A stretch of 52,061 nucleotides of DNA from positions 1 through 52,061 of the forward strand of contig CAZDXF010000004.1 in assembly GCA_964509605.1 (NCBI GenBank). The letters run 5' to 3'. Below are positions 1 to 52,061 of this stretch, one piece after another. The first letter of the stretch is position 1, and each line of letters starts with the position of its first letter. The notes beneath the pieces were generated by a model, which saw only the letters and a program-made list of their open reading frames with translations, ran no database searches and had not been told where the DNA came from. Source of the DNA: an uncultured Candidatus Saccharibacteria bacterium (GTDB lineage Bacteria; Patescibacteriota; Minisyncoccia; Phycocordibacterales; Zambryskibacteraceae). Made by a program: the position numbers and the translations under genes.

Positions 1-1250
<1,250 letters not shown>

Positions 1251-1566
1251 GGAAATGTAAAGACCGCATTTCCGCACAATGTGCGGAAATTTTTTTATTC
1301 ATTCTGTTATATGAAATCAATTCACATAACAATTTTTTGCTTTTTTTACTTACCTGCGCTTACCTCCTGCACGAAGACCCTCGTTAGAGAAACGAACAGT
1401 GGTAAGCATTCAATTGTCAACGAACTTCTATATCAACCAATTTTCAACAGAGTTTTTTTAAAAAAAATCCGCTTTCTCAAAGCGGTTCCTAGGTAGCACG
1501 ATTTAAAAGGCGCTTACCGTTTCCGCTTTGAAAGTTGAAAAATATTGGTCATATAGACAGAGGTAT

Positions 1567-1594
1567 AGTATAGCCATATATTAAAGCGTGTCAA
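1567..1594 (-). promoter_or_regulatory. Candidate sigma70-type promoter for the 23S rRNA transcript
   Basis: The minus strand reads TTGACA (1594-1589), a 16-nt spacer, then TATACT (1572-1567), about 320 nt upstream of the mature 23S 5' end. Confidence 0.4.
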
Positions 1595-1633
1595 ATATCT
1601 AAAAGGTTGGAAAAACTGTGGAAAAATAAAGAC

Positions 1634-1666
1634 AAAACCCCTCCCGGCAAGCCGGGAGGGGTTTTG
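1634..1666 (-). terminator. Rho-independent terminator downstream of CDS 1686..2375
   Basis: GC-rich hairpin cccctcccggc/gccgggagggg flanked by A and T runs. Confidence 0.7.
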
Positions 1667-1685
1667 TTGAGTAGAAAGAGACTTT

Positions 1686-2375
1686 TTATTTCCTGTCTGA
1701 CATTTCGTCTCTCATTTTGGCAATAAATTCAGATGCCGCCTGCTGTCCCCCAAGACCGAACGAAAGTCCGATCGCAAGAGAGAGAGCGATTACAAATCCG
1801 GTAAACAAAGTCTGGCTAAATGCTGCTGCTACCCCAAGATGAGTTAGGGCTACAAGAAAAGCAAAAATCCAAATTGACCATCTTGTAATAGCGCCAAGCA
1901 TTGAAGCTGAGCGAATCTCTGCTGCTCTTGCAGAAGCTGAAACAACTCTCTGCATCACATCTCCCAACACACCTCCAACCAAGAGCACCAAAACTGCTAC
2001 GATTACTCTTGGCAAGTAAGTTAGGACTACTTCCCTGAGGAAGAGGTTTACCTGATTGAGTCCCAAAACATCAAAAGATGCTATAAGGAAAACGATTATA
2101 ATAAACCATTTTACGAGACCGCCAACAAAAGCTCCGGAGTTTAAGCTCAAACCTCCGCGATGCATCATTTCATCAGCACCGGTCTTTTTAAGAGCTTCGT
2201 CAACACGGATCGAGCGGAAAAGTTGATGAATTCCTCTGCCTACTATTGTTCCAACGATCCATCCTAAAACAAAAATTATTATTGCAACAATAAGGCTAGG
2301 AACGAATTGCATCACTCCCACCCAAAGATCTTGAAAAGATGCTGTTAATACATCTCTCCATGTGTTAATCATCAT
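1686..2375 (-). CDS. Multi-pass membrane protein, conserved-TM-helix repeat / small mechanosensitive-channel-like
   Basis: 229-aa ORF with several hydrophobic helices and repeated VGG/LGD-type helix motifs. The family assignment is from memory only. Confidence 0.55.
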   Translation of the reverse strand: MMINTWRDVLTASFQDLWVGVMQFVPSLIVAIIIFVLGWIVGTIVGRGIHQLFRSIRVDEALKKTGADEMMHRGGLSLNSGAFVGGLVKWFIIIVFLIASFDVLGLNQVNLFLREVVLTYLPRVIVAVLVLLVGGVLGDVMQRVVSASARAAEIRSASMLGAITRWSIWIFAFLVALTHLGVAAAFSQTLFTGFVIALSLAIGLSFGLGGQQAASEFIAKMRDEMSDRK

Positions 2376-2554
2376 GATATCTAACTGCGGTTAAGACCGC
2401 ATTGCGCAAAGCGCATTAATACTAATAAATGACCTATCGGGTTTCTAATTAAACACAATGTGCCCTGAAAGTATTATACCATTGTGTTTTATGGGTTTTT
2501 GGGGTTAAAAATGTCTTTGTGGATAAGAAAAAACCGGTAAAAACCAGCTTTTTC

Positions 2555-3172
2555 TTATATTCCGAGTTTATTCAATATTTTTTCGTGCGGAGAATCCATT
2601 ATCTCTCTAACAAGTTTGTCATAAAGCCCTAGTCTGTATTGAAAATCTGGTGTTTCAAATATTGCATATCTAATTTCCTTACCCATCTCCGCTTCAATGG
2701 TTTTAATCATTGATTCCATAAGCCCTTTTTTCATCTGATCTCCAACAATTAGAATGTCCACCCTACTTTCCGGCTCTTGTATGAAAACTCCGGAAATTAT
2801 TATGAGTTTTATATTACCCGCCTTTGAAAATTTGCGAACAATATCTTTTGGACCAAGATGATTCATCGTCACCATAAAAGTCTGGAGTGGTATAAGATAC
2901 TCAAAATTTTCATTTAAAATCCACCCTGATGTCTTTATTTTCCTGTGTTCTTTTTTTCCTCTGACCTTTTTTGTTATCTGCTTATAAAAAGTTCTTCTCT
3001 TTAATATTTTGATTTTCTCCAGAACGGATATTTCTCTTCTGGCCTTTGAAGAATTTTCTTTTATCCTGTCTGCGATCTGATTCAAATCAAAAGGAGTGTC
3101 GGCGTTGAAGAGAAAAAGTTTTAGAACCTTTACTTTTACAGCGCTTCCGAAGAGTTTGCTTAGGGTTTCCAT
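2555..3172 (-). CDS. Hypothetical protein with an N-terminal winged-helix-like DNA-binding region
   Basis: 205-aa ORF. The N-terminus (VLKLFLFNADTPFDLNQIADRIKENSSKARREISVLEKIKILK) resembles an ArsR/MarR-type wHTH. Confidence 0.5.
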   Translation of the reverse strand: METLSKLFGSAVKVKVLKLFLFNADTPFDLNQIADRIKENSSKARREISVLEKIKILKRRTFYKQITKKVRGKKEHRKIKTSGWILNENFEYLIPLQTFMVTMNHLGPKDIVRKFSKAGNIKLIIISGVFIQEPESRVDILIVGDQMKKGLMESMIKTIEAEMGKEIRYAIFETPDFQYRLGLYDKLVREIMDSPHEKILNKLGI

Positions 3173-3230
3173 ATCTCAATATTGTACCAAGCCGACCATT
3201 TTCGCAAGGAGTCAAAATTTGTAATTTTTA

Positions 3231-3266
3231 CACCAAAAAATCCGCATTTTTGCGGATTTTTTGGTG
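3231..3266 (-). terminator. Rho-independent terminator after rplL
   Basis: Hairpin caccaaaaaatccgca/tgcggattttttggtg followed by a T run on the minus strand. Confidence 0.7.
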
Positions 3267-3298
3267 TTTTTTCCTATTTTCTGTCTACTAATTACTAA

Positions 3299-3763
3299 TT
3301 ACTTGAAAGCAACTTTACCACCCGCCTCTTCTATCTTCTTCTTCAGCTCTTCTGCTTCCTCTTTTTTCATATCAGTTTTAAGCATTGCAGGAGCGCCGTC
3401 TACAAGATCTTTTGCCTCTTTAAGCCCAAGGCCCAAAACTTCTTTCACAACCTTGATAACTGCAATTTTGTTTGCTCCTCCATCAGCGAGCTCAACATTC
3501 ATTGTGTCTTTTGCTTCCTCCCCTGCTAGAGCTCCGGCAGATGGGCCGGCAACCGCAACAGCGGTAGCAGAAACACCAAATTTATTTTCAAAAACCTTTA
3601 CGAGTTCGTTCAAATCAAGAACGGACATGCCTTCTATTTCTTCAACAATCTTTTTGAATTTAGCAGGAACTTCTACATCAGCAGATTTTTCCTCTTTAAC
3701 TTCAGGAGTCGTTTCAGCTTTTTCTTCCGCTGGAACTGCCTGTGCATTTGTTTCGTCTGTCAT
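3299..3763 (-). CDS. rplL: 50S ribosomal protein L7/L12, with a ~35-aa acidic N-terminal extension if the annotated ATG is used
   Basis: The C-terminal half ([59 protein letters not shown]) and the dimerisation helix ([17 protein letters not shown]) are canonical L12. Confidence 0.9.
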
Positions 3764-3855
3764 ATTTTTTAATTAATTTTTAATTTCTAATTTTTAATTT
3801 CCAACCAATGATTCATTAAAAATTCAATGAAAATTTAGAATTGAAAATTGATAAT

Positions 3856-4341
3856 TTATCTTGTCTTCGCTATCTCATTTAATCCGATAACAAAACGCTG
3901 AATCGGACTATTTATGATATTCACAAATTTACCATGGAGCACTGGCAAAGCAGGAATGCTTGCTATCTCCATCATTTCCGACTGATTCATAAACTTACCT
4001 TCAAAAACCCCTCCAACAATTTTTAAATTGTCAGGATTTTTCTTCTGGAATTCGTAGACTTCTCTTGCTGGTGCAATCACATCATCGCCCCACGCAAGAG
4101 CTATTTCGCCAGGAAGCTCCGGCATAGAGCCCTCCAACCCGGTCTTTCCCGCAGACAAATTTATGAGGTTCTTTTTTGCGACAAAATATTTAACCTTTGC
4201 CGATCTCAAAGCTCTTCTCATTTCATTTGCGGTAGCAACAGAGAGGCCGTGGAAGTTTACAAAAACCAAAGATTTTGCTGTTTTGAAAGCGTCGTCTAGT
4301 TTAGCGACAATTTCTTTCTTCTTATCTTTTGTTATTGCCAT
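3856..4341 (-). CDS. rplJ: 50S ribosomal protein L10
   Basis: 161 aa. KKEIVAKLDDAFKTAKSLVFVNFHGLSVATANEMRRALR is typical L10, and the gene lies directly upstream of rplL. Confidence 0.9.
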   Translation of the reverse strand: MAITKDKKKEIVAKLDDAFKTAKSLVFVNFHGLSVATANEMRRALRSAKVKYFVAKKNLINLSAGKTGLEGSMPELPGEIALAWGDDVIAPAREVYEFQKKNPDNLKIVGGVFEGKFMNQSEMMEIASIPALPVLHGKFVNIINSPIQRFVIGLNEIAKTR

Positions 4342-4577
4342 ATTATTTAGCTCTTGGTTTTTAGCTTATAAAATAAAAGGTCCGCCTTTGTGAGCGGAGT
4401 GGAGTTGAGACCCGCAAAACAAAAATTTCGCGAGCTCGACCTCGACAGGATTTATGTCTAGAAATAAATTTTCTCACTGCTGTCAGCTGACAGCTGTATA
4501 CTTATTACTAGTCACCTGTTTTCTCCGGCCTTTTACGCTCTACATACTAATAAAAATACAAACTATGTCAAGAAAGC

Positions 4578-4600
4578 GCCCCCGCACCAAGTGCGGGGGC
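4578..4600 (-). terminator. GC-rich hairpin terminator of the GC-rich cassette gene 4606..4869
   Basis: gcccccgcac-caa-gtgcgggggc, 6 nt after the stop codon. Confidence 0.55.
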
Positions 4601-4605
4601 AATTC

Positions 4606-4869
4606 TTACTCCCACCTCTCCAGATCATCGGAAGAGGCGGATTTTGCTGCATCAAGCAGACTTGCGAGATCGTCGGCAGAGCAACCTGGACAGCGAAGGA
4701 TCGTGATCATGGACAGAGACTTCAAGCCAATTAGGGCCTGCGCTCCCTCCCCCGCTTTGACCCAGTCGGACATGATCGTGGTTCCAGTCTTCTTACAGCG
4801 CCACTTGCCGTCTTCTCCACTCTCAGCATGACTCTCAAGCCATCTGGCCTGAAACTTAAGCAACCACAT
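4606..4869 (-). CDS. Hypothetical 87-aa protein (GC-rich cassette 1)
   Basis: The ORF is preceded by a strong SD (aaggagagctcATG) and followed by a hairpin. Composition is clearly richer in G+C than the flanks. I recognise no family. Confidence 0.5.
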   Translation of the reverse strand: MWLLKFQARWLESHAESGEDGKWRCKKTGTTIMSDWVKAGEGAQALIGLKSLSMITILRCPGCSADDLASLLDAAKSASSDDLERWE

Positions 4870-4942
4870 GAGCTCTCCTTGTCAGGGTTCTAAATAGAAA
4901 TTATCATCAAAAAAATTACTGTCAAATAAAATCAGTTTTTAG

Positions 4943-5113
4943 TTAGTTTTGTTTGGGAGATTGAAAGATTTCCCCATTTACATAAACATCTGTGTCTGGC
5001 TCTGGCGTTTCTTCTATTTTATCCACAAAATATATGGTCACAAAAGTAATTATCAAAATTGCCAAAAAACCGGCTAGAAATTTAAAAAATGTTTTATCAA
5101 AATATTGAAGCAT
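4943..5113 (-). CDS. Possible 56-aa single-pass membrane peptide (below the ORF-track cutoff)
   Basis: Hand translation: MLQYFDKTFFKFLAGFLAILIITFVTIYFVDKIEETPEPDTDVYVNGEIFQSPKQN, with one clear TM helix. Confidence 0.3.
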   Translation of the reverse strand: MLQYFDKTFFKFLAGFLAILIITFVTIYFVDKIEETPEPDTDVYVNGEIFQSPKQN

Positions 5114-5151
5114 TGAAATTATTTTACACCTAAAATATTTTTAACCAAAAC

Positions 5152-5184
5152 AAAACCCCCTCGCCAATGGCGAGGGGGTTTTGT
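5152..5184 (-). terminator. Rho-independent terminator after the surface-protein gene
   Basis: aaaaccccctcgcc-aat-ggcgagggggtttt. Confidence 0.7.
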
Positions 5185-5236
5185 TTATCCGTGTCCCGTT
5201 AAAGCGGGCTTTGGATTTGTCGTATCTCTTACGAGA

Positions 5237-7171
5237 TTACGGCATTGAGACCTCTGAAGTCCTCCAGCTTGTCTTTCCAGACATGAAGGTTGAAGTCTGC
5301 TGAGTTCCTGCGGCTACCCAGTTGATTCTCTCAAGACCGGTTGCATATGAACCAGTTGTGATAAGAGCACCAGCTGTTGTTCTTCCTTCAAAGAGGAATG
5401 AAACAGGGATGTCAACTGAATTACCTTCTTGCAATGTGAAGCTGTTTGTCAAACCTGCTGTTACAACTCCTGAACCAGGAACTGTAATTGAGGTTGTTGA
5501 AGCGCCGCTAGTTGCAGCTGAAGCTCCACCTCTGTAGATGATGAATGAAGGTCCGAGAACAGCGTTTGTAACCATTGGATAGGTTGTAGACGCTGCACTT
5601 CCGAACATAACATCACCTCCTACTGCTTTTACTCTAAGAGTGAATCCTGCTAGAGCAGTTGATGTTGAAACATCACCTCCTCCAATCTGGCTCTTACTCA
5701 TTGTCTTAGACAAGAGTGAGATTTCAGGACCAACATTTCTTACAGTCACAGCTTCTGAAGTTGCAGATCCGCTCGGAGTAACAGTTGAACCTTGTGAGTT
5801 CTCTGCTGTCTGAGATGAACCTGTCATAGCAACTGTGAATGTTGTTGCAGAACCACCAGCATCCTTAATGTCAAGTTTAACAGTAAGGGTCTTTGTGGTA
5901 TCGCGAGCAATTGTCCAGTCAATGTCAGTAAATGTAGCGGTCATTGCTGTAGCAGATGTACCGTTAACAGTAGCTGAACCTATGAGGGTTGAACCGTCAT
6001 AAAGGTAAGCTGTAGTTGATGTAGCTGTTGAAGTATCTCCACCTCTTGTAATAGAGAGAGAAGCGTCTGTTACAGTAACATCATCTTTTTCTGCCTTGAA
6101 CTGAATCATTCCAACTGTGAGCTCATCGTATTCATCCTCATCAGTATTCTGATCAGCAATAACTTCTCTTGCTTCAGGGCTGTTTGTAGCCAATGAAACG
6201 ATCAAAGAAGCATTGTCAACCAATGAACCTGAAATGGTTACGCTGTTTGAGAATGAAGAGCTTGGGCTCTGTTGATCAATTCCTGCTCCGTCAAGTGCGC
6301 GAACGCCGTTTACTGGAAGAGTAATTGTCTTTGAACCCTGATCAGCGGCCTTAACAACATTGAAGACATCGAAGGCAACTGTTAGAACTTTAGTTGTGTT
6401 TTTAGGCACTACCCAGTTAAATCCAGTAACCTGTACAAAGTGGTCTGATCCTTCCTTGAAGACTGTTCCTGAGTTCAAGTCCAATTGAGCAACTACTGTA
6501 GAACCATCCAAGAGGTAAACTCTTGAGAAGATTTTTGTGTAGATTGATGTGTTTGAACCAAGGTTGAGCTTTATTCTCTGAACTGAAAGGTCAGAGTTCT
6601 TAGCTTCAACTTTGAGACCCAAAACTGACTTCATTGTGTCTCCCTCTCTCAAGGTTGCACCTGAGCTAGGTGTTGGGTTCTTTGTAACTGTCAAGATACC
6701 TTCAACTCCAGGAGTGGTGATTCCAGTTCCTGTGCCAGTACCTGTTCCAGTACCAGTGCCTGTTCCAGTTCCCGCCATAGAGTTCATCTTTGCGCGAGAG
6801 ATTGGTCCGAAGTATCCAGCTGCTGGAGCGATACCATTAGCTGCCTGCCATGCTGCAACTGCTGCTTGGGTCAAAGGACCAAAGTAACCGTATGCTACAC
6901 CTGCTGGCATTGTAAGGTAACCACCTGCAACGAGAGCCTGTTGAAGAGCCACAACATCAGCGCCGGTTGAACCAATAGTAAGGTCAACATTGTACATGTG
7001 ACCTCCCATTGAACCGCCAGTCTGACCTGCGAGCTGAGCTTGCAACTGTGCGATAGTTGCGAGCAAGCTATTAATTTGCGCCTGAAGTTCAGCTGTTGTC
7101 TGAGCACCAGCCGGAGCTGCTACTGTAGCCAACATAGCCAAACCGAGAACGCTTGCTAAAACTTTTTTCAT
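5237..7171 (-). CDS. Secreted cell-surface protein: signal peptide, coiled-coil, peptidoglycan-binding-like domain, (GT)8 linker, long beta-rich Thr/Ser/Val region
   Basis: MKKVLASVLGLAMLATVAAPAGA is a signal peptide. GADVVALQQALVAGGYL...GYFGPLTQAAVAAWQAANGI resembles PG_binding_1. I prefer the ATG at 7171 over the GTG at 7201 used by the ORF track. Confidence 0.8.
   Translation of the reverse strand: MKKVLASVLGLAMLATVAAPAGAQTTAELQAQINSLLATIAQLQAQLAGQTGGSMGGHMYNVDLTIGSTGADVVALQQALVAGGYLTMPAGVAYGYFGPLTQAAVAAWQAANGIAPAAGYFGPISRAKMNSMAGTGTGTGTGTGTGTGTGITTPGVEGILTVTKNPTPSSGATLREGDTMKSVLGLKVEAKNSDLSVQRIKLNLGSNTSIYTKIFSRVYLLDGSTVVAQLDLNSGTVFKEGSDHFVQVTGFNWVVPKNTTKVLTVAFDVFNVVKAADQGSKTITLPVNGVRALDGAGIDQQSPSSSFSNSVTISGSLVDNASLIVSLATNSPEAREVIADQNTDEDEYDELTVGMIQFKAEKDDVTVTDASLSITRGGDTSTATSTTAYLYDGSTLIGSATVNGTSATAMTATFTDIDWTIARDTTKTLTVKLDIKDAGGSATTFTVAMTGSSQTAENSQGSTVTPSGSATSEAVTVRNVGPEISLLSKTMSKSQIGGGDVSTSTALAGFTLRVKAVGGDVMFGSAASTTYPMVTNAVLGPSFIIYRGGASAATSGASTTSITVPGSGVVTAGLTNSFTLQEGNSVDIPVSFLFEGRTTAGALITTGSYATGLERINWVAAGTQQTSTFMSGKTSWRTSEVSMP
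6723..6773 (-). repeat. Imperfect hexanucleotide tandem repeat encoding (Gly-Thr)8-Gly
   Basis: ccagttcc tgtgcc agtacc tgttcc agtacc agtgcc tgttcc agttcc on the + strand; the protein reads GTGTGTGTGTGTGTGTG. Confidence 0.85.
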
Positions 7172-7696
7172 AAATGAATAATTTCTTTTAAACGACGCCA
7201 CCCCAATTACTTTTAAGGGTGGAGAGGTGGCGCAGTGCCTCCCTTCCGGGAGGGTGATTAAAAATAAAATTTAATAATAATTTTCTTCTAATAATTTCAT
7301 TCAACTCCCCGCCTCAATTGCTCCGCAAGTTTTAAAAACAAACGAAGACCTCGACACGAGAAGAGAGTTGGTAAGCTTGTGGGAATTAAAGAGTTTCAAC
7401 AATGTCCGTAAAAACAGAGTTCGGTGAGAGCGCTTTTTGAAAGGAGCGCCAGCCTTTTGATCCTATGAAGTTGTCAAGGTCCTGACCATACAGCGGTTCA
7501 GTCTTTTGAGACGAACAGAATATAGAAAGCTTACGCGAATAGGCCGATAGAATACGAGCCAAATCACGCACGAATTCATTATAATGCCTAACTTGCCTCA
7601 GAACAAAAGAACCGTGTGGATAACCTCAAATTGGCCTTCTCAGCCAAATGATTGCTGGTAAGAATATACAAAATATTCACAAAAGTCAAAATTTGA

Positions 7697-8533
7697 TTAG
7701 TTAACCAAGCTGTATTTTGTCCATCGCCTCTCCCCGCTTTTCTTCAAAACACCTTCATCAACAAGGGAAAGGAGCTCTCTTTGTATAGTTTTCTCGCTAC
7801 AATTATCTATTAGACCAACAATGTCTTTTATCATTACCTCTTTTTTCCTTTTTAAAAGGTTGATTATCACGCTTTTTCTCTGATTTTTCTTTACAGACAC
7901 AGAACTAAATTCTTTTAATGGAGCTGGTTTTTTAATCTGCTGAAGTGAAGAAAAAGGTTTTTCTTCTTTCTGGGAAGAAATGTCTTTTACAGCTCCGATT
8001 GAATTTGTCCTTGAGATATTTTCTCTGCTTTCTTCTTTGCCAAAAGAATTTTCTTCTACAAAAAAATCTTTTGAGAAAGATGCACCGTTTTGTTTTGATT
8101 TATTTTCAATATCTTTCAACACCTCTAATGCCAAGTAAAATTCGCGTTTTAAGATAGAAAAGTTCATTGGTGAAATGAGATTTGCAAACATAGCAACTTC
8201 TAAGTGAGAGACAATTTCTAAAACGATTTCTCTTATTTTATCTCCAGAATTGTCTTTTTGAGAAAAAGAAGAGCTTTTGAAAGAGACACTGGTTTCCAAC
8301 AATTTAGAACCTCTTTCTCTAATTTTCCACTTTAAAGATTCTTTATCGTCAAGAAAATTTGTAATTAGATAAATGGCAGATATAAGTTTTTCTACCTTTT
8401 TATGAAACAGAATAAAATTTTTGTCCTTTTTAAAAAAGTTAGATATATCAAAATCTCCCTTAATTAAAGAGTTGTTTGTGTTTTCCTGTGATACCAAGCC
8501 AGCTTCTTTGGCTTTTTGTTCTTTATTGTCCAT
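7697..8533 (-). CDS. Hypothetical protein with a C-terminal winged-helix DNA-binding domain
   Basis: 278 aa. The C-terminus (IKDIVGLIDNCSEKTIQRELLSLVDEGVLKKSGERRWTKYSL) is a DeoR/HTH-like wHTH. Confidence 0.55.
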   Translation of the reverse strand: MDNKEQKAKEAGLVSQENTNNSLIKGDFDISNFFKKDKNFILFHKKVEKLISAIYLITNFLDDKESLKWKIRERGSKLLETSVSFKSSSFSQKDNSGDKIREIVLEIVSHLEVAMFANLISPMNFSILKREFYLALEVLKDIENKSKQNGASFSKDFFVEENSFGKEESRENISRTNSIGAVKDISSQKEEKPFSSLQQIKKPAPLKEFSSVSVKKNQRKSVIINLLKRKKEVMIKDIVGLIDNCSEKTIQRELLSLVDEGVLKKSGERRWTKYSLVN

Positions 8534-8763
8534 AAAGTTTGTCTTTTATAAAAATACCAAATTTATGTGTCTTTTAGTGTCCTTTATACTCGTCCTTTAT
8601 GATATCATGTCCTTTAAAATAAATCAAGTGCCTAAATAAAAAGACAAAATTTTTTGTCCCTTTGTTTAGGACCAGATTTTTAAAGCTAAAAACAAGGGTT
8701 TTTTAACACTTTAAAACATTTGGAAACGGTCTCTGTGATATGATATTCGTATAAAATAAAAAT

Positions 8764-10944
8764 ATGGGCAGAAAAAGTAAAAAATCGGAAAGCCGAGGGT
8801 TGGGAGGTTTTTTTGAGCACTTGAGAGAAGAGACTGTTCAGGGGGTACTGGCAACACTCTTTTTCGTAATAAGCATATTTTTTATACTTTCGGTTTTTGG
8901 TATAGCTGGAGTGGTAGGAAGAATAACTTTTGATTTTTTTCATACCCTTTTTGGTTGGGGATATTTTTTGATACCCGCCCTCTTTTTGGCTCTTTCAATA
9001 TCGTTTTTCAGAGACCTTGAAAAAAGGTTCGCTGGCACTCAAATATTTGGAAGTATTGTTTTATTTTTTTCTTCTCTCGGCTTGATAGAAATATTCACAG
9101 ATAGTAGAGGTGGGGTTATTGGTAGGTGGGTAAGTACTCCTATAATCAAGATGTTTGATGTCTACGCTGGAAGCATAATACTTTTGGCTCTAGTGGTGAT
9201 TTCATTTCTAATTGCGTTTGACGCGACTCTTAGGATTGATCTGCTTCTTTATCTCAAAAAAATACTCAAGAGGAAAGAAAAAGATGAAGAGGTGGAAGTG
9301 AAAGTAAAAGAAGTTGCACAACCTGAAGAGGTGGCTGAGGAGGAGGAAATGGATGAAGAAGGGACTGAAAAACCAAGTCCGATAAAAAAGATTTTGGGAA
9401 AAAAAGACGAAGATTTTATTTCTTATAAAGCAAAAACTCTTTCAATGGGTGAGTTTACCCCTCCCCCACTATCCTTACTTGAGCGAGACAGAGGCACGCC
9501 CGGTGTTGGAGATATAAAAGCAAATGCAAATATTATAAAAAGAACTTTGCAAAATTTTGGCATTGCGGTTGAGATGGATGAAGTTTCTATAGGTCCGTCC
9601 GTTACTCGATACGCTCTGAAACCGGCCGAAGGTGTAAAACTTTCAAAAATTTTAGGACTTCAAAACAACTTGGAGCTTGCTTTGGCGGCTCACCCTGTGA
9701 GAATAGAAGCACCGATACCAGGAAAATCTTTGGTTGGTATTGAAATGCCGAATAGCACTAAAACAACTGTTGGTCTTGGAACGCTTCTCGCTGAAAATGA
9801 GTTCAAATCATCTGATAAAGAGCTTTTGGTGGCGCTCGGAAAAGATATTTCTGGAAATATTAGATTCGCAAATATTGCAAAAATGCCTCACCTTCTGATT
9901 GCTGGAGCGACCGGCTCTGGAAAGTCAGTGACCATACACTCGCTCATCACTTCCCTACTTTTCCGCAATCCGCCAGAAAATTTGAAATTTATAATGATTG
10001 ACCCCAAGAGAGTAGAGCTCACTCTTTACAACAATATTCCCCATCTTTTAACTCCAGTAATAACTGATGCAAAAAAAGCGATCTTGGCGCTCAAGTGGTG
10101 CGCGAAGGAAATGGACAGAAGATACGATGTCTTGGAAGAACACTCTGTAAGAGATATAGACTCGTATCACAAAAACATACTTGAACCGGAACTTAAAAAA
10201 ATGAGAGAAAGTGGAGGAGATCCGGAAGAACTTCCAGAAACAATGCCTTACTTCGTGATAATAATAGACGAACTGGCAGATATAATGCAGGCATACCCAA
10301 GAGAACTTGAATCTGCGATAGTGCGTTTGGCACAGATGAGTAGGGCTGTCGGAATTCATCTTGTTCTTTCTACCCAAAGACCTTCTGTAAATGTCATAAC
10401 CGGCCTTATTAAAGCCAACATCCCTTCTAGAATCGCACTTCAAGTCGCATCTCAAGTGGACTCTAGAACAATTCTTGATATGGCTGGTGCAGAAAAGCTC
10501 TTGGGAGCGGGAGATATGCTATATATGTCTGGAGAAATGTCCAAACCGCAAAGAATCCAGTCTGCCTTTATTTCAGAAAATGAAGTTAAAAAACTCGTCA
10601 AATACCTAACACAAAACTACGAATCTGAAGCTCCATCTGAAATAGATTTTTCACAAGAGAGTTCGAAAAATTCTATATTTGAAAGCAATTTTGAAGATGA
10701 TGACAGTGATGACCTGTACGAAGACGCCAGAGAAGAAGTGATGCGTGCTGGAAAAGCTTCTACTTCGTATCTACAAAGGAAACTTGGTGTTGGATATGCA
10801 AGAGCCGCGAGACTAATGGATATGCTGGAAGAAAGAGGTGTTGTGGGACCTGGGTCTGGCTCAAAACCAAGAGAGGTCTTAATGAAAAATGATTCTGAAA
10901 CAGCGGGAGTAGAGCAAGAAAACAAGGATGAATTACAATCCTAG
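8764..10944 (+). CDS. ftsK: DNA translocase FtsK/SpoIIIE
   Basis: N-terminal TM helices, Walker A (LIAGATGSGKS), Walker B (FVIIIDELADIM), and a C-terminal gamma wHTH (STSYLQRKLGVGYARAARLMDMLEERGVVGP). Confidence 0.92.
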   Translation: MGRKSKKSESRGLGGFFEHLREETVQGVLATLFFVISIFFILSVFGIAGVVGRITFDFFHTLFGWGYFLIPALFLALSISFFRDLEKRFAGTQIFGSIVLFFSSLGLIEIFTDSRGGVIGRWVSTPIIKMFDVYAGSIILLALVVISFLIAFDATLRIDLLLYLKKILKRKEKDEEVEVKVKEVAQPEEVAEEEEMDEEGTEKPSPIKKILGKKDEDFISYKAKTLSMGEFTPPPLSLLERDRGTPGVGDIKANANIIKRTLQNFGIAVEMDEVSIGPSVTRYALKPAEGVKLSKILGLQNNLELALAAHPVRIEAPIPGKSLVGIEMPNSTKTTVGLGTLLAENEFKSSDKELLVALGKDISGNIRFANIAKMPHLLIAGATGSGKSVTIHSLITSLLFRNPPENLKFIMIDPKRVELTLYNNIPHLLTPVITDAKKAILALKWCAKEMDRRYDVLEEHSVRDIDSYHKNILEPELKKMRESGGDPEELPETMPYFVIIIDELADIMQAYPRELESAIVRLAQMSRAVGIHLVLSTQRPSVNVITGLIKANIPSRIALQVASQVDSRTILDMAGAEKLLGAGDMLYMSGEMSKPQRIQSAFISENEVKKLVKYLTQNYESEAPSEIDFSQESSKNSIFESNFEDDDSDDLYEDAREEVMRAGKASTSYLQRKLGVGYARAARLMDMLEERGVVGPGSGSKPREVLMKNDSETAGVEQENKDELQS

Positions 10945-11368
10945 AAAGTCTATAAATACGGCAATATTTTTTATCCTCCTCTTATCTATAGTTGTGTATG
11001 GCTTTTTCCAAGCCAGAAATTTGATAGCTGGGCCATCAATAGAGATAGAGAGTCCGCAAAATGGTTCTGTTATAACGACCCCAGAAATTGAAGTCCGAGG
11101 AAAAGCTAGAAACATAGCCTTTATTAAGCTAAACGATAGGCAAATATTCATAGATGACGAGGGTTATTTTAGCGAAAAATTGATAGCCAAACCGGGCTAT
11201 AATATAATCAAGCTCACCACAGAAGATAGGTTCCGAAGGCAAAAAGACAATTTAATAGAAATTGTATACGATGCTCCGATGGAAGAAATTGTTGAAGATG
11301 TCGTAGAAGAAAAAGAAGAAATGTCTGAGGAAGAAGCGAATGTAAAAAAATTAGAAGAAAATTTTTAA
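10928..11368 (+). CDS. Hypothetical membrane-anchored protein with an acidic C-terminal tail
   Basis: 146 aa with an N-terminal TM helix. It overlaps the ftsK stop by 17 nt. Confidence 0.55.
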   Translation: MNYNPRKSINTAIFFILLLSIVVYGFFQARNLIAGPSIEIESPQNGSVITTPEIEVRGKARNIAFIKLNDRQIFIDDEGYFSEKLIAKPGYNIIKLTTEDRFRRQKDNLIEIVYDAPMEEIVEDVVEEKEEMSEEEANVKKLEENF

Positions 11369-11371
11369 AAA

Positions 11372-12382
11372 ATGAGTAAAAAACAAAAAACAGAGACCAA
11401 GGATTCTCAAAAAAACATAGAGGAAACTTTGCGACAAATAAAAACAAAGTTTGGAGAAGAGGCAATAATGAAATTGGGTGAGAAACCGAAAGTGGATGTA
11501 AATGTTGTGCCCACCGGATCAATCGGCTTGGATTCTGCTCTTGGGGTAGGTGGTTTTCCTCGCGGGAGAATAATTGAAATATTTGGTCCAGAATCTTCAG
11601 GAAAAACAACCTTGGCGCTTCACGCAATAGCTGAGGCGCAAAAAACCGGAGGAATTTGCGCTTTTATAGACGCTGAACACGCTATGGACCCTGAATACGC
11701 AAAAAAACTCGGAGTCAAAATAGACGAACTTCTAATCTCTCAACCCGATACAGGAGAACAGGCTCTTGAAATAACAGAAAGTCTCGTAAGATCGGGCAAA
11801 ATGGATGTTATTGTCGTAGACTCGGTAGCGGCCCTTACTCCAAAAGATGAAATTGAGGGTGATATGGGGGCGCACCATGTTGGCAAACAAGCTCGCCTAA
11901 TGAGCCAAGCTCTTAGAAAACTAACAGCTATTGTTGCTCGATCAAAAACAATTGTCATCTTTATTAACCAAATCAGAATGCAAATAGGGGTGATGTTTGG
12001 TAATCCAGAAACAACCCCCGGCGGAAAAGCTCTCAAATTTTACACATCAGTTCGTTTGGATATAAGAAGGATTGCCCAAATAAAAAAAGGTGATGAAGTT
12101 GTGGGAGGAAGAGTGCGCGTTAAAGTGGTAAAAAACAAAGTCGCTGCTCCATTTAAGCAGACAGAATTTGACCTAATGTATAACGAAGGAATTTCAAGAG
12201 AAGGAGAAATAATCGCTTTGGGAGAAAAATTTGGCATAATTCAAAAATCTGGATCTTCATATTCTGCGGGAGAAATGAAGCTGGGCAGAGGATATGATGC
12301 GACAAGACAATTTTTGAAAGAAAATAAAAAAACCTCCGATTCCCTACTAAAAGAAATTCGAGAAAAACTAAAAAGTCAGTAG
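11372..12382 (+). CDS. recA: Recombinase RecA
   Basis: [20 protein letters not shown] (Walker A), [34 protein letters not shown]; unmistakable RecA. Confidence 0.97.
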
Positions 12383-12399
12383 TTGAAAAAATAAAGCTT

Positions 12400-12700
12400 A
12401 TATCTTATAATCGCAAAACTCGCACTCAGCGAATTCGGCGAATAGCACCCTTTTGTGGGTATGATCATTCCGAGCCAAAAGAAGGATATTTCATAAAAAT
12501 CAGAAAGCTCGGAACAGACGAGAAGTTGGTGAACTAGCGGGCCTAAGCCACCCGCGCGCATCAACTCTCTTAAGGGCCTCCCGGTTGGGTATAAATAGGA
12601 ACTTGCCTCCGCGCCAGTACCAAAAAAATACCCGTGCAGACCAGGAATAAACCGAACCGCAGTGTGAGAAGCCGGTCCAACGCCCACAGGGCCGGTTTTT
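12400..12700 (+). ncRNA. Unassigned GC-enriched, hairpin-rich non-coding stretch between recA and efp, ending in a + strand intrinsic terminator
   Basis: No credible ORF. Local hairpins include ccgagc...gctcgg and gcggg-cctaagcca-cccgc. Terminator ccggtcc-aacgcccaca-gggccgg+TTTTT lies at 12671-12700. I could not find RNase P, SRP or tmRNA signature motifs. Confidence 0.25.
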
Positions 12701-12712
12701 CAATAAAAAAAT

Positions 12713-13279
12713 ATGCTTCAATACAACGAAATCACAGAAAGAAAATTTATAGAATTAGACGGAGAACCATACGAGGTTCTAGATTCTCATGTCTTCAGAA
12801 AACAACAAAGAAAACCTGTTAATGTGACAAAATTAAAAAATTTAATAACCGGAAAAGTTTCGGAGAGGTCTTTTCATGTATCTGAAAAAGTAGATGAAGC
12901 CGACATTTCTTCAAAAGAAGTAAAATACTTGTACAACAACAAAGGAGAGTGGTGGTTCTGCGAACCAAATGACCCAAGCAAAAGGTTTTCTCTCCCCGAA
13001 GAAATTTTGGGAGACGGTAGAAAGTTTTTAAAAGAAAACACTATTATAAATGCAGTTGTATTTGACGAAAAGATAATTGGTGCAAAGCTCCCGATTAAGG
13101 TTGAACTCAAAGTAACAGGAGCAGAACCTGCAGTTAAAGGAGATACCGCAAAAGGAGGAAACAAAATAGTGACCTTAGAAACTGGGGCGACAATTCTTAC
13201 TCCCCTATTTGTAAAAGAAGGAGATATTGTCAGAGTAAACACAGAGACTGGAGAATATACAGACAGAGTAACTAGTTAA
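12713..13279 (+). CDS. efp: Elongation factor P
   Basis: 188 aa. YEVLDSHVFRKQQRKPVNVTKLKNLITGKV and the three-domain length are typical of EF-P. Confidence 0.9.
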   Translation: MLQYNEITERKFIELDGEPYEVLDSHVFRKQQRKPVNVTKLKNLITGKVSERSFHVSEKVDEADISSKEVKYLYNNKGEWWFCEPNDPSKRFSLPEEILGDGRKFLKENTIINAVVFDEKIIGAKLPIKVELKVTGAEPAVKGDTAKGGNKIVTLETGATILTPLFVKEGDIVRVNTETGEYTDRVTS

Positions 13280-13580
13280 CTTCCCTATCTACCTCATCGT
13301 CTTCTTCGAGCTTTTTGAAAAGATTAAATTTTTCAAAAAGCTGGCCCAACACTCCCCCAATAAAAACCCAGAAAATAAAAACAAAAGCTGGTTCCAGAGA
13401 GCCGAGAGTCTCATAAGCCCTGGCATCAGTTATAAACTCAATTAGAAGTAAAGGAGAGAATATTGGCGGTAGGAAAGGATCGACAAAACAGCCGATATCT
13501 AACGGGCAGACTATCTTTAGAAAGAATATTAGTAGCAGGAATACGGCAAAAAAGATTCCTCCTTTTAGCCAACCTCGCAT
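13272..13580 (-). CDS. Hypothetical small membrane protein
   Basis: 102 aa with 2-3 hydrophobic helices. Confidence 0.45.
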   Translation of the reverse strand: MRGWLKGGIFFAVFLLLIFFLKIVCPLDIGCFVDPFLPPIFSPLLLIEFITDARAYETLGSLEPAFVFIFWVFIGGVLGQLFEKFNLFKKLEEDDEVDREVN

Positions 13581-13581
13581 A

Positions 13582-13776
13582 TTATTTTGAAGTATAAGGT
13601 AAAAGACCTAGGAATCTAGCTCTTTTTACCGCCAAAGACAACATTCTTTGGTGCTTCGCAGAAATTCCAGTTCTTTTTCTGGACAAAATTCTTGCGTGAG
13701 GATTTAGAAACTTTTTAATAAGTTCCGTATCTTTATAATCTATATGCTTTACATTTTGAAGACTTGTTTGTTTCAT
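13582..13776 (-). CDS. rpsR: 30S ribosomal protein S18
   Basis: IDYKDTELIKKFLNPHARILSRKRTGISAKHQRMLSLAVKRARFLGLLPY. Confidence 0.92.
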   Translation of the reverse strand: MKQTSLQNVKHIDYKDTELIKKFLNPHARILSRKRTGISAKHQRMLSLAVKRARFLGLLPYTSK

Positions 13777-13892
13777 CCCGTTTAGAAGCAGGTCGCGGTC
13801 TACGAACTCTGCTGTATATTATATTTAATAATTTAATTTTATAATCAATCTTTTCCCTCGCTTAGAAGCCGTGACCGTGGCTTCTAACGGGA
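13777..13892 (-). repeat. 116-nt structured intergenic repeat, copy A (exactly fills the ssb stop to rpsR start gap)
   Basis: Colinear with 14331-14446. Positions 1-57 are near-identical (2 mismatches), the last ~29 nt differ at 2 positions, and the centre has diverged. The termini cccgtttagaagc / gcttctaacggg are complementary. Confidence 0.85.
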
Positions 13893-14330
13893 TTAAAATG
13901 GGATATCGTCAGGATTAATTTCTTCTGGATATTCAATTGTATCTAACTCTTCTTTGGCTGGGGCTTTGCTTGAAGGGCTTTCTGGAGAGGCTGAAACGCC
14001 TTCCCTTCTTGGACCAAACTGAATCCTGTCAGCAACTATTTCTGTTCTGTATTTTTTTGTTCCGTCAGAAGCATCCCAACTTCTTGTTTGAATTCTTCCT
14101 TCCACAAGGACTGAACTCCCTTTCTTGAGATACTGAGCCACTGTCTCTGCCTGTCTGCCAAATGTGACTATATTATGATAGTCGGCGCTTTCTTGGCGAG
14201 CTCCATTTTTATCTTTCCAAACTCTATTAGTAGCAATTGAGAAAGCCGTGACTTGTATTCCAGATGGAAGAGCTTTCATTTCTGGATCTCTTGTAAGATT
14301 TCCTATAAGAATCGCTTTGTTTAGATACAT
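13893..14330 (-). CDS. ssb: Single-stranded DNA-binding protein
   Basis: The OB fold (LNKAILIGNLTRDPEMKALPSG...VWKDKNGARQESADYHNIVTFGRQAE) and the acidic tip DDIPF. Confidence 0.92.
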   Translation of the reverse strand: MYLNKAILIGNLTRDPEMKALPSGIQVTAFSIATNRVWKDKNGARQESADYHNIVTFGRQAETVAQYLKKGSSVLVEGRIQTRSWDASDGTKKYRTEIVADRIQFGPRREGVSASPESPSSKAPAKEELDTIEYPEEINPDDIPF

Positions 14331-14446
14331 CCCGTTTAGAAGCAGGTCGCGGTCTACGAACTCTGCTATATATTATTTTTAATAATTCGACTCTATAAAC
14401 AACCCCTCTCCCTTTCCAGAAACCGTGACCGCGGCTTCTAACGGGA
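14331..14446 (-). repeat. 116-nt structured intergenic repeat, copy B (starts immediately upstream of the ssb ATG)
   Basis: See copy A. It has the same length and conserved ends, and it abuts the start codon in the same way (..gcttctaaacgggATG on the minus strand). Confidence 0.85.
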
Positions 14447-14545
14447 GACATATTTTTGTTTAGAAAAAGTCTTTCAACCTCTCTAGTGTTCTTTTAATTA
14501 AACTAACTCTACTCTTTGAACTAGTTTTTTTCAACCACAAAGAGC

Positions 14546-15034
14546 TTATTCTTCTGTTACCAACTCTTCTATGCTTTTGTCTATATCTTCCTGAGAAGAC
14601 TCGGAAGCTGGCGCTTCGCTTGTCGCCTCTTCAGACGAATCTTTTTCTTCAGTGAAAGTCTTAGACAAACCCATAAAAGTATTTTCACGAACTGTTTTTA
14701 TAAGGAGAAAACGAAGGATGTTCTCAGCAGATTTCAAGTTGTCGTGCAAAGTCGGTATGGACTCTGCAGGAGCTTCAAATTTAATCCAGCCAAAATAAGC
14801 TGATTTAAAGTCTTGATTTTTTGAGCCAACAGTCTTTGTCATTTCATAAGACAAAGTTTGAAACTGCGGATCTCCCTGAGAGATTACAGTCCCCGAAACA
14901 TCAGCAATCATCTTTTTTATTGCTTCTGTATTCTGGGAAACCTGTTCTTCTGGAATGGAAGGGAGCAAAAGATAGCCCACTTCATAGACTCTAAGGGAAT
15001 CTCCTTCATTTTTCTCAATATGATCTTCGGTCAT
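14546..15034 (-). CDS. rpsF: 30S ribosomal protein S6 with an acidic C-terminal extension
   Basis: YEVGYLLLPSIPEEQV...GWIKFEAPAESIPTLHDNLKSAENILRFLLIK, in rpsF-ssb-rpsR order. Confidence 0.85.
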   Translation of the reverse strand: MTEDHIEKNEGDSLRVYEVGYLLLPSIPEEQVSQNTEAIKKMIADVSGTVISQGDPQFQTLSYEMTKTVGSKNQDFKSAYFGWIKFEAPAESIPTLHDNLKSAENILRFLLIKTVRENTFMGLSKTFTEEKDSSEEATSEAPASESSQEDIDKSIEELVTEE

Positions 15035-15104
15035 ATATGGTCATTCCTTAACTAATAATCCTCGTTTGAGGTTAGAGCACAATAGCACAATATAAAAGAG
15101 CGGG

Positions 15105-15165
15105 CAATGGTGAGGGGTAAAGAATGAGGAATGGTGAATGGAGAATGATGAATAAGAAAATGAAG
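15105..15165. repeat. Purine-rich heptamer array (nnnGAAT)n in the tatD-rpsF intergenic region
   Basis: Read in 7-nt register: aaaGAAT gagGAAT ggtGAAT ggaGAAT gatGAAT aagAAAA. Confidence 0.7.
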
Positions 15166-15197
15166 ACAAAAAATTCTCGAAAATATTTTAATCTTCC

Positions 15198-16010
15198 TTA
15201 AATAACTATTTTAAATACCCTTAGGGCGTTTTTTACCATGACCTCCCTCACCTCTTCAAACGAAGCGCCTCGTATTTCAGCGATTTTTTTGACCACTTCG
15301 CTTACATATGAAGGTTCATTTCTTTTGCCTCTATACGGTACTGGTGCCACATAAGGCGCATCGGTCTCGCTCATAATCATATCTATTGGTGCAAACTTAA
15401 CCACTTCATCATAATCATGGGTAAAGGTTAAAACTCCAGTAAAAGAAACTGTGAATCCAATATCAAAAAATCTGCGAGCGATTTCTTTGTCTCCGGCAAA
15501 AAAATGAACATTGCCAAAAAGTCTCTCCCCTTCTTTTTTTGCAATTGGTTCCAAAATATTTAACACTTCTTCATAAGCATCTCTGGAATGAATCATTATT
15601 GCCTTGTTGTTTGCTATAGCAAAGTCAATATGATTTAAAAAAAGATCTTGCTGTCTCTTAATTTCCCCCTTGGTCAAACCCTGCCCACCCAAGGCGGGTC
15701 CGCCTCGGGCGGAATGAAAAAAATCCAAACCGCACTCTCCTACTGCTACAACTTTTGGATTTGAGACAAGTTCTTGAAAATTATCTTTATCGAAAACCCT
15801 TGAAGGGTTATCTACAGGATGAACCCCTATACAAGCATAGATCTCTCTATGCTTGTCTGCCAACTCTACAGCTTTTTGAGATTGCTCAAGATCAGTGCCA
15901 ACGACAATAGTGTGCGTGTCTGTTTCTTTTAGACGGCCAATAACCTCGTCAAAATCGGATCCATAGTCCTTGAAATTTAGATGAGAATGAATGTCAAAGA
16001 ATTGAGGCAT
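15198..16010 (-). CDS. tatD: TatD-family metal-dependent hydrolase/DNase
   Basis: FFDIHSHLNF at the N-terminus, GECGLDF, and the ETDAPY motif. Confidence 0.85.
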   Translation of the reverse strand: MPQFFDIHSHLNFKDYGSDFDEVIGRLKETDTHTIVVGTDLEQSQKAVELADKHREIYACIGVHPVDNPSRVFDKDNFQELVSNPKVVAVGECGLDFFHSARGGPALGGQGLTKGEIKRQQDLFLNHIDFAIANNKAIMIHSRDAYEEVLNILEPIAKKEGERLFGNVHFFAGDKEIARRFFDIGFTVSFTGVLTFTHDYDEVVKFAPIDMIMSETDAPYVAPVPYRGKRNEPSYVSEVVKKIAEIRGASFEEVREVMVKNALRVFKIVI

Positions 16011-16066
16011 GGAAGGAAGAATGATGAATAAGGAATAAGGAATAATGAATGAGAAATAAGAATTAG
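16011..16066. repeat. Second purine-rich heptamer array (nGAATnn)n in the metG-tatD intergenic region
   Basis: ggaagga agaatga tgaataa ggaataa ggaataa tgaatga gaaataa gaattag. Confidence 0.7.
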
Positions 16067-17505
16067 TCTTTGCGGGGGAAAATGGGTTTCTCAGGAGATT
16101 TGTTTTTATTAATAGCTTCTATAATTTTTACTGATGTTTCTGGCATAAAGGGCGCTAGATTGTGAGCCACCTCTCCAAGCTTTTTTACAAAAAACTCTAT
16201 ATCTTTTTTATCTTTAGTCTTCCAAGGTTGTTTATTTTGGATCTCCCAATCAATAAGACCAATCGAAGCAAAAATAAGATTTACAGCCTTTTGAATTTCA
16301 AAACTCTCTAAAAGCTCAGCAACTCCTTTTTCTACATCCAAACCATTTAAAGAAACCGGCCCTGCCATATGAGTCTCCGACAGCTTCATTATTCTTGAAA
16401 CCAAGTTTCCGAGACCGTTTGCCAGATTGGCGTTGTATGACTCTTTAAACCTTTCCATAGTGAAAGGGCTATCTTCAAAAGACGAAATTTCTCTGGCAAG
16501 AAAATATCTAAGGGCATCTGTGCCATACTCTTCAATAACATCGAATGGGTTTATTACATTTCCTAGAGATTTAGACATTTTTATGCCTCCGTCCCCCGTT
16601 ATAAATCCATTTACCACCACCGTCCTTGTGGGAGTAAGACCTGCTGACATAAGCATTGCTTGCCACATTACAGATTGGAAACGAGTATTATCTTTTCCAC
16701 AATATTGGACCGGAGTGCCATTGACCCAAAACTTTGTAAAAGTCTCTTCGTCTTTTGGCCACCCTAGCGTGGAAATATAGTTAACAAGAGCATCAAACCA
16801 TACATACATCACATGTTCTTCATCATCTGGAACCGGCAAACCCCAAGACATATTTTTTTTAAGTCTTGAAATACTAAAGTCTTCCAATCCTCTTTTTATA
16901 AACTCCCTCATTTCATTTTTTCTGTGAGATGGAATTATCTTGAGCTCGCCTTTATCAAAAAGATTTAAAATTTTATCTCCAAAATCTGAAAATTTGAAAA
17001 AGTAATTCTCTTCTTCACGAATTTCTATATCTCTGTCAGGATGAATAATGCATCTGCCGTTTTCCAAATCAGATTCCGATTTGTTTTCTTCACACAATAC
17101 ACAGTATTTTGCTTTGTAGTTTTTCTTATAAATATAGCCGTTGCTCTTTGCCCTTTTCCAAAATTCAAAAGCGGCTTCTTCATGCTTCTTGTCGGTAGTT
17201 CTGATGAAATGAATGTCCTCCTTCATTCCAAGTTTTGGAATGATTTGTTTGAAACGATTTGCATTTTTATCTACATAATCAAGTATCTCTACGCCCTCTT
17301 TCTCTGCAGATTCAGCAATTTTTTGTCCGTGTTCGTCCGTGCCAGTATTGAAAAAAACTTCATAACCCTGAGACTCTTTAAAGCGGGCGATTATATCCGC
17401 GCGCACAAACTCCAAAGCGTGCCCCATATGAGGATCGCCGTTTACATAAGGAAGTGTAGTTGTAATATAGAAAGACTTTTCAGATCCTTCGTTTTCTTTT
17501 TTCAT
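16063..17505 (-). CDS. metG: Methionyl-tRNA synthetase (short form, no C-terminal tRNA-binding domain)
   Basis: TTTLPYVNGDPHMGHALE (HIGH-like) and KMSKSLGN; 480 aa. Confidence 0.92.
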   Translation of the reverse strand: MKKENEGSEKSFYITTTLPYVNGDPHMGHALEFVRADIIARFKESQGYEVFFNTGTDEHGQKIAESAEKEGVEILDYVDKNANRFKQIIPKLGMKEDIHFIRTTDKKHEEAAFEFWKRAKSNGYIYKKNYKAKYCVLCEENKSESDLENGRCIIHPDRDIEIREEENYFFKFSDFGDKILNLFDKGELKIIPSHRKNEMREFIKRGLEDFSISRLKKNMSWGLPVPDDEEHVMYVWFDALVNYISTLGWPKDEETFTKFWVNGTPVQYCGKDNTRFQSVMWQAMLMSAGLTPTRTVVVNGFITGDGGIKMSKSLGNVINPFDVIEEYGTDALRYFLAREISSFEDSPFTMERFKESYNANLANGLGNLVSRIMKLSETHMAGPVSLNGLDVEKGVAELLESFEIQKAVNLIFASIGLIDWEIQNKQPWKTKDKKDIEFFVKKLGEVAHNLAPFMPETSVKIIEAINKNKSPEKPIFPRKD

Positions 17506-17511
17506 TTTCAG

Positions 17512-18579
17512 TTAAACAGAATTTTCCTGCGAGCCAGCCTTTCTTTTTTCAAAGTCGTCCAAAAATTCCATAAAGACAGCTGCTAGAGGAACTGAAAGAA
17601 TAATACCCAAAAATCCTGCGAGCTTAGCACCGATAACAAGCGCTAAAATTGAAATTATGGGCGGAACACCAACAACTTTTTTAACAACCAAAGGATAGAT
17701 CAGCTGACTTTCAAATTGCTGAATAATTATATAAAAACCAGTAACGATAAGGGCCATTGTTAAACCTCCGTCTATAAAAGAAAGGAGGATCGCTGGAATA
17801 GCCGCGAGGAAAGAGCCGAATATTGGAATGAGCTCAAAGACCGCGGCAACAACCGCCAAGAGAAGAGCGTGTTTGACTTGAAGCAAAGAAAGTCCTAGAA
17901 AAACTAAAATACCGACAATGATTGCCAACACCAACTGCCCTTGCATCCAATACCCTATTTTGAGCTGGGATCTTTTCCAAAGTCCGATTACATACTTCTC
18001 TTGCTTGAGGGGAACAACGGCTCTAAGAAATTTTGAAACTCCATCTTCCTGAACCGCCAGATAAAAAGACAAGACAACGATAAGCAGGAAACTTAAAGCT
18101 CCTCCGAAAATAACATCAACTGTGCTGAAGAAACCGCTAGAAAGCTCCGCAAATGTTTGGTTTACCTCGTTTATGATTGAAGGCAAAGAAAAACTATCTG
18201 AAAATCCAGAAAGAAATGCTCCTCCACCAGAACCGAGCTCTGTTTCAGCCGACTTGCTCAAGACATAAGAATACTCTGGCAAAGTCCTCAAAAATTCTGC
18301 TGATTCGCTAAGAAGAGGAAGTAAGATGAAGTAGAAAGAAGATACAAATATAATAGCTGTTGCCAAGTAGATTAGAATAACAGCCGGCACCCTGGGGATC
18401 CTTCTTTCAATAAACCACTTTGTGCCCGGCTCCACAGCTGAAGCTACCACTATGGCCGTGAGAATAACCAAAAGTATATCCAATAGCCTATAAGCTATTA
18501 AAAAGACTGAAATCACCAATAGAAATCGGACCATTGTTCCCGTGCTTATATTTACGAGAGAAAAGCTTCCTTTTGACAT
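17512..18579 (-). CDS. AI-2E family transporter (PerM/UPF0118)
   Basis: 355 aa with ~8 TM helices, plus ELIPIFGSFLAAIP and VPPIISILALVIGAKLAGFLG typical of the family. Confidence 0.8.
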   Translation of the reverse strand: MSKGSFSLVNISTGTMVRFLLVISVFLIAYRLLDILLVILTAIVVASAVEPGTKWFIERRIPRVPAVILIYLATAIIFVSSFYFILLPLLSESAEFLRTLPEYSYVLSKSAETELGSGGGAFLSGFSDSFSLPSIINEVNQTFAELSSGFFSTVDVIFGGALSFLLIVVLSFYLAVQEDGVSKFLRAVVPLKQEKYVIGLWKRSQLKIGYWMQGQLVLAIIVGILVFLGLSLLQVKHALLLAVVAAVFELIPIFGSFLAAIPAILLSFIDGGLTMALIVTGFYIIIQQFESQLIYPLVVKKVVGVPPIISILALVIGAKLAGFLGIILSVPLAAVFMEFLDDFEKRKAGSQENSV

Positions 18580-18634
18580 GAATCCATAATAACACTAAAG
18601 ATTTTTTTTGAAAGAAGAGACCGGATGCAGAAAA

Positions 18635-19906
18635 TTAAAAGTTTTTTAGAATTTTTTCAAAATTTTTTGAAGATTTTACATCCCCTATTATCGCCAAGTT
18701 CAAATTTTTTGTTTTAAATATTTCGCCAGCGAGTTTTTTTATATCTTTAGCAGAGACTTTTCTTACTTTAGCTTCTATTTCCGAAGGGATTTCAATCTTT
18801 CTTCTCAAAACTTCTTGTATTGCGCAAAATTCGGCAACTTGATCAGAACTCTCCAAGTCCATAGCCAAATTGCCGATGACATATTCTTTTGCTTTTTCTA
18901 GCTCTTTTGAAGAAACCTCTTCATCTTTTAATTTTTTATATTCTTCAAGAATCGCTTTTACCACCTCCTCCGCGCGAGAATTTTCAACCCCGGTATAAGT
19001 TGCCAAAAAACCGTGATCCGTAAAATCATCTGCCGATGAGCGAACATAGTAGCCCACCCCCATACCCTCCCTAATCTTTTGGAAAAGTCGAGAGCTCATA
19101 CCTTGGCCCAATATAGTGTTTAGCACCATAAGAGTTGTGTTTCTCTTGTCTTTAGTGCCAAAAGTTCTAACACCCAAAGCAATGTGGGCTTGTCCAGTCT
19201 TTTTATTCTTAACAAAAACTTTTGGCGCGTTTTGGCTCTCAACAACTTTTGCTTTTTTATCTTTTGAACCGTTTGAGATGTTTTTGAAAAATTCGGAAAT
19301 CTTTTTCAAAACCTTTTTTTCATCAAAATTCCCAGACACCACCACTATTGTTGATTTTGCCACATAGTGCTTCTTTCTGTAGTTGAAAAAATCTTGTCTC
19401 TTTATTGAACGGATAACATTTTTTTCTCCGAGTATTGTTCTGCCAGCCGGCTGGTCTCCGTACAAAAGTTTTGTAAAGACATCATAAATCTGCCGTTGCG
19501 GAAGGTCTTCATACATATTCATTTCGTCCAATATAACTCCTTTTTCTTTTTGAATTTCTTTTTCTGGAAAATTGGAATTTAAATATATGTCCGAAATTAT
19601 CTCTAAAAGATTGTTGGTATGCTTCGGGTGCGCTTTTGCATAATAGCCAGTAAATTCGTGACCAGTGAAAGCGTTTGTTTGTGCGCCTTTTGATTCTATT
19701 TCATGCAAAATATCCATAGAACTAGGTCTATTTGTGGTCCCCTTAAAACAAACATGTTCTAAAAAGTGAGAAATACCATTTTCTCTTTTTGATTCATATT
19801 TAGAGCCAGCTTCTACCATCACCATAACAGTAGTGGTGACGCTCTCCTTCATGGGCACCAAAATAACCCTCAGACCATTGGAAAGTGTTTTTTTAAAAGC
19901 TTTCAT
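18635..19906 (-). CDS. M16 (pitrilysin/insulinase) family zinc peptidase
   Basis: Inverted zinc motif HFLEHVCFKGT (HxxEH); 423 aa. Confidence 0.87.
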   Translation of the reverse strand: MKAFKKTLSNGLRVILVPMKESVTTTVMVMVEAGSKYESKRENGISHFLEHVCFKGTTNRPSSMDILHEIESKGAQTNAFTGHEFTGYYAKAHPKHTNNLLEIISDIYLNSNFPEKEIQKEKGVILDEMNMYEDLPQRQIYDVFTKLLYGDQPAGRTILGEKNVIRSIKRQDFFNYRKKHYVAKSTIVVVSGNFDEKKVLKKISEFFKNISNGSKDKKAKVVESQNAPKVFVKNKKTGQAHIALGVRTFGTKDKRNTTLMVLNTILGQGMSSRLFQKIREGMGVGYYVRSSADDFTDHGFLATYTGVENSRAEEVVKAILEEYKKLKDEEVSSKELEKAKEYVIGNLAMDLESSDQVAEFCAIQEVLRRKIEIPSEIEAKVRKVSAKDIKKLAGEIFKTKNLNLAIIGDVKSSKNFEKILKNF

Positions 19907-19944
19907 ATTGTTTTGAGTAGTCTATCTGAATGTTACAAATACTT

Positions 19945-19982
19945 CAAATAAACAAAACTCTCCCACCACAAGAGCGGGAGAG
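19945..19982 (-). terminator. Hairpin plus T-run directly 3' of the DGR template repeat
   Basis: The minus strand reads ctctcccgctcttgtggtgggagag followed by ttttgtttatttg. Confidence 0.6.
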
Positions 19983-19994
19983 AAATGAAGAGAG

Positions 19995-20116
19995 TTGCGA
20001 GGAGAGCGGGGTTGTTGACGCTCCACCTGTTCTCGAGCCAGTTCCAGTTCACGACCACCTTGTTGCCGTCCCAAATGAGGTACGGAACATTGCGATTGCC
20101 GTCACGGTTCTGAGCG
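19995..20116 (-). repeat. DGR template repeat (TR)
   Basis: 112/122 identical to 20514-20635. All 10 mismatches are adenines in this copy when read on the minus strand. This copy carries AAC/AAT codons where the other copy has varied codons. Confidence 0.85.
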
Positions 20117-20422
20117 TAATATATAAAGTACTATCCATATCACCACCCCTCGAACCATATATAGGTGCCGACCATAAATGGTCGGCTACTCTCGGGGTTG
20201 TATCGTATTCCGCATCTCATTCAGTAGAATGACCCACTGGGTTAATGCGCTAGTACTCTATACCAAGTATCTTCTTTTTTTTGAAGTTTCTGCATGCACC
20301 ACCCTATGCCAAGCCTTGACCGAGCATACTCTCGATGCATGGATACTGGATTCGGGAGCCGGAAGCCGTAACCACCGGTGACTATTCCCCTACTACCATT
20401 TTTTATTTTATCATATGAAAAA

Positions 20423-20450
20423 GCCCCGCCCGCCAATTGGCGAACGGGGC
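20423..20450 (-). promoter_or_regulatory. GC-rich hairpin downstream of the VR and target-gene stop (terminator and/or DGR homing-associated stem-loop)
   Basis: gccccgcccgcc-aatt-ggcgaacggggc (12-bp stem with a 2-nt internal mismatch), followed by a T-rich tract on the minus strand. Confidence 0.6.
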
Positions 20451-20502
20451 CAAAATCCAAGAGCCAAGGTCAAAGGGTCTAAGAGCACCAAGTGACCAAG
20501 GT

Positions 20503-20997
20503 TCAAGAGCTACTTGCGAGGAGAGCGGGGCTGCTGACGCTCCACCTGTACTCGAGCCAGCTCCAGTCCACGACCACCTTGTTGCCGCCCCAAATGAGGT
20601 ACGGAACATAGCGATCGCCGTCACGGCCCTGAGCGCTCTTCCAGAGAAAAACCATCTTACCCTTCAATTCCTCTGGATAGGTCGCCGGATTGGCGACCCA
20701 ACCCCTGACTAGGTCATCCTCGATGGAGAAACAACGGTCGATGAGACCGGTCTCTTTGAGGTGGGACTCGAGATAAAACCCCCTGATTGTTTCCCCCTTC
20801 TCTTGGGTTGGGAGGAGGTAGAGCTCCCACCCTATCGCCAACGGGAGATTGAAAGTTGCCGTGCCGTTGAGAACCTTGAGCAGGTTCTTGAGAATGTCTG
20901 GCGCCTGCCCCAAACGCGTGAGGTGCACCTTGGTGAAACCGGCCACCTCAAACGCATCAACGAGCTGGTGCACCTGACCTTCTGTGTATGAGGACAT
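20503..20997 (-). CDS. DGR target protein, 164 aa (GC-rich cassette 2); the C-terminal ~40 aa are encoded by the VR
   Basis: The ORF has an SD (aaaggaaatggggacATG). The VR spans the 3' end (..AQGRDGDRYVPYLIWGGNKVVVDWSWLEYRWSVSSPALLASSS*). Confidence 0.8.
   Translation of the reverse strand: MSSYTEGQVHQLVDAFEVAGFTKVHLTRLGQAPDILKNLLKVLNGTATFNLPLAIGWELYLLPTQEKGETIRGFYLESHLKETGLIDRCFSIEDDLVRGWVANPATYPEELKGKMVFLWKSAQGRDGDRYVPYLIWGGNKVVVDWSWLEYRWSVSSPALLASSS
20514..20635 (-). repeat. DGR variable repeat (VR)
   Basis: See the TR entry. TR codons AAC, AAT, AAT, GAC, AAC, AAC, AAC, AAC, AAC correspond to GGC, GAT, TAT, GGC, GAC, AGC, TAC, AGC, AGC here. Confidence 0.85.
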
Positions 20998-21152
20998 GTC
21001 CCCATTTCCTTTCTGGGCTCATGAGCCCAAAAGATTGCCTCTGCCCGAGGTAGGAGCTAGACCTGATGGTCATAGCGAGGAGACCCCAAACATGTCTGGG
21101 AGCTTTTCGCTATGACCATTGCAAGTAGTATCTCAAAGTTCTATCTTCCTTA

Positions 21153-21181
21153 ATTATACACCCACATTAGCTAAATGTCAA
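21153..21181 (-). promoter_or_regulatory. Consensus sigma70 promoter of the DGR target gene
   Basis: The minus strand reads TTGACA (21181-21176), a 17-nt spacer, then TATAAT (21158-21153). Confidence 0.6.
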
Positions 21182-21269
21182 GAATTTGAGGCGGAGATAC
21201 CACAAAACCCCTTATTTTTAGGCATTTCGCCACCAATACATAGGCTTAGTCTAGATACATAGGGTAGTC

Positions 21270-22589
21270 CTATGTATTAAGAAAATCTGAAAGCTCAGGT
21301 TCGCCAACTCTTTCTTGCTTTCCAGTATCACGGTCTCGAACAGTCACGCCTTTGCCCTCCAAAGTTTCAAAATCAACAGTTATGCAGAAGGGTGTCCCTA
21401 TTTCATCTTGTCTGCGATAGCGCTTTCCAATATTTCCATTATCATCAAATTCAACCGAACCAAATTCTTTTTTGAGCTTTGCAAAAACTTCTCTCGCCTT
21501 CTCAACCAATTCTGGTTTATTTTTAAGTAGCGGAAAAACAGCAATCTTAACAGGAGCAATTTCTGTCTTGAACGCCAAATAAGTTCGCCTTTCTCCTCCC
21601 AATTCATCCTCTCTGTATGCTGAAAGCAAAACTGCCAAAATAGTCCTGCCGTGACCAAATGTCGGCTCAATAACATGAGGAATGAATTTTTCATTTGTAG
21701 TAGGATCGGTAAAGTTTAAATCGACACCAGAAGCAGACATATGTTTTTTTAAGTCATAATCTGTTCTATAAGCCAACCCATAAAGCTCTTTTCTGCCAAA
21801 TGGGTAATCAAATTCAAAATCAATCGTTCTCTTAGAATAGTGAGCCCTGTCTTCTTCTTTGACTTCAAGCTCGTGAACAAGGTCCTTGGATATACCCACT
21901 CTTTCAATCCATTTCCACATTTCCTCTCGCCACATTTCAAAATATTTCTGCCAGTCATTTTCGCGAACAAAATATTCAAATTCCATCAAATCAAATTCGC
22001 GTACTCTAAAAAGAAAATCTCGTGGAGCTATTTCATTTCTATAAGCTTTTCCTATTTGCGCCAAGCCAAATGGCAAATCCGGACGCATCGTATCAATAAT
22101 ATTTTTAAAATTAACAAACATCCCTTGGGCTATTTCTCCACGAAGATAAGCATTTGCTTTGCCTTCAACGGCGCCCAGAGAAACGGGCAACATCAAATTG
22201 AAAACCCTTTCTTCACCCAATTCGCCCCCACAGTCAGGACATTTTTTATTTTCAACATTTTCTTTGGCTATTTGATCCACTCTAAACCTGTGTTTGCATT
22301 TTTTGCACTCAATCAAAGGATCGGTAAAACCATCCAAGTGTCCAGATGCCCTCCAAACAGCTTCAGGCATTATGGTTGGAGTGGTAATAGCAAAATTGTC
22401 TTCCCTTTCTTCAACAAAATGTTTCCACCAAAGCTCTTTTATGTTGTGCGCCAAAAGAGATCCGTAGTGTCCATAATCCCATGTGCCAGATAAACCTCCG
22501 TAAATTTCAGAACTCGGGAAAACAAAGCCCCTCCTCTTTGCGAGAGATATTATTTTTTCCATAAGTTCTGTGTTTTTTTCTTTACTCAT
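21270..22589 (-). CDS. glyQS: Glycyl-tRNA synthetase (homodimeric class II type)
   Basis: RRGFVFPSSEIYGGLSGTWDYGHYG, FRNEISPR-like (YRNEIAPRDFLFRVREF), and a C-terminal anticodon-binding domain. Confidence 0.92.
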   Translation of the reverse strand: MSKEKNTELMEKIISLAKRRGFVFPSSEIYGGLSGTWDYGHYGSLLAHNIKELWWKHFVEEREDNFAITTPTIMPEAVWRASGHLDGFTDPLIECKKCKHRFRVDQIAKENVENKKCPDCGGELGEERVFNLMLPVSLGAVEGKANAYLRGEIAQGMFVNFKNIIDTMRPDLPFGLAQIGKAYRNEIAPRDFLFRVREFDLMEFEYFVRENDWQKYFEMWREEMWKWIERVGISKDLVHELEVKEEDRAHYSKRTIDFEFDYPFGRKELYGLAYRTDYDLKKHMSASGVDLNFTDPTTNEKFIPHVIEPTFGHGRTILAVLLSAYREDELGGERRTYLAFKTEIAPVKIAVFPLLKNKPELVEKAREVFAKLKKEFGSVEFDDNGNIGKRYRRQDEIGTPFCITVDFETLEGKGVTVRDRDTGKQERVGEPELSDFLNT

Positions 22590-24515
22590 TTAATTTCCAA
22601 CTATATCATCTCCCACCCTAAACGATGGATCTGTATTTATTCTTGTTGTCATAGCAGGTCTGGTTGAGTCCAAAGTTCTTCCGGTAAAATTGTCCGCTCC
22701 GGTTATTCTCATCTCCTGCACCAAGGTCGGTGTCGTGCCAACCTGATTTAAACTTGGGGTCAGTGAAATCTGGAAAGCCACTTCTCTAGGCGCAGAGCTA
22801 ATTCCTGTTCCCGCTTTTACATCGCCAATTGTCCAGACAACTTGTCTTGTTGTTGGATTAAATGTAATTCTCTCTGAAGAAGGGCTGGTTAGCTCAACCC
22901 AAGAAACATATGGAGGTATGACCGCTTCAACCCTTGCATTTTGAACATCGTTCAAAGAATTGGATACGCTCCAAATCACCGTGTAGGTAGTGGGGGCATC
23001 AGCTCTCGGAGGCATCGGACCGCTATTTTCAAACGGACCAATAGATCTTACTATTCTTCCTGCAAGAGACAAGTTTGAGGCAAGTTTTATTTTCCTTATA
23101 GCAGAAGAAGATATTGTCTGTGGACGACCTCCTTCAAGCACTTGCTCCCCTGTCATAAAAAACTCTATATTTATTTCTTGATTAAACAAGCCACTTGGCA
23201 AACTAGGAAGTGAAGAAAGTGAAAAAGACGAAACTCCTTTCTGACCCGGCTCTATTCTTCCAAACTCTGAAGATGCCGGAGATTGCCAGATGACCGTATT
23301 ATCAGAAGATCTATAAAAACCAGAACCCAATGTAGAAACAGAAGATCTGTCAAAAGAAGCCCCTGATATTTTCGCTTCAAGGCGCGCATTCAAAACCGGT
23401 GCGGTCAAATTATTTGTCCAAACAACATTTACTTGGACTCTTTCTCCCAACCTAGAAACATATTCTTGTGAAGAGCTTCCAGCCAAAGAAATCGCTAAAT
23501 CCAAAAATGGTTTTTTGATAACAATAGATTCTGAAAGACTTACAAATTCTGGTGCAATAACATTTGGCACTTGCCCCTCTATTCCTACACCAAAGCGAAA
23601 TGTTCTTTCTTCTTCATTTTGACCCTGCAAAGTCCCACGCACTTTTATAGTTCTCCTGTCGCTCGGAGACAGATCTCCAATTCTCCAAACATAGTCACCT
23701 TCTGCAGGACTTGGATCTGAAGATACGAAAGAAAAACCAAACGGATATTCTGCTCTAACCAACACATTCCTGAGAGTTTCGGTCGTGTTTGATGTTATTA
23801 AAAAGACAAACTCAACTTCCTGACCAGAGGTAATCTCGTTTGGATAACTAACCGTCATAATTACTGGGGCAGATTTTATAGCGACTTCGTATTTTTTTTC
23901 TTTAAAAAACAACGCGCTTGAACCAGTAAGGCGGTACTCAAGAACAATATTTATTTCTTTTATAGAATCTTTTTCACCAAACAAAACCCCCTTTACTGTT
24001 TTTCTCACCTCACCTCCAGCAGGAATTTGTCCGACAGATTCTCTTTGGCGCAACAATTCCTCTGTCAGATTTCCAGCGACCCTGCTTCCTTCCGGATATT
24101 CAATCTGAATATTCACCCCCTCCAAATCGGTTGCATTACGATTTTTGATTATTATATCCATTACAAGCTCTTCACCACCCGCAACAGATGTCGGCGCCCC
24201 AACCTGAATATCAATGTTCCCAGAGGATATACGGCTACTGCTTCCAAAAAACATAAACCCTGCGACACCAAGAGCTACAATGAAAAACAAAACCGCTCCT
24301 ACTAAAATTTTTTTAAATAAAACACCCTCCTCATGCTCCTCTCTCTGCCTTTGCAAAAGCTCCTCTAATTTTGGACCATCCGCAGTCCCCCAATCTTGAG
24401 GAACGCTGTCTTCAGAATCTTCAAAATCACTCCTTTCTGTAGAATCAGGATTTTCATAGCTTCTTGAATAAAGCTTTTTTTGCAGTTTATCTATTCGGTT
24501 TTTATCTTCAAACAT
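22590..24515 (-). CDS. Large membrane-anchored extracytoplasmic protein with repeated beta-sandwich (CARDB/DUF11-like) modules
   Basis: 641 aa, with one TM helix after an acidic N-terminus and a repetitive beta-rich remainder. No specific family recognised. Confidence 0.65.
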   Translation of the reverse strand: MFEDKNRIDKLQKKLYSRSYENPDSTERSDFEDSEDSVPQDWGTADGPKLEELLQRQREEHEEGVLFKKILVGAVLFFIVALGVAGFMFFGSSSRISSGNIDIQVGAPTSVAGGEELVMDIIIKNRNATDLEGVNIQIEYPEGSRVAGNLTEELLRQRESVGQIPAGGEVRKTVKGVLFGEKDSIKEINIVLEYRLTGSSALFFKEKKYEVAIKSAPVIMTVSYPNEITSGQEVEFVFLITSNTTETLRNVLVRAEYPFGFSFVSSDPSPAEGDYVWRIGDLSPSDRRTIKVRGTLQGQNEEERTFRFGVGIEGQVPNVIAPEFVSLSESIVIKKPFLDLAISLAGSSSQEYVSRLGERVQVNVVWTNNLTAPVLNARLEAKISGASFDRSSVSTLGSGFYRSSDNTVIWQSPASSEFGRIEPGQKGVSSFSLSSLPSLPSGLFNQEINIEFFMTGEQVLEGGRPQTISSSAIRKIKLASNLSLAGRIVRSIGPFENSGPMPPRADAPTTYTVIWSVSNSLNDVQNARVEAVIPPYVSWVELTSPSSERITFNPTTRQVVWTIGDVKAGTGISSAPREVAFQISLTPSLNQVGTTPTLVQEMRITGADNFTGRTLDSTRPAMTTRINTDPSFRVGDDIVGN

Positions 24516-24538
24516 AAAAAAATTATATCACAGAGACC

Positions 24539-25126
24539 TTATTGGCTCGCTTTTAATGCCTTATTGATACTTGAGACCAGATCCGTTTTATACCGCTCCA
24601 CCTCCTTTAGAAGCTCTCTTTCTATGGCGGAGTGAAAAATTTTAGGAGGAAATGGTTTTGGATCTAAAAAACCAAGATTGTGCAAAATTCTTGAAACAAT
24701 AACGATTTCCGCTAAATCAATTTCTTTTTCAGAAAAATTCTCGCTTTTTATCTCCTCCACGCCTTTTTCAACCACTTTAAAAAGTTCTTTGTTTTTTTCT
24801 TCGCCGTTCAACATCAAAAGAAGAATTGAAAATATCCTTCCAAAAAGAATTTCCTTCTTTCTGTTTTTTGGATTGAAATAAAGAAGATTCTTGGCTTCTG
24901 AAGCGCTCGTTATTTTCCAAGAATTTTTACCACGAACAAGAGAGCAATTTATCATAGAAAACGGATTGAGATGCGCTCGTAGCTTTGAAGAAACAACTCT
25001 GGCGCTTTTAGCAGATGTGTTTATGAGCCCCAAATCCTCGGTAAAAATTTTTAAAAACTTATCGGCTTCTCCTTGAGGAGAACTGCTCAGTACAAAACCT
25101 CTGGTCGTATAAACATGATATGCCAT
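24539..25126 (-). CDS. recO: DNA repair protein RecO (short form)
   Basis: N-terminal OB-fold pattern TRGFVLSSSPQGEADKFLKIFTEDLGLINTSAKSAR...LNPFS. Confidence 0.7.
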   Translation of the reverse strand: MAYHVYTTRGFVLSSSPQGEADKFLKIFTEDLGLINTSAKSARVVSSKLRAHLNPFSMINCSLVRGKNSWKITSASEAKNLLYFNPKNRKKEILFGRIFSILLLMLNGEEKNKELFKVVEKGVEEIKSENFSEKEIDLAEIVIVSRILHNLGFLDPKPFPPKIFHSAIERELLKEVERYKTDLVSSINKALKASQ

Positions 25127-28100
25127 TAGACAATTTCTATTTCAAACCAACTTTCATTTTCTTCCGACAAATCTGCTCCAAATTTAAAATCAGAAACTCC
25201 GCATATTTTTTTTATCATTGAAGAATTTTTTTCAAAAACATTTTTCATTTTAGGAGAAATACTTAAGGAAACATTTATTTTGTCTTTAGGGAGAAGACCT
25301 TTGAGCTTTCTCATCTCCTGCAAAGCTCTTATAAACTCCCTTATTTCCCCTTCTTCTTTCAGTTCTTCAGTAATTTGAGTATCCAAACTAACTTCGTCCT
25401 CCAATTTTTCAGAATAAACAACATCTTTCACATTTACTTCATCTTTTATAATTTCCAAAAAATCTTCATTTAGAGAAATTTTTCCTTTTTTTATTTCAAG
25501 CTTGCTTAAAGGTTGTCTTATTTTAATCCCAGATTTCGCCCTAGCTTCAAGTGCCAGAGAAACTAACCTTCTGGTCTCTCTCATACTACTCAAAGATTCT
25601 TGGCTGACCCTTGAAGCTCCTGGCCAATCTTCAAGATGAACGCTTACGAGCTCCCCTCCCTTGGTTATCCTTCTGTAGATGTCTTCTCCCCAAAATGGAG
25701 CAAATGGAGAAACTACCTTTGAAAATTCTTTTATTACAAACCCTAATGTAGAAATTGCATCTTCTTTATCCTTCTCGTCTTCTCCTTTAAATCTGTCTCT
25801 TGAGCGCCTCAAATACCACTGCGAGAGATCGGCTATAAAATCCCTGATTCCTCTGACTGATTCAAAAACTTTATAGGAATCCATATTTTTTGAAACTTTC
25901 AAAACAAGCTCATCAAAAAGAGAAAGTATCCAAACATCTAGGACATTAGAAACCTTTGGACGCTCTTTCGGAGCGTTTTCTTTTGAATACAGTTCGTAGA
26001 AAGACAAAACATTATTAAACAAATTAAAAACTTTTTTATTTACATCATCTACTGTTTTTTCATCAAAATTTTTTGCATCTCCGGGCTGGTTTACCGAATA
26101 CATCCAAAGTCTCAGAGGATCAACACCGTATTTATCTATCATCTCCCAAGGATCCACCGCATTGCCTTTTGATTTTGACATCTTCTGACCTTTTTCATCC
26201 AAAATATGGCCGAGACAAATTACATTTTTATAAGCTCTCCCTTTGCCAAATAAAATCCCTATAGCGTGAAGAGTATAAAACCACCCTCTAGTTTGATCTA
26301 TCGCTTCAGAAATAAAATCGGCTGGATAGGGAGAATTTTCTATTCTTTTTTTGAGATCTTTTTGGCTTAGAGAAATTTCTGAAGCGTTTTGAGAAAGAGA
26401 CATTGCCCCAGAATCAAACCAGACATCAACCACCTCTGGGACTCTTTTCAAAACATTTCCTGTCTTTTTTGATTTGATGACAACATCATCAACATAAGGG
26501 CGGTGGAGATCAAGTTCGAAATCAGAGTTTTTAGGAAGTGCTCTAAAATCAATCTCTTTAAATTCACCTGTTTTTACGATATCTTCTCCAGCATCTTCTT
26601 TCATTTTTATCGCACCGTTTTTACCAACCCCTAGTGAGACAGCCTCCATCATCCAGAGAGGGTATTCATGGCTTATTATGAGTATTTTTTTGTTGTTATA
26701 TTTTGAATCAATATCATATAAAAACTCCCCTACTCTTTTGCGAAGTTCTGAAAGATTCTCTCCACCTTCTGGTGCTTTTTCAAATTTTTCTGAAATAGAC
26801 GAAAAGAAACCGTGGTATTCATTTACATGCTTACCATTAAATATTCCTGTTTGTATTTCTTTTATCCTCTCATCAACAACAATATTTTTTTCATCCAAGC
26901 CTAAAATCTCTGCTACTTTTTTTGCAGTCTCTCTTGTGCGAATAAGAGGCGAAGTGAATATCAAATCTATTTTTTCTTTTTTGAGTTTCTTTGAAGCATC
27001 AAGGACTTGTTTCTCTCCCATCTCTGTAAGACTTGATGGGACCGAATCATCTCCGCTCACAATACAAGAAACATTTTTCTCGGCTTGACCGTGTCTCATT
27101 ATGAAAAAGGTGTTTCTTTTTTCTATTTTTTCTTTTAGTTCGCTTACTGAACCAATAACATCTGTCTCAGTGCCATCTTCCGAAATCCAAACTGGAAGCG
27201 GGGTGCCCCAATATCGCTCTCTAGAAAATGCCCAATCTTTTACATCAGAAAGCCATTCTCCAAATCTACCGTCTTTTATATGCTCTGGCTCCCAGTTTAT
27301 TTTCTGATTTTCAGAAACAAGATCCTCTCTTAATTGAGACATTTTTATATACCAAGAACTTCTGGCGTAATAAACCAAAGGGGTTTTGCATCTCCAACAA
27401 AAAGGATAGCTGTGCTCAAACTTTTCTTTCTTAAAAAGCAAATTCCTTCCAGCTAAATCTTTTATCACAAAAACAGCTGTGTCTTCGTCGTGAACAAATT
27501 TTCCAGAAAATTCTCCCGTGTTTGCAATAAAATGGCCCGAATCGTCTACCAAATGAAACTTTGGAAGACTGACTTTCGTGCCAAGCTCAAAATCGTCTTG
27601 CCCATACATTACCGCTGTATGCACAATCCCCGTACCATCTTCTGTAGTTACAAAATCAGCCGAATAAACTTTGTATGCGTTAGAAAGTTTCTCTTTTTGA
27701 GAATCAGAGATGTTTTGTGAAAGATATGGATAGAGTGGTTCGTATTCCATACCAACCATCTCGCTTCCTTTATGTTCTGCTATCACTTCATATTCATCAG
27801 TCAAAAGCTCGAGCTTATCCTTAGCTAAAACTAAAATTTCACCATTAACCTTGGCCTCTACATAAGTAATGTCTTTTCCTACGGCTAAGGCAACATTGCC
27901 CGGTAAAGTCCACGGGGTTGTCGTCCAAGCTACAAAATAAGCATCTGGGAAACCAATGATTTTAAATTTTACAAATACAGAAAGACTTTTTATTGTTTCA
28001 TAACCTTGAGCCAGCTCGTGAGAAGAAAGTCCTGTGCCACATCTCGGACACCAAGGAACCACCTTGTAGTCTTTGTAGAGAAGTTTTTTCTCATTTACAG

Positions 28101-28593
28101 TTTTTATAATCGCCCAAAGAGACTCCATATATCCGGAAGAATAAGTAATATAGGGACTCTCCATATCAACCCAAAAACCGATTCTTCTAGTAAAATCCTG
28201 CCATTCACTTAAATACTTCCAAACATTTTTTTTGCACTCTTCGTTGAATTTGGCAATGCTGTATTCTTCAATTTCTTTTTTTGATTTTATTCCCAACTGT
28301 TTCTCAACTTCAAGCTCCACTGGAAGTCCGTGCGTATCCCAACCAGCTTTTCTTTCCACACGAAAACCTCGCATCGTTTTGTAGCGAGGGATTGCGTCTT
28401 TAAACGCGCGAGCTTCTAGGTGGTGAATCCCCGGTCTGCCATTTGCAGTTGGAGGCCCTTCATAAAAAACAAAAGATCCCTCTGGAGATTTTTTCTCGAG
28501 GGTTTTTTTGAAAACTTCTTCCTTTTCCCAAAAAGACAGTATCTCTTCTTCTTTGAGGGCTAGTGGAGATTTATCTTCTCTCTCTGTGGCCAT
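25126..28593 (-). CDS. ileS: Isoleucyl-tRNA synthetase (type 2-like) carrying a nested histidine-phosphatase domain
   Basis: PPTANGRPGIHHLEAR (HIGH), WTTTPWTLPGN (editing domain), KMSKSKGN; 1155 aa. Confidence 0.95.
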   Translation of the reverse strand: MATEREDKSPLALKEEEILSFWEKEEVFKKTLEKKSPEGSFVFYEGPPTANGRPGIHHLEARAFKDAIPRYKTMRGFRVERKAGWDTHGLPVELEVEKQLGIKSKKEIEEYSIAKFNEECKKNVWKYLSEWQDFTRRIGFWVDMESPYITYSSGYMESLWAIIKTVNEKKLLYKDYKVVPWCPRCGTGLSSHELAQGYETIKSLSVFVKFKIIGFPDAYFVAWTTTPWTLPGNVALAVGKDITYVEAKVNGEILVLAKDKLELLTDEYEVIAEHKGSEMVGMEYEPLYPYLSQNISDSQKEKLSNAYKVYSADFVTTEDGTGIVHTAVMYGQDDFELGTKVSLPKFHLVDDSGHFIANTGEFSGKFVHDEDTAVFVIKDLAGRNLLFKKEKFEHSYPFCWRCKTPLVYYARSSWYIKMSQLREDLVSENQKINWEPEHIKDGRFGEWLSDVKDWAFSRERYWGTPLPVWISEDGTETDVIGSVSELKEKIEKRNTFFIMRHGQAEKNVSCIVSGDDSVPSSLTEMGEKQVLDASKKLKKEKIDLIFTSPLIRTRETAKKVAEILGLDEKNIVVDERIKEIQTGIFNGKHVNEYHGFFSSISEKFEKAPEGGENLSELRKRVGEFLYDIDSKYNNKKILIISHEYPLWMMEAVSLGVGKNGAIKMKEDAGEDIVKTGEFKEIDFRALPKNSDFELDLHRPYVDDVVIKSKKTGNVLKRVPEVVDVWFDSGAMSLSQNASEISLSQKDLKKRIENSPYPADFISEAIDQTRGWFYTLHAIGILFGKGRAYKNVICLGHILDEKGQKMSKSKGNAVDPWEMIDKYGVDPLRLWMYSVNQPGDAKNFDEKTVDDVNKKVFNLFNNVLSFYELYSKENAPKERPKVSNVLDVWILSLFDELVLKVSKNMDSYKVFESVRGIRDFIADLSQWYLRRSRDRFKGEDEKDKEDAISTLGFVIKEFSKVVSPFAPFWGEDIYRRITKGGELVSVHLEDWPGASRVSQESLSSMRETRRLVSLALEARAKSGIKIRQPLSKLEIKKGKISLNEDFLEIIKDEVNVKDVVYSEKLEDEVSLDTQITEELKEEGEIREFIRALQEMRKLKGLLPKDKINVSLSISPKMKNVFEKNSSMIKKICGVSDFKFGADLSEENESWFEIEIV
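26539..27117 (-). other. Histidine phosphatase (PGAM/CobC-like) domain inserted in IleRS (aa ~493-685)
   Basis: FFIMRHGQAEKN (RHG motif), SPLIRTRETA, and ILIISHEYPL (second catalytic His). The insert lies between ..WISEDGTETDVIGSVSELKEKIEK and DLHRPYVDD, segments that I recall being only ~10-15 aa apart in other type 2 IleRS. Confidence 0.75.
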
Positions 28594-28630
28594 ATATGTT
28601 CAATCGTATCACAAAGTTATAAAAACAAAG

Positions 28631-28660
28631 ACCCCCGCGACAACTTGTGTCGCGGGGTTT
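28631..28660 (-). terminator. GC-rich hairpin terminator of cassette 3
   Basis: ccccgcgac-aacttgt-gtcgcgggg with flanking T/A runs. Confidence 0.6.
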
Positions 28661-28742
28661 TCTTCACGCCGGGTTCCAATGACCGAAGCTTACGGGGTCC
28701 TCAGCCCTGTGCTTGGCAGTAAAACACGGCACGGCAATACGG

Positions 28743-29177
28743 TCAGGTCATCATCAGGTCGGAGGGGATGTCGACGAAGCGTCGACATCGGCCCTCCGGG
28801 TCCATGACCCGGGCGCCGGTACTCGGCAGGAGATCGCCGGAGCTCGTCATGAGCGCCGGGTACAGCATCGCAGTCGTTTCGTAAACGTGGTCCAGGGCCG
28901 TGAAGACGGCGCTGGAGGGATCGGCGTTATCGCCGAGGATGATGCTCGCGGGGCTCGCCCGCGAGAGCGCGTCGCCGGCCATGGCCGGGCTGAGGTCCAC
29001 GAAGATCGTCATCTCCATCGTGCTGGCGCCCGTCACGGGGGCCGGCAGGTCCTGCGTCGCGTTGTCGTACTCCATGACCTCATTGACCGAGGGCGGCGGA
29101 TCAGTCGCGTGGGCGACCGAGGCCGACATCGGCACCGCCACCAAGGTGGCGATGAGAGCCATCGTCCGAAGGCGCAT
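28743..29177 (-). CDS. Hypothetical secreted protein, 144 aa (GC-rich cassette 3, the most GC-rich)
   Basis: Signal peptide MRLRTMALIATLVAVPMSASVAHA and SD aaaggagtatgaATG. Hand counts: 28801-28860 is 43/60 G+C, against 24/60 for 28441-28500 inside ileS. Confidence 0.6.
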   Translation of the reverse strand: MRLRTMALIATLVAVPMSASVAHATDPPPSVNEVMEYDNATQDLPAPVTGASTMEMTIFVDLSPAMAGDALSRASPASIILGDNADPSSAVFTALDHVYETTAMLYPALMTSSGDLLPSTGARVMDPEGRCRRFVDIPSDLMMT

Positions 29178-29246
29178 TCATACTCCTTTCGGCTGGTTGT
29201 GAAGCCAATATGAGCGGATACTCACATTGGGTACATCTAACAATCC

Positions 29247-29275
29247 ATTATACACCCTTATTCACTTTTTGTCAA
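29247..29275 (-). promoter_or_regulatory. Consensus sigma70 promoter of cassette 3
   Basis: The minus strand reads TTGACA (29275-29270), a 17-nt spacer, then TATAAT (29252-29247). A second tttgacaaaaag copy lies 15 nt upstream. Confidence 0.6.
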
Positions 29276-29336
29276 ACAATATTTAGGCTTTTTGTCAAAA
29301 AGCTATATTTAAAGCCATTTTTAAGGCAATACCGCT

Positions 29337-31031
29337 CTACATCCTTTCTGGAGATTTAATCCCCAACACAAAAAGTCCATTTTTTAAAACTTGACCCACA
29401 GATTGTGCAACAGCTACCCTATGTCCTGATAAAGGATCACTAGAATCAACAATCTGGTTTTTTGCATAATAAGAATTGAAAAGACCAGCAACTTGAACAA
29501 GAAAAGAAATTATAGATTGGGGCGAAAGGTTTTTATAAGCTTCTTCAACAACTTCCGGGAAACGAACAATTCTTTTTTCAAGCTCTCCAACTTCTTCATT
29601 CATCAGTTTGGGCTCTACCTCCTCTTCTTCAGCTTTCTTCAAAACAGAATTTATTCTGGCATTTGTATATTGCAAGTATGGACCAGAGTCCCCTTCAAAA
29701 GAAACCGCTGAATCTAGATCAAAGATTGCATCCTTGCCAATATGCTGTTTCAAAATTGAATATTTCATCGCACCAACTGCAATGTTTGAAACTAGTTCCT
29801 CTTCTATATTAGTTTTTTCAGAAGAAGACATCTTTTCTTTTATTTTTCCACTCAAAGAATCCAACACAAACTCTGCCGTAATAACATCTCCGGTGCGAGA
29901 AGACATTTTGCCTGTTGGGAGGCGAAGCATACCGTGTCCAATGTGTCGCGTTTTTTGAGCTAAACTAGGAAAAATTTCTGAGAGAGCGGTGAGAAGAACT
30001 TCAAAATAAGAATTTACTTCGTTTCCAGTAATAACTATTGAAGAGTCGTACGGATACAGATCGTATTTTATTTTCGCAAGTCCCAACTCTTTTGCTTCAT
30101 AAGTAGGTATTCCATCTTTGTTTACAAAAACCCTTGTATGGAGTTTCTTGTCTCTTTTTTCACCTCTATAAACAATAGCCCCGTCGCTTTCTTCAAAAAT
30201 ATTAGGAGTATTTTCTTTTACAATATTTATTCCAAACTCCCCTGTCTCGCTTTCATAAAAATAAAAATCAAACTTTGTGCCAAGTTTTCTGTAAATTGAT
30301 TCAAAATATTCCAAAGTCAAAGTCCTACCTACCATATAAATCTGATTTATTTCAGGATCAGTCTCTTCATAAATTTTTTTATTAACCTCTATTACAAATT
30401 TTTTAAAATCTTCGTCCTCATCAAAAAGCTTTGATCCTTCGGCATAAGAAACCGCCACATCTTTTTCAGAAAACCAATCAGTCCCGGTCTTTATTTTATG
30501 GGCCACGGCTCTAGCCACATGGATCCCCTTGTCTCCTGAATAACACGCTCTTTTTACTTCCGCTCCATTCCACTCAATTATCCTAGAAATCGCTTCGCCT
30601 ATGGCATTGCTCATCGCATGCCCAATATGAAATTCTTTAAAAGGATTTGGATCCGTATATTCAACTATTGTTCTCAAACCAGAAAGATTTTGGTTTTTGC
30701 CATACGAATCGCCTTCTTTTAAAATTTCTTTCAAAGAAGATAGGAAAAAATCTTTATTTAATCTGAAATTTATAAACCCTGGTTTTGCCACCTCAACGCT
30801 TTCTACAAAATCTGGTTTTTCTTTCTCAAGCTCTTCTTTTATTTTCTCCGCCAATTCAAGTGGATTTGTTTTGAGAGTCTTGGCAGAAATCATTGCCACA
30901 TTTGTCGCATAATCTCCGTGAGAAATATCCTCTGGATGTTCCACAGCAAAATCCGCTTGTTCTATAGCAAGATTTTTCAATACTTTTTCAATACTTTTTC
31001 TTAAATCACCTGAAACCATTTGCTGTATCAT
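29337..31031 (-). CDS. argS: Arginyl-tRNA synthetase
   Basis: NPFKEFHIGHAMSNAIGEAISR (HIGH-type), a C-terminal DALR anticodon-binding region, and a terminal M; 564 aa. Confidence 0.9.
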   Translation of the reverse strand: MIQQMVSGDLRKSIEKVLKNLAIEQADFAVEHPEDISHGDYATNVAMISAKTLKTNPLELAEKIKEELEKEKPDFVESVEVAKPGFINFRLNKDFFLSSLKEILKEGDSYGKNQNLSGLRTIVEYTDPNPFKEFHIGHAMSNAIGEAISRIIEWNGAEVKRACYSGDKGIHVARAVAHKIKTGTDWFSEKDVAVSYAEGSKLFDEDEDFKKFVIEVNKKIYEETDPEINQIYMVGRTLTLEYFESIYRKLGTKFDFYFYESETGEFGINIVKENTPNIFEESDGAIVYRGEKRDKKLHTRVFVNKDGIPTYEAKELGLAKIKYDLYPYDSSIVITGNEVNSYFEVLLTALSEIFPSLAQKTRHIGHGMLRLPTGKMSSRTGDVITAEFVLDSLSGKIKEKMSSSEKTNIEEELVSNIAVGAMKYSILKQHIGKDAIFDLDSAVSFEGDSGPYLQYTNARINSVLKKAEEEEVEPKLMNEEVGELEKRIVRFPEVVEEAYKNLSPQSIISFLVQVAGLFNSYYAKNQIVDSSDPLSGHRVAVAQSVGQVLKNGLFVLGIKSPERM

Positions 31032-31060
31032 AGCACTTTGAAAACAATGGAAAAGCCCGG

Positions 31061-31711
31061 CTAAGTGCCGGGCCCCGTGTTCGGTTTTCCAAAGAACGGC
31101 TCAAGAATTCTCAAGCAGTCAATCAGAACTTTCTCTCTAGGCTGAGATCCATCAACCACTGAATGTGGAACTCGAGAGAAAAACTCAGAGAGACCTTCTG
31201 CAACCATTCGATGAAAGCTGTGTTCTCTCTCATCAAAGTGTGTAGTTTCTTGAGACTTATCTCGCGCTCGTCTCTCAACTCCAACTTCGACTGGAACCTG
31301 GACCAGAATATAGAGATCTGGAGCGAGTCCTTGGTCTACAAGAAGAGATTTTCTAATAGACCAAAAAAGTGGTTCAAGTTCCCTGTTTTGAGGAGCAACG
31401 ACTTGATAGGCAAATGTTGACTCATCAAAACGGTCGGCTATCACACCGATTCCGCTAGAGAGAGCTTTTTCCACAACCAAAGACAAGAGGTTCGCTCTGG
31501 CGCAGAAAAAGTGAAGGAGTTGAGTGACTGGGCTCCATCCTGCTCCCACGCTTGAGAGTACTTCTTTTCGAATCTTTTCAGACAAGTCAGTTCCGCCCGG
31601 CTCTCGAACATAAACCAAAGCGTCTCCGTAAAGTTCTCTGATCTTCTTGATGAGGGTGGTCTTGCCAGCCCCATCAGGACCAGAAATTACAACAAACTTG
31701 CCTCTTGTCAT
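31061..31711 (-). CDS. tmk: Thymidylate (dTMP) kinase family protein, intermediate GC, SD-led
   Basis: P-loop FVVISGPDGAGKTT, REPGGT, DRF motif; SD ttaggaggcgggtATG. A hairpin terminator (gcccggc/gccgggc) overlaps the stop codon. Confidence 0.8.
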   Translation of the reverse strand: MTRGKFVVISGPDGAGKTTLIKKIRELYGDALVYVREPGGTDLSEKIRKEVLSSVGAGWSPVTQLLHFFCARANLLSLVVEKALSSGIGVIADRFDESTFAYQVVAPQNRELEPLFWSIRKSLLVDQGLAPDLYILVQVPVEVGVERRARDKSQETTHFDEREHSFHRMVAEGLSEFFSRVPHSVVDGSQPREKVLIDCLRILEPFFGKPNTGPGT

Positions 31712-31856
31712 ACCCGCCTCCTAAGAGTAAAAGAGCGTTTCCTTGAAACAAATTACACTAATTCAAACACTTGGCAACCGTTGACAATAAAATCAAAAAG
31801 TAGAAAATTGCTTTTGGAATAAGAACCTTCTCATCACACTAAACGCGGAGAAAACG

Positions 31857-32687
31857 ATGCTTGAATATCTTGATGCTATGAGAGACATCATTGAAAATGG
31901 AGTAGATCGCCCTGGAAGAAACGGCGACACTAGGGCTATTTTTTCCATTCCCATGCGTTTCAACATGGACGACGGTTTCCCAGCTGTAACCACCAAGAAA
32001 CTTGCTTTCAAATCAATGACTGCGGAGCTTCTCTGGTTTCTTGAAGGTTCAGGGGACGACAACCGACTCAAGGAAATCGTCGGCAGAAAACGCACCATCT
32101 GGACCGACAATGCCGAATCAAGCTACTGGTCTCCAAGAGCTCGTTTCCCTGGTGATTTGGGGAGAATATACGGAGTTCAGTGGAGGCATTGGATGAAACG
32201 GGACGGCCAGGAAGTAGATCAAATCAGGAATTTGATCGATGGACTTCGAAACAACCCGTTTGATCGACGCCATGTCGTAACGGCATGGAACCCTGGAGAA
32301 CTTGGTGAAATGGCTCTCCCGCCATGCCACATGTTCTTCCAGCTCTTTGCCTACCCAGACGGAAGACTCTCTCTTTCAATGGTCCAGAGAAGTTGCGACA
32401 TGTTCCTCGGGGTGCCTTTCAACATCGCGTCATACGCCCTCCTTCTCTCCATGATCGCCCAAGTCGTAGGCATGAGACCTTATGAGTGCATCTTTCTTTT
32501 CCAAGACGCACACATATACCATGCACACTTTGAGGCCGTACTTGAACAGCTTTCCCGAAAGCCGTTTGAACGGCCAAAACTCTGGCTCAACCCAGAAGTA
32601 AGGGAAATTGATGAGTTTAGCCTAAAAGACATCGAGCTTCGGAACTACAATCACCACCCGGCAATTGAAGCTCCGATGATCGTTTAG
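31857..32687 (+). CDS. thyA: Thymidylate synthase ThyA
   Basis: RTGTGT-like (DRPGRNGDTRAIF), LPPCHMFFQ (catalytic Cys), DAHIYHAH; 276 aa. Confidence 0.95.
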   Translation: MLEYLDAMRDIIENGVDRPGRNGDTRAIFSIPMRFNMDDGFPAVTTKKLAFKSMTAELLWFLEGSGDDNRLKEIVGRKRTIWTDNAESSYWSPRARFPGDLGRIYGVQWRHWMKRDGQEVDQIRNLIDGLRNNPFDRRHVVTAWNPGELGEMALPPCHMFFQLFAYPDGRLSLSMVQRSCDMFLGVPFNIASYALLLSMIAQVVGMRPYECIFLFQDAHIYHAHFEAVLEQLSRKPFERPKLWLNPEVREIDEFSLKDIELRNYNHHPAIEAPMIV

Positions 32688-32691
32688 ACAG

Positions 32692-32730
32692 ACACCCCCC
32701 GAGCATTAGGACGCTCTCGGGGGGTGTTTT
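32692..32730 (+). terminator. Rho-independent terminator after thyA
   Basis: acaccccccgag-cattaggacg-ctcggggggtgt followed by TTTT. Confidence 0.75.
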
Positions 32731-32755
32731 GATTCTATTTTGATATAATCTACTC

Positions 32756-33415
32756 ATGGCACTATCCGATAAAAAAATTCTGGAAGAGATGAAATCTGGA
32801 AATATAATAATTTCCCCTTTCAAAAAAGAAAATCTTTCAACTTCAAGCTACGATGTGACACTTGGCGAATACTATTTCAGAGAACAACCGCCAAAGTATC
32901 ACCACAATCTTTACAACATTTACAACAAAGGACACACCGACGAGGTCTGGGGAACAAAAGCTCTAAAAGCGCAGAAAGCAAAAGATGTTTTTGATAAATT
33001 CAGATTTGAGTACAAGGGCATTAATCCAAATGACAAAATAATTTTGCTTGAACCTGGAGAAACAATTCTTGCGCACACAAATGAATTTATTGGTGGCAAA
33101 AACCACATAACCACAATGATGAAAGCTCGTTCTTCAATGGGTAGAAATTTTATAGAAGTATGCAAATGCGCTGGCTGGGGAGATGTTGGATATACAAACC
33201 GTTGGACAATGGAGATCACGAACAATTCCAGCCATTACGCCATTCCCTTAGTTGTCGGCAGGAGAATTGCTCAAATAATATTTTTTGAAACGGGAGAAAT
33301 AATAAAGAGTGATTATTCTCACTCGGGCAAATATCAAAACAAAGAATCCCTTTCGGAGCTAAAGAAAAAATGGAAACCAACAGATATGTTGCCGAAGCTT
33401 TATAAAGATGTTTAA
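32756..33415 (+). CDS. dcd: dCTP deaminase family protein (long form, possibly bifunctional dCTP deaminase/dUTPase)
   Basis: LSDKKILEEMKSGNIIISPF...SSYDVTLG N-terminus and ARSSMGR..; 219 aa. Confidence 0.82.
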   Translation: MALSDKKILEEMKSGNIIISPFKKENLSTSSYDVTLGEYYFREQPPKYHHNLYNIYNKGHTDEVWGTKALKAQKAKDVFDKFRFEYKGINPNDKIILLEPGETILAHTNEFIGGKNHITTMMKARSSMGRNFIEVCKCAGWGDVGYTNRWTMEITNNSSHYAIPLVVGRRIAQIIFFETGEIIKSDYSHSGKYQNKESLSELKKKWKPTDMLPKLYKDV

Positions 33416-33468
33416 AGAAAACACCGCCCCAGTAAACCGGGACGGTGTTGTGTGCAACCTAAGTAACA

Positions 33469-34320
33469 CTACTCACTTCCGGGCGCAGGAAGCTTCCTGC
33501 GCTTGAGGAGTTGAACAAGAGACAGGACGATCAGTCCAGAAGCCAGCAAAATCATTGTGGCTGGCTCTGGAACAACCGTTGAAGCCCCGTAAAGAACCTC
33601 GTCGGTCAGAAGACCTTCCTTATAAGCCCAGCTATCCTGTCCGAGCTCAACAGATGCTCGGTAGTAAAGATCAGCAGTAGGATCGTAGAAGATCCCGGCC
33701 ATCTGTCCTGACACTGCATTCGGCCTGATCATGGACTCAAAGAGCCCCGACGAGGCGTTCCAGACCGCCGAAGAGAGGAAGGACGCTGTGAGCGAAATGC
33801 TCCAATCAAGGAACACCCCTCCGTTCGCAGCGTTCACACCGTTCCACAGTCGCCCGCAATCTTCTGGCGGAATCGTGGAACACCCCTGAATGGTCGGGCC
33901 TCCTTGCGCAAACATCTGAAAGATTGTTCGCGAGGGATCAGCCCAGCTCATGCTCATAGACGAAACGGAACCAGCGTCGGTGTCGTACACCTGCCAGAAG
34001 CCGACATTGGTGTTATTGGGGTTTGTATTCGGAACCCCGGTAAACCAGTTCGTCAGCATGTAAGCGAAATACGACTGACTTCCCCCATAGTGGGGAGTGT
34101 TCATCCCCATATAGAGGGCGAGGTCCCTTGTGGGGAAATCGCTCGCATAGAGCTGGTTCACACCCTGCTGGGCATCAGAGAGAGAGTTGTATGCCGACAG
34201 CAAGCCATTCCCATAGGAAAGGCTGTAGTCGTACACAAACCCTGACTGAGCAGAGACATCTGTCCGCCCGAGAGCCAGAAGGGCAAACAGGGCAAACAGG
34301 AGACCTCTCATTTTCATCAT
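33469..34320 (-). CDS. Secreted protein with a C-terminal PEP-CTERM sorting signal (GC-rich cassette 4)
   Basis: Signal peptide MMKMRGLLFALFALLALGRTDVSA. The C-terminus reads VPEPATMILLASGLIVLSLVQLLKRRK, i.e. PEP, then a TM helix, then a basic tail. SD ccggaggaaaATG. Confidence 0.75.
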   Translation of the reverse strand: MMKMRGLLFALFALLALGRTDVSAQSGFVYDYSLSYGNGLLSAYNSLSDAQQGVNQLYASDFPTRDLALYMGMNTPHYGGSQSYFAYMLTNWFTGVPNTNPNNTNVGFWQVYDTDAGSVSSMSMSWADPSRTIFQMFAQGGPTIQGCSTIPPEDCGRLWNGVNAANGGVFLDWSISLTASFLSSAVWNASSGLFESMIRPNAVSGQMAGIFYDPTADLYYRASVELGQDSWAYKEGLLTDEVLYGASTVVPEPATMILLASGLIVLSLVQLLKRRKLPAPGSE

Positions 34321-34373
34321 TTTCCTCCGGTTAGGGTTTTACTTGGAATTGCACTGAAAGGAGCGACAGCCCC

Positions 34374-34401
34374 AAAATACTTATTGAGACGAATTTGTCA
34401 A
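34374..34401 (-). promoter_or_regulatory. Candidate promoter of the PEP-CTERM cassette
   Basis: The minus strand reads TTGACA (34401-34396), a 16-nt spacer, then TATTTT (34379-34374). Confidence 0.45.
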
Positions 34402-34403
34402 AT

Positions 34404-34437
34404 ACAAAATAGCCCCGACAAGTCGGGGCTATTTTGT
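34404..34437 (-). terminator. Rho-independent terminator after rplK
   Basis: acaaaatagccccgac-aagt-cggggctattttgt. Confidence 0.7.
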
Positions 34438-34447
34438 ATTTGATTTT

Positions 34448-34870
34448 CTATTTTACTTCAACACCCATGGATCGAGCGGTGCCTTCTATTATTTTCATCG
34501 CTCCTTCAATATCATTTGCGTTTAAATCTGGCATTTTTTTCTCGGCAATTTCCTTTACTTGGGCTTTTGTAAGTTTGCCAACCTTGCTTGAAACATTTTT
34601 TCCGGATCCTTTTTCTGCACCTATAGCTTTGAGTATCAAACTTGATGCTGGAGGAGTTTTGAGAATGAAATCAAAACTTCTATCTTCGTAAACACTTATC
34701 TCAGCCGGAATTGTCTGTCCCATCATTTCTCTAGTGGCATCATTAAACTTGGTGATAAATTCACCAATGTTTATTCCCGCCTGACCCAAAGTTGGCCCCA
34801 CTGGAGGTGCCGGGGTTGCCTTGCCTGCTGGCAAAACCACTTTTAGTTTTTTAGCTACTTTTTTCGCCAT
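34448..34870 (-). CDS. rplK: 50S ribosomal protein L11
   Basis: [31 protein letters not shown] and [12 protein letters not shown]. Confidence 0.96.
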
Positions 34871-34982
34871 GATTGGTTCTTAATTTAGAAACACAGAATA
34901 ATGAATTGGTGCGTGAAAGTCAAACCGCTTTTACCTCGCCTGCGAAAGGGCGGGGTTAAAAGATTTATACTCACTGCGTTCG

Positions 34983-35528
34983 TTAAATCTTTTTAACCTG
35001 CAAGAAGTCCAGCTCGACGGGAGTTTCTCTGCCAAACATTGATACAAGAACCTTAACTTTCCCTCTTTCTTGATCAATTTCTTTAATTTTTCCTTCGAGC
35101 TCTTTGAAAGGACCATCTACAATGAGAACAGAGTCATCAATTGAAAGTTCAACTTTATGCAGTGCCTTGTCAGCATTCATTCTTCCAAAAATTGAGTCCA
35201 CTTCCTTTTTATCAATTGGTACTGGATATACTCCAGAACCAACAAATCCTGTGACACGAGGAGTGTTTCTGACAACATACCAAGAATCATCTGTAACGAC
35301 CATATCTACTAAAACATAGCCGGGGTATATTTTTTCCTCCTCTTCCACTCTTTTACCTCCCTTTATTTTTATCTTCTTTTCAGTGGGGACAAGGACATCA
35401 AAAATTTTATCTTCCATTCCCAAAGATTCAACTCTCTGTTTGAGATTCCTCATAACAGCATTTTCATATCCGGCATAAGTATGAATTGCATACCAATTTC
35501 TACCTTCTTGTATTTTTTGTTTTGACAT
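34983..35528 (-). CDS. nusG: Transcription termination/antitermination factor NusG
   Basis: WYAIHTYAGYENAV (NGN domain) and a C-terminal KOW (VLIVDGPFKELEGKIKEID). I take the ATG at 35528. Confidence 0.9.
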   Translation of the reverse strand: MSKQKIQEGRNWYAIHTYAGYENAVMRNLKQRVESLGMEDKIFDVLVPTEKKIKIKGGKRVEEEEKIYPGYVLVDMVVTDDSWYVVRNTPRVTGFVGSGVYPVPIDKKEVDSIFGRMNADKALHKVELSIDDSVLIVDGPFKELEGKIKEIDQERGKVKVLVSMFGRETPVELDFLQVKKI

Positions 35529-35552
35529 AACTTGAAAGATCTAATTAGCAAA

Positions 35553-35732
35553 CTAAATAACAATAAGTTCCAAAAGAAAAGAAAATATGAAGTCCAAAAA
35601 TCCAAGATAAAAAGCGACCACTAAAGAAATTGCAATAACTATAAAGGTAAAGATAAATGACTGCCTTCTGGTTGGCCAGCTGACATGTTTCATTTCGCCT
35701 TTCGTGTCTCGGATATAATTTATTAATCTCAT
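35553..35732 (-). CDS. secE: Preprotein translocase subunit SecE (59 aa, in a different frame from the listed ORF 35545..35805)
   Basis: Hand translation: MRLINYIRDTKGEMKHVSWPTRRQSFIFTFIVIAISLVVAFYLGFLDFIFSFLLELIVI. It has the SecE motif and lies upstream of nusG. Confidence 0.75.
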   Translation of the reverse strand: MRLINYIRDTKGEMKHVSWPTRRQSFIFTFIVIAISLVVAFYLGFLDFIFSFLLELIVI

Positions 35733-35857
35733 AAATAAAATATAGATTGGTAATTTGTCCTTTGAGTATTCCTATAGAATTTGGCTTTTCTCTATAAAAA
35801 AACACCCCGCGGGTGTTTTTTTATACTACGCTTATGACAGAATTTGTCAAATCAAAT

Positions 35858-36649
35858 TTATCTTATCTCGTAAACAATAGTGACATTTGAGACAATTCTG
35901 TTTTCTCCCGTAGGCAAGTTTGGTCTGGATTCAGGTAGAGCTTGATCTCCCCCCATCCCCAAAGCCATTTCTGATTTGTAATAAATCGGATAATCTCCAG
36001 ATTCAGAAAAACTTACAATTTTTACCAATTTTACTTTCAAATCCTTTGATAGTTGACGCGCTTTTTCACGAGCATCCTCAATGGCCATTTTTCTCGCTTC
36101 GGCCTTGAGAGTTTCTTCGTCATCAATAGTAAAACTCAAACCACTGACATTTGTGGCTCCGGTACTGCCGAGAGATCCTAGAATTTCACCAGCTTTGTCT
36201 GTGTCTCTTACCTTAACAGAAATTGTCTGATTGACCTCATATCCGACCAGCTCTGATCTTCCTGGTGGACAAGGGTAGGTGACGCAAACAATTTGATTGT
36301 ACTCATACTTCGGATAAGCGCTGTAGTCTAAAGTTTTGATATCTCTGTCTTCAATTCCAAAAGATTTAACTTTTTCTATCGCCTTATTTATCCTCTCTGT
36401 TACAAAATCTTGAGCTTCTCCAACTGTTTTACCAGTATAGCTTACGCTGAATGTGAAAGAAGCCACATCAGGCACTGCAAAAACTTCCCCCTCACCCGAA
36501 ACAGATATCGTATTAGGATATCCGGCCCCACCTATGTACCTGTACTCTTTTATAGAGCTTACAAGTTGCATAAACAAAAACGCTGTTAAAACCAAGACCA
36601 GTATCGGAGCGTACTTCCAGAGACGGGCCTTTCCTTCATTTCCTTCCAT
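35858..36649 (-). CDS. SIMPL/DUF541-domain protein (membrane-anchored)
   Basis: ISVSGEGEVFAVPDVASFTFSV...AIEDAREKARQLSKDL pattern; 263 aa. Confidence 0.72.
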   Translation of the reverse strand: MEGNEGKARLWKYAPILVLVLTAFLFMQLVSSIKEYRYIGGAGYPNTISVSGEGEVFAVPDVASFTFSVSYTGKTVGEAQDFVTERINKAIEKVKSFGIEDRDIKTLDYSAYPKYEYNQIVCVTYPCPPGRSELVGYEVNQTISVKVRDTDKAGEILGSLGSTGATNVSGLSFTIDDEETLKAEARKMAIEDAREKARQLSKDLKVKLVKIVSFSESGDYPIYYKSEMALGMGGDQALPESRPNLPTGENRIVSNVTIVYEIR

Positions 36650-36705
36650 ATTTTTAAATTAACTAATAATTTTTCTACCTTTGAGACGAATTATAGCACC
36701 CCTTC

Positions 36706-37542
36706 TTACAAATCGCCCGTACAAACATCTGCAAGGTTTTCAAACAGAGACAAAACGGTCATAGGGCCCACTCCCCCAGGAACCGGAGTTATGGCTGAAA
36801 CAATTTTAGAAACTCTGTCAAAATCAACATCTCCCACCAAAGAACCGTCTTTCTGCCGGCTAATACCAACATCAATTATTACCTGACCAGTAGAAACGAA
36901 ATCTTCGGTTATAAATTTTGGTTTTCCAATAGCGGAAATTAGAATTTGCGCATTTTTTGTTTTTTCTTTTAGATTTTCTGTTTTGCTGTGACAAATTTGC
37001 ACCGTCGCGTCTCGATTGATAAACGCTAGTGCTGTCGGTTTTCCCACCAACTCCGACCTTCCAATAATGCAAATATTCTTTCCTGAGATTTCTATTTTGT
37101 AATATTCAAGAATTTCCAAAATACCTCTGGTAGTAGCTGGGACAAGACCGTTTCCTCCCCCCATCAGAGCTTTAATATTTTCTCCAGAAAGACCATCTAT
37201 ATCTTTTTTTGGATTTATTGACTGAGAAATTTTGGATTTGTCTAAATGATTGGGTAATGGAAACTGAACAATAATTCCTTGAAATTCTTTGTCAGAATTA
37301 TAAATTTCAATTTTTTTTATTATTTCTTCATTAGATACCGATTCTGAAAAAGACTCTCTCTTAACTTCTACCCCGATAGAATTTCCAAAAATTTCTTTCT
37401 GTCTAATATATGCATCCGAAGCCGGATTTTCACCCACTTGAAAAACTGCCAATTTGGGCACAAACCCCATCTTAGAAATTTTCTGAGAAAGAATAGACTT
37501 TTTCTCGTCTCTTATTTTTCTACCATCAAGAATTTTAGGCAT
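36706..37542 (-). CDS. folD: Bifunctional methylenetetrahydrofolate dehydrogenase/cyclohydrolase FolD
   Basis: ILDGRKIRDEKK.., NPASDAYIRQKE, VIGRSELVGKP, and ITPVPGGVGPMT. Confidence 0.92.
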   Translation of the reverse strand: MPKILDGRKIRDEKKSILSQKISKMGFVPKLAVFQVGENPASDAYIRQKEIFGNSIGVEVKRESFSESVSNEEIIKKIEIYNSDKEFQGIIVQFPLPNHLDKSKISQSINPKKDIDGLSGENIKALMGGGNGLVPATTRGILEILEYYKIEISGKNICIIGRSELVGKPTALAFINRDATVQICHSKTENLKEKTKNAQILISAIGKPKFITEDFVSTGQVIIDVGISRQKDGSLVGDVDFDRVSKIVSAITPVPGGVGPMTVLSLFENLADVCTGDL

Positions 37543-38164
37543 AATCCTTTATTTTCAAAATTACCAAGATAAAGGCCAAAAAAGATGCCCAAAATAAACC
37601 GAGAAAAATTCCACCAAATACATCTGAAAACCAATGGGCTTGAGACAGAATCCTACTTCCCCCAGCCAATACCAATAAGACAGCCGGCAGTAAAAATACA
37701 GCCCTGTTTAGGGCATACGGTTTTATTCTCTTAAAAAGAAAAAGTAAGGTGAAACAAAAAGCGGACGCTGAAGCCGTGTGAATACTTGGAAAGCTCCATC
37801 CGTTTTCTGATATAAGGCTTTCTGGACGAACCACCTCCATAGATTCCTTTATGAGAATAGCGGACAGTATGGAGAGAGAAACTCCTCCGAAAATAAGAAT
37901 GGCTGAAAAATATTTTTTATTCCAAGAAAAATAAAAAAAAGTGAGAACAGATACTATGAAAAAAATCACAGGGTGAAGTCCGTCACTAATATGAGAAGAA
38001 AAAACGACAAAAAGACTTGGCAAAAAAGAAACACTTTGGTGAAAAAAGGCGTCCAGAGCTGAAAAAAATATTCCGTTGGCAACAGAAAAAGAAATGGCGA
38101 GAAAAGATAGCGCTGAAAAAATTGCGAGAGAAAGTAATAAGTTTGCGTTAAGCTCTGTCTTCAT
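37535..38164 (-). CDS. PAP2-family phosphatase (integral membrane)
   Basis: SFPSIHTASA and SRILSQAHWFSDVFGG (PAP2 motifs). The internal start MKTELNAN avoids the overlap with the upstream gene. Confidence 0.72.
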   Translation of the reverse strand: MKTELNANLLLSLAIFSALSFLAISFSVANGIFFSALDAFFHQSVSFLPSLFVVFSSHISDGLHPVIFFIVSVLTFFYFSWNKKYFSAILIFGGVSLSILSAILIKESMEVVRPESLISENGWSFPSIHTASASAFCFTLLFLFKRIKPYALNRAVFLLPAVLLVLAGGSRILSQAHWFSDVFGGIFLGLFWASFLAFILVILKIKDYA

Positions 38165-38192
38165 TTCTAAATAAGATCTGCTTATATTGAGA

Positions 38193-39089
38193 TTATAAAC
38201 CCAACTGTATTTCTTTGCTCGACAAATCACTCTCCACGAGAGATTCGGCGGTTTCAATTAGAGATAAGGCTTTTTCAACGAGTTCTCTATCTTCCGAACC
38301 GTTTAAAGATAGGCTGGACAAAACTTCTCTGGCCTTTAAAAGTTTAAATCTGGCCTGAATTGATTGTTCTTTGGAAAGATTCCTTTCTTTTATAAGACGA
38401 CTCACTTCTTCTGCCCTGCTTAACGCCTCTTCTTTTTCAATCTTAAAATCTCGCTCCAGACTTTGAGCTTCCAAAATCTTTGCTGAAAACGCTTTTTCTA
38501 CAGGAATTTCAACCAGACTTGTTTCAGGAGATCTGACAGACAACATATCAGGCTCAACTGTTTCCACAGAAAGTCCGGTTTCAACAACTGCTCTAAAATT
38601 TTCTTGGGAGGAGTCGGCGGGAATAAAACTTTCAACTCTCTCAGCGTGCTCATCAAATTTTCTTTTTAAAATATTTTTTCTTTCTTGGGTCAATTTATTT
38701 TCTTTTACCAAAAGATCGGCTTCAATAAGTCTGCGCTCTGCGAGCTCAAGTTGCCATTCGGCTTCTCCCTTTATTGGTTTCATAAACCAACCACTTACAT
38801 TTTCATTGAGACTGGTTTTAACTCCATACAAAAATTCCCCTGGTAAAGAGCCTTGGGCAACAGCGCTTGCTCCACTTCCCACAAAAATTATTAACAAAAT
38901 AAAAGCGGCTGTGGTATGACGAGAAAGAAAAACAAACCAAGAATAATTGCTCAATACCAAACTTTTTTCCCTAGGCAAAACAGAACTTTCCATCTCCGAC
39001 AAAAGAGCGGAGCGCAGACTCTCCTTCTCGGATTTGGTGAGCTTAATCTCACCAGCTTTATTTAAAATTTTTTCAAAATTATTTTTCAT
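38193..39089 (-). CDS. Putative anti-sigma factor / membrane protein with an extracytoplasmic coiled-coil domain
   Basis: 298 aa with one TM helix after a short N-terminal domain. The start overlaps the stop of the ECF sigma gene. Confidence 0.45.
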   Translation of the reverse strand: MKNNFEKILNKAGEIKLTKSEKESLRSALLSEMESSVLPREKSLVLSNYSWFVFLSRHTTAAFILLIIFVGSGASAVAQGSLPGEFLYGVKTSLNENVSGWFMKPIKGEAEWQLELAERRLIEADLLVKENKLTQERKNILKRKFDEHAERVESFIPADSSQENFRAVVETGLSVETVEPDMLSVRSPETSLVEIPVEKAFSAKILEAQSLERDFKIEKEEALSRAEEVSRLIKERNLSKEQSIQARFKLLKAREVLSSLSLNGSEDRELVEKALSLIETAESLVESDLSSKEIQLGL

Positions 39090-39594
39090 TGTTAAAAATT
39101 TCCTTAGCTCTGGCTGTTGCCCTATGAATCCTTACTGATACAACATTTTCACTTTCTCCTAAAATTTCAGCGACTTCCCCGACAGAGAAACCGTCGACAT
39201 AACGCAAAATCATGACCTCTTTGTATTTTTCATCAAGCATATCTATTGTCTTTCTGATAATAGACCACTCTGCACTTTTCTCTATGGATTCAGTACCCTC
39301 TCCCACAGGATCAAAATTTAAATCTTCTTGCATTTCATCCAAAGAAACATTTTTCTTTTTCCTGTAATAATCTATTATCAGATTGCTTGCTGTCTTAAAA
39401 AGAACCGCTTTCATATTTAAAATTTCAGATCCAGAAGAAATACTCCTCCAAACTTTAAAAAAAGTTTCTTGTACCAAATCCAAAGCAATCTCCCTGTCAG
39501 AAACCCTGAAAAAGCAGTGCCTAAAAAGGGCATCCGACAAGTCTTCGTAGGCCTTTAGAAACTCTTTCTCTGTATTTGAAGATACTCTTTTCAT
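39079..39594 (-). CDS. ECF-type RNA polymerase sigma-70 family factor
   Basis: Region 2 (DLVQETFFKVW) and region 4 HTH (FSVGEVAEILGESENVVSVRIHRA). Confidence 0.85.
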   Translation of the reverse strand: MKRVSSNTEKEFLKAYEDLSDALFRHCFFRVSDREIALDLVQETFFKVWRSISSGSEILNMKAVLFKTASNLIIDYYRKKKNVSLDEMQEDLNFDPVGEGTESIEKSAEWSIIRKTIDMLDEKYKEVMILRYVDGFSVGEVAEILGESENVVSVRIHRATARAKEIFNNEK

Positions 39595-39620
39595 TAGACG
39601 GTCTTTAAAACATTCTCTTA

Positions 39621-40469
39621 CTACTTAAAAATAGCTCTAGCAAATATGCCTGCTGGTAAAAGCCGGCCATTTTGGGATTCTTCTATAGCTAGCTCGCCAG
39701 ACTCCAACCCTTTAATTTTTTCACCAAAAACACCTTTTAAAGCATTCTCATAAGCAACATGAGAATACCCAGAAGCATAACCGTTTATCAAAACAAATAT
39801 AGGATCGTCTGACAAAACCTTTTGAACTGATTTTAGAAGATCCACAAAACCGCTTTCTATTTTCCAAATTTCTCCCTTAGCTCCCCTGCCAAAAGCTGGT
39901 GGGTCCATTATAACAGCGTCGTACTTATTTCCTCTTTTTATTTCTCTTGAAACAAATTTTGAAACATCATCCAAAATCCACCTGACTTTTTTTTCGGAAA
40001 GACCTGATAGGCGAGCATTTTCTTTTGCCAATGCAATTGAAACTTTTGAGCCATCGACATGACAAACTTCGGTGTCCACCTGAAGAGAAGCAAGTGTTGC
40101 TCCGCCCGTATAGCCAAAAAGATTCAAAACTTTTGCTTTCTTGCCAGATTGTTTAATTTTGTTTTTTATCCATTTCCAGTTTTCAACCTGTTCGGGGAAA
40201 ACTCCAACATGCTTAAAAGAAGAAAGTTTTAGAGTAAAAACTAAATCTTCCAGATTTATTTTCCAGTCTGCATCAAATTTTGATTTTTTCTTCCAACTTT
40301 TATCAAAATGAGCGTGAGCATCACTCCAATCTTTCTGAGAAAGTTTCTTGCCCCAAAGAGCTTGAGGGTCTGGTCTGGATATTATAAACTCGCCAAACCT
40401 TTCCAACTTAAAGCCATCACCAGAATCTAGGAGTTCATAATCTTTTTGAGATTTTGTTATTAAAAGCAT
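39621..40469 (-). CDS. Class I SAM-dependent (rRNA-type, RlmI/RlmK-like) methyltransferase
   Basis: VLNLFGYTGGATLAS (SAM motif I) and VIMDPPAFGRG (motif IV). Confidence 0.78.
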   Translation of the reverse strand: MLLITKSQKDYELLDSGDGFKLERFGEFIISRPDPQALWGKKLSQKDWSDAHAHFDKSWKKKSKFDADWKINLEDLVFTLKLSSFKHVGVFPEQVENWKWIKNKIKQSGKKAKVLNLFGYTGGATLASLQVDTEVCHVDGSKVSIALAKENARLSGLSEKKVRWILDDVSKFVSREIKRGNKYDAVIMDPPAFGRGAKGEIWKIESGFVDLLKSVQKVLSDDPIFVLINGYASGYSHVAYENALKGVFGEKIKGLESGELAIEESQNGRLLPAGIFARAIFK

Positions 40470-40510
40470 ATCTAAAGATTAGTACGAAAATTAAAAAATA
40501 TAAACGACAT

Positions 40511-40534
40511 GGGCGGGCCTCAATTGGCCCGCCC
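40511..40534. terminator. GC-rich hairpin next to cassette 5
   Basis: gggcgggcc-tcaatt-ggcccgccc. The T run is on the + side, so orientation and function are ambiguous. Confidence 0.4.
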
Positions 40535-40550
40535 GTTTTTCCTTCTTGCC

Positions 40551-40781
40551 CTAAGCCTTGGACACGACTTGCGCCGTCTTGGTGCAGACGCAGTAATAGT
40601 TGTGTCCATCCTTACTCAAACACACGATTGGCGGCCTCCTGTTGCCAGGAAGTCTCTTCCCACTGAGCGCCGCGTCCACCGACTGCATCGTGAACTGCGG
40701 GAAGGTGTCATCAGTCTTGGGTGAAGAGGTAAACTCACCCCGAACTCCAGACTTCTTTCTCCCGCCAACCGAATGAGGCAT
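40551..40781 (-). CDS. Hypothetical basic 76-aa protein (GC-rich cassette 5)
   Basis: SD ttaggagtttaaATG. The promoter-like TTGACA-17-TATTCT lies at 40859-40831. No family recognised. Confidence 0.45.
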   Translation of the reverse strand: MPHSVGGRKKSGVRGEFTSSPKTDDTFPQFTMQSVDAALSGKRLPGNRRPPIVCLSKDGHNYYCVCTKTAQVVSKA

Positions 40782-40864
40782 TTAAACTCCTAAGGGTAGA
40801 TTGTAAAAACCACAGGGAACTTCCATAAACAGAATAGAACAATTTAAACTCTATGTCAAAGAAA

Positions 40865-41737
40865 TTAGAGCACAATCAGCACTGTTCCCAAAATTATCAC
40901 TAGAGATGCGAGCATCTTTCTGCCCAAATGTTTTTCGTGGAAAAGCTCCCCGCCTATTAAAGTTGTGAAAAATGACGAGCTCCTTTTTATTGCGGACACC
41001 AAACCGACAAACATTAGAGACAGTGCTTGCATCTGAAAAAATCTATAAATAATAGTAAACGCTGAAATGAAAAAAATATTTTTCTTCTCGGTTTTTAGCG
41101 CTTGAACTATACCACCCAATCCTCTGCCTATAAAAAACAAAGCTGGCACATACAATAATCCGATGAAAAGATGGACAAAAAACATATAGTTGGCGATAGG
41201 AACTTCAAAATCAAAAAGAATAGCTCTGTCCAGTGTTGCGCCCATAGAATAGAAAAGTAAAGACGCTAAAACAAAGTGGATGTACTTTGACTCAGCAAAC
41301 ATTTTTATCGGAGAAAATATCCCTTTTCCAGGTTCCAAGGTGAGAATATAAGAACCGATTATCATAAAGACAATTCCCCAAATTGATTGAGGATCAAGTC
41401 TTTCTCCTAATATAAAAAAACCAAAAAAAGAGGTTGTGCCTGGGGTAAGGGCCAAAAGTGGAGCCACGGTGCTTATTTCCATATGTCTTATTGCTTTTGC
41501 GACAAGATAAAACGCTATCGCAGCCACAAGACCAGAACCAAAAATCACAACCATTGAGTGAAATTCAACTTTACTAAAATCAACAAAAAACAAAAAAGGT
41601 AGAGCAAAAATCAAATTTGAAAAAGCCAGTGTTGAAGAAAGATCAATAGAGTGCACCGTCTTCAAGGCCTTTTTCTCTACAAGAGCAGATGCGGATACAA
41701 ATAGAGCGGCCAGAAGTGCAAAAATGAACCAATTCAT
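40865..41737 (-). CDS. EamA/DMT-family transporter
   Basis: 290 aa with ~10 TM helices and a two-fold internal repeat typical of EamA. Confidence 0.78.
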   Translation of the reverse strand: MNWFIFALLAALFVSASALVEKKALKTVHSIDLSSTLAFSNLIFALPFLFFVDFSKVEFHSMVVIFGSGLVAAIAFYLVAKAIRHMEISTVAPLLALTPGTTSFFGFFILGERLDPQSIWGIVFMIIGSYILTLEPGKGIFSPIKMFAESKYIHFVLASLLFYSMGATLDRAILFDFEVPIANYMFFVHLFIGLLYVPALFFIGRGLGGIVQALKTEKKNIFFISAFTIIYRFFQMQALSLMFVGLVSAIKRSSSFFTTLIGGELFHEKHLGRKMLASLVIILGTVLIVL

Positions 41738-41746
41738 GAGTTAATT

Positions 41747-42535
41747 TTAAAGTCTAGAAAAATAGTATTCAACTCCATCCCACCAACCATCTCCATTGGT
41801 GTCCCTCTTAAACGGTTCTGTGTTTGTACAATCTGGATCTTCAAAATAAATTCCAGTGCAAGTCTCCTGCTGATCAGTAAGACCATCTTCGTCACTATCC
41901 AAAATCATAGCTTGGAGTTTCTCTTCTACAAATTCCGGAGTATCTGTTTCTTTTGGTGTATAGAGCCATCCTCGTGCCGGATTAAATGTGAGTACTTTTA
42001 TTGAACCGGTGAAATCATCTCTGACAAAATAAACATAACCTCTAGCAAAACCGACCAGCCCCCCCTCTTCTACTCTAATAAAATCGGTAGATATTATTAT
42101 CTGACTTCTGTCTTCCCAAATATGAACAAAATCTTGTTTTCTCAAATCTTTGCCGAGCTCATACACTCCGTCCATTCTTAAAAAACACTCCTCTTCTCTT
42201 TCGGGGTCTGCGCATGCTTCAGATTGTTTATAGGTAAGTAATTTTACTCCCTCTATATCGCGAGCTTGGGCTTTTAGTAAAAAATCTTGAAAAATTTTCC
42301 AGGAATTATCCAAACTGCTAGACCTCGGAGCCTGTGGTTCGTTCTCTACAGGAGTTTCTTCATCCAAAAGAAAGTTGGGCGTTGGATCAACGTCATTCCA
42401 AGAAAAGCCAGTTTCATCTAATTTGTTTATAGAAAAATTTTTGATACCAAAAAAAACCGCCACAGCAAAAAGCGCTAGAAAAACAATAATCACGATACTT
42501 ACCGCTTTTATTTTTTTGTGATGTTCTTCGTGCAT
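41747..42535 (-). CDS. Membrane-anchored hypothetical protein with thrombospondin-type-3-like Ca-binding motifs at the C-terminus
   Basis: One N-terminal TM helix, plus DSDEDGLTDQQE and DTNGDGWWDG motifs. Confidence 0.6.
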   Translation of the reverse strand: MHEEHHKKIKAVSIVIIVFLALFAVAVFFGIKNFSINKLDETGFSWNDVDPTPNFLLDEETPVENEPQAPRSSSLDNSWKIFQDFLLKAQARDIEGVKLLTYKQSEACADPEREEECFLRMDGVYELGKDLRKQDFVHIWEDRSQIIISTDFIRVEEGGLVGFARGYVYFVRDDFTGSIKVLTFNPARGWLYTPKETDTPEFVEEKLQAMILDSDEDGLTDQQETCTGIYFEDPDCTNTEPFKRDTNGDGWWDGVEYYFSRL

Positions 42536-42609
42536 TTATATCAATTATAACCTTTTTGGGTCGATGGGTGTATAGATTTAACACTAAGTTTGTTTCCATA
42601 TAAAGAAAA

Positions 42610-42637
42610 AGGCGCCGTACCCGTGGGTCGTGCGCCT
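42610..42637 (-). terminator. Hairpin terminator of cassette 6
   Basis: aggcgc...gcgcct stem with an inner accc-gt-gggt stem, followed by a T-rich run on the minus strand. Confidence 0.55.
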
Positions 42638-42655
42638 CATTTTTCTCCCAGAAAG

Positions 42656-43057
42656 TCAAGCCACCTTAGATGCCTCCTTCACTTCTTCCCTGAACCAACC
42701 CCAAGAAACACGACGCTCCTCATCCAAACACTTCTTGGCTACCTCGAGAGCAACAAGAAGTTGATTGGTGTGTTCCATGAGTCGTTGGGCAGAAATCATA
42801 TCTGCAAGCCTTGGACCCATACCAGCATAGTAGCGACGACACGGTCTCTGCCACTGAGGATTCAGCTCGCAAAAGAAGAAGTCCATTACCGACACATAAC
42901 GGTCCATGTTCTTCCTTGAGGCAACAAACTCCAACGATTCCATGTAGTCGCCACTCAAGAGGAGGGCTTCCACTTGTGGAAAGATTGAGTTGGTGGCACC
43001 ACCAACCAGTTCTAAGGCCTGTCTGACCTCCATGCACATCGACATTGATAGCGACAT
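42656..43057 (-). CDS. Hypothetical 133-aa, predicted all-helical protein (GC-rich cassette 6)
   Basis: SD tggaggcaggaATG. TTGACA-16-TATTTT lies at 43124-43097. No family recognised. Confidence 0.5.
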   Translation of the reverse strand: MSLSMSMCMEVRQALELVGGATNSIFPQVEALLLSGDYMESLEFVASRKNMDRYVSVMDFFFCELNPQWQRPCRRYYAGMGPRLADMISAQRLMEHTNQLLVALEVAKKCLDEERRVSWGWFREEVKEASKVA

Positions 43058-43191
43058 TCCTGCCTCCAGAGAAAGTTGTTCAAAATTCTATTTCTTAAAA
43101 TATAACAAAAATTGCGATTGTCAACTAACTAGTTTTAACACCTCAATATTGGGTATCCAGAAATCGCCCAACAAAGCCATGAGATAAATTG

Positions 43192-43264
43192 GGTGCCTAT
43201 CGGGAATCGAACCCGAATCGAGAGTTCCACAAACTCCAGTGTTAACCGTTACACCATAGGCACC
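43192..43264 (-). tRNA. tRNA-His (anticodon GTG) with encoded G-1; CCA not encoded
   Basis: Reverse complement: GGTGCCTATGGTGTAACGGTTAACACTGGAGTTTGTGGAACTCTCGATTCGGGTTCGATTCCCGATAGGCACCC. Folded by hand as a cloverleaf with anticodon loop TTGTGGA. Confidence 0.85.
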
Positions 43265-43295
43265 ATACAAACATTTTACCGTCTGGCAAAAATGC

Positions 43296-43380
43296 TGGTG
43301 CGCGGGAGAGGACTTGAACCTCCACGCCTTACGGCCTACGAACCTCAATCGTAGATGGCTACCAATTACATCACCCGCGC
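43296..43380 (-). tRNA. tRNA-Leu (anticodon GAG), long variable arm, CCA encoded
   Basis: Reverse complement: GCGCGGGTGATGTAATTGGTAGCCATCTACGATTGAGGTTCGTAGGCCGTAAGGCGTGGAGGTTCAAGTCCTCTCCCGCGCACCA. Confidence 0.85.
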
Positions 43381-43381
43381 A

Positions 43382-44050
43382 TTAGAAATGCTCACCCACT
43401 ATAGCTAAAGCCCTTCTCATTTTCAACTTTTTCCTTTTCAGATATATTCCTTTTTTATTTTCGTACATTTTTCTTAGTAAGAAAATAGACTCTTTTTTGG
43501 CATATTTAAGTTGAATGACAGATCTTTTCTTGTTATTTGTTATATGACCCTTAATTTTTAATCTTTTAAATAGCTCATTTCTAATCCAAGATATGTTTTC
43601 TTTGCTTGCGGAAACAAATTCTGTATAAAACATAAAACTAGATCTCCAACGCAAATCCCAATACGAATAGAATGTTCCGTCTCCATCAAACAGTCCCCTC
43701 AAAAAGGAAAAGAAATACTTTTTAGGTATATCAACTTCTCCAATCACTTTAGACTTTGCTGGCATTAGTCCAATTCCAAGAAGAAATTTATAAAAGACAA
43801 CATCTCCAAACTGGATTCTGTTGCTCTTTTTTGAACCTTTTCCAGAAGTGGTTGTTCCAACCTTAATCCCTCTAATTTTAAAAGCTTTTAAAAAATTTTT
43901 TATTTGGTCATCTTCTTTAGAAACAAAAACTATATGCCTGCCGTCTGGAGAAAGATTTCCATCACTAACTAAAAGACCTATGCCATATGCAAAATCATCT
44001 GACCATTTGGTCTTTACCAATCTTTTTGGTTTTCTGCCCGTATTCCCCAT
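43382..44050 (-). CDS. Free-standing LAGLIDADG homing endonuclease (two-motif, monomeric type)
   Basis: Motifs GIGLLVSDGNL and LRGLFDGDGTF, ~100 aa apart; 222 aa. The stop lies 1 nt from the tRNA-Leu 5' end. Confidence 0.85.
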   Translation of the reverse strand: MGNTGRKPKRLVKTKWSDDFAYGIGLLVSDGNLSPDGRHIVFVSKEDDQIKNFLKAFKIRGIKVGTTTSGKGSKKSNRIQFGDVVFYKFLLGIGLMPAKSKVIGEVDIPKKYFFSFLRGLFDGDGTFYSYWDLRWRSSFMFYTEFVSASKENISWIRNELFKRLKIKGHITNNKKRSVIQLKYAKKESIFLLRKMYENKKGIYLKRKKLKMRRALAIVGEHF

Positions 44051-44144
44051 TACCTTATTCTATCCACACCACACACAGACCTCAAGGTATTAGCGTCTAC
44101 CAAATTTAATAAAATATAAAATAATAAATAATACGAAAATAAAA

Positions 44145-44171
44145 AAGACCCTTAATTTACCGAAGGGTCTT
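44145..44171 (-). terminator. Rho-independent terminator after rplS
   Basis: aagaccctt-aatttaccg-aagggtctt followed by a T run. Confidence 0.7.
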
Positions 44172-44173
44172 TT

Positions 44174-44680
44174 TTATTCTTTAACTTCAGCTTCTTCTGG
44201 TTTTGCTTCCTCTTGAGTTTCTACGCTAGTGTTTTCGTTGTTTTCAGAATTTTCGGCTTCTTTCACTTCTTCAGGAGTTTCTTCAATTTCTGTTGCTTCT
44301 TCTCCGATATTCACAAATTGAGTATTTCTCATTTGTCTCTTTATTTCCTTGGCCGCTTTCTTTCTGATGTGATAGAGCTTTGACCTTCTGACTTTTGACC
44401 TCTTTGAAATTTCAATCCTGTCTATCATCGGAGAGTATAGGGGAAATATTTTTTCTACTCCAACCCCGCTAGCAACTCTGCGAACAGTAAAAGTTGCCCC
44501 CGCTTCGCTTCCATGTTTTACCGCCAAAACAAGCCCTTCAAACATTTGAAGTCTTGTTTTGCCTTTTTCCTGAATTTTTTGCCAAACCTTAACAGTGTCT
44601 CCTGACCTTATGCCGAGATTTTTTCTAGCTCCCATATCAACAGGAGAAATTTTTATTTTTTTTGCCACAGCTGTTTTCAT
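44174..44680 (-). CDS. rplS: 50S ribosomal protein L19 with a ~45-aa acidic C-terminal extension
   Basis: IRSGDTVKVWQKIQEKGKTRLQMFEGLVLAVKHGSEAGATFTVRRVASGVGVEKIFPLYSP. Confidence 0.9.
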   Translation of the reverse strand: MKTAVAKKIKISPVDMGARKNLGIRSGDTVKVWQKIQEKGKTRLQMFEGLVLAVKHGSEAGATFTVRRVASGVGVEKIFPLYSPMIDRIEISKRSKVRRSKLYHIRKKAAKEIKRQMRNTQFVNIGEEATEIEETPEEVKEAENSENNENTSVETQEEAKPEEAEVKE

Positions 44681-44711
44681 TTTTAGAGAAAGCTAGTCTA
44701 ACACAACAATT

Positions 44712-45449
44712 TTAATCCGGCAAATTTTTAAATTGCTCAATCGCCTCTTCAAAATCTGGGCTATATGGAGCTTCTACTGAAACAAAATTTCCATCTAAAT
44801 TTTTAAATTTTAATTTTTTTGCATGGAGTGCCAATCTTTCCAAACCCAAAGCTTTTGGTCTTTTTGGAGCATAAAGAGAGTCTCCAACAAGCGGATGATT
44901 TATAGCTTTGAAATGGGCCCTTATTTGATGGGTCCTTCCTGTCTTTGGACTTGCTTCAACAAAAGTAATTTCTTTTTTTCTTTCTAAAACCTTGAAATTT
45001 GTGATTGCATCTCTCAACTCTCCCCTCGCCCCTCTTTGTGCAGACCAGAGTCTAAAATCTTTTTTGCTTCTGCCCATCGGTCTGTCTATGACTCCTTCGT
45101 CTTCTTTAATATTCCCCCAAACAAATGCGTGATAAGTTTTTTCAACTTCATGATTTTGAAATTGTTTTTTCAAACACTCAAAAGCGTTTTGGTTTTTTAC
45201 CAAAATTAAAGCTCCGGATGTTTCTCTGTCTATCCTGTGCACCACCCCCGATCGAACAATTTCTTTTCCATCCGAGAGAGTGATGTGCTCCCCCACACCT
45301 TTGGACTTCGGATACTTTGATTCAAACCAAGAAGAAAGACTCTCTTCTTCTCTTTTTCCGTCCGGATGAACTATTAAACCAGCTGGTTTGTTTATAACCA
45401 AAAGGTTTTCGTCTTCGTAAAGTATTTTTATTTTATTTAATAAAGACAT
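44712..45449 (-). CDS. RluA-family pseudouridine synthase
   Basis: VVHRIDRETSGALIL (catalytic Asp) and GRTHQIRAH. Confidence 0.87.
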   Translation of the reverse strand: MSLLNKIKILYEDENLLVINKPAGLIVHPDGKREEESLSSWFESKYPKSKGVGEHITLSDGKEIVRSGVVHRIDRETSGALILVKNQNAFECLKKQFQNHEVEKTYHAFVWGNIKEDEGVIDRPMGRSKKDFRLWSAQRGARGELRDAITNFKVLERKKEITFVEASPKTGRTHQIRAHFKAINHPLVGDSLYAPKRPKALGLERLALHAKKLKFKNLDGNFVSVEAPYSPDFEEAIEQFKNLPD

Positions 45450-45450
45450 G

Positions 45451-45533
45451 TGCCGAGGAGGAGACTTGAACTCCTACCACCTAAGGTGACGGCGCTCTGA
45501 ACGCCGCGTGTCTACCAATTCCACCACCTCGGC
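45451..45533 (-). tRNA. tRNA-Leu (anticodon CAG), long variable arm
   Basis: Reverse complement: GCCGAGGTGGTGGAATTGGTAGACACGCGGCGTTCAGAGCGCCGTCACCTTAGGTGGTAGGAGTTCAAGTCTCCTCCTCGGCA. Confidence 0.85.
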
Positions 45534-45547
45534 AAGTCTTCTTTTTG

Positions 45548-45620
45548 TGCGCGATACAGGACTCGAACCTATGACCTTCCCGGTGTAAACGGGTTGCTCT
45601 ACCAACTGAGCTAATCGCGC
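45548..45620 (-). tRNA. tRNA-Val (anticodon TAC)
   Basis: Reverse complement: GCGCGATTAGCTCAGTTGGTAGAGCAACCCGTTTACACCGGGAAGGTCATAGGTTCGAGTCCTGTATCGCGCA. Confidence 0.85.
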
Positions 45621-45725
45621 ATACTAACTAAAGTTATAAACAAATATTCCTAATGTAAATGGGCCTCCATATCTACCAAGACAGCATGATCGTACGTGAC
45701 GGGCATTAAAACAAATGCTCCGGGC

Positions 45726-45821
45726 GCAGTATTCTTGAATTAGTCCGAACGCATTTCGCCGCCTGCGGCGGCGAGGAAGTTCCCCCGCGAAAATTCGGAA
45801 AGGCGGCGGAGCCGCACCGCT
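45726..45821. repeat. IR-1 left arm (96 bp, GC-rich)
   Basis: Perfect reverse complement of 46565-46660, checked base by base. Confidence 0.9.
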
Positions 45822-45866
45822 GACAATTTCAAGTTTTTCTTTGGCGGCAGAATTCTTTGAAAAATT

Positions 45867-46397
45867 TTAGAGTCCTTGATTCTTAGATTGGCGAGCGCGC
45901 TGAATTAGCTCGTCTCGAAGTTGTTCTGCAACATCCATAGAAACTGCAGGCAATCTTCCCTCTGCACTGCCACCCATTACGCCATAACGTGATACGGTTG
46001 CACTTGCTCCGGCCGTTTGGATGTTGAGGTCAGATAGTCCAAGGATGCGAGCCAAAATACCACGGTTGATGTCAACGTTTTGAATTCGGTCGTAAGGAAC
46101 AGTGACATATTTTTTATAGATAACTCCTGATTCCTTACGAAAACCCGTGTCAAGAAGTTCGTAGCGATAATAATGGTAAGTGAGTTTAGCCCACACAAAA
46201 CACAAAACAAGAAAAGCTGGGATGATAAGCCACAACCAATTCAAAAAGCCAAACGAAAACTCACTGCCGTTATTTAAGTCGTCAAAACCACCTAAAAATG
46301 CTGAACCCCAAATACTCAAAAATATTATCGGTATGAACGACCGTAAAACAAAACTAAAGAAGAAAAACCAGACGGACTTTGGATCAAGTTGTTTCAT
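45867..46397 (-). CDS. Membrane protein with a bacterial PH (bPH_2 / YdbS-YdbT-like) domain, enclosed by IR-1
   Basis: Two N-terminal TM helices, then YRYELLDTGFRKESGVIYKKYVTVPYDRIQNVDINRGILARILGLSDLNIQTAG. Confidence 0.7.
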   Translation of the reverse strand: MKQLDPKSVWFFFFSFVLRSFIPIIFLSIWGSAFLGGFDDLNNGSEFSFGFLNWLWLIIPAFLVLCFVWAKLTYHYYRYELLDTGFRKESGVIYKKYVTVPYDRIQNVDINRGILARILGLSDLNIQTAGASATVSRYGVMGGSAEGRLPAVSMDVAEQLRDELIQRARQSKNQGL

Positions 46398-46564
46398 ATT
46401 TTATGAATTTAATGATTTTAATAGAAAAGCCGACCGCCCTTTCTTGAAATTATTATACCACATATTTGTCTATATTATGATTAAAAGGATTAAAAAATTT
46501 TCTTCCCCCAAAATTAAAATATGGTTCGAGCCGATGTTTTTCTCCGGGTTCTTTTGCGGTTTTG

Positions 46565-46660
46565 AGCGGTGCGGCTCCGCCGCCTTTCCGAATTTTCGCG
46601 GGGGAACTTCCTCGCCGCCGCAGGCGGCGAAATGCGTTCGGACTAATTCAAGAATACTGC
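46565..46660. repeat. IR-1 right arm (96 bp)
   Basis: Perfect inverted copy of 45726-45821. It overlaps IR-2L by 2 nt. Confidence 0.9.
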
Positions 46661-46759
46661 ACCAGACAGGAAAATACAAGTTTGAAAGGTTCGCCTCGCT
46701 TCGCTCGGCGACTAATTTGTATTCAATTTTGGGGGTAAAAACGAATTCTCGATTTCGCA
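46659..46759. repeat. IR-2 left arm (101 bp): inverted copy of the recombinase 3' end plus the tRNA-Arg 3' tip
   Basis: 97/101 identical to the reverse complement of 48163-48263. The 4 mismatches cluster at the distal end. Confidence 0.9.
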
Positions 46760-46802
46760 TTTTTGGGGAAGAAAATTTTTTAATCCTTAATTTTCAAAAC
46801 TT

Positions 46803-48272
46803 ATGAAATATATACTATACGCTCGTAAGAGCACAGAAGAAGATGATAGGCAGGTATTGAGTATTGAAGCGCAACTCGTAGAGTTGCAAGAGTATGCCGC
46901 CAAAGAAAACCTTGAAATTGTAGCTTCCTTTCAGGAAGCCAAAACCGCAAAAGAACCCGGTCGAATGAAATTCGCAGAAATGTTGTCATTGATTGAGAGA
47001 GGAAAGGCAGACGGCATTATTTCGTGGCACCCCGATCGATTAGCTCGCAATTCTGTAGACGGAGGCAAGATAATTCATTTCGTAGATCGCGGCTTGATTA
47101 AGTCCCTCAAATTTCCCACCTTTTGGTTTGAAGCAACCCCACAAGGTTTATTCATGCTCAATATCGCTTTCGGCCAAAGTAAATATTTTGTGGATAATTT
47201 GCGAGAGAATGTGAAAAGAGGTCTGCGACAGAAAATCCGTAATGGGGTATGGCCTGGCTGGGCTCCAGTGGGATACCTCAACAATGCTAAAACTCGCGGT
47301 ATTGATGTTGATACGGAGAAATCCACGAAAGTCAGAAAATTGTTTGAAATGTACGCCACCGGAATATATACGCTTCATTCTCTCGCAAATTGGTGCAAGG
47401 AAAAGGGTTTACGAGGCAATCTAGGCAAAGAAATAGCGTTAAGCAACGTGCAAAGTATTCTACAAAATATTTTCTACATCGGGCTAATGAAATATGGTGG
47501 GGAAATTTTTGAGGGAAAACACGAGCCGTTAATTTCAAAGAAACTTTTTGATAAGTGTCAAGAAGTGATGAGTAAGCGTGGAAAATTCCATTATGTGAGA
47601 AAAAAAGATTTTGCTTTTCTTGGCCTCTTGAAATGTGCTTCGTGTGGTTGTTCAATAACCGCAGAGAAACAGAAAGGTCATAACTATTATCGTTGTACGA
47701 AAAAGAAGGGCATTTGCCAAGAAAAGCATTATCTCCGCGAAGAAGCACTAACCGAGCAAATCACTTCTTATCTCCAAAAAGTTTCTTTGTCGAGCCAAGA
47801 TACCGAGAAAGTTTTGGCGGCGTTGGATAGCGAGCAAGATAAAGCGATAAAGGACACACAATCCAAAGTTGAGATTTTGAAAGAGCAGTTATCACAAATT
47901 GAGACAAAACTCCAAAAACTTCTCGATGTCTATTTAGCAGACGCTTTATCCACAGAAGAATACGCCGCCAAAAAACAGAGTTTGCTGTCTCAAAAAGTTT
48001 CGTTATCTGAAAAAATCAACGACTTTGAGACAAAAGGGTTGTCTTGGCTCGAACCGGCTCGTGAGTTCGTAAAGTCCTTAAATCAAGCCGCAAATCTGCT
48101 TTCCTCTCCCAATCCGACTGCAATGACAACATTTCTGAAAAACATCGGCTCGAACCATATTTTGCGAAACCGCCAATTCGTTTTTGCCCCCAAAATTGAA
48201 TACAAATTAGTCGCCGAGCGAAGCGAGGCGAACCTTTCAAACTTGTATTTTCCTGTCTGGTGCTCTCGGTAG
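46803..48272 (+). CDS. Large serine recombinase (resolvase catalytic domain, recombinase domain, zinc ribbon, coiled-coil)
   Basis: YARKSTEEDDRQVLSIEAQ (catalytic Ser), SWHPDRLARN, and CASCGCSITAEKQKGHNYYRC. The last 15 nt overlap the tRNA-Arg 3' end. Confidence 0.9.
   Translation: MKYILYARKSTEEDDRQVLSIEAQLVELQEYAAKENLEIVASFQEAKTAKEPGRMKFAEMLSLIERGKADGIISWHPDRLARNSVDGGKIIHFVDRGLIKSLKFPTFWFEATPQGLFMLNIAFGQSKYFVDNLRENVKRGLRQKIRNGVWPGWAPVGYLNNAKTRGIDVDTEKSTKVRKLFEMYATGIYTLHSLANWCKEKGLRGNLGKEIALSNVQSILQNIFYIGLMKYGGEIFEGKHEPLISKKLFDKCQEVMSKRGKFHYVRKKDFAFLGLLKCASCGCSITAEKQKGHNYYRCTKKKGICQEKHYLREEALTEQITSYLQKVSLSSQDTEKVLAALDSEQDKAIKDTQSKVEILKEQLSQIETKLQKLLDVYLADALSTEEYAAKKQSLLSQKVSLSEKINDFETKGLSWLEPAREFVKSLNQAANLLSSPNPTAMTTFLKNIGSNHILRNRQFVFAPKIEYKLVAERSEANLSNLYFPVWCSR
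48163..48263. repeat. IR-2 right arm (within the recombinase 3' end, reaching into the tRNA-Arg acceptor/CCA)
   Basis: See IR-2 left arm. Confidence 0.9.
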
Positions 48273-48332
48273 GAATCGAACCTACATTGGGAGATTAGAA
48301 GTCTCCAGTTCTATCCATTGAACTACGAGAGC
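48258..48332 (-). tRNA. tRNA-Arg (anticodon TCT), CCA encoded
   Basis: Reverse complement: GCTCTCGTAGTTCAATGGATAGAACTGGAGACTTCTAATCTCCCAATGTAGGTTCGATTCCTACCGAGAGCACCA. Confidence 0.88.
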
Positions 48333-48355
48333 ATTGCAGAAAGACTATACAGATA

Positions 48356-48691
48356 TTAAAGCGCTGGGTCAACGCTCCATTTTTGAGAATCAGCAGAATC
48401 ATTCAATTTTTCTGCCTTGCCATCAAAAAAAGAAATTATTTTTTGTAAATCCTTCAAGCTCACTGCCTCCTTTTCAGATTCAGATGAGTCGTATCGGCTA
48501 AAAGCTTCTCCTTCGCTGACCTGTATAAATAAATAGAAATTGAAAACGGCAACTGCCGAAATCACTATAAAAAACAAAGCTAAAACAAGCTTCCAGTCGT
48601 GAGCCGCTTTCAAACTCAAATTTTGATACTCCTTTTTATGAAAAGAAGGTTTTTTAAATAATTTTTTTATGTCTATGTTTTTTAGATTCAT
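48356..48691 (-). CDS. Hypothetical single-pass membrane protein, last gene of the pilMNO cluster
   Basis: 111 aa with one TM helix, translationally coupled to the upstream gene. Confidence 0.5.
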   Translation of the reverse strand: MNLKNIDIKKLFKKPSFHKKEYQNLSLKAAHDWKLVLALFFIVISAVAVFNFYLFIQVSEGEAFSRYDSSESEKEAVSLKDLQKIISFFDGKAEKLNDSADSQKWSVDPAL

Positions 48692-48692
48692 T

Positions 48693-49259
48693 TTATTTAA
48701 TTTTCAAAACCGAAAATTCCACATTACCTTTCCACGAAGATGGACCCGAGCTATTTTCGAAAAATAAATCCTCTTGAGTTTTTTCAGAGACAATTACCAC
48801 ATTTTTAATTAAAACTCTATAAGGAAGATTTTCAATAGAAGAAACAAAGCTCATAACACGACCCCAAGACCCGACAACCTCCACCCTCATATTCAACAGC
48901 TCTTTAAAATCATCCTTGTTTCTTGTTTCGTCTTCAACTGAAACATAGGCAACATTCAAATCTACTCCCAAATTTCTTGCCAAATCTTCTATATTTTCTA
49001 TGAATTTTGGAGCTTGATCCCTTTGAACAAAATAGCTGTCTAGTTTTGAAATTGAATCAGCGTTTTCATTTAAGATAAGCTTTGTCTTGAGCAGAAATTC
49101 ATCTTTTTTTAGCTCCCTGTCGGCGTCATTTAGCATGGAGGAAATGTGCTCATTTTTTATTTTTACCAAAAAGAACATTCCGGCGTAAATTGCAATCACA
49201 ACAATGTTGAGGATTAAGATGGTTATAAATATTTTTTTTACAGAAGTCGGATTTTTCAT
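48693..49259 (-). CDS. pilO: PilO-like type IV pilus assembly protein
   Basis: An N-terminal TM helix, a coiled-coil, and a C-terminal ..VEVVGSWGRVMSFVSSIENLPYRVLIKNVVI pattern, positioned after pilN. Confidence 0.55.
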   Translation of the reverse strand: MKNPTSVKKIFITILILNIVVIAIYAGMFFLVKIKNEHISSMLNDADRELKKDEFLLKTKLILNENADSISKLDSYFVQRDQAPKFIENIEDLARNLGVDLNVAYVSVEDETRNKDDFKELLNMRVEVVGSWGRVMSFVSSIENLPYRVLIKNVVIVSEKTQEDLFFENSSGPSSWKGNVEFSVLKIK

Positions 49260-49269
49260 GAATTTAAAA

Positions 49270-49809
49270 TCAGGACTCTACGCTTATCCTTATAGAAAAA
49301 GTTGCGTTTCTTTCTTTGGCAAAACTTGAAACGGGTATATCAACTTTAGAAAATATTTCTTCCTCTTCCAGAGACCGCACAAATTCTGAAAGACTGTCTC
49401 TGTTTAAAGCCACTCCGCTTAAGACCACCTCTTTTTTGTTGCCCTCTCCAACACTAAAACTCATAGAATTTATTCTTATTGAAGATGTCTTCTTATCCAA
49501 AACTTTTTTAAAGAGAACGCTTGGCTGGTTTAAATCTTGTCCGATCAACAAAGATTGAATTTTCAAATTTGTCTGAACTAGACGAGCATTAAGCTCATCA
49601 GCTTCTTTAAGAATGGTGGACATTCTCACAGACTCTATTCTTTCTGAAATCTCATTGTCTTTTGCGTTAGAAATCAGATAGGAAGGCAATAAAAATAAGA
49701 TGGCAACAAAAACAATGGCAAAAAAGAAAGTTAAAACAACTATGAGTAGACGGAGTCTGTACTCTTGGAAAATTCTCTTTTTCTCTCTGCTTGGAAGTAA
49801 ATTAAACAT
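49270..49809 (-). CDS. pilN: PilN-like type IV pilus assembly protein
   Basis: The N-terminus FNLLPSREKK followed by a TM helix is the PilN hallmark. Confidence 0.62.
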   Translation of the reverse strand: MFNLLPSREKKRIFQEYRLRLLIVVLTFFFAIVFVAILFLLPSYLISNAKDNEISERIESVRMSTILKEADELNARLVQTNLKIQSLLIGQDLNQPSVLFKKVLDKKTSSIRINSMSFSVGEGNKKEVVLSGVALNRDSLSEFVRSLEEEEIFSKVDIPVSSFAKERNATFSIRISVES

Positions 49810-49812
49810 TTT

Positions 49813-50892
49813 TTAAAAATGAAAATGGTGGGGCAAGGCCAATCCAACAGCAACCGCGTATTCTAAAGATTCGGATTTTGGTATTGAAGGCACAAAAGAT
49901 TCAAATGAGAAAGCGTTTACCCAAACATTAGAAACAGAAACCTCCATATTCAATACGGCAAGTTTGTTTAATAATTCGGCACTATCTGCTGAGTATCCAC
50001 TAACAATGAGAGAAGAAATAGTGGCTGGTTTTTCGTTTATTTTTTCAAATTGAGAATTCCAATAGGAAATTATTTTATTTGTTTCTGATTTAAATTCTTC
50101 AAAAACAGAATCTGTTATTCTGTCCAAAAAATTAGATCTTCTCTTTTTCTCCCCAAGGCCTGTGGCTGTACCATTTTCATAAGGAAAATAAACCGTGGAA
50201 GAAAAATTTATAACACCATCACTTGCAATTGCTATGCATATTTTTTTGTCAAAAAAATGAACGAGAAGGTGAGGGTCGTTGTCTTCTCTGGAGACCGAAG
50301 CCTTGAGAACCGCCTGAGATTCCATTTCAAAATGGAGAGCTGTCATACCAGCTGAACTGAAAATATCCATATAAGAGCTGACAACATTTTCTGGCACAAC
50401 CGTAACAGAAACATCAATATCCCCCTCTTCCTCTTCTTTGTTTTCTACAACAGAATAATCAAAAACAGCTTCTCTCACAGAAATCGGGACATTTTCTTCT
50501 ATCACAAACTCAACAGCCGTATTCATATCAGAAGATGATGCTTTTGGAAGCTTTGTTCTAAAAATGTATCCTTTCTCTTCAGGAACTACAGATCTAATGT
50601 AGTTTAAATTGTGTTTTTCTTTTAATTCAGACAGCAATCTCACTAAAACATCTTTCTTTGCAACTTCCCCAGAAACAATGACACCTTCTGGAATCTCTAC
50701 AAAATCATATTTTTCAAGAGCTAGGCCTTCTTTGTTTCTAGAAAATTCAACATATCTGATAGCCGTGTCTTCTATCGAAATACCCGGTGCAGACATCTCT
50801 AAAAAGCGGGGGGTTGGAAACACATCAAAAAAATGTGTTTTGTTGTGATTTTTTGTAGAGTCAGTTTTTTTCATCACAATTTCTATCCACAA
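49813..50892 (-). CDS. pilM: PilM-like type IV pilus assembly ATPase-fold protein
   Basis: ~350 aa of actin-like fold length, placed before pilN/pilO. The true start may be the MKKTD at 50874. Confidence 0.65.
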   Translation of the reverse strand: MWIEIVMKKTDSTKNHNKTHFFDVFPTPRFLEMSAPGISIEDTAIRYVEFSRNKEGLALEKYDFVEIPEGVIVSGEVAKKDVLVRLLSELKEKHNLNYIRSVVPEEKGYIFRTKLPKASSSDMNTAVEFVIEENVPISVREAVFDYSVVENKEEEEGDIDVSVTVVPENVVSSYMDIFSSAGMTALHFEMESQAVLKASVSREDNDPHLLVHFFDKKICIAIASDGVINFSSTVYFPYENGTATGLGEKKRRSNFLDRITDSVFEEFKSETNKIISYWNSQFEKINEKPATISSLIVSGYSADSAELLNKLAVLNMEVSVSNVWVNAFSFESFVPSIPKSESLEYAVAVGLALPHHFHF

Positions 50893-50933
50893 TTATACAA
50901 CAATTTATTTAGAGAGTTATTTAAAAACCGCGA

Positions 50934-51263
50934 TTATTTCACAAGAGAACCGGGCTCAATCTGATCTTTTACCTCAAGAAATGAAAAATTTTGATCGTCG
51001 CTTGCGCATAAAATCATTCCTTGGCTCTCCAAGCCAAAAATCGTTCTTGGTTCAAGATTAAAAACAAAGGGATATTTTTTGCCAACAATTTCTTGCGGAG
51101 AGTTTAAATATTTTTTTATACCAGAAACTATCTGCCTTTCTCCACTCTCGCCAAAAGACACTCGGAGTTTCAAGAGTTTTTCGGACCCCTCCACCTCCTC
51201 TGCAGAAATCACTTCTCCAATCCTAATTTCTATCTTTTTAAAATCTTCAAATGAAATAGACAT
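50934..51263 (-). CDS. Stand-alone tRNA-binding domain protein (CsaA/Trbp111/MetRS-C-terminal-like)
   Basis: FKKIEIRIGEVISAEEVEGSEKLLKLRVSFG...IVSGIKKY...LEPRTIFGLESQGMILCA. Confidence 0.82.
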   Translation of the reverse strand: MSISFEDFKKIEIRIGEVISAEEVEGSEKLLKLRVSFGESGERQIVSGIKKYLNSPQEIVGKKYPFVFNLEPRTIFGLESQGMILCASDDQNFSFLEVKDQIEPGSLVK

Positions 51264-51264
51264 T

Positions 51265-51657
51265 TTATTGTAAATTATTTTTTCGCTTATCTAAAAAACT
51301 TTTAAGTATTATGGCGGCAGCAGAAGCGTCGTGCTTGAGATTTTTGCCTTGCAGACGCTCCGCTTCTGCTGAAGTGAGAAATTCGGGTTCAAAATAAACA
51401 GGGATTTTTGTTTTTTCTTCAAGTTGAGCGGAAAAGTTCTTTATGCTTTCCATCAAAATGTTTTCATTTAGAGAAAAATCTTTTGATTCACCCATTACGA
51501 TTCCTTCGATACCCTCTTTCAAACAAATTTCCAAAATTTTATCCAAAAGATTTTTGTCGTTTGCAAAAACATCCAAAGGCAAGGCGAAATCTCCGGATAT
51601 GTCGGTTATCGAAACCCCCACTCTTTTCATTCCAAAATCAATGCCCAAAAATCTCAT
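51265..51657 (-). CDS. ruvX: Holliday-junction resolvase-like RuvX/YqgF
   Basis: MRFLGIDFGMKRVGVSITD and the ..LTSAEAE.. motif; 130 aa. Confidence 0.85.
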   Translation of the reverse strand: MRFLGIDFGMKRVGVSITDISGDFALPLDVFANDKNLLDKILEICLKEGIEGIVMGESKDFSLNENILMESIKNFSAQLEEKTKIPVYFEPEFLTSAEAERLQGKNLKHDASAAAIILKSFLDKRKNNLQ

Positions 51658-51719
51658 TTGATTATTCTACTACAATAAGGTCTGTTTGAGAGAAATCTTC
51701 GTTCTGGTATTATTCATAC

Positions 51720-51962
51720 ATGGAAACTTTTGCACAAAACCTTTCAAATGCCGGGGTGTTTTTGGAAAACCATCCGTGGCTCTTTGTATTTTTAATAGCT
51801 TGGTCTTTGGTTTGGAAGGGTTTTGGTTTATGGAAATCCGCCCAACTTGCGCACAAGGGCTGGTTTGTGGCAATCTTACTCCTTAATACGCTAGGAATAC
51901 TTGAGGCGATATATCTTTTTGTAATCGCCAAAAAATACAGCGTAAAGGTTGAAGAAAGCTAG
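51720..51962 (+). CDS. Small two-TM membrane protein (DUF5652-like)
   Basis: WSLVWKGFGLWKSAQLAHKGWFVAILLLNTLGILEAIYLF. The family call is from memory. Confidence 0.6.
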   Translation: METFAQNLSNAGVFLENHPWLFVFLIAWSLVWKGFGLWKSAQLAHKGWFVAILLLNTLGILEAIYLFVIAKKYSVKVEES

Positions 51963-51975
51963 TTTCAAACAATAT

Positions 51976-52060
51976 GGAGGAGTGGCAGAGTGGTCTATCG
52001 CACTTGTCTTGAAAACAAGAGTCTCGAAAGGGACCGTGAGTTCGAATCTCACCTCCTCCG
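51976..52060 (+). tRNA. tRNA-Ser (anticodon TGA), long variable arm, at the window edge
   Basis: GGAGGAGTGGCAGAGTGGTCTATCGCACTTGTCTTGAAAACAAGAGTCTCGAAAGGGACCGTGAGTTCGAATCTCACCTCCTCCG. Confidence 0.85.
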
Positions 52061-52061
52061 C

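Follow-up and report, generated by a model that had tools for sequence, protein, structure and literature searches.

The concept of the 'moron', an independent transcription unit lying between conserved phage genes, is reportedly due to Hendrix, Juhala and co-workers, and the amelioration model of horizontally acquired genes is said to go back to Lawrence and Ochman. As regards translation initiation, Bacteroidota are a lineage that hardly uses the Shine-Dalgarno (SD) sequence. According to a published survey, about half of Parcubacteria have no anti-SD motif, and these organisms overlap with the group lacking uL1 (PMC9297842).

The window analysed here (the whole stretch of 52,061 nucleotides) is a complete contig of a Parcubacterium (Paceibacteria), whose RecA matches those of Parcubacteria and Paceibacteria MAGs (up to 87% identity). 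Six short ORFs on its minus strand, designated c1 to c6 (Table 1), are best regarded, with a probability of about 0.6, as autonomous monocistronic accessory cassettes located in intergenic gaps of the backbone, horizontally acquired and translated with the use of SDs. The phage moron would be their closest analogue, here in a cellular chromosome. Like a moron, each cassette is a lone gene provided with both a sigma-70-type promoter and a factor-independent terminator, placed between genes that are adjacent in relatives; its base composition is unlike that of its neighbours, and the c6 family is shared with jumbo-phage contigs. Unlike morons, the cassettes have a cellular host, in whose chromosome their neighbours are genes for ribosomal proteins and tRNA synthetases; none is flanked by phage genes for structure or integration, and they differ from their host in the mode of translation initiation. 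With horizontally acquired islets they share atypical GC and GC3 (third codon position), a patchy distribution among relatives and, for c4, homologues in distant GC-rich taxa, but they are single genes, not islands of several genes, with no integrase or tRNA-att signature, and, contrary to the amelioration model, their composition seems not to be relaxing to the host value at the expected rate. The backbone resembles SD-poor lineages (Bacteroidota) and anti-SD-losing Parcubacteria in its SD frequency and in the absence of uL1 from its canonical position, while the difference lies in an accessory minority with strong, optimally spaced, and evolutionarily conserved SDs.

Table 1. Coordinates of the cassettes, the DGR repeats, and the tmk and thyA genes in the window; the promoter, SD and terminator functions are predicted, and dG is in kcal/mol
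Feature	Position	Strand	Remarks
c1 promoter-like site	4900..4925	-	TTGACA 4925-4920, 14 nt, GATAAT; spacing sub-optimal
c1 SD	4875..4880	-	AAGGAG 5 nt 5' of ATG; duplex dG -8.3
c1 ORF	4606..4869	-	87 aa orphan; GC 0.54, GC3 0.60
c1 terminator	4578..4600	-	10-bp GC stem and T-run; dG -21.3; begins 5 nt past stop
c2 promoter	21153..21181	-	perfect TTGACA-17-TATAAT; TG upstream of -10 box
c2 SD	21007..21011	-	AAGGA 9 nt 5' of ATG; duplex dG -9.3
c2 ORF, DGR variable protein	20503..20997	-	164 aa; GC 0.57, GC3 0.72
DGR variable repeat (VR)	20514..20635	-	3' end of c2; 92% identical to TR
c2 terminator	20422..20469	-	13-bp GC stem and T-run; dG -27.1
DGR template repeat (TR)	19995..20116	-	paired with VR; no RT or Avd nearby
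c3 promoter	29247..29298	-	perfect TTGACA-17-TATAAT 29275-29247; second TTGACA at 29298; conserved in L081
c3 SD	29183..29188	-	AAGGAG 5 nt 5' of ATG; duplex dG -11.3
c3 ORF	28743..29177	-	144 aa, secreted orphan; GC 0.67, GC3 0.89
c3 terminator	28627..28665	-	10-bp GC stem and T-run; dG -22.5
c4 promoter	34374..34401	-	TTGACA-16-TATTTT; overlaps rplK terminator hairpin 34398-34443
c4 SD	34324..34328	-	GGAGG
c4 ORF, PEP-CTERM surface protein	33469..34320	-	283 aa; PF07589; GC 0.54, GC3 0.62
c4 terminator	33420..33449	-	13-bp stem and T-run
c5 promoter	40831..40859	-	TTGACA-17-TATTCT
c5 SD	40787..40791	-	AGGAG 5 nt 5' of ATG; L081 orthologue CGGAG
c5 ORF	40551..40781	-	76 aa orphan; GC 0.55, GC3 0.68
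c5 terminator	40502..40545	-	9-bp all-GC stem; dG -23.9
c6 promoter	43097..43124	-	TTGACA-16-TATATT (-10 also read as TATTTT)
c6 SD	43063..43067	-	GGAGG 5 nt 5' of ATG; duplex dG -9.3
c6 ORF	42656..43057	-	133 aa; large Patescibacteria and jumbo-phage family; GC 0.50, GC3 0.55
c6 terminator	42609..42654	-	hairpin and T-run; dG -18.6
tmk	31061..31722	-	SD AGGAGG (31717-31722), duplex dG -10.8; Pfam Thymidylate_kin; GC 0.47 (intermediate)
thyA	31781..32687	+	TTGACA promoter and SD, duplex dG -6.6; GC 0.49, GC3 0.52

Composition and expression signals

The sequence-only reading had singled out the six ORFs as GC-richer than their surroundings, and the GC peaks do lie at the places it claimed: GC is 0.50-0.67 in the cassettes against a mean of 0.376 in 44 native genes (sd 0.031, maximum 0.45; GC3 mean 0.319, sd 0.036), corresponding to outlier scores of z = 3.9-9.6 for GC and 6.5-15.8 for GC3. 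Every GGAG-type SD string quoted for the cassettes was found, with duplex energies of -6.8 to -11.3 kcal/mol, and the GGAG SDs ascribed to tmk and thyA were found as well. The claim that native genes lack an SD also held, since none of the 44 reaches even -6.5 kcal/mol in anti-SD duplex energy, compared with eight of eight SD-led genes among the six cassettes, tmk, and thyA (Fisher p = 1.3e-9). In 80 relatives, the SD frequency of backbone genes is at or below chance (4.4% of 750 conserved genes at dG <= -7; 6.3% of random positions). A -10 box is located 5-9 nt upstream of the ATG in 12 of the 44 native genes versus 7.3% of all ATG trinucleotides; judging from these sequences, native genes probably initiate without an SD, and many of them are probably leaderless. 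uL1 is absent from its canonical position downstream of rplK in the window, and the host probably belongs to the subgroup devoid of it.

The promoter assignments could be reproduced in full: two perfect ones for c2 and c3, TTGACA with a 16-17-nt spacer and a weaker -10 box for c4, c5, and c6, and a shortened distance of only 14 nt to GATAAT for c1. A hairpin with a T-run follows all six cassettes (dG -18.6 to about -27 kcal/mol), and these putative terminators rank among the strongest in the terminator scan. TTGACA occurs 13 times in 7.2 kb of intergenic DNA, seven of them cassette-associated, versus 16 times in 45 kb of genic DNA. TTGACA promoters are also found upstream of native genes, namely the 23S rRNA gene, rplJ, and the block that immediately precedes nusG (identified as secE by synteny with the relative L081); a promoter of this type is therefore nothing foreign.

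Genomic slots, age and origin

That the cassettes are accessory insertions in a conserved backbone is supported by their slots. In 25 relatives the gene for an M16 peptidase directly neighbours glyS, mostly at a distance of 9-160 nt, whereas 1363 nt separate the two in the window. Between argS and ileS, the window and L081 have c3, and L110-L112 a complete DGR (target, Avd, and RT); downstream of rplK, c4 is present in the window, L081, and L105, and another gene in L112. Neither an integrase nor an attachment site was detected, nor any repeat that consistently borders the cassettes; the only repeat is an imperfect one of 12 nt around c6.

A recent date of the acquisitions is contradicted by orthologues of c2-c5 in the same slots of independent assemblies from other samples (Logan SRR30281353, JGI 3300009873, and ENA ERZ4903055), in which the native proteins are only 56-93% identical. 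The GC3 of c3 stays at 0.89 and 0.81 in two lineages with a 44% difference in third positions, and in c4 crude parsimony gives 75 GC->AT changes versus 55 AT->GC, where a ratio of ca. 3.5:1 would be expected on relaxation to the native GC3. The GC3 and SDs of the cassettes appear to be maintained rather than fading, and leftover donor composition alone does not seem to fit them well. The proposal of GC-richer donors stood in part: it agrees with c4, whose relatives belong to Gram-negative bacteria of 60-66% GC, and with the xenologous thyA, but a donor was identified for c4 only, none could be named for c1, c3, and c5, and the families of c2 and c6 are Patescibacteria- or phage-associated. All six cassettes are accessory genes; a foreign or phage-linked origin applies to some of them.

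Individual cassettes

None of the six products had been assigned to a family by the sequence-only reading, which had to be corrected for c2, c4, and c6; c1, c3, and c5 are orphans. Isolated GC-rich, SD-led orphan ORFs of a like kind also occur in the relatives L056, L027, L031, and L019.

The start of the c4 ORF is most likely the second ATG, at 34317, which gives an SD spacing of 6 instead of 3 nt and agrees with the database protein of 282 aa. The product matches PF07589 with 21.2 bits (cut-off 20.7) and has a signal peptide, as read from the sequence. The orthologues in L081 and L105, in the same slot, are 72-81% identical and have the SDs CGGAGG and GAGGTG, respectively; the substitutions by codon position (0.23/0.12/0.55) point to purifying selection. 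Contigs of 63-66% GC (GC3 0.84) contain homologues of 45-55% identity as native genes, and the species-representative genome matches comprise Longimicrobiaceae, Hydrogenedentota, Fimbriimonadaceae, Rubrivivax, and others; Parcubacteria are absent from these matches. Since the nearest non-CPR relatives of c4 are native genes of GC-rich Gram-negative bacteria, e.g., Gemmatimonadota, its horizontal transfer is well supported; the source may have been a Gemmatimonadota-like, exosortase-type bacterium.

The inclusion of the DGR target c2 in the cassette class was corroborated in the window and across its family. All ten TR-VR mismatches fall at TR adenines, a pattern by which c2 is judged a genuine DGR target. 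Its leader of ca. 150 nt contains a hairpin (21066-21119), and its C-terminal domain is modelled with pLDDT > 90, the C-type-lectin matches being weak. In the family (P0032-P0040, 56-63% identity), GC is 0.55-0.61 in hosts of 0.39-0.49, and a GGAG-type SD precedes seven of seven members scored, while the Avd and RT genes of the same DGRs have a GC of 0.34-0.43 and no SD. DGRs with trans-served targets are similar in their adenine-only TR-VR differences and in the VR at the 3' end of the target gene, and relatives hold target, Avd, and RT together. Unlike in such systems, target and TR travel without RT and Avd in the window, L114, and L115 (no YxDD reverse-transcriptase motif is present anywhere in the window), and in GC and SD use the target contrasts strongly with the RT and Avd of its own element. 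c2 with its TR could be a portable module on which an RT encoded elsewhere in the genome acts in trans.

The c3 product has a signal peptide, read from the sequence as ending in AHA before TDPP. Its orthologue (L081:16945-17358) shows 39% amino acid identity and is likewise preceded by AAAGGAG; the GC by codon position is 0.61/0.52/0.89 in c3 and 0.60/0.46/0.81 in L081. No other homologue was found in 5.8 billion proteins, JGI metagenome contigs, or IMG/VR. The orthologue of c5 (L081:4040-4264) lies in the same slot and is 42% identical, with divergence highest at the third codon position (0.49/0.49/0.71); no further one is present in the fetched loci or IMG/VR. c1 is a singleton cluster with no Pfam or PHROG family and no relatives in any fetched locus or the viral contigs of IMG/VR, and its coding status is the least certain of the six.

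c6 belongs to a family of 451 clusters at 50% identity, found in 20 species-representative genomes, mostly of Patescibacteria, and on seven viral contigs, on one of which a major head protein gene lies 1.4 kb away. Its model is all-helical (pLDDT 90.8), with no match in the PDB. In many Patescibacteria the family forms solitary promoter-SD-ORF-terminator units. Among 21 loci measured, a strong SD is present at 15, and in all 14 with a host GC of 0.33-0.46 the gene exceeds the host by 0.04-0.22; the members on viral contigs match the GC of the phage itself. A TTGAC[AT] promoter was detected at 13 and a terminator at all of the 17 loci scanned, and flanking genes are common to just 3 of 153 locus pairs. 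c6 may have been drawn from a gene pool shared with jumbo phages.

tmk is 68% identical to its counterpart in L105 and 36% to that in L112. thyA is 85% identical to that of L105 and only 32% to that of L081, while L112 has thyX instead, which supports thyA being a xenologue; both genes may have entered by xenologous replacement. In L112, tmk, gmk, thyX, and dcd are likewise GC-richer and have SDs.

Alternative explanations and proposed mechanism

Composition, expression signals, slots that are vacant or otherwise occupied in relatives, the spread of the families, and the mutation pattern of the DGR were observed directly; we infer the function of the promoters, SDs, and terminators, the direction of transfer for all but c4, and the reason for the lasting GC-richness. 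The sequence-only reading had already raised an alternative, namely that the genes form an expression class of their own, and its support is at least equally good: GC-richness and SDs are conserved family traits across many hosts. In its full form, it would make the cassettes a native, selectively kept, GC-rich, leadered, SD-dependent subset of genes with an incidental or ancient horizontal origin, possibly because the SD-independent or leaderless route is closed to structured, GC-rich mRNAs. Such a class would account for the conservation of GC-richness and SD (c3 in L081, c4 in three genomes, c2 in nine of ten hosts), the GC excess of c6 in every measured host of GC 0.33-0.46, the contrast between target and Avd/RT within one DGR, the near-stationary third-position flux of c4, and the four GC-richer genes of L112 named above. 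We nevertheless hold it to be rather unlikely, given the outside relatives of c4, the slots empty or otherwise filled in relatives, the occurrence of c6 in unrelated contexts and on phage contigs, and the finding that, over 1148 ORFs of 80 relatives, a stronger SD does not in general go with a higher GC3 excess (Spearman -0.003); moreover, we know of no selective mechanism for it.

It is very improbable that the islands encode structured non-coding RNAs, each with its promoter and terminator, and that the ORFs are chance frames of the kind common in GC-rich DNA. Several frames are indeed open across the islands, e.g., 28713-29213 (+) and 4454-4831 (+), a gene caller picked the opposite strand for the L081 orthologue of c3, and c3 has equal substitutions at all three codon positions, conserved blocks in its 3' UTR shared with L081, and a conserved 7-bp palindrome, CCGGGTC-ATG-GACCCGG. 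However, no Rfam family is matched even at E <= 1, both c3 orthologues display a strong GC 3-periodicity in the annotated frame, gaps within their ORF alignment are mostly multiples of three, and an optimally spaced SD precedes every ATG; the signal peptides, the PEP-CTERM motif, the families with conserved residues, and the confident c6 fold also speak for coding. For c2, c4, and c6 this explanation is already refuted. Least credible of all are assembly chimeras or contaminant reads from GC-rich community members, suggested by the sharp compositional boundaries and the metagenomic assembly of the contig. Recurrence in the same slots of independent assemblies excludes them for c2-c5; furthermore, the islands are framed by AT-rich native-type promoter sequence and end at a terminator, the c4 promoter overlaps the rplK terminator, and the same arrangement recurs for the c6 family in 17 other genomes.

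On the preferred reading of horizontally acquired cassettes, each would consist of a sigma-70 promoter, a leader, an SD, an ORF, and an intrinsic terminator, and would act like a moron; as it would be transcribed and terminated alone, its insertion would leave the neighbouring genes undisturbed. The cassettes may have entered from several sources, some being inherited since before the split from L081, L105, and L115. Their leadered GC-rich mRNAs would be translated by SD-dependent initiation, next to native genes that are SD-less and in many cases probably leaderless. If the loss of the anti-SD (PMC9297842) were true of this organism, SD-dependent translation would be impossible in its cell.

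Genomic context of the cassettes

The sequence is a complete contig of 52,061 bp from a Parcubacteria/Paceibacteria genome with a G+C content of 39.8%, whose RecA shares no more than 87% identity with those of MAGs labelled Taylor-, Zambryski-, Campbell-, Adler-, and Nomurabacteria. Found on it are six tRNA genes, a 23S rRNA gene represented by its 5' part, and housekeeping genes including rplJ–rplL, ftsK, recA, efp, rpsR, ssb, metG, glyS, ileS, argS, tmk, thyA, dcd, rplK, and nusG. rplK is not followed by rplA (coding for uL1), whose place is taken by c4, one of the six small G+C-rich open reading frames c1–c6 (the cassettes), while rplJ–rplL, preceded by c1, lie 30 kb away. The absence of rplA downstream of rplK is consistent with the uL1-less Parcubacteria subgroup (PMC9297842), which overlaps with the about one half of Parcubacteria reported to lack the anti-Shine-Dalgarno (anti-SD) motif (PMC9297842). 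The 16S rRNA gene, sought in order to read the anti-SD, is absent from the window and from all the fetched loci of relatives.

Features of the contig, with their positions
Feature	Position	Strand	Remarks
c1	4606–4869	−	upstream of rplJ–rplL
c2	20503–20997	−	DGR target
c3	28743–29177	−	argS–ileS slot
c4	33469–34320	−	PEP-CTERM protein
c5	40551–40781	−	
c6	42656–43057	−	adjoins tRNA-His
rplJ–rplL	3299–4341		
AT-rich ORF	4942–5112	−	57 codons, hydrophobic core
recA–efp spacer	12383–12712	+	330 nt, G+C 0.47
rpsR	13582–13776		
ssb	13893–14330		
Direct repeat	13767–13848, 14321–14402		82 nt, 88% identity
Template repeat (TR)	19995–20116		122 nt
Variable repeat (VR)	20514–20635		122 nt
ileS	25126–28593	−	His_Phos_1 insertion, residues 497–660
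rplK	34448–34870		
Imperfect repeat	42573, 43130		12 nt
Nested inverted repeats	45723–45826/46560–46663, 46659–46759/48163–48263		101–104 nt, 96–97% complementary
bPH_2 protein gene	45867–46397		
Serine recombinase gene	46803–48272		large serine recombinase

Several further elements were noted on the contig. The recA–efp spacer starts with TTGAAA-17-TATAAT, and ends in a hairpin with a T-run just before efp; its fold, of −94 kcal/mol, is closed by a helix joining the 5' and 3' ends. The spacer matches nothing in Rfam, resembles none of the spacers from 49 relatives, and is a candidate for a structured sRNA of about 290 nt. The 82-nt direct repeat forms the leader ahead of both rpsR and ssb, the 22 nt before each ATG being identical. 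The nested inverted repeats, lying between tRNA-Val and tRNA-Arg, enclose the genes for the serine recombinase and the bPH_2 protein, and the region 45723–48263 could be invertible DNA or an element that has integrated. The isoleucyl-tRNA synthetase contains an inserted histidine-phosphatase domain, recorded also in the relatives' loci L081, L110, and L112. The 57-codon ORF is situated between the terminator of a gene for a 654-aa peptidoglycan-binding protein and the c1 promoter; it is shorter than the 60 aa from which window ORFs were listed.

Composition and expression signals

The G+C-rich character ascribed to the cassettes in the sequence-only reading was borne out: their G+C content is 0.50–0.67 and their GC3 0.55–0.89, compared with 0.376 ± 0.031 and 0.319 ± 0.036 in the 44 native genes (z for G+C, 3.9–9.6). 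The Shine-Dalgarno (SD) strings listed there are all present, and no native gene has a comparable one. A predicted SD/anti-SD duplex of −6.5 kcal/mol is reached by none of the 44 native genes vs all eight of c1–c6 (−6.8 to −11.3 kcal/mol), tmk (−10.8), and thyA (−6.6), with p = 1.3e-9. The promoters proposed were likewise found, with a perfect TTGACA-17-TATAAT in two cassettes, TTGACA with a 16–17-nt spacer and a weaker −10 box in c4, c5, and c6, and TTGACA with a 14-nt spacer in c1. TTGACA is about 5-fold enriched in intergenic DNA, where the cassettes own seven of its 13 copies; the others precede the 23S rRNA gene, rplJ, the gene block upstream of nusG, and thyA, or occupy two more sites. 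As for the terminators, a strong hairpin with a T-run indeed follows each of the six ORFs, and these hairpins are near the top of the terminator hits in the region.

Pfam and PHROGs recognized only the PEP-CTERM domain of c4 among the six products. No consistent mobility signature (flanking repeats, shared inverted repeats) was found in the six slots. Isolated G+C-rich, SD-led orphan ORFs comparable to the cassettes occur also in other relatives. In all six cassettes A3 is lower than T3; adenine-specific mutagenesis was considered as the source of this A-depletion, but the same bias is typical of G+C-rich genomes.

Initiation in native genes

The absence of SD sequences is a property of the lineage: among 750 conserved genes near recA from 80 relatives 4.4% reach −7 kcal/mol vs 6.3% of random positions. 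Among the genes flanking the c2 and c6 loci 12% have an SD. A TATAAT-like −10 hexamer is located 5–9 nt (mostly 6) before the ATG in 12 of the 44 native genes (e.g., the starts at 24515, 32756, 42535, 44050, and 51657), often with the −35 box missing, against a background of 7.3% of all ATG trinucleotides in the window. Such close −10 boxes, visible also in relatives, suggest leaderless mRNAs. In 1148 ORFs of 80 relatives, a crude set including spurious ORFs, SD strength did not correlate in general with GC3 excess.

Individual cassettes

c4 codes for a protein matching the PEP-CTERM family (PF07589, 21.2 bits vs a cut-off of 20.7), with an N-terminal signal peptide read from the sequence and the VPEPATM...RRK motif kept in 22 of 22 aligned homologues; with exosortase substrates it thus shares the PEP motif, transmembrane helix, basic cluster, and signal peptide. 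Differences by codon position (0.23/0.12/0.55) follow the pattern of purifying selection. An orthologue about 80% identical occupies the same slot in L081, a locus from a Logan assembly, and in L105, a JGI locus, the order rplK–c4–dcd–thyA–tmk–argS is exactly that of the window; in L112 a different small gene fills the place after rplK. The thyA gene of the window is 85% identical to that of L105 and only 32% to that of L081, and L112 has thyX instead. More distant c4 homologues (45–55% identity) are ordinary genes on contigs of 63–66% G+C, with GC3 of 0.84; among species-representative genomes, the carriers of the family are Longimicrobiaceae, Hydrogenedentota, Fimbriimonadaceae, Rubrivivax, and the like, with no Parcubacterium among them. 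These sequence comparisons give good support to a probable acquisition of c4 from a G+C-rich Gram-negative donor, and for this cassette the proposal of a G+C-richer source stands, as its homologues are native to such contigs and absent from the Parcubacteria representatives.

c2 is the target of a diversity-generating retroelement (DGR). TR and VR are 92% identical over 122 nt and all 10 mismatches fall at TR adenines, as in known DGRs, so that the pair looks active. However, known DGRs have a reverse transcriptase (RT), usually also Avd, beside the TR, whereas the window element has neither nearby: no YxDD motif of an RT occurs in any frame of the 52-kb window, and the RT and Avd genes are absent from the contig. 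They adjoin the homologous targets in L110–L112, while a target and TR without RT are found in the window, L114, and L115. glyS, the c2 homologue, TR, and the M16 gene are arranged as in the window in the ENA loci L115/L116. The C-terminal domain of c2 is conserved and confidently modelled, with C-type lectins as the top, albeit weak, Foldseek matches (E 0.2–0.7, TM 0.37–0.47). Nine of 10 members of the family have a G+C content of 0.55–0.61 in hosts of 0.39–0.49, and a GGAG-type SD precedes all seven members scored; the Avd and RT genes accompanying c2-family targets have a G+C content of 0.34–0.43 and no SD. c2 had no match in IMG/VR.

The c6 family comprises 451 clusters at 50% identity. 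The model of c6 is confident and all-helical, and a fold search against the PDB gave no match. Members of the family turned up in 20 species-representative genomes, most of them of Patescibacteria; the loci were scanned with a 10-sequence profile, as one of 61 relatives was too diverse. In the 21 loci measured, c6 is G+C-richer than its host by 0.04–0.22 in 14 of 14 hosts of G+C 0.33–0.46, and close to the host value in most G+C-richer hosts; a strong GGAGG SD is present at 15 of these loci. A terminator is present at all 17 loci scanned for signals, a TTGAC[AT] promoter at 13. Flanking genes are common to only three of 153 locus pairs. The family also occurs on seven IMG/VR contigs, with the G+C content of the phage itself, and on one of them a major head protein is encoded 1.4 kb away. 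As regards a possible tRNA-linked genomic island, marked by a tRNA gene, an integrase, and flanking direct repeats, c6 adjoins tRNA-His, an integrase is missing, and the only repeat is an imperfect one of 12 nt.

L081, with a G+C content of 0.39 and native proteins 56–93% identical to those of the window, is syntenic with it from EamA to ileS and carries the c3, c4, and c5 orthologues in the same slots. Its c3 (L081 16945–17358) is 39% identical, with the same promoter, TTGACA-17-TGTATAAT, an AAAGGAG SD, and conserved UTR blocks, and its c5 (L081 4040–4264) is 42% identical. Both c3 and c5 show codon periodicity, and most gaps inside the c3 ORF alignment are multiples of three. Beyond L081 no c3 homologue was found in the protein database, JGI metagenome contigs, or IMG/VR, nor any of c1 or c5 in the fetched loci or on IMG/VR viral contigs. 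c1 is an orphan, less certainly coding than any of the other five. In the stored gene calls of L081, the c3 orthologue is given as a 139-aa ORF of the wrong strand and that of c5 is missing; gene callers mis-call these G+C-rich islands, so that protein databases under-represent such islets.

Age of the cassettes and apparent retention of their composition

Since c2–c5 occupy the same slots in relatives, they are older than the divergences between the window and these relatives. In 25 more distant relatives the c2 slot is empty, M16 and glyS being neighbours. The argS–ileS slot contains a complete DGR (target, Avd, and RT) in L110–L112, and the c1 slot, by rplJ and its upstream gene, is highly variable among relatives. 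The differing content of slots in more distant relatives points to hot slots in the backbone, whose cargo changes.

Divergence at native third codon positions is about 55% between the window and L081, near saturation. The GC3 of c3 is 0.89 in the window and 0.81 in L081 despite diverged third positions, with substitutions equal across codon positions (0.45/0.38/0.44), and that of c4 is 0.55–0.63 in three genomes. Inferred GC→AT and AT→GC changes in c4 stand at 75:55, where about 3.5:1 is expected for relaxation to a GC3 of 0.30, a flux that is only suggestive, coming from crude three-taxon parsimony. SD cores are kept in orthologues while the surrounding leader has diverged. Because the GC3 of c3 and c4 and the SD cores persist, cassette composition and SD look maintained, unlike simple un-ameliorated foreign DNA. 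Two candidate mechanisms are plausible: structured G+C-rich mRNAs may need an SD where AT-rich ones initiate without it, or continual horizontal flux may keep the cassettes G+C-rich.

Origin and nature of the cassettes

We favour, with a probability of about 0.6, the reading of c1–c6 as moron-like autonomous accessory cassettes in a CPR chromosome. They would have been gained horizontally from several sources and in part inherited vertically thereafter, and would be expressed by way of a promoter, a leader, and an SD, while core genes would be SD-free and often leaderless. With phage morons they share, by sequence, their own predicted promoter and factor-independent terminator, a composition unlike that of the neighbours, and, for c2, a slot between genes adjacent in relatives, the c3 and c4 slots being differently filled. 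Morons, however, reside in phages or prophages, whereas the annotated cassette flanks are genes of ribosomal proteins, tRNA synthetases, and transporters and include no phage gene, and the sole recombinase gene lies 3.7 kb from the nearest cassette. An integron cassette, in turn, is a promoterless ORF with attC beside intI, in contrast to these cassettes, scattered over 39 kb and each with a promoter; no imperfect inverted repeat is common to them, and no tyrosine integrase was found among 20 neighbouring genes scanned against Pfam.

The main rival, distinctly less probable and overlapping with the moron-like reading, is a native expression class maintained by selection; the persistence of composition and SD cores in orthologues speaks for it, and the relatives of c4 in G+C-rich Gram-negative bacteria against it. 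That the cassettes are non-coding RNA genes is very improbable, and essentially excluded for most of them, as Rfam covariance models gave no match in any cassette at the gathering score or even at E ≤ 1, and c4, c2, c6, c3, and c5 display coding traits. A chimeric assembly is the least probable explanation of all, again essentially excluded for most cassettes: the presence of four of the six (c2–c5) in independent Logan, JGI, and ENA assemblies rules out chimeras for those four. A small remainder of probability goes to explanations other than these four. A further, tentative and rather unlikely proposal is that high GC3 and SD would be actively kept instead of being donor relics, so that they would mark a second, SD-dependent expression tier for mobile accessory genes in a CPR lineage with largely leaderless core genes that have abandoned the SD; this tier, under the same doubt, would hold surface and secreted proteins, DGR targets, and phage-shared genes.

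Implications

Patescibacteria (CPR) make up a large, barely cultivated share of bacterial diversity, in which gene gain and expression are poorly known. One genome here displays a clean split between an AT-rich, SD-free, often apparently leaderless core and G+C-rich, SD-led, individually terminated accessory genes with consensus promoters, and the c2 and c6 families repeat it in dozens of genomes. Should the 16S rRNA prove to be without an anti-SD, the conserved SDs would need a stranger explanation, e.g., translation by another ribosome. If general, the split would allow the flexible genome to be recognized by a simple sequence signature, would flag candidate host-interaction proteins, namely the PEP-CTERM surface protein, a secreted fast-evolving protein, and the DGR-diversified binder, and would make the use of the anti-SD by the ribosomes of uL1-less Parcubacteria testable.

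Follow-up and report, generated by a model that had tools for sequence, protein, structure and literature searches.

Two hairpin repeats in a patescibacterial rpsF-ssb-rpsR operon probably belong to a MITE-like mobile element that targets start codons

Bacterial MITEs are non-autonomous elements with terminal inverted repeats (PMC10969869), and the term 'start codon' does not occur in this 2024 review of them. The Rickettsia palindromic elements (RPE) are selfish palindromes inserted in frame within coding sequence (PMC10969869), so that they are translated within the protein. The Correia elements (CREE/nemis) of Neisseria are hairpins of ~100-150 bp, which are co-transcribed, serve as RNase III substrates and alter adjacent expression (PMC2649163). 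They carry 26-bp repeats, duplicate a TA, occupy varied intergenic sites in both orientations, create promoters and contain an IHF site. REP/BIME sequences, which are linked to RAYT transposases, are abundant short extragenic palindromes of 20-40 nt. They are transcribed with operons, lie mostly 3' of genes with a GTAG beside the hairpin, and make no target-site duplication. At the level of translation, bacteria are well known to couple genes by termination-reinitiation, and to expose a masked start site when the region upstream of it is translated. Here, we describe two repeats that are most probably copies of a non-autonomous, MITE-like mobile element of ~100-130 nt, which targets start codons in Patescibacteria/CPR.

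The rpsF-ssb-rpsR operon lies on the minus strand of the window, that is, the whole 52-kb stretch of DNA analysed. The first gene is rpsF (S6; 15034..14546; Pfam Ribosomal_S6, 3.6e-13), followed by ssb (145 aa; 14330..13893; Pfam SSB, 3.8e-40) and rpsR (S18, 64 aa; 13776..13582; Pfam Ribosomal_S18, 2.5e-22). Two repeats on the same strand, copy A (13777..13892; 91.8 bits with our covariance model R1) and copy B (14331..14446; 87.9 bits), enclose ssb, and the start codons of rpsR and ssb are their respective targets. Each copy is 116 nt long, including a leading T. Copy A spans the entire gap between ssb and rpsR and adjoins the ssb stop TAA (13895..13893), and the 3' end of copy B abuts the ssb ATG. 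Read on the minus strand, the copies show two mismatches in the first 29 nt and two in the last 57 nt, and the centre of ~30 nt is diverged. These coordinates and the alignment agree with the initial annotation, which had described two colinear 116-nt repeats fused to the ATG of ssb and rpsR and had seen no further copies. Pattern search and the covariance model likewise found no third copy in the window, and R1 detected no element upstream of rpsF.

Both copies terminate in GCTTCTAAACGGG followed by ATG. In copy A, the left terminal inverted repeat CCCGTTAGAAGC (13880..13891, minus strand) pairs with the right one (13777..13789), which has one bulged A and holds a TAA conserved in the family, 5 nt upstream of the ATG. 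In copy B, pattern search and folding place the left and right repeats at 14434..14445 and 14331..14343 on the same strand. Directly upstream of copy B, the motif ATGTC (14447..14451, minus strand) matches ATGTA at the ssb start in 4/5 positions, with one mismatch. A 74-codon ORF (14451..14227) starts at this ATGTC, crosses copy B and enters ssb out of frame. The equivalent duplicate, ATGAA, is absent upstream of copy A. An RNA contig ends exactly at 14446; such an end is the expected behaviour of an assembler at a repeat boundary, and it was not used as evidence. No RNA run was found to contain the window or L062, and the runs available consist of assembled contigs that leave the elements uncovered.

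The element is present at no fewer than 119 loci in ~66 assemblies among the first 80 listed, with several loci per MAG, and more than 130 copies precede unrelated genes across many other genomes. The carriers are mostly labelled Nomura-, Paceibacterota, Sungii-, Lipton-, Jorgensen- or Campbellbacteria. The hosts of the family are Patescibacteria/CPR, mostly Paceibacteria/Parcubacteria groups. Element size ranges from 43 to 130 nt and is mostly 114-120 nt, the shorter forms being 43 and 77 nt; one copy (L055) is decayed. In one locus (L062), seven elements occur within a single 8-kb ribosomal-protein operon. The downstream genes show no functional theme (173 Pfam families in 109 proteins), and the targets include DnaA, L24, S8, L22, L9, L35, an EF-Tu-like protein, PheRS, SerRS and a topoisomerase. 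No relevant Rfam family matched the coding strand, whether with the gathering threshold or with the looser limit of E<=10. A weak match to CRISPR-DR8 on the non-coding strand (E 0.77) is taken as chance. We found no publication with the element sequence, on CPR MITEs or on start-codon-targeting transposons, and this small mobile hairpin family is apparently undescribed.

Placement at the start codon is nearly invariant. An ATG lies directly 3' of the element in 110/120 copies, or 115/120 after palindromic matches are flipped, the orientation relative to the gene is always the same, and the downstream ORF has a median length of 238 aa. The first five nucleotides of the gene (ATGNN) are repeated perfectly upstream of the element in 89/110 copies, a count that exceeds every permutation. 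Positions 4-5 of the duplicate are identical in 95/110, against a permutation mean of 46 and a maximum of 61. A T precedes CCCG in 109/110 copies. GTG and TTG starts are also duplicated, as GTGAG/GTGAA in L079 and GTTGAC/GTTGAC in L082. The ATG is followed by AA or GA at more than 85% of the element sites, against ~32% of background genes. About 20% of the copies, window copy A among them, have no upstream ATG. The ATGNN repeat, preferably ATGRA, looks like a 5-bp target-site duplication, and the gene therefore retains an intact start codon flush with the 3' end of the element. Since essential genes of every kind are targeted, the insertion must permit expression. We also notice that so close a restriction to start codons, in a single orientation, goes beyond what a preferred 5-mer and selection would readily produce.

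Comparing the ssb and rpsR junctions base by base in the loci of 80 relatives (L120-L199) revealed ~75/80 empty and 4-5 filled cases. The ssb loci carrying the element are only L179, L176, L162 and L163. The arrangement of the window, with two copies, recurs in L179, and L176 and L162 have a single copy each, at different junctions. In the closest relatives, with 80% SSB identity, both operon positions lack the element. The empty ssb site reads aaaaatatATGTATTTAAAT, and the filled site reads ATGTA-T-CCCG...CGGG-ATGTATTTAAAC. In L179 and L176, the ssb site is ATGTA-T-element-ATGTA, against a single ATGTA in empty sites, and the filled rpsR site in relatives has ATGAA on either side. A Shine-Dalgarno motif could be recognised neither at ssb nor at rpsR in the empty state. 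At the level of sequence, the comparison shows that presence is sporadic among relatives and that the empty sites are exact.

The ends of the element follow the pattern T-CCCGTTAGAAGC-CGC-GGTCRC ... GCGACC-T-GCTTCTAAACGGG. As a single strand, the element forms a long hairpin in which a small internal loop separates P1 (~13 bp) from P2 (6-10 bp), around an A/T-rich interior. RNAfold closes both window copies with a 13-bp helix that has one bulged A and leads into an inner helix, at minimum free energies of -36.8 kcal/mol (z -4.9) for copy A and -41 kcal/mol (z -4.1) for copy B. The family folds examined have z-scores from -3.2 to -5.5. The opposite strand folds comparably because the element is a palindrome. 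The proposal of the initial annotation that the closing helix sequesters the bases preceding the AUG is borne out by the predicted fold, which would also draw in the first two bases of the start codon, A and U. The alternative hairpin TTAGAAGCC-ACGGTCAC-GGCTTCTAA that it had proposed holds for copy A, but not for copy B or the wider family.

The initial annotation had suggested a test of the closing helix for compensatory changes, and the P1 arms show them in subfamilies. P2 covaries (GC 67 / AT 31; CG 100 / TA 13; GC 52 / AT 28) and is paired in 75%, against 29-39% with the partner slid. Since copies were retrieved via intact ends, helix conservation is partly ascertainment. Covariation of the terminal inverted repeats does not distinguish an RNA structure from two ends bound by the same protein.

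Many copies contain a short ORF of their own. In the frame of the conserved TAA, an internal ORF is found in 69/117 copies (~59%), against 3 and 10 in the other frames. It starts in the A-rich loop, has a modal length of 23 codons and stops at the TAA of the 3' arm, 4-5 nt upstream of the gene ATG. Both window copies lack it. Its variation has no codon 3-periodicity, and so gives no sign of coding constraint on the peptide. A same-strand ORF ends within 20 nt upstream of the element in 44% of copies. If ORF-less copies relied on a nearby upstream cistron, they should be found more often shortly after a stop codon. This prediction failed, and the trend is the opposite (OR 2.6, p = 0.02). The ORF from the upstream ATG terminates inside the element in 96/97 copies, and the length of the element with 6 nt added is divisible by three in 27/97, as expected at random. 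L4 in L062 is a possible in-frame case. Neither a fixed stop for the upstream-ATG ORF nor an ATGA overlap with the internal ORF is general.

A -10-like hexamer lies 6-7 nt upstream of the upstream ATG in ~22/101 copies, which suggests leaderless transcripts for some targets. A scan of the operon for promoters and terminators gave no more sites than shuffles, so that a promoter inside the element is unsupported. In same-gene pairs, conservation of the element interior is 0.83-0.97, against 0.43-0.85 at third codon positions downstream. One would rarely see this in a relic that is only selfish, and it may reflect a function or recent spread.

How does the element compare with the described systems? 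Like MITEs, it is small, has no transposase gene, combines conserved terminal inverted repeats with a variable interior, is flanked by a short target-site duplication, and is present or absent among relatives. The several loci per MAG and the seven copies in 8 kb of L062 may correspond to the multiple copies per genome of MITEs, and the 52-kb window has two. Its size, terminal inverted repeats and target-site duplication are thus those of a MITE, as are the exact empty orthologous sites. In contrast to MITEs, it inserts strictly at start codons, duplicates the start codon, keeps a single orientation, sits before essential genes, and often carries a frame-specific internal ORF ending 5 nt from the gene AUG. 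Moreover, no cognate insertion sequence was found in ~1.3 Mb of loci or in viral contigs. The Correia elements are the closest model for a possible action at the RNA level, where RNase III cleavage of the present element is hypothetical. Their repeats are unrelated, and their TA duplication, scattered placement and Neisseria hosts differ from the ATGNN duplication in Patescibacteria; they have no tie to start codons. Similar to RPE, the element is a palindrome that persists inside or next to essential genes, in reduced genomes, in a form compatible with the gene product. Unlike RPE, it precedes a restored start codon and has no frame preference (27/97). The REP/BIME sequences share the palindromic, transcribed nature, but identity with them is rejected, since the element is ~116 nt long, makes a 5-bp duplication and lies 5' of genes at the ATG. 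Two features resemble translational coupling: the short ORF that stops 4-5 nt before the gene AUG in 59% of copies, and the ssb stop adjoining the stem that hides the rpsR AUG at copy A. The difference is that the device here would come on a mobile element instead of evolving in place.

Based on these comparisons, we favor the start-codon-targeting, MITE-like element as the explanation of the window repeats. Among its candidates, the initial annotation had named a mobile MITE/REP-like repeat, small and palindromic, whose placement is unusually precise, and the ATGNN duplication and the single orientation support this. It had expected such a repeat to show dozens of copies at random intergenic sites; the copies are indeed many, but they sit at start codons instead. 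Mobilisation would rely on a hypothetical transposase acting in trans, which would make a 5-bp staggered cut with a preference for ATGRA. No autonomous partner was found: the ~1.3 Mb of loci contain four solo ends, all decayed or variant copies, and no ends more than 160 nt apart, and viral contigs gave 0 matches to the element.

After insertion, the element would be co-transcribed with the gene, and the modeled hairpin would hide the bases just upstream of the AUG. Ribosomes arriving from upstream probably open it. They may initiate at the retained upstream copy of the start codon, come from a preceding cistron whose end lies at the base of the stem, or, in ~59% of copies, translate the built-in ORF of ~23 codons. 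The UAA of this ORF lies 5 nt upstream of the gene AUG, so termination-reinitiation would be possible. Copy A directly follows the ssb stop, and a terminating ribosome would therefore melt P1 and free the rpsR AUG. At copy B, read-through from the upstream ATGTC copy may play this role. Cutting of the long stem by RNase III could be an alternative or extra route.

Several other explanations have to be weighed against this reading. One of them is compatible with mobility, and we hold it as a tentative possibility: transposition may have spread an RNA module useful to the host, either an RNase III site that trims polycistronic or leaderless transcripts to mRNAs whose leader is short and unstructured, or a device that couples or throttles translation in organisms with no Shine-Dalgarno signal before ssb and rpsR. 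Interiors conserved above synonymous sites, the frame-specific ORF ending 5 nt before the gene AUG, and the high density in ribosomal-protein operons (L062 and the window) are consistent with such a module. The same holds for the near-identical ends of the window copies around diverged centres, for the lack of a Shine-Dalgarno sequence at the empty ssb and rpsR sites, and for a stem long enough for RNase III, as in the Neisseria Correia elements (PMC2649163). However, most relatives lack the element at the same genes, the targets share no functional theme, and recent spread of one subfamily could give similar interiors. The conserved helices are partly a product of the intact-end search, and a decayed copy, L055, exists. 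By contrast, a cis-regulatory RNA specific to this operon, which would balance S6, SSB and S18, for example by S6:S18 or SSB autoregulation, is scarcely credible. The initial annotation had proposed a cis-regulatory or processing RNA of this kind from the copies at both internal junctions and the helix covering the bases before each AUG, and L179 shares the two-copy arrangement. This proposal does not survive the comparison with relatives. About 75/80, including those with 80% SSB identity, have neither copy, L176 and L162 have one each at different junctions, the element stands in front of over 100 unrelated genes (>130 copies elsewhere), no Rfam ribosomal-protein leader matches, and the alternative hairpin is specific to copy A.

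The duplicated start codon raises the idea that the insertion is neutralised at the level of RNA or the ribosome, by intron-like removal or by sliding of the ribosome from the first to the second AUG. We regard this as very unlikely. Identical 5-nt repeats do flank the stem in 81% of copies, the stem juxtaposes them, essential genes tolerate the insertion, and the -10-like hexamer in ~22/101 copies hints at leaderless transcripts. As far as the letters go, the matched ATGNN repeats around a stem also recall the take-off and landing sites of the T4 gene 60 bypass. Nevertheless, no ribozyme or intron family matches, bulge-helix-bulge geometry is absent, and the upstream ATG is missing in ~20% of copies, including copy A. 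A stem of at least 25 bp would also be far larger than known translational bypass gaps tolerate. Local tandem duplication or chance similarity limited to this operon has a practically negligible probability: the window does hold only two copies in 52 kb, 554 nt apart, yet the same ends occur at more than 100 other loci, the 24-nt 3' end has two exact matches in the window against 0 expected from shuffles, and the flanks of the two copies show no duplication beyond 5 nt. Other identities were rejected as well. The S6:S18 leader has no Rfam match on the coding strand (E<=10), and its proposed operon position is empty in ~75/80 relatives. Self-cleaving ribozymes and group I/II introns gave no Rfam 15 match on either strand at E<=10. 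An integron attC site is unlikely, as the GTT/AAC boxes lie at the outer and not the inner end of the stem, and the context is housekeeping genes. An IS200/IS605-type insertion, with a fixed left-flank target and no duplication, was rejected because both flanks vary with the gene (ATGAA, ATGGA, ATGTA, GTGAA and others).

A more far-reaching version, which we consider rather doubtful, is that the element is a mobile translation-start cassette, on which the cell depends and which an enzyme or guide targets, for bacteria with little or no Shine-Dalgarno signal at the target genes. If this were true, landing on a start codon and duplicating it would put a gene under the control of a portable hairpin with a mini-ORF relay, or of a processing site. 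The cell would then need the element to express essential genes, ribosomal-protein operons among them, and the enzyme or guide would actively direct insertions to start codons, beyond the effect of selection. If targeting is enzymatic, the transposase would act as an integrase specific for both sequence and orientation, whose 5-bp target has the ATG at its centre.

For annotation, the element matters since gene callers will extend proteins falsely at the N-terminus (MNPVRSR...) or predict spurious ORFs across it, of which the 74-aa ORF at 14451..14227 is an example in the window. The element also gives a handle on translation initiation in CPR, as no Shine-Dalgarno sequence is found at the examined sites and some targets look leaderless. 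Normally, a transposon could hardly survive anywhere less easily than at the start codon of an essential gene. The start-codon-targeting, MITE-like element would show how selfish DNA can endure where genomes are very small and densely packed with genes, by duplicating the start codon and often by adding a short ORF that stops 5 nt upstream of the gene.

On the minus strand of the window, rpsF (15034..14546, Pfam S6), ssb (14330..13893, Pfam SSB) and rpsR (13776..13582, Pfam S18) are associated with two copies of the hairpin element. Copy A (13892..13777) occupies the entire ssb-rpsR gap, and the 3' end of copy B (14446..14331) is flush with the ssb ATG. Both start with T-CCCGTTAGAAGCC and finish with GACCGCGACCTGCTTCTAAACGGG, followed at once by ATG. 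They show 2 mismatches in the first 29 nt and 2 in the last 57 nt, and the middle ~30 nt have diverged. Each copy is predicted to fold as RNA into a single long hairpin. From its base up, this has an outer closing helix P1 of 13 bp that contains a bulged A, then a small internal loop, a second, inner helix (P2) and a top rich in A and U; the energies are -36.8 kcal/mol for copy A (z-score -4.9) and -41 kcal/mol for copy B (z-score -4.1). When the flanks are added, the predicted stem also takes in two start-codon bases, A and U. Alignment and folds bear out the initial annotation, which described two colinear 116-nt structured repeats fused to the ATG of ssb and rpsR. It had seen no further copies in the window; the 24-nt 3' end occurs there exactly twice, against 0 by chance, and pattern searches and the covariance model gave no third copy.

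A covariance model trained on 109 copies of the element was run on the ssb loci of 80 relatives (SSB identity 67–80%) and placed it in very few of them. L179 carries it at both junctions, before ssb and before rpsR, L176 before ssb only, and L162 before rpsR only; L163 has a divergent variant before rpsR. By the same model, the ssb loci of the closest relatives contain neither copy. Empty ssb sites read '...aaaaatat ATGTATTTAAAT', and the filled ones (L179, L176) '...ATGTA T CCCG...CGGG ATGTATTTAAAC'. At rpsR, empty sites read '...aaaaa ATGAAACAAG' and filled ones (L179, L162) 'ATGAA T CCCG...CGGG ATGAAACAAG'. This comparison resolves the insertion to the base.

The same arrangement recurs across the family, where the upstream flank is almost always ATGAAT or ATGGAT, namely the gene's first 5 nt plus T. 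The 5-mer repeat is perfect in 89 of 110 copies, its two variable positions match in 95 of 110 (permutation mean 46, maximum 61, 2000 permutations), and T precedes CCCG in 109 of 110. Rare starts are duplicated alike, including ATGTA (ssb), ATGTG, ATGCA, GTGAG/GTGAA (L079) and GTTGAC (L082). Together with the empty and filled sites, this pattern is characteristic of a 5-bp target-site duplication containing the start codon. In the window, ATGTC lies upstream of copy B, with 1 mismatch to ATGTA. Copy A has lost its upstream repeat, and its T-CCCG directly abuts the ssb stop TAA. We also notice a 74-codon ORF (14227-14451, minus), probably an insertion by-product rather than a gene, that begins at the leftover ATGTC, crosses copy B from end to end and enters ssb in another frame.

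A scan of one genome per bacterial species with the pattern CCCGTTAGAAGC-N75-105-GCTTCTAAACGGG, which left the flanks unconstrained, found at least 119 loci. The first 80 listed come from ~66 assemblies, nearly all Patescibacteria/CPR, with the labels Nomura-, Paceibacterota, Sungii-, Lipton-, Jorgensen-, Campbell- and Levybacteria among the loci listed. A few records are labelled Gammaproteobacteria, Planctomycetota or Ignavibacteriaceae, and these are probably mislabelled or contaminated bins. Several MAGs hold 2–4 loci each among the matches listed. Of the 120 copies matched by the scan, ATG directly follows 110; 5 further copies precede ATG once palindromic matches are flipped, and GTG and TTG starts are found among the rest. 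Every copy is oriented the same way with respect to its gene, and the downstream ORF has a median of 238 aa. More than 85% of targets have AA or GA after the ATG, against ~32% of ordinary genes in these loci, so the preference (ATGRA) extends beyond the start codon itself. Proteins directly behind 109 copies match 173 Pfam families without a functional theme, among them DnaA, L24, S8, L22, L9, L35, SSB, EF-Tu-like GTPases, PheRS, SerRS, topoisomerase, PBPs and ATP synthase b. Many of these genes are essential.

The family has conserved ends and a variable interior (mean column identity 53%). Compensatory changes in the closing helix, a point raised by the initial annotation, are present as subfamilies with compensated P1 arms (TTAGAAAT/ATTTCTAA, TTAGAGAT/ATCTCTAA, TTAGAAGT/ACTTCTAA, AACGAAAT/ATTTCGTA, TATGAAAT/ATTTCATA), all of which retain CCCG...CGGG and then ATG. 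Covariation of terminal repeats alone cannot distinguish RNA structure from two ends recognised by one protein. P2, which was not a criterion in any search, also covaries (GC 67 / AT 31, CG 100 / TA 13, GC 52 / AT 28) and is 75% paired, against 29–39% with the partner slid. Shorter members followed by ATG were observed as well: one of 43 nt with a stem and small loop (L196, 4456-4498), one of 77 nt (L135, 61-137), and ~98-nt variants before the same gene in L151 (4662-4759) and L190 (4852-4951), this last pair showing no recognisable upstream repeat (flank ACTTGT). The 5' arm of the L055 copy has decayed.

Two readings had been offered for the repeats, an operon-specific regulator and a mobile palindromic repeat with precise placement. 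The first fails both of the tests that the initial annotation had set for it: the element recurs at no fewer than 119 loci, before unrelated genes, and is missing from the operon in the closest relatives. The second gains support and is extended by the duplication, the exact empty sites and the start-codon rule. On the other hand, in same-gene pairs of genomes the element interior is 0.83–0.97 identical, compared with 0.43–0.85 at third codon positions of the gene. This could mean constraint on the interior, recent spread of a single homogeneous subfamily, or re-insertion of elements at the same starts; with ~120 copies for a few hundred potential targets, we estimate that some coincident insertions are expected. 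Ends are paired in 140 cases and solo in 4, almost all pairing within 160 nt. No copy encloses a gene between its ends, and none was found in viral contigs.

The element fits the structural definition of a MITE in being small, in its terminal inverted repeats and target duplication, and in having exact empty sites. No cognate insertion sequence turned up in the loci and viral contigs searched. REP, Correia element, RPE and attC site were rejected as identities, and so were ribosomal-protein leader and known ribozyme, with no Rfam family matching. From the sequence pattern, the 5-bp duplication points to a transposase with a staggered cut, and the fixed orientation with the ATGRA preference points to asymmetric target recognition.

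The window also encodes a 489-aa large serine recombinase (46803-48272, plus; Pfam Resolvase, Recombinase and Zn ribbon). Its region (45723-48263) contains 100-nt inverted repeats (45723-45826 / 46560-46663, 97%) and a second pair (46659-46759 / 48163-48263, 96%), adjoins tRNA genes (45451-45620, 48261-48332), and looks like an integrated element or invertible segment. This recombinase is part of a distinct island beside the tRNA genes, with nothing to connect it to the hairpin element. Elsewhere, a 122-nt direct repeat (19995-20116 and 20514-20635, 92% identity) has one copy, 20514-20635, as the 3' end of a 164-aa ORF (20997..20503, minus) with no Pfam match; the other resembles a remnant of a partial duplication, and Rfam gives no match for the intervening, G+C-richer stretch. 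At 1-1249 (minus) is the 5' part of a 23S rRNA gene; since Rfam detected no 16S gene anywhere in the window upstream of it, the rRNA genes are apparently unlinked. At 1635-1668 and 5152-5185, two similar palindromes, G+C-rich and each trailed by a T run (AAACCCCTCCCGGCAAGCCGGGAGGGGTTTTGTT), are probably ordinary intrinsic terminators.

How is the gene behind the element expressed? A stable stem ending at the AUG should block initiation unless opened or removed. Empty ssb and rpsR sites have A/T-rich leaders only, without Shine-Dalgarno, and in ~22 of 101 targets a -10-like hexamer, such as leaderless genes have, stands 6–7 nt ahead of the upstream ATG. The element itself contains no standout promoter signal. 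Translation from the upstream start codon, retained in ~80% of copies, could open the stem; the ORF that starts there invariably extends into the 5' arm, and in 96 of 97 cases its stop codon falls within the element. A preceding cistron terminating close to the stem may do so too, and a cistron ends within 20 nt of it in 44% of copies (distance 0 at copy A).

A third candidate opener is an internal short ORF. It starts at an ATG within the A-rich interior and terminates at the TAA of GCTTCTAAACGGG, leaving 5 nt to the gene's ATG; 69 of 117 copies have it, with a modal length of 23 codons, and the other two frames yield 3 and 10. Termination-reinitiation classically involves a stop placed 4–5 nt ahead of the following AUG. 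The frame bias holds across subfamilies with unrelated interiors, and variation within the ORF has no codon periodicity. The family keeps a frame open over a fixed length and does not preserve a peptide. The window copies are among the 40% that lack this ORF; they have a TAG in GTAGACC and share the motifs ACGGGA, ATTATTA..TTTAATTA and AGCAGRG. The prediction that ORF-less copies are enriched behind close upstream stops failed (OR 2.6 in the opposite direction, p = 0.02). Alternatively, RNase III might cleave the stem, by analogy with Correia elements, for which such cleavage is reported (PMC2649163). No single route explains all copies, and we would give any specific mechanism an even chance at best.

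We conclude that this is most probably a mobile, start-codon-targeting hairpin element. Its terminal sequences were not found in the literature searched, start codons go unmentioned in a 2024 review of prokaryotic MITEs (PMC10969869), and searches combining CPR names with MITE or leaderless translation returned nothing relevant. Rule-like insertion at start codons, start-codon duplication, single orientation and a built-in short ORF appear undescribed. Elements can be packed very densely. The S10-spc ribosomal-protein operon of a Nomurabacteria MAG (L062, MFTH01000008.1) has 7 of them, from at least 3 subfamilies, within 8 kb (1-8000); these stand before L3, L4, S19, L22 and L5 and, as a distinct 99–100-nt family (CCCGCCCCACTT...AAGTGGGGCGGG) with no clear repeat of the start codon plus 2 nt, ~40 nt before L14 and L24. 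At 880-1665, the element before L4 is 117 nt long, is in frame and directly precedes a GTG. Translation from the upstream ATG copy would add a 41-residue N-terminal extension to L4 (MNPVRSRDHDYG...), of the kind that gene callers tend to annotate. In L095, two near-identical elements 524 nt apart (1996-2115, 2520-2639) lie either side of a 129-aa gene, a geometry like that of the window copies, which flank ssb 554 nt apart. Having direct repeats on both sides puts an essential gene at risk of deletion by recombination.

Follow-up and report, generated by a model that had tools for sequence, protein, structure and literature searches.

The stretch of DNA analysed here, referred to as the window (52,061 nt), carries a compact element on its minus strand between a glycyl-tRNA synthetase (GlyRS) gene and an M16 peptidase gene. 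Promoter and terminator sequences divide the element into two transcription units, a small target gene and a stand-alone RNA gene of a diversity-generating retroelement (DGR), the features of which are collected in Table 1. Both neighbours had been named by an earlier, sequence-only reading, which placed the peptidase after the template repeat (TR) and the synthetase before the target, and Pfam searches agree.

Table 1. Features of the cassette and its neighbours, in order of transcription (window coordinates).
Feature	Position	Strand	Remarks
Glycyl-tRNA synthetase (GlyRS) gene	21270..22589	-	Upstream neighbour; outside element
Target-gene promoter	21153..21181	-	TTGACA, 17 nt, TATAAT; 12/12 consensus positions
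Inverted repeat, 27 bp, 81% complementary	21066..21119	-	In 5′ UTR of target gene
DGR target gene	20503..20997	-	164 aa; no Pfam family
Variable repeat (VR)	20514..20635	-	Final 40 codons of target gene
CTTNG pentamer array, six copies	20452..20513	-	Directly 3′ of VR
Target-gene intrinsic terminator, GC hairpin	20422..20451	-	After VR
Extended -10 box TGaTAAAAT of TR RNA gene	20405..20413	-	Position conserved across family alignment (columns 114-123)
Structured RNA leader 5′ of TR (~280 nt)	20117..20399	-	64/65 family consensus base pairs kept
Leader box AAAAGAAGA (family consensus AAAUGAAGA)	20270..20278	-	Pairs with 9 nt directly 3′ of TR; covariation
Template repeat (TR)	19995..20116	-	30 A; AAY at eight of the nine varied codons
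Conserved 13 nt CTCTCTTCATTTC following TR	19982..19994	-	Holds UCUUCAUUU (19983-19991), partner of leader box
Terminator hairpin (covarying) and T-run, end of TR RNA gene	19948..19982	-	avd stop codon immediately beyond in complete relatives
M16 peptidase gene	18635..19906	-	Neighbour, at avd/RT position; outside element

A repeat search of the window recovered a direct repeat of 122 nt, present in two copies with 92% identity, one of them the TR and the other, the variable repeat (VR), lying in frame at the 3′ end of the target gene. Read on the minus strand, the copies differ at 10/122 positions, and 10/10 mismatches fall on TR adenines, while 0/92 non-adenine positions differ (hypergeometric p = 2.2 × 10−7, for a TR with 30 adenines in 122 nt). 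The sequence-only reading had aligned 112/122 positions, assigned all differences to adenines of the TR copy and estimated about 30 adenines there; each of these statements held on recomputation, as did its list of codon changes, which matches exactly (TR>VR: AAC>GGC, AAT>GAT, AAT>TAT, GAC>GGC, AAC>GAC, AAC>AGC, AAC>TAC, AAC>AGC, AAC>AGC). In the TR, eight of these nine codons read AAC or AAT and the ninth reads GAC. The same reading gave G, T or C as the replacing bases, which is right for G and T (8 A>G, 2 A>T) and wrong for C (0 A>C). This spectrum is consistent with that of the family as a whole (65% G, 21% T, 14% C; p = 0.57), and the proportion of TR adenines substituted, 33%, is close to the family minimum (family median 51%). 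Beyond TR and VR, no further copies of the repeat core were found in the 52-kb window. There are no VR variants on record: the target is alone in its 90% protein cluster, and the sole other assembly, a Logan contig, is identical.

The target C-terminal domain (residues ~56–164) was modelled with high confidence (AlphaFold pLDDT ~95 at residues 60–160), and the top Foldseek PDB matches to the model were C-type lectin-like (EMS16, MCL, BDCA2, rhodocetin), at non-significant scores (E-values 0.2–2, TM-scores 0.37–0.47). At and downstream of the VR coding end lie an A-poor 17-nt 3′ end common to TR and VR, the CTTNG array and a GC hairpin, each with a putative role in homing. The earlier description of the final 17 nt as IMH-like stands as regards the shared A-poor 3′ end, the label itself being an analogy only. 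CTTNG pentamers recur 3′ of the VR family-wide (mean 3.6 per locus, compared with 0.47 in shuffles), and the array is a candidate target-side recognition element. Hairpins noticed earlier after both copies are indeed terminator-like, at 20451–20422 for the VR and, followed by a T-run, at 19982–19958 for the TR.

The leader, TR flank and terminator of the window could be aligned with 68 family loci. Of the leader's 65 consensus pairs across these loci, 53 show compensatory changes, and the leader is therefore a real structured RNA; the window keeps nearly all of these pairs (family median 62.5) and adds two lineage-specific hairpin insertions. The leader boxes and CTCGCAACTCTCTTCATTTC were found in the window, and the duplex between leader and 3′ box covaries across variant loci; its single A·A mismatch in the window is present also in L003 and several other rows of the family alignment. 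Rfam gave no credible match for the leader or TR region. A predicted pairing of the leader CCAGUAUCCA box with the conserved NWNWL-coding part of the TR showed no covariation and is not relied on. All parts of the stand-alone TR RNA gene of the Patescibacteria DGR clade—leader, leader-pairing 3′ box and terminator—are thus present, and a TR enclosed in its own promoter-to-terminator RNA gene can be physically apart from the reverse transcriptase (RT).

It is the homologues that place the cassette in this clade. Its usual layout runs target, terminator, structured leader of ~250 nt, TR, terminator, avd on the opposite strand, and RT, with avd at +16 to +420 and the RT at +330 to +1400 in 37/48 distinct cassettes (those with the exact 3′ motif and enough downstream DNA to judge). 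Since avd lies on the opposite strand and the RT further downstream, both are transcription units separate from the TR RNA. Two complete DGRs (L002 and L003) carry the window's target family, with targets 56–63% identical to that of the window, together with a bAvd (PF22296) and an RVT_1 RT with LGNLTSQ and YADD motifs. The RT family is large (≥586 genomic loci and ≥7,990 proteins) and forms a star-like radiation in which all are ~63–70% identical; choosing the host's RT by similarity to the RT of L002 was abandoned, the best Logan match coming from a different sample. Some genomes of the clade (for example CAIKZC01 and MFLL01) have two RT loci. The family motif had no matches in the viral contigs searched, indicating a cellular setting. 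With the adenine-only pattern and with target, TR flanks and leader homologous to parts of complete DGRs, the region is a genuine DGR hypermutation cassette, consisting of a target gene and a template RNA gene; the sequence-only reading had called a DGR from the pattern, and homology to complete DGRs now supports that call.

Every family part up to the TR terminator is present, and neither avd nor RT is found anywhere in the 52 kb. A six-frame [YF]xDD scan gave four matches, none in an RT context; Pfam detected neither RT nor Avd in 50 long ORFs of the window and four short ORFs around the cassette; and family-specific HMMs run against all six frames gave best E-values of only 2.4 (RT) and 0.14 (Avd). 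The absence claimed earlier thus held under each of these searches. A 100-aa ORF antisense to the TR (19930–20232, plus strand) was considered as an Avd and rejected, having no Pfam or Avd-HMM match. No remnant of DGR, Gmk or PemK was found between the window's ArgRS and IleRS genes, the site of the DGR in L002 and L003. The ArgRS–IleRS interval of the window is a 68% GC island. Exact-protein look-ups of the M16 and GlyRS products returned nothing, and the nearest M16 relative among species representatives is only 54% identical; the target was found only in a 7.1-kb Logan contig (L001, SRR15237813), which matches the window at 100% identity from GlyRS through the junction as far as S6. The TR/VR pattern, with any base allowed at the adenine positions, had no match among the genome contigs searched.

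Enzyme-less cassettes are a recurrent, partly clade-forming state in the Patescibacteria DGR lineage. Among 62 non-redundant evaluable cassettes, 44 were complete, 7 had a damaged RT or avd and 11 had neither, and in the small-target family of the window RT and Avd were missing from 10/12 cassettes. Seven enzyme-less cassettes form an exclusive cluster by leader similarity, with ~24% leader divergence; the window falls outside it. Two further cassettes (L198 and L199) likewise sit at the GlyRS|M16 site, followed by genes in an unchanged order and without avd or RT, in genomes whose housekeeping proteins are only 47–64% identical to those of the window; L198 is an ortholog of the window's cassette in a deeply diverged relative. 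The TRs of the window and L198 differ at 31/122 positions, nearly all of which are mirrored in each cassette's own VR. More generally, non-adenine mismatches between TR and VR numbered 0–2 of ~78 in nine enzyme-less cassettes (the exception, L197, had 6), compared with 7–16 of ~74 between the TRs of different cassettes in the window's target family (9–22%). Each VR therefore tracks its own TR while the TRs differ, so that directional TR-to-VR transfer continued well into the divergence of these lineages. MAGs with enzyme-less cassettes are LCQJ01, MHVR01, MHTS01, PCXM01, MFVH01, DATDWZ01, CAYIKP01, CAIQCQ01, DAHWFZ01, JBBUAI01 and GCA_040079895.1. The eleven MAGs of this kind were all absent from the ~140 RT loci sampled, which is weak evidence because these loci are a small part of the family. 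The reciprocal of such a cassette, RT and avd with no TR, was not seen among ~60 evaluable RT loci, two apparent exceptions having divergent leaders, and an RT acting in trans would accordingly need to come from a complete DGR.

The sequence-only reading had left two explanations, service in trans by a distant RT or decay, and these are the right two to weigh. On balance, and by a narrow preference, the cassette is taken to be a satellite of a Patescibacteria-type DGR that depends on an RT-Avd from another part of the genome; the RT is probably there, and homing may still operate. Against this stands an unlikely but serious alternative, that a complete DGR once lay between GlyRS and M16, that a recent, clean deletion beyond the TR terminator took avd and RT, that no RT is left in the genome, and that the TR/VR pair preserves the outcome of the last homing event and will decay. 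Damage to RT or avd is common in the lineage (7/62 cassettes damaged, 11/62 lacking both genes), and close relatives form a decay series, with a TR internally deleted (L230/L235), leader and TR lost (L200), VR and TR collapsed into a single copy (L270), and a decaying cassette with six non-adenine mismatches (L197). Moreover, four loci with visibly broken RTs (L018, L062, L066, L096) retain clean adenine-only patterns with 0 non-adenine mismatches, so a clean pattern alone is no proof of current activity. A comparison of L201 with L230, meant to show whether diversification continues once the RT is lost, was set aside, the two being too diverged (79% DNA identity) and the TR of L230 truncated. 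The complete DGRs retained with the same target family in L002 and L003, the lack of recorded VR variants, and the loss of a DGR core with targets left behind in Treponema denticola (PMC4891356) also fit an orphaned remnant. However, that account requires many independent, recent and similarly bounded losses. The RT is missing from at least 10 of the 12 cassettes of the target family; the seven clustered cassettes have diverged in their leaders with each VR still matched to its own TR; the same enzyme-less layout occupies the same locus in a genome with proteins only ~50–60% identical; and the leader fold has been kept by compensatory changes within the enzyme-less set, ten such cassettes alone showing compensatory double changes at 27 leader pairs.

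Two other explanations would dispose of the missing enzymes, or of the DGR, altogether. Mis-joining of the TR terminator to the M16 gene, in a genome that truly has avd and RT after the TR, is very improbable. The source is a metagenome assembly, and conserved leader boxes can mislead assemblers, as in L199, which apparently switches to another DGR's leader after ACTTGGTG; but the independent Logan assembly reads identically through the junction, more than ten unrelated assemblies have a junction of this type (L198 among them, at the same locus), and there is no junction repeat able to cause a mis-join. An ordinary duplication kept alike by gene conversion, with its adenine-only differences due to chance or mutation bias, can draw on the fact that 8/10 changes are A>G transitions, yet it is effectively refuted already and barely merits credence: all ten changes lie on adenines of one strand of one copy (p = 2 × 10−7), an asymmetry that gene conversion would not keep, and the A-rich copy has the leader and 3′ box of the TRs of complete DGRs, while the other copy codes for the C-terminal end of a homologous target.

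If the cassette is a satellite, an RT-Avd complex from elsewhere in the genome, likeliest from a complete DGR of the same clade, would bind the conserved leader and prime at the duplex between leader and 3′ box, and the TR would be copied into cDNA with misincorporation opposite adenines. The cDNA would then replace the VR; guidance would come from the A-poor 3′ end common to both repeats and from the CTTNG pentamers and hairpin that follow the VR. Purified bRT-Avd acts in vitro on DGR RNA supplied separately (PMC6182149). A split DGR would be possible in this clade because the RNA domain that would recruit and prime the RT sits 5′ of the TR within the RNA gene, and not between the TR and the RT gene. 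Whether satellite cassettes of this kind, a target with a self-contained DGR RNA gene, make up a heritable and functional split-DGR class in Paceibacteria, in which one RT-Avd serves several template RNAs, is in our estimate evenly balanced.

The Patescibacteria (CPR) clade corresponds to DGR clade 2 (PMC8144416) and to clustered Patescibacteria RTs (PMC11661182), and shares with the window its target family, a TR of ~120 nt, AAY codons, an A>G-dominated spectrum, leader, 3′ box, terminator and host lineage; unlike complete DGRs of the clade, the window lacks avd and RT beside the TR, as do at least ten further non-redundant cassettes. The prototype DGR of Bordetella phage BPP-1 (mtd-avd-TR-brt) likewise shows adenine-specific transfer from TR to VR, a VR at the 3′ end of the target, an A-poor shared 3′ end and a hairpin after the VR, and its template must sit in structured RNA pairing across the TR (PMC6182149; bioRxiv 10.1101/2023.10.23.563531). 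In BPP-1, however, a structured RNA of 140 nt, Sp, follows the TR and precedes brt, whereas in the window the structured RNA lies 5′ of the TR, which is followed only by 13 nt and a terminator. Moreover, avd-TR-brt form one operon in BPP-1, while avd is on the opposite strand in the Patescibacteria clade and both proteins are lacking in the window; the target is Mtd in the former and a protein outside any Pfam family in the latter.

Strains of T. denticola without the core DGR have VR-bearing targets whose departures from a known TR lie mostly on adenines, and have been read as cases of partial DGR loss (PMC4891356). The window resembles them in having a VR-bearing target in a locus without an RT, but those strains lack both RT and TR, whereas the window keeps a complete, structurally intact TR RNA gene matching its VR, and is thus no target-only remnant of that type; also unlike those remnants, its state recurs as a cluster across divergent genomes. 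Remote-target DGRs, known from cyanobacteria (PMC7517822) and from a two-plasmid reconstitution of BPP-1 in E. coli (bioRxiv 10.1101/2025.08.18.670894), act through RT-Avd-TR on a VR elsewhere, so that components need not adjoin. These systems keep the TR beside the RT, with the target remote, whereas in the window TR and target lie together and the distant partner would be the RT.

To our knowledge, every large DGR census starts from the RT gene, and cassettes that have a target and a template RNA gene but nothing else therefore go uncounted. Should such cassettes be remnants, the series from complete to RT-less, TR-damaged and TR-less loci documents the death of DGRs. The covarying 5′ leader and its duplex with the 3′ box provide a concrete model for RT recruitment and priming by a non-Bordetella DGR RNA, and so compact an RNA-only module could serve engineered targeted mutagenesis. 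If the satellite reading is true, RT-anchored surveys systematically undercount hypervariable loci in CPR genomes. Were the cassettes to work in trans, present counts of hypervariable surface or ligand-binding proteins in CPR bacteria would be too low, one RT could drive several independent template/target pairs, and the minimal unit of DGR evolution would be a target together with its RNA gene.

The window holds a direct repeat of 122 nt whose two copies, the template repeat (TR) and the variable repeat (VR) of a diversity-generating retroelement (DGR), are the only ones recovered by a repeat search of the whole window. On the minus strand the copies mismatch at ten positions, and A is the TR base at 10/10, exactly as the sequence-only reading had claimed (hypergeometric p = 2.2e-7, with 30 A among 122 TR positions). 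The codon changes it listed also match (eight AAY and one GAC), although of the substituted bases it named, G, T or C, only G (eight sites) and T (two sites) occur. Hairpins resembling intrinsic terminators, likewise anticipated, lie 3′ of both copies, and the cassette has GlyRS and an M16 peptidase as neighbours. The target protein belongs to no Pfam family, and nine homologues of it were found in the protein collection; its C-terminal domain gave a confident structure model, for which the top fold matches were C-type lectin-like and not significant. In its 5′ UTR, downstream of the promoter, there is an inverted repeat (coordinates are tabulated below), and two related cassettes, L197 and L198, instead have a different conserved 5′ UTR element in common (GGnAAACCTTAAGCC...GGATAAGAG).

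Features of the window. Strand is given where the feature was assigned one.
Feature	Position	Strand	Remarks
Target ORF	20503-20997	minus	164 aa; VR = its last 40 codons
VR	20514-20635	minus	
TR	19995-20116	minus	
Promoter TTGACA-17-TATAAT	5′ of target ORF		perfect sigma-70 consensus
Inverted repeat	21066-21119		27 bp
CTTNG pentamer array	20452-20513	minus	directly 3′ of VR; six pentamers
Structured leader	20117-20399	minus	preceded by extended -10 box
Leader box AAAUGAAGA	20270-20278	minus	9 nt; complementary to 3′ box
3′ box UCUUCAUUU	19983-19991	minus	9 nt; directly 3′ of TR
GC island	28594-29336		68% GC; peak 28800-29100
ORF in GC island	28743-29177	minus	144 aa
IleRS gene	25126-28593	minus	His_Phos_1 domain at residues 497-660
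Large serine recombinase gene	46803-48272	plus	
tRNA	48261-48332		
LAGLIDADG-like ORF	43382-44050	minus	
Direct repeat	13784-13892; 14338-14446		~110 nt; 84.5% identity

Neither a reverse transcriptase (RT) nor the accessory protein Avd is encoded in the window, as had been noted from the sequence. A six-frame scan for the RT motif [YF]xDD gave four matches, none in an RT context; Pfam found no RVT or Avd domain in 50 of the long ORFs of the window or in four short ones next to the cassette, where the same scans recovered housekeeping genes, a serine recombinase and a LAGLIDADG-like ORF; and HMMs built from RT and Avd proteins of the same DGR family, run on six frames, reached at best E=2.4 (RT) and E=0.14 (Avd). 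A 100-aa ORF antisense to the TR was ruled out as Avd by Pfam and by the family Avd HMM.

Two of the nine target homologues (L002 and L003) sit in complete DGRs of Patescibacteria MAGs, in which the target with its VR is followed after about 320 nt by the TR, then by bAvd in the reverse orientation and by an RVT_1 RT bearing LGNLTSQ and YADD motifs. The gene order ArgRS, IleRS, RecO, DUF11 protein, GlyRS, M16 is common to all three; in L002 and L003 the DGR lies near ArgRS/IleRS, and in L003 just 17 nt separate GlyRS from M16. The 3′-terminal 7 nt of the TR and the following 13 nt (CTCGCAACTCTCTTCATTTC) are identical in the window, L002 and L003, and a search for this motif found 28 loci in species-representative genomes, 78 in metagenomes and none in viral contigs, the genome records all being Patescibacteria-type MAGs, many named as Parcubacteria-group lineages. 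Nearly all family loci show clean A-only mismatches, the substituted adenines becoming G (65%), T (21%) or C (14%), with which the spectrum in the window is consistent (p=0.57); 33% of its TR adenines are substituted, toward the bottom of the family range (median 51%). The RT family is very large (at least 586 genomic loci; at least 7,990 proteins). The repeat pair is genuine and, given the A-only pattern and the homology to complete DGRs, its original reading as a DGR is right.

Other features of the window were also recorded. A GC island (genome 40% GC) between ArgRS and IleRS, where L002 and L003 have their complete DGR (and Gmk), encodes an ORF whose N-terminus resembles a signal peptide and which has no Pfam match. 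The histidine-phosphatase domain inserted in IleRS is conserved in L002 and L003. The serine recombinase gene abuts a tRNA, a junction that may mark an integrated element; the LAGLIDADG-like ORF adjoins a tRNA cluster, and in L198 an inserted LAGLIDADG ORF separates AI-2E from MetRS. The ~110-nt direct repeat flanks the SSB gene region, and the Logan contig ends at one of its copies.

Between target terminator and TR, a conserved RNA leader of ~250 nt, preceded by an extended -10 box, could be aligned across 68 distinct loci, in which RNAalifold gave 65 leader pairs, 53 with compensatory double changes, and covariation of the terminator hairpin 3′ of the TR. It has no match in Rfam and seems to be a DGR RNA leader of this Patescibacteria clade that has yet to be described; the window retains 64 of the 65 pairs (family median 62.5). 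The leader box and 3′ box covary in L118, L131, L140, L142, L151, L163, L180 and L181, with a few single mismatches, and their duplex is a candidate template-primer duplex. In the Bordetella DGR, a structured Sp RNA lying 3′ of the TR wraps the RT and pairs with the TR end to give the priming duplex (bioRxiv 10.1101/2023.10.23.563531; PMC6182149); in the Patescibacteria family, by contrast, the equivalent appears, from pairing, to be located 5′ of the TR. The TR RNA is thus a self-contained gene, promoter to terminator, with Avd and RT as separate units; in family loci avd lies on the opposite strand at +16 to +420 and RT at +330 to +1400. CTTNG pentamers average 3.6 in the 70 nt after the VR (98 cassettes), about 8-fold the 0.47 seen in shuffles, and may be a target-side homing signal.

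Cassettes with neither avd nor RT alongside recur. Of 48 distinct exact-motif cassettes followed by at least 1.45 kb of sequence, 37 were complete, seven had truncated, frameshifted or rearranged avd/RT and four had neither; a broader motif scan with a leader profile gave 44 complete, seven damaged and 11 enzyme-less among non-redundant evaluable cassettes. Their distribution is non-random: by leader similarity, seven (L201, L055, L227, L197, L252, L198 and L228) form an exclusive cluster and L232 and L204 a further pair, while 8/9 true cassettes with the motif variant CTCGCAA-A-TCTCTTCATTTC are enzyme-less. Within the target family of the window, two loci are complete (L002, L003), seven are enzyme-less with intact TR (the window, L198, L201, L197, L055, L228, L271) and three are enzyme-less with TR damaged or lost (L230/L235, L200, L270). 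Elsewhere, in otherwise intact cassettes (L062, L018, L010/L060, L041, L077 group), RT or avd was inverted, duplicated in part, frameshifted or shortened by internal deletion, and the segment 3′ of the TR terminator seems rearrangement-prone.

The same locus and gene order, likewise without avd or RT, were found in two ENA assemblies (L198 and L199): GlyRS, promoter, target, terminator, leader, TR and hairpin, then M16, AI-2E, MetRS, TatD, S6 and SSB. The shared proteins are only 47–64% identical to those of the window (SSB 72%), which indicates a deep divergence from the organism of the window. The TRs of the window and L198 differ at 31/122 positions, almost all mirrored in the VR of each. 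Non-A TR-VR mismatches number 0–2 of about 78 in nine enzyme-less cassettes (six in L197), against non-A TR-TR differences of 7–16 of about 74 between cassettes of the target family, and ten enzyme-less cassettes alone show compensatory changes at 27 leader pairs. Gene conversion as the cause of the TR-VR match was ruled out, since it would lose the adenine asymmetry. L199 (ERZ4903070) has the target of L198, but past ACTTGGTG its leader becomes the leader and TR of another DGR, which reflects either recombination of two DGR RNA genes or a chimera assembled through the conserved leader box.

Misassembly is an unlikely cause of the missing genes, since the junction is reproduced without a difference in an independent (Logan) assembly and many assemblies have the enzyme-less layout. 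We favour, as the probable though far from certain reading, a satellite cassette, in which a target and stand-alone DGR RNA gene would be served in trans by RT-Avd encoded elsewhere in the genome, probably by a complete DGR from its own clade. The chief alternative, to which we give a lesser but appreciable chance, is a recently orphaned cassette heading for decay. Such decay can be followed at one locus, where the TR is intact in L201, mostly gone through internal deletion in L230/L235, and absent together with the leader in L200; in L270 VR and TR have apparently collapsed, fusing the TR terminator to the target 3′ end, and the mismatches of L197 point the same way. Visibly broken-RT loci can keep perfect A-only patterns, so a clean pattern marks recency of the last homing rather than present activity. 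Also pointing away from service in trans, no RT-avd locus lacking a TR was found among about 60 evaluable RT loci, nor, in a sample covering little of the RT family, any MAG with a complete cassette besides an enzyme-less one; the leader of the window falls outside the seven-member cluster, and no VR variants of its protein are on record.

Such a layout is not described in three surveys, all anchored on the RT gene (PMC8144416, PMC11661182, PMC6602519). The mechanism family is classical; what differs is the layout, with RT absent, TR kept beside the target and structured RNA 5′ of the TR. Should the enzyme-less state be ancestral in these groups, homing would have gone on, and the RNA would have stayed under selection, without an adjacent RT.

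Follow-up and report, generated by a model that had tools for sequence, protein, structure and literature searches.

The window (the whole stretch of DNA that was analysed, 52,061 nucleotides) carries an ileS gene whose product is a functional-looking type-2 isoleucyl-tRNA synthetase (IleRS), with charging predicted from its sequence and structural model. A histidine-phosphatase (HP) domain is nested inside it. The gene is flanked by argS and a recO-like gene in the same orientation, and the start codon of the latter shares one base with the ileS stop codon. The features of the locus are as follows.

24539..25126, minus strand: recO-like gene directly downstream of ileS (PF11967 RecO_N, E 1.6e-13)
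25126..28593, minus strand: ileS, type-2 isoleucyl-tRNA synthetase with nested phosphatase domain; a single unbroken ORF of 1155 aa
25126..26526, minus strand: IleRS C-terminal part, comprising the second half of the knuckle (cysteines lost), the second half of the catalytic fold with KMSKS, the anticodon-binding domain and the type-2 C-terminal domains (aligns with 8c8w residues 482-906; PF08264, PF19302)
26170..26184, minus strand: KMSKS motif, aa 804-808 (KMSKS in 117/120 homologues)
26527..27117, minus strand: inserted HP domain, aa 493-689 (PF00300; boundaries from the insert-less relative L074 and 8c8w)
27091..27093, minus strand: His501 codon CAC, predicted phospho-accepting nucleophile of the RHG motif (R500 and H501 invariant in 120/120 homologues)
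27118..28593, minus strand: IleRS N-terminal part, comprising the first half of the catalytic fold, the CP1/editing domain and CP2, ending with the first half of what was the zinc knuckle (aligns with 8c8w residues 13-475)
28420..28431, minus strand: class-I signature motif GIHH (aa 55-58) in place of HxGH (GIHH in 107/120 homologues)
29337..31031, minus strand: argS, directly upstream of ileS, the conserved operon partner of the phosphatase (order argS-HP-ileS or an argS::HP fusion in relatives)

The GC-rich spacer yielded no Rfam RNA and no Pfam domain, and no record of its exact protein exists.

The ileS product scored 865.6 bits against the NCBIfam ileS equivalog TIGR00392 (cut-off 621.4), in a match broken into two stretches, and 394.7 bits against the valS model, below the cut-off of 612.1. 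Its Pfam domains are PF00133, PF08264 and PF19302. The top structural match is the P. megaterium IleRS2 (8c8u/8c8w; target-normalised TM 0.77-0.80), and 8c8w is also the closest solved IleRS2 by sequence. The editing motifs WTTTPWTLPGN and GTGIVHTA..D are conserved in the IleRS part, with WTTTPWT and GTG.VH..D invariant in the homologue alignment, and the first zinc site (C182/C185/C399/C402) is conserved as well. The original prediction, that a complete phosphatase domain interrupts an otherwise intact synthetase, was correct as to the 1155-aa continuous frame, the KMSKS motif and the editing domain. It erred in calling the HIGH motif intact, since the class-I signature is the non-canonical GIHH; among the 119 homologues aligning at this position, the other 12 carry ALHH, GVHH or GLHH. 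G/AXHH is a documented natural variant of IleRS2 that leads to mupirocin hyper-resistance (Brkic et al. 2023, PMC10485003). From the motif alone, the GIHH-bearing enzymes are predicted to be intrinsically hyper-resistant to mupirocin-type inhibitors. The G/AXHH type-2 enzymes of that study have the GIHH motif, KMSKS, the editing domain and the type-2 C-terminal domains in common with the window protein, but only a zinc knuckle of ~35 residues where the latter has a 197-aa phosphatase.

The insert lies between YWGTPLPVW and DVWFDSG, in the last connective-peptide element of IleRS. In other IleRS2 this site is the CxxC...CxC zinc knuckle, presumably 'CP3'. Alignment with 8c8w places query residue 487 at residue 475 and query residue 690 at residue 482, which leaves about 196 extra residues. 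In L074, a relative that naturally lacks the insert, 6 residues stand in place of the 197 of the window protein, about 191 being extra. The resulting coordinates are essentially equal to those first proposed for the domain (26539-27117). PF00300 (His_Phos_1) matches aa 497-660 with an E value of 8.2e-30 and 104.3 bits (cut-off 21.7), covering profile positions 2-165 of 194. All of the phosphatase motifs quoted in the original prediction (RHG, the pocket Arg and the second His) are found in the insert, as FFIMRHGQAEKN, SPLIRTRETA and ILIISHEY, and the catalytic core consists of R500, H501, G502, N507, R552, E612 and H642. In a full-length AlphaFold2 model (mean pLDDT 91.3, pTM 0.83) the insert forms a compact, independent alpha/beta domain with a pLDDT of 89-97. 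Modelled by itself, it is a small domain (~197 aa) with a short cap (pLDDT 95.9, pTM 0.92). Foldseek aligned it to PspA, HFP, Rv2419c, PhoE and CobC with E values of 2e-14 to 1e-11 and TM scores of 0.68-0.78. Profile and model together confirm a predicted complete PhoE/PspA/CobC-like histidine phosphatase nested inside IleRS.

The same architecture occurs in all 120 closest homologues, from independent assemblies, and in 70 of 80 GTDB loci, which were collected with a single query spanning the insert junction; its hosts are Paceibacteria-type Patescibacteria. These results bear out the view that this is an in-frame domain insertion, not a terminal fusion, frameshift or misassembly. Across the 120 homologues R500, H501, N507, R552 and H642 never vary and E612 hardly does, and the full R-H...R...E...H set is present in 119 of 121 HP domain instances from all architectures. 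Relative to an 81%-identical relative, dN/dS was 0.065 for the HP domain and 0.087 for the remaining protein, which points to strong purifying selection on the nested domain. A non-catalytic structural stand-in for the zinc knuckle, or an artefact (a chimeric assembly, two genes or an intein-like element), is hinted at by the loss of all four knuckle cysteines from the window protein and by the C-terminus of the insert, ...LP(H/K)N, which bears a superficial likeness to that of an intein. Such a reading is extremely improbable and has been largely refuted, given the invariant catalytic residues and the purifying selection. Some homologues retain the cysteines and the insert together, the GC content of the insert is close to that of its flanks, and the continuous ORF is reproduced across hundreds of independent assemblies. 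An intein was rejected specifically: no Hint/intein Pfam family matches the insert, the position after ...HN is variable where a conserved C/S/T would be needed, and the insert in its entirety adopts a canonical HP fold.

HMM score, catalytic residues and fold place the insert in the branch-1 histidine phosphatase superfamily, as far as can be judged from profiles and models. Narrower assignments were tried and rejected. A cofactor-dependent phosphoglycerate mutase is not supported by dPGM_arch (91-94 bits against a cut-off of 225), TIGR01258 (24 against 81.7) or GpmB (52-58 against 261). "PGAM-like" is a description of the fold only, and the notion of a 'missing glycolytic mutase' falls below the model cut-offs. 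The insert likewise misses the equivalog cut-offs of CobC (64-69 bits against 162.9) and PspA (75-80 against 350). It shares its fold, catalytic residues and short cap with the small (~200 aa) branch-1 phosphatases PspA (4ij5/4ij6), HFP (9mmh, riboflavin-pathway), Rv2419c GpgP, PhoE (1h2e) and CobC (6e4b), but at 20-30% identity and with every NCBIfam equivalog cut-off missed widely. All of those act on metabolites as stand-alone proteins, and no case is known of one sitting inside a synthetase or being linked to it. The second-best NCBIfam match, the Rv2228c-type RNase H/CobC-like acid phosphatase (PRK07238), likewise combines a nucleic-acid enzyme with a branch-1 phosphatase; its arrangement is a terminal fusion, in contrast to the nested insert, which scores 89-92 bits against a cut-off of 326 and is a non-member.

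Conserved residues and model alike suggest that the nested HP is very likely catalytically active. His501 would be the phosphoryl acceptor, with R500, R552, H642 and N507 holding the phosphoryl group and E612 protonating the leaving group. Branch 1 includes enzymes that dephosphorylate proteins (SixA, PGAM5 and Sts-1), and in GltX and TrpS the KMSKS region is a target of Hip kinases. With these precedents, and with a domain of only about 197 aa and a short cap, the HP could be imagined to act in cis, stripping an inhibitory phosphate from a partner or from the synthetase itself, for instance at the KMSKS serine, and so countering HipA/HipT-type kinases. We consider this very improbable: the insert scores 35-39 bits against the SixA equivalog (cut-off 74.5), and kinase genes were not found in the neighbourhoods examined. 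Both the insert and its free-standing homologue matched 0 PADLOC families, and an anti-phage defence protein was rejected. Conservation across the class is atypical for a conflict function; being near-universal, it is a better fit to a housekeeping role than to a conflict (anti-toxin) role.

In more distant relatives the phosphatase is a free-standing gene of ~190 aa between argS and ileS, and its products are 36-46% identical to the insert. This gene follows argS immediately, or immediately precedes an ileS that lacks the insert, or both, in L069, L081, L082/83, L084, L088, L089/90, L091, L096 and L100. In 47 loci both the end of argS and the start of ileS are visible; the HP is inside ileS in 37, upstream in nine, in both places in none and in neither in one. 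Within argS-HP-ileS-recO the HP is therefore either upstream of or inside ileS, never both, in 46/47 loci. The order argS-(HP)-ileS-recO is the same in L082, L084, L086, L089 and L074, and in L085 the HP is fused to the C-terminus of ArgRS (argS::HP, P0224). The free-standing gene belongs to the same family as the nested domain and, on sequence comparison, is probably its orthologue. We hold the anatomy and orthology of the nested HP with high confidence. A neighbor-joining tree of the IleRS core contains a large clade with the HP inside, within which L074, which has no HP, and L069 and L100, both in the upstream state, are nested; the tree of the HP domain is star-like. Because the trees fix neither the direction nor the number of relocations, only mutual exclusivity is claimed, and no single event. 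L074 is a clean deletion beside a sister lineage with the insert, and the HP is absent from its locus; the domain is thus dispensable for the IleRS fold.

The nested architecture itself was already known; newly described here are the free-standing gene between argS and ileS, its mutually exclusive placement upstream of or inside ileS, and the occurrence of the module on ArgRS, TsaC and ValRS. Kantor et al. (2013, mBio, PMC3812714) reported in one descriptive sentence that an SR1 IleRS has a Nudix and two PGAM domains. This is a candidate-phyla-radiation IleRS with in-frame PGAM/His_Phos domains, like the window protein, and P0208, a multi-HP IleRS of our set, resembles the description. The window protein differs from it in having a single HP at one site, no Nudix, a Paceibacteria-type clade as its host and GIHH as its signature, and the sentence does not give the distribution, origin or function of the PGAM domains. 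It was the sole match in the searchable literature on phosphatase domains in IleRS or aminoacyl-tRNA synthetases, and phosphatase domains go unmentioned in a 2026 survey of how the domains of IleRS evolved. The original prediction knew of no synthetase with an internal phosphatase; the feature is in fact lineage-wide and has this precedent.

IleRS is not the only host. In Gracilibacteria/Peregrinibacteria, 70 of the 119 closest homologues of the ValRS P0136 carry HP domains between WWGHxIP and DxWFSS, which is the homologous connective-peptide site. Complete ValRS proteins have 1-3 copies and the truncated P0136 has four, and the nucleophile His is kept in 81 of 83 copies. The IleRS P0208 carries its HPs elsewhere in the protein, at three further sites. 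An in-frame TAA was observed in two multi-HP genes, which may be read as a split gene or pseudogene, as read-through or as recoding. IleRS also hosts GNAT, Nudix and transposase-like domains; in P0269 HP and GNAT occur together, with the GNAT at a different site, after DSGSMPY. NCBIfam NF040702 (ileS_w_GNAT) is a precedent for an extra enzymatic domain on IleRS, but the window protein has no GNAT Pfam match and is not a member of that family (295 bits against a cut-off of 1999). Fusions of HP to TsaC (TsaC/Sua5) form four clusters, and patescibacterial TsaC is also fused to Ogt, TruB, MPG, 2H, Nudix and GNAT.

Since TsaC joins so many unrelated small enzymes, fusion is weak evidence for functional coupling in these genomes. 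The HP may then be an active but ordinary small-molecule phosphatase (for a sugar phosphate, phosphoserine, a nucleotide or a cofactor intermediate), a neighbour of argS and ileS captured into the permissive loops or termini of large adjoining genes in streamlined genomes, with a chemistry unrelated to aminoacylation. The structures and HMMs closest to it are those of ~200-aa phosphatases acting on metabolites, IleRS accommodates GNAT, Nudix and transposase-like domains as well, L074 has lost the HP cleanly, and recO, in the same operon, is unrelated to translation, which also speaks against coupling to it. We nevertheless judge this explanation somewhat unlikely. Simple read-through from a neighbour could not produce an internal in-frame insertion, and the HP has been captured independently at the homologous ValRS site in another class, at three further IleRS sites and in ArgRS. 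Tandem arrays of two or three copies in complete ValRS, and of four in the truncated P0136, are hard to square with a generic metabolic enzyme. The apparently repeated and independent capture by class-Ia synthetases at a homologous loop argues for selection on proximity and not for accident.

IleRS, ValRS, ArgRS and TsaC, the four HP hosts, all use ATP and release PPi. The HP could accordingly be pictured as clearing by-products, hydrolysing AMP, PPi or some other terminal phosphoanhydride, or the nucleotide side products that Nudix cleavage leaves, and thereby pulling the reaction forward or sanitising it locally; the Nudix and PGAM domains of the SR1 IleRS suggest a two-step breakdown of a nucleoside-diphosphate-X compound. 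To our knowledge, however, no branch-1 histidine phosphatase is a PPase, there is no evident reason why class-Ia enzymes alone should need one, and the homologue alignment has no extra conserved basic residues outside the generic family motifs. By-product clearing is very unlikely on these grounds. The original prediction had also offered a nucleotide by-product (Ap4A or pNp) as a speculative substrate; within that suggestion Ap4A is an unlikely direct substrate for the HP fold, because it is no phosphomonoester.

As to coupling with the synthetase, we give even chances to the explanation as a whole: an active phosphomonoesterase tethered to class-Ia synthetases and acting on the terminal phosphate of a nucleotide-type ligand that these enzymes handle. 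That the nested HP is functionally coupled to aminoacylation or tRNA is, from the pattern of its hosts, rather probable. The covalent tether would ensure that HP is made 1:1 with the synthetase and works beside it, and IleRS would carry out charging itself with no need for the HP domain. The likeliest case would be removal, before charging, of a 2'/3'-(pyro)phosphate that blocks the acceptor end of the tRNA, and the HP would then give the enzyme a third site, for 'repair', in addition to those for synthesis and editing. Blocked ends would come from RNA damage, cyclic-phosphate processing or toxin action. The tRNA end as substrate is the weakest step of the explanation, and we consider it unlikely. 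The nearest relatives are small-molecule phosphatases, none at family cut-off, and accordingly give no specific pointer to RNA; TsaC, also fused to HP, has no role at the CCA end. That IleRS, ValRS and ArgRS of Patescibacteria have repeatedly gained a third site that heals tRNA acceptor ends with a blocking 2'/3'-phosphate or pyrophosphate before charging is, in this full form, distinctly doubtful. A parallel in concept is the CP1 editing domain of IleRS, ValRS and LeuRS, which like the HP is a hydrolytic domain in a class-Ia connective peptide, and which serves its own enzyme; the HP would add one more nested catalytic module. CP1 is an ancient domain of universal occurrence with a known substrate, whereas the HP is restricted to certain lineages, is open to loss and also occurs as a separate gene.

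Aminoacyl-tRNA synthetases are among the best-studied enzymes, and here a second kind of hydrolytic domain appears to have been captured repeatedly by their class-Ia members, spread over a huge uncultivated bacterial radiation with its catalytic centre intact and, as its substitution pattern suggests, under purifying selection. The separate gene, the terminal fusion, the nested domain and the deleted state are all preserved across living lineages. Were the HP only a metabolic enzyme, this would still be an unusually clear natural case of a neighbouring gene moved into the middle of an essential one. Should the substrates of the HP be tRNA ends or nucleotides bound to the synthetase, it would represent a new quality-control or repair step in tRNA charging; with end healing, tRNA end-repair would be built into the charging enzyme itself, much like the editing domain but acting before aminoacylation.

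The isoleucyl-tRNA synthetase (IleRS) gene of the window was found to be one continuous reading frame that houses a complete histidine-phosphatase (HP) domain. The features concerned, with the relative used for comparison, are as follows:

25126..28593, minus strand: ileS, uninterrupted reading frame of 1155 aa
26527..27117, minus strand: HP domain, aa 493-689 of IleRS
28420..28431, within ileS: class-I signature GIHH (aa 55-58 of IleRS), replacing HxGH
Locus L074 (DCWL01000006, Patescibacteria UBA2163): insert-less IleRS, 64% identical to that of the window

The synthetase part of the protein is a type-2 IleRS. It scores 865.6 bits against the NCBIfam isoleucine--tRNA ligase equivalog (cut-off 621.4), the match being split into two stretches, and the Pfam scan places tRNA-synt_1 on either side of His_Phos_1, with Anticodon_1 and DUF5915, the type-2 C-terminal domain, further downstream. 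An AlphaFold2 model (mean pLDDT 91.3, pTM 0.83) matches IleRS2 structures with target-normalised TM values of 0.77-0.80. KMSKS is intact, as are the editing-domain motifs and the first (hinge) zinc site. The original prediction had listed an intact HIGH motif as well, but GIHH stands in its place. GIHH recurs in 107 of 120 homologues, and the other 12 of the 119 that align there have ALHH, GVHH or GLHH, giving a G/AxHH signature in 119/120. Brkic et al. (2023) described the G/AXHH swap as a natural IleRS2 variant that increases the mupirocin Ki by as much as about 1000-fold at small catalytic cost (PMC10485003). From these signatures, the whole clade is predicted to be intrinsically resistant to mupirocin.

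In an alignment to 8c8w (P. megaterium IleRS2, the closest solved IleRS), query residues 14-487 fall on residues 13-475 and 690-1112 on 482-906. The jump from query 487 to 690 leaves about 196 extra residues at a single point. L074 has six residues where the window protein has 197, and the boundaries taken from this second alignment agree essentially exactly with those first predicted. Together with the continuous frame and the Pfam order, the two alignments bear out the proposed in-frame, nested domain. The insertion follows YWGTPLPVW and precedes DVWFDSG, inside the connective-peptide region; residues 169-512 of P. megaterium IleRS2 lie outside the catalytic core (PMC10485003). By sequence order, the element is probably the last of the connective peptide, named 'CP3' by Chen et al. 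(2024). The corresponding element of T. thermophilus, P. megaterium and some homologues is a CxxC...CxC zinc knuckle, the four cysteines of which are kept by several insert-bearing homologues and are gone from the window protein. GC content is 0.33-0.35 in the insert and 0.37-0.40 in the flanks, close enough to give no sign of recent foreign DNA.

The insert is a compact branch-1 histidine phosphatase. PF00300 matches aa 497-660 (E 8.2e-30), and the domain modelled alone folds on its own with pLDDT 95.9 and pTM 0.92. Its nearest solved structures (TM 0.68-0.78, 20-30% identity) are phosphatases of ~200 aa: the phosphoserine phosphatase PspA, the riboflavin-pathway HFP, Rv2419c, PhoE and CobC. 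The insert reached none of the curated NCBIfam subfamily cut-offs: dPGM_arch, 91-94 bits (cut-off 225); RNase H/acid phosphatase, 89-92 (326); PspA, 75-80 (350); CobC, 64-69 (162.9); SixA, 35-39 (74.5). The earlier term 'PGAM-like' is therefore apt as a description of the fold, but not as a mutase assignment. The catalytic set, part of which had been recognized from the sequence, is complete (R500-H501-G502, N507, R552, E612, H642) and is invariant or nearly so among 120 homologues, despite only 32-55% identity over the whole insert. Against the 81%-identical IleRS of close relative L086, dN/dS was 0.065 in the insert and 0.087 elsewhere in the protein, values that are rough because dS is near saturation. 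This pattern suggests an active enzyme under selection and does not fit a spacer.

The original prediction knew of no aminoacyl-tRNA synthetase with an internal phosphatase; the nested domain is real, but it is widespread. Each of the 120 best database homologues (55-81% identity, 1104-1202 aa) has both PF00300 and PF00133. In public records they are named either 'isoleucine--tRNA ligase' or 'class I tRNA ligase family protein', and they come from sources including Zambryskibacteria, Taylorbacteria, Parcubacteria, Paceibacterota and 'Patescibacteria group'. GTDB species representatives were scanned with a junction-spanning query, and 70 of the best 80 loci carry the nested HP. Their titles include Sung-, Jorgensen-, Giovannoni-, Nealson-, Wildermuth-, Yanofsky-, Nomurabacteria and Minisyncoccia, and many were deposited as 'uncultured Candidatus Saccharibacteria'. 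HP was neither nested nor upstream in eight of the 80: six outgroup loci (Bacteroidota, Chlorobiota or Ignavibacteria), L073 (Uhrbacteria) and L074. The last groups with insert-bearing L014 in a neighbour-joining tree and matches its flanks almost residue by residue, with HP cleanly missing; its argS-ileS gap is about 7 nt, and no HP was found anywhere along the 6.4-kb locus. L074 is thus a clean secondary loss, and IleRS needs no HP for folding or function.

The insert alone was searched against 1.8 billion cluster representatives, which returned 1190 proteins at E<=1e-10. Most of the best 150 are IleRS, either whole or truncated at a contig border. Of the roughly 45 short proteins in this set (about 160-220 aa), about 30 appear complete and free-standing, 32-43% identical to the insert, and the others are probably contig-cut IleRS pieces. 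Every free-standing copy with readable context immediately follows argS, immediately precedes an insert-less ileS, or does both, and recO usually comes next:

Free-standing HP loci: L069, L081, L082/83, L084, L088, L089/90, L091, L096, L100

The genes abut at L069, L082/83 and L089/90, with spacers of just 1-8 nt. The window (argS, ileS with nested HP, recO) and L086 share this synteny. At the 47 loci where the argS end and ileS start are both visible, HP is inside ileS in 37, upstream in nine (seven distinct), absent in one and never in both places. The argS-ileS gap of the upstream state, 547-616 nt, is the size of the HP gene, except at L081 and L084, where other genes intervene. From this either/or placement and gap size, we conclude that one and the same gene occupies either the nested position or the operon position. 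Nealsonbacteria-labelled genomes occur in both states (L035 inside, L100 upstream), and rough IleRS and HP trees do not fix the number of relocations.

Elsewhere in the window, the argS-ileS spacer has a foreign-looking composition. This and further features of the window are:

28594..29336: argS-ileS spacer, a GC-rich island (67%, against 40% for the window)
28743..29177, minus strand: spacer reading frame of 144 aa with a signal-peptide-like N-terminus
1..1249 and 43192..52060: partial LSU rRNA at the window start and six tRNA genes (Rfam)

The spacer frame has its own TTGACA/TATAAT-like promoter, ribosome-binding site and hairpin-plus-T-run terminator. The L086 spacer is homologous (about 70% nucleotide identity by BLASTN), and indels between the two inside the frame are in multiples of three, which suggests coding. 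Pfam and Rfam gave no match to the spacer or its frame, and no record of the exact protein was found.

The HP module has been captured by other hosts. P0224 is an ArgRS with a C-terminally fused HP in the same syntenic block as the window's, and TsaC/Sua5-HP fusions form four clusters. In the IleRS P0208, HP occupies three sites that differ from that of the window protein (behind the knuckle's second Cys pair, after DSGSMPY and about 65 residues past KMSKS), and the IleRS P0269 combines HP with GNAT and a transposase-like domain. P0136 is a ValRS (NCBIfam); 70 of its 119 closest homologues, mostly named Gracilibacteria or Peregrinibacteria, have one to three HP copies between WWGHxIP and DxWFSS, and some have an additional copy between QWF and WWGH. 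The segment from WWGHxIP to DxWFSS is homologous to the IleRS insertion site. IleRS and ValRS are ancient paralogues, so insertions into the homologous loop must be independent; exchange between the paralogues is a less likely source. R-H...R...E...H is kept in 119/121 HP instances across all non-ValRS architectures and in most ValRS-embedded HPs, where multi-copy proteins usually have at least one intact copy.

Several side observations concern these hosts. The transposase-like domain of P0269 (aa 326-472; PF01797 E 7e-12; NF047646 81.3 bits, cut-off 80) is of the IS200-like/REP-associated tyrosine type and lies in frame within the editing-domain region. Among homologues of the TsaC-HP fusion P0227 (P0271-P0389), the C-terminal partner of Patescibacterial TsaC/Sua5 is mostly Ogt-like PF01035; further partners are TruB, 2H/LigT phosphoesterase, Nudix, GNAT, methylpurine glycosylase and HP, and HP, Nudix and GNAT also occur inside IleRS. 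The unrelated multi-HP genes for P0208 (L092/L093, nt 4972-4974 of L092) and P0136 (L094/L095, nt 3849-3851) each have an in-frame TAA within the last HP copy, with clear HP homology continuing past it. Contigs from independent samples agree at 100% identity, and the only other complete genes they carry use TAG and TGA as stops. Possible causes are a split gene or pseudogene, read-through and recoding.

The window gene is another case of an architecture already noticed yet uncharacterised: one sentence in Kantor et al. (2013; PMC3812714) mentions such an IleRS, in SR1 and with a Nudix domain. No other relevant text was found in the searchable literature, and neither 'phosphatase' nor 'Patescibacteria' occurs in a 2026 preprint on IleRS domain evolution. 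The operon origin of the nested HP, its either/or placement, the ArgRS, TsaC and ValRS hosts and the conservation of the catalytic centre appear to be undescribed there.

An artefact and a purely structural role are all but excluded. The main rival to a synthetase-linked function is hitch-hiking, in which an ordinary housekeeping phosphatase passed from the operon into neighbouring genes; we regard it as possible but not probable. The nearest HP relatives are metabolite phosphatases and HP can be lost, as in L074, both of which argue against a terminal-phosphate substrate; moreover, Patescibacterial TsaC has many unrelated small enzymes as fusion partners, making fusion alone weak evidence. 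Product clearing and protein-phosphatase action in cis are given less weight. The candidate substrate put forward here, tentatively and at rather low probability, is a terminal phosphate that would block charging, carried by the tRNA acceptor end or by a nucleotide in the synthetic site. It is favoured because tRNA/ATP chemistry is common to the hosts, the preferred site lies in the connective peptide that also houses the editing domain, HP copies are tandemly expanded, and the Nudix domain of the SR1 IleRS suggests stepwise removal of a pyrophosphate-type group. We observe a complete HP centre under purifying selection in an otherwise normal IleRS, an operon tie to a free-standing gene and a module that class-Ia synthetases have captured repeatedly. 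We infer that HP is an active phosphomonoesterase with His501 as phospho-acceptor, and that selection favours keeping it stoichiometric with, and beside, these synthetases.
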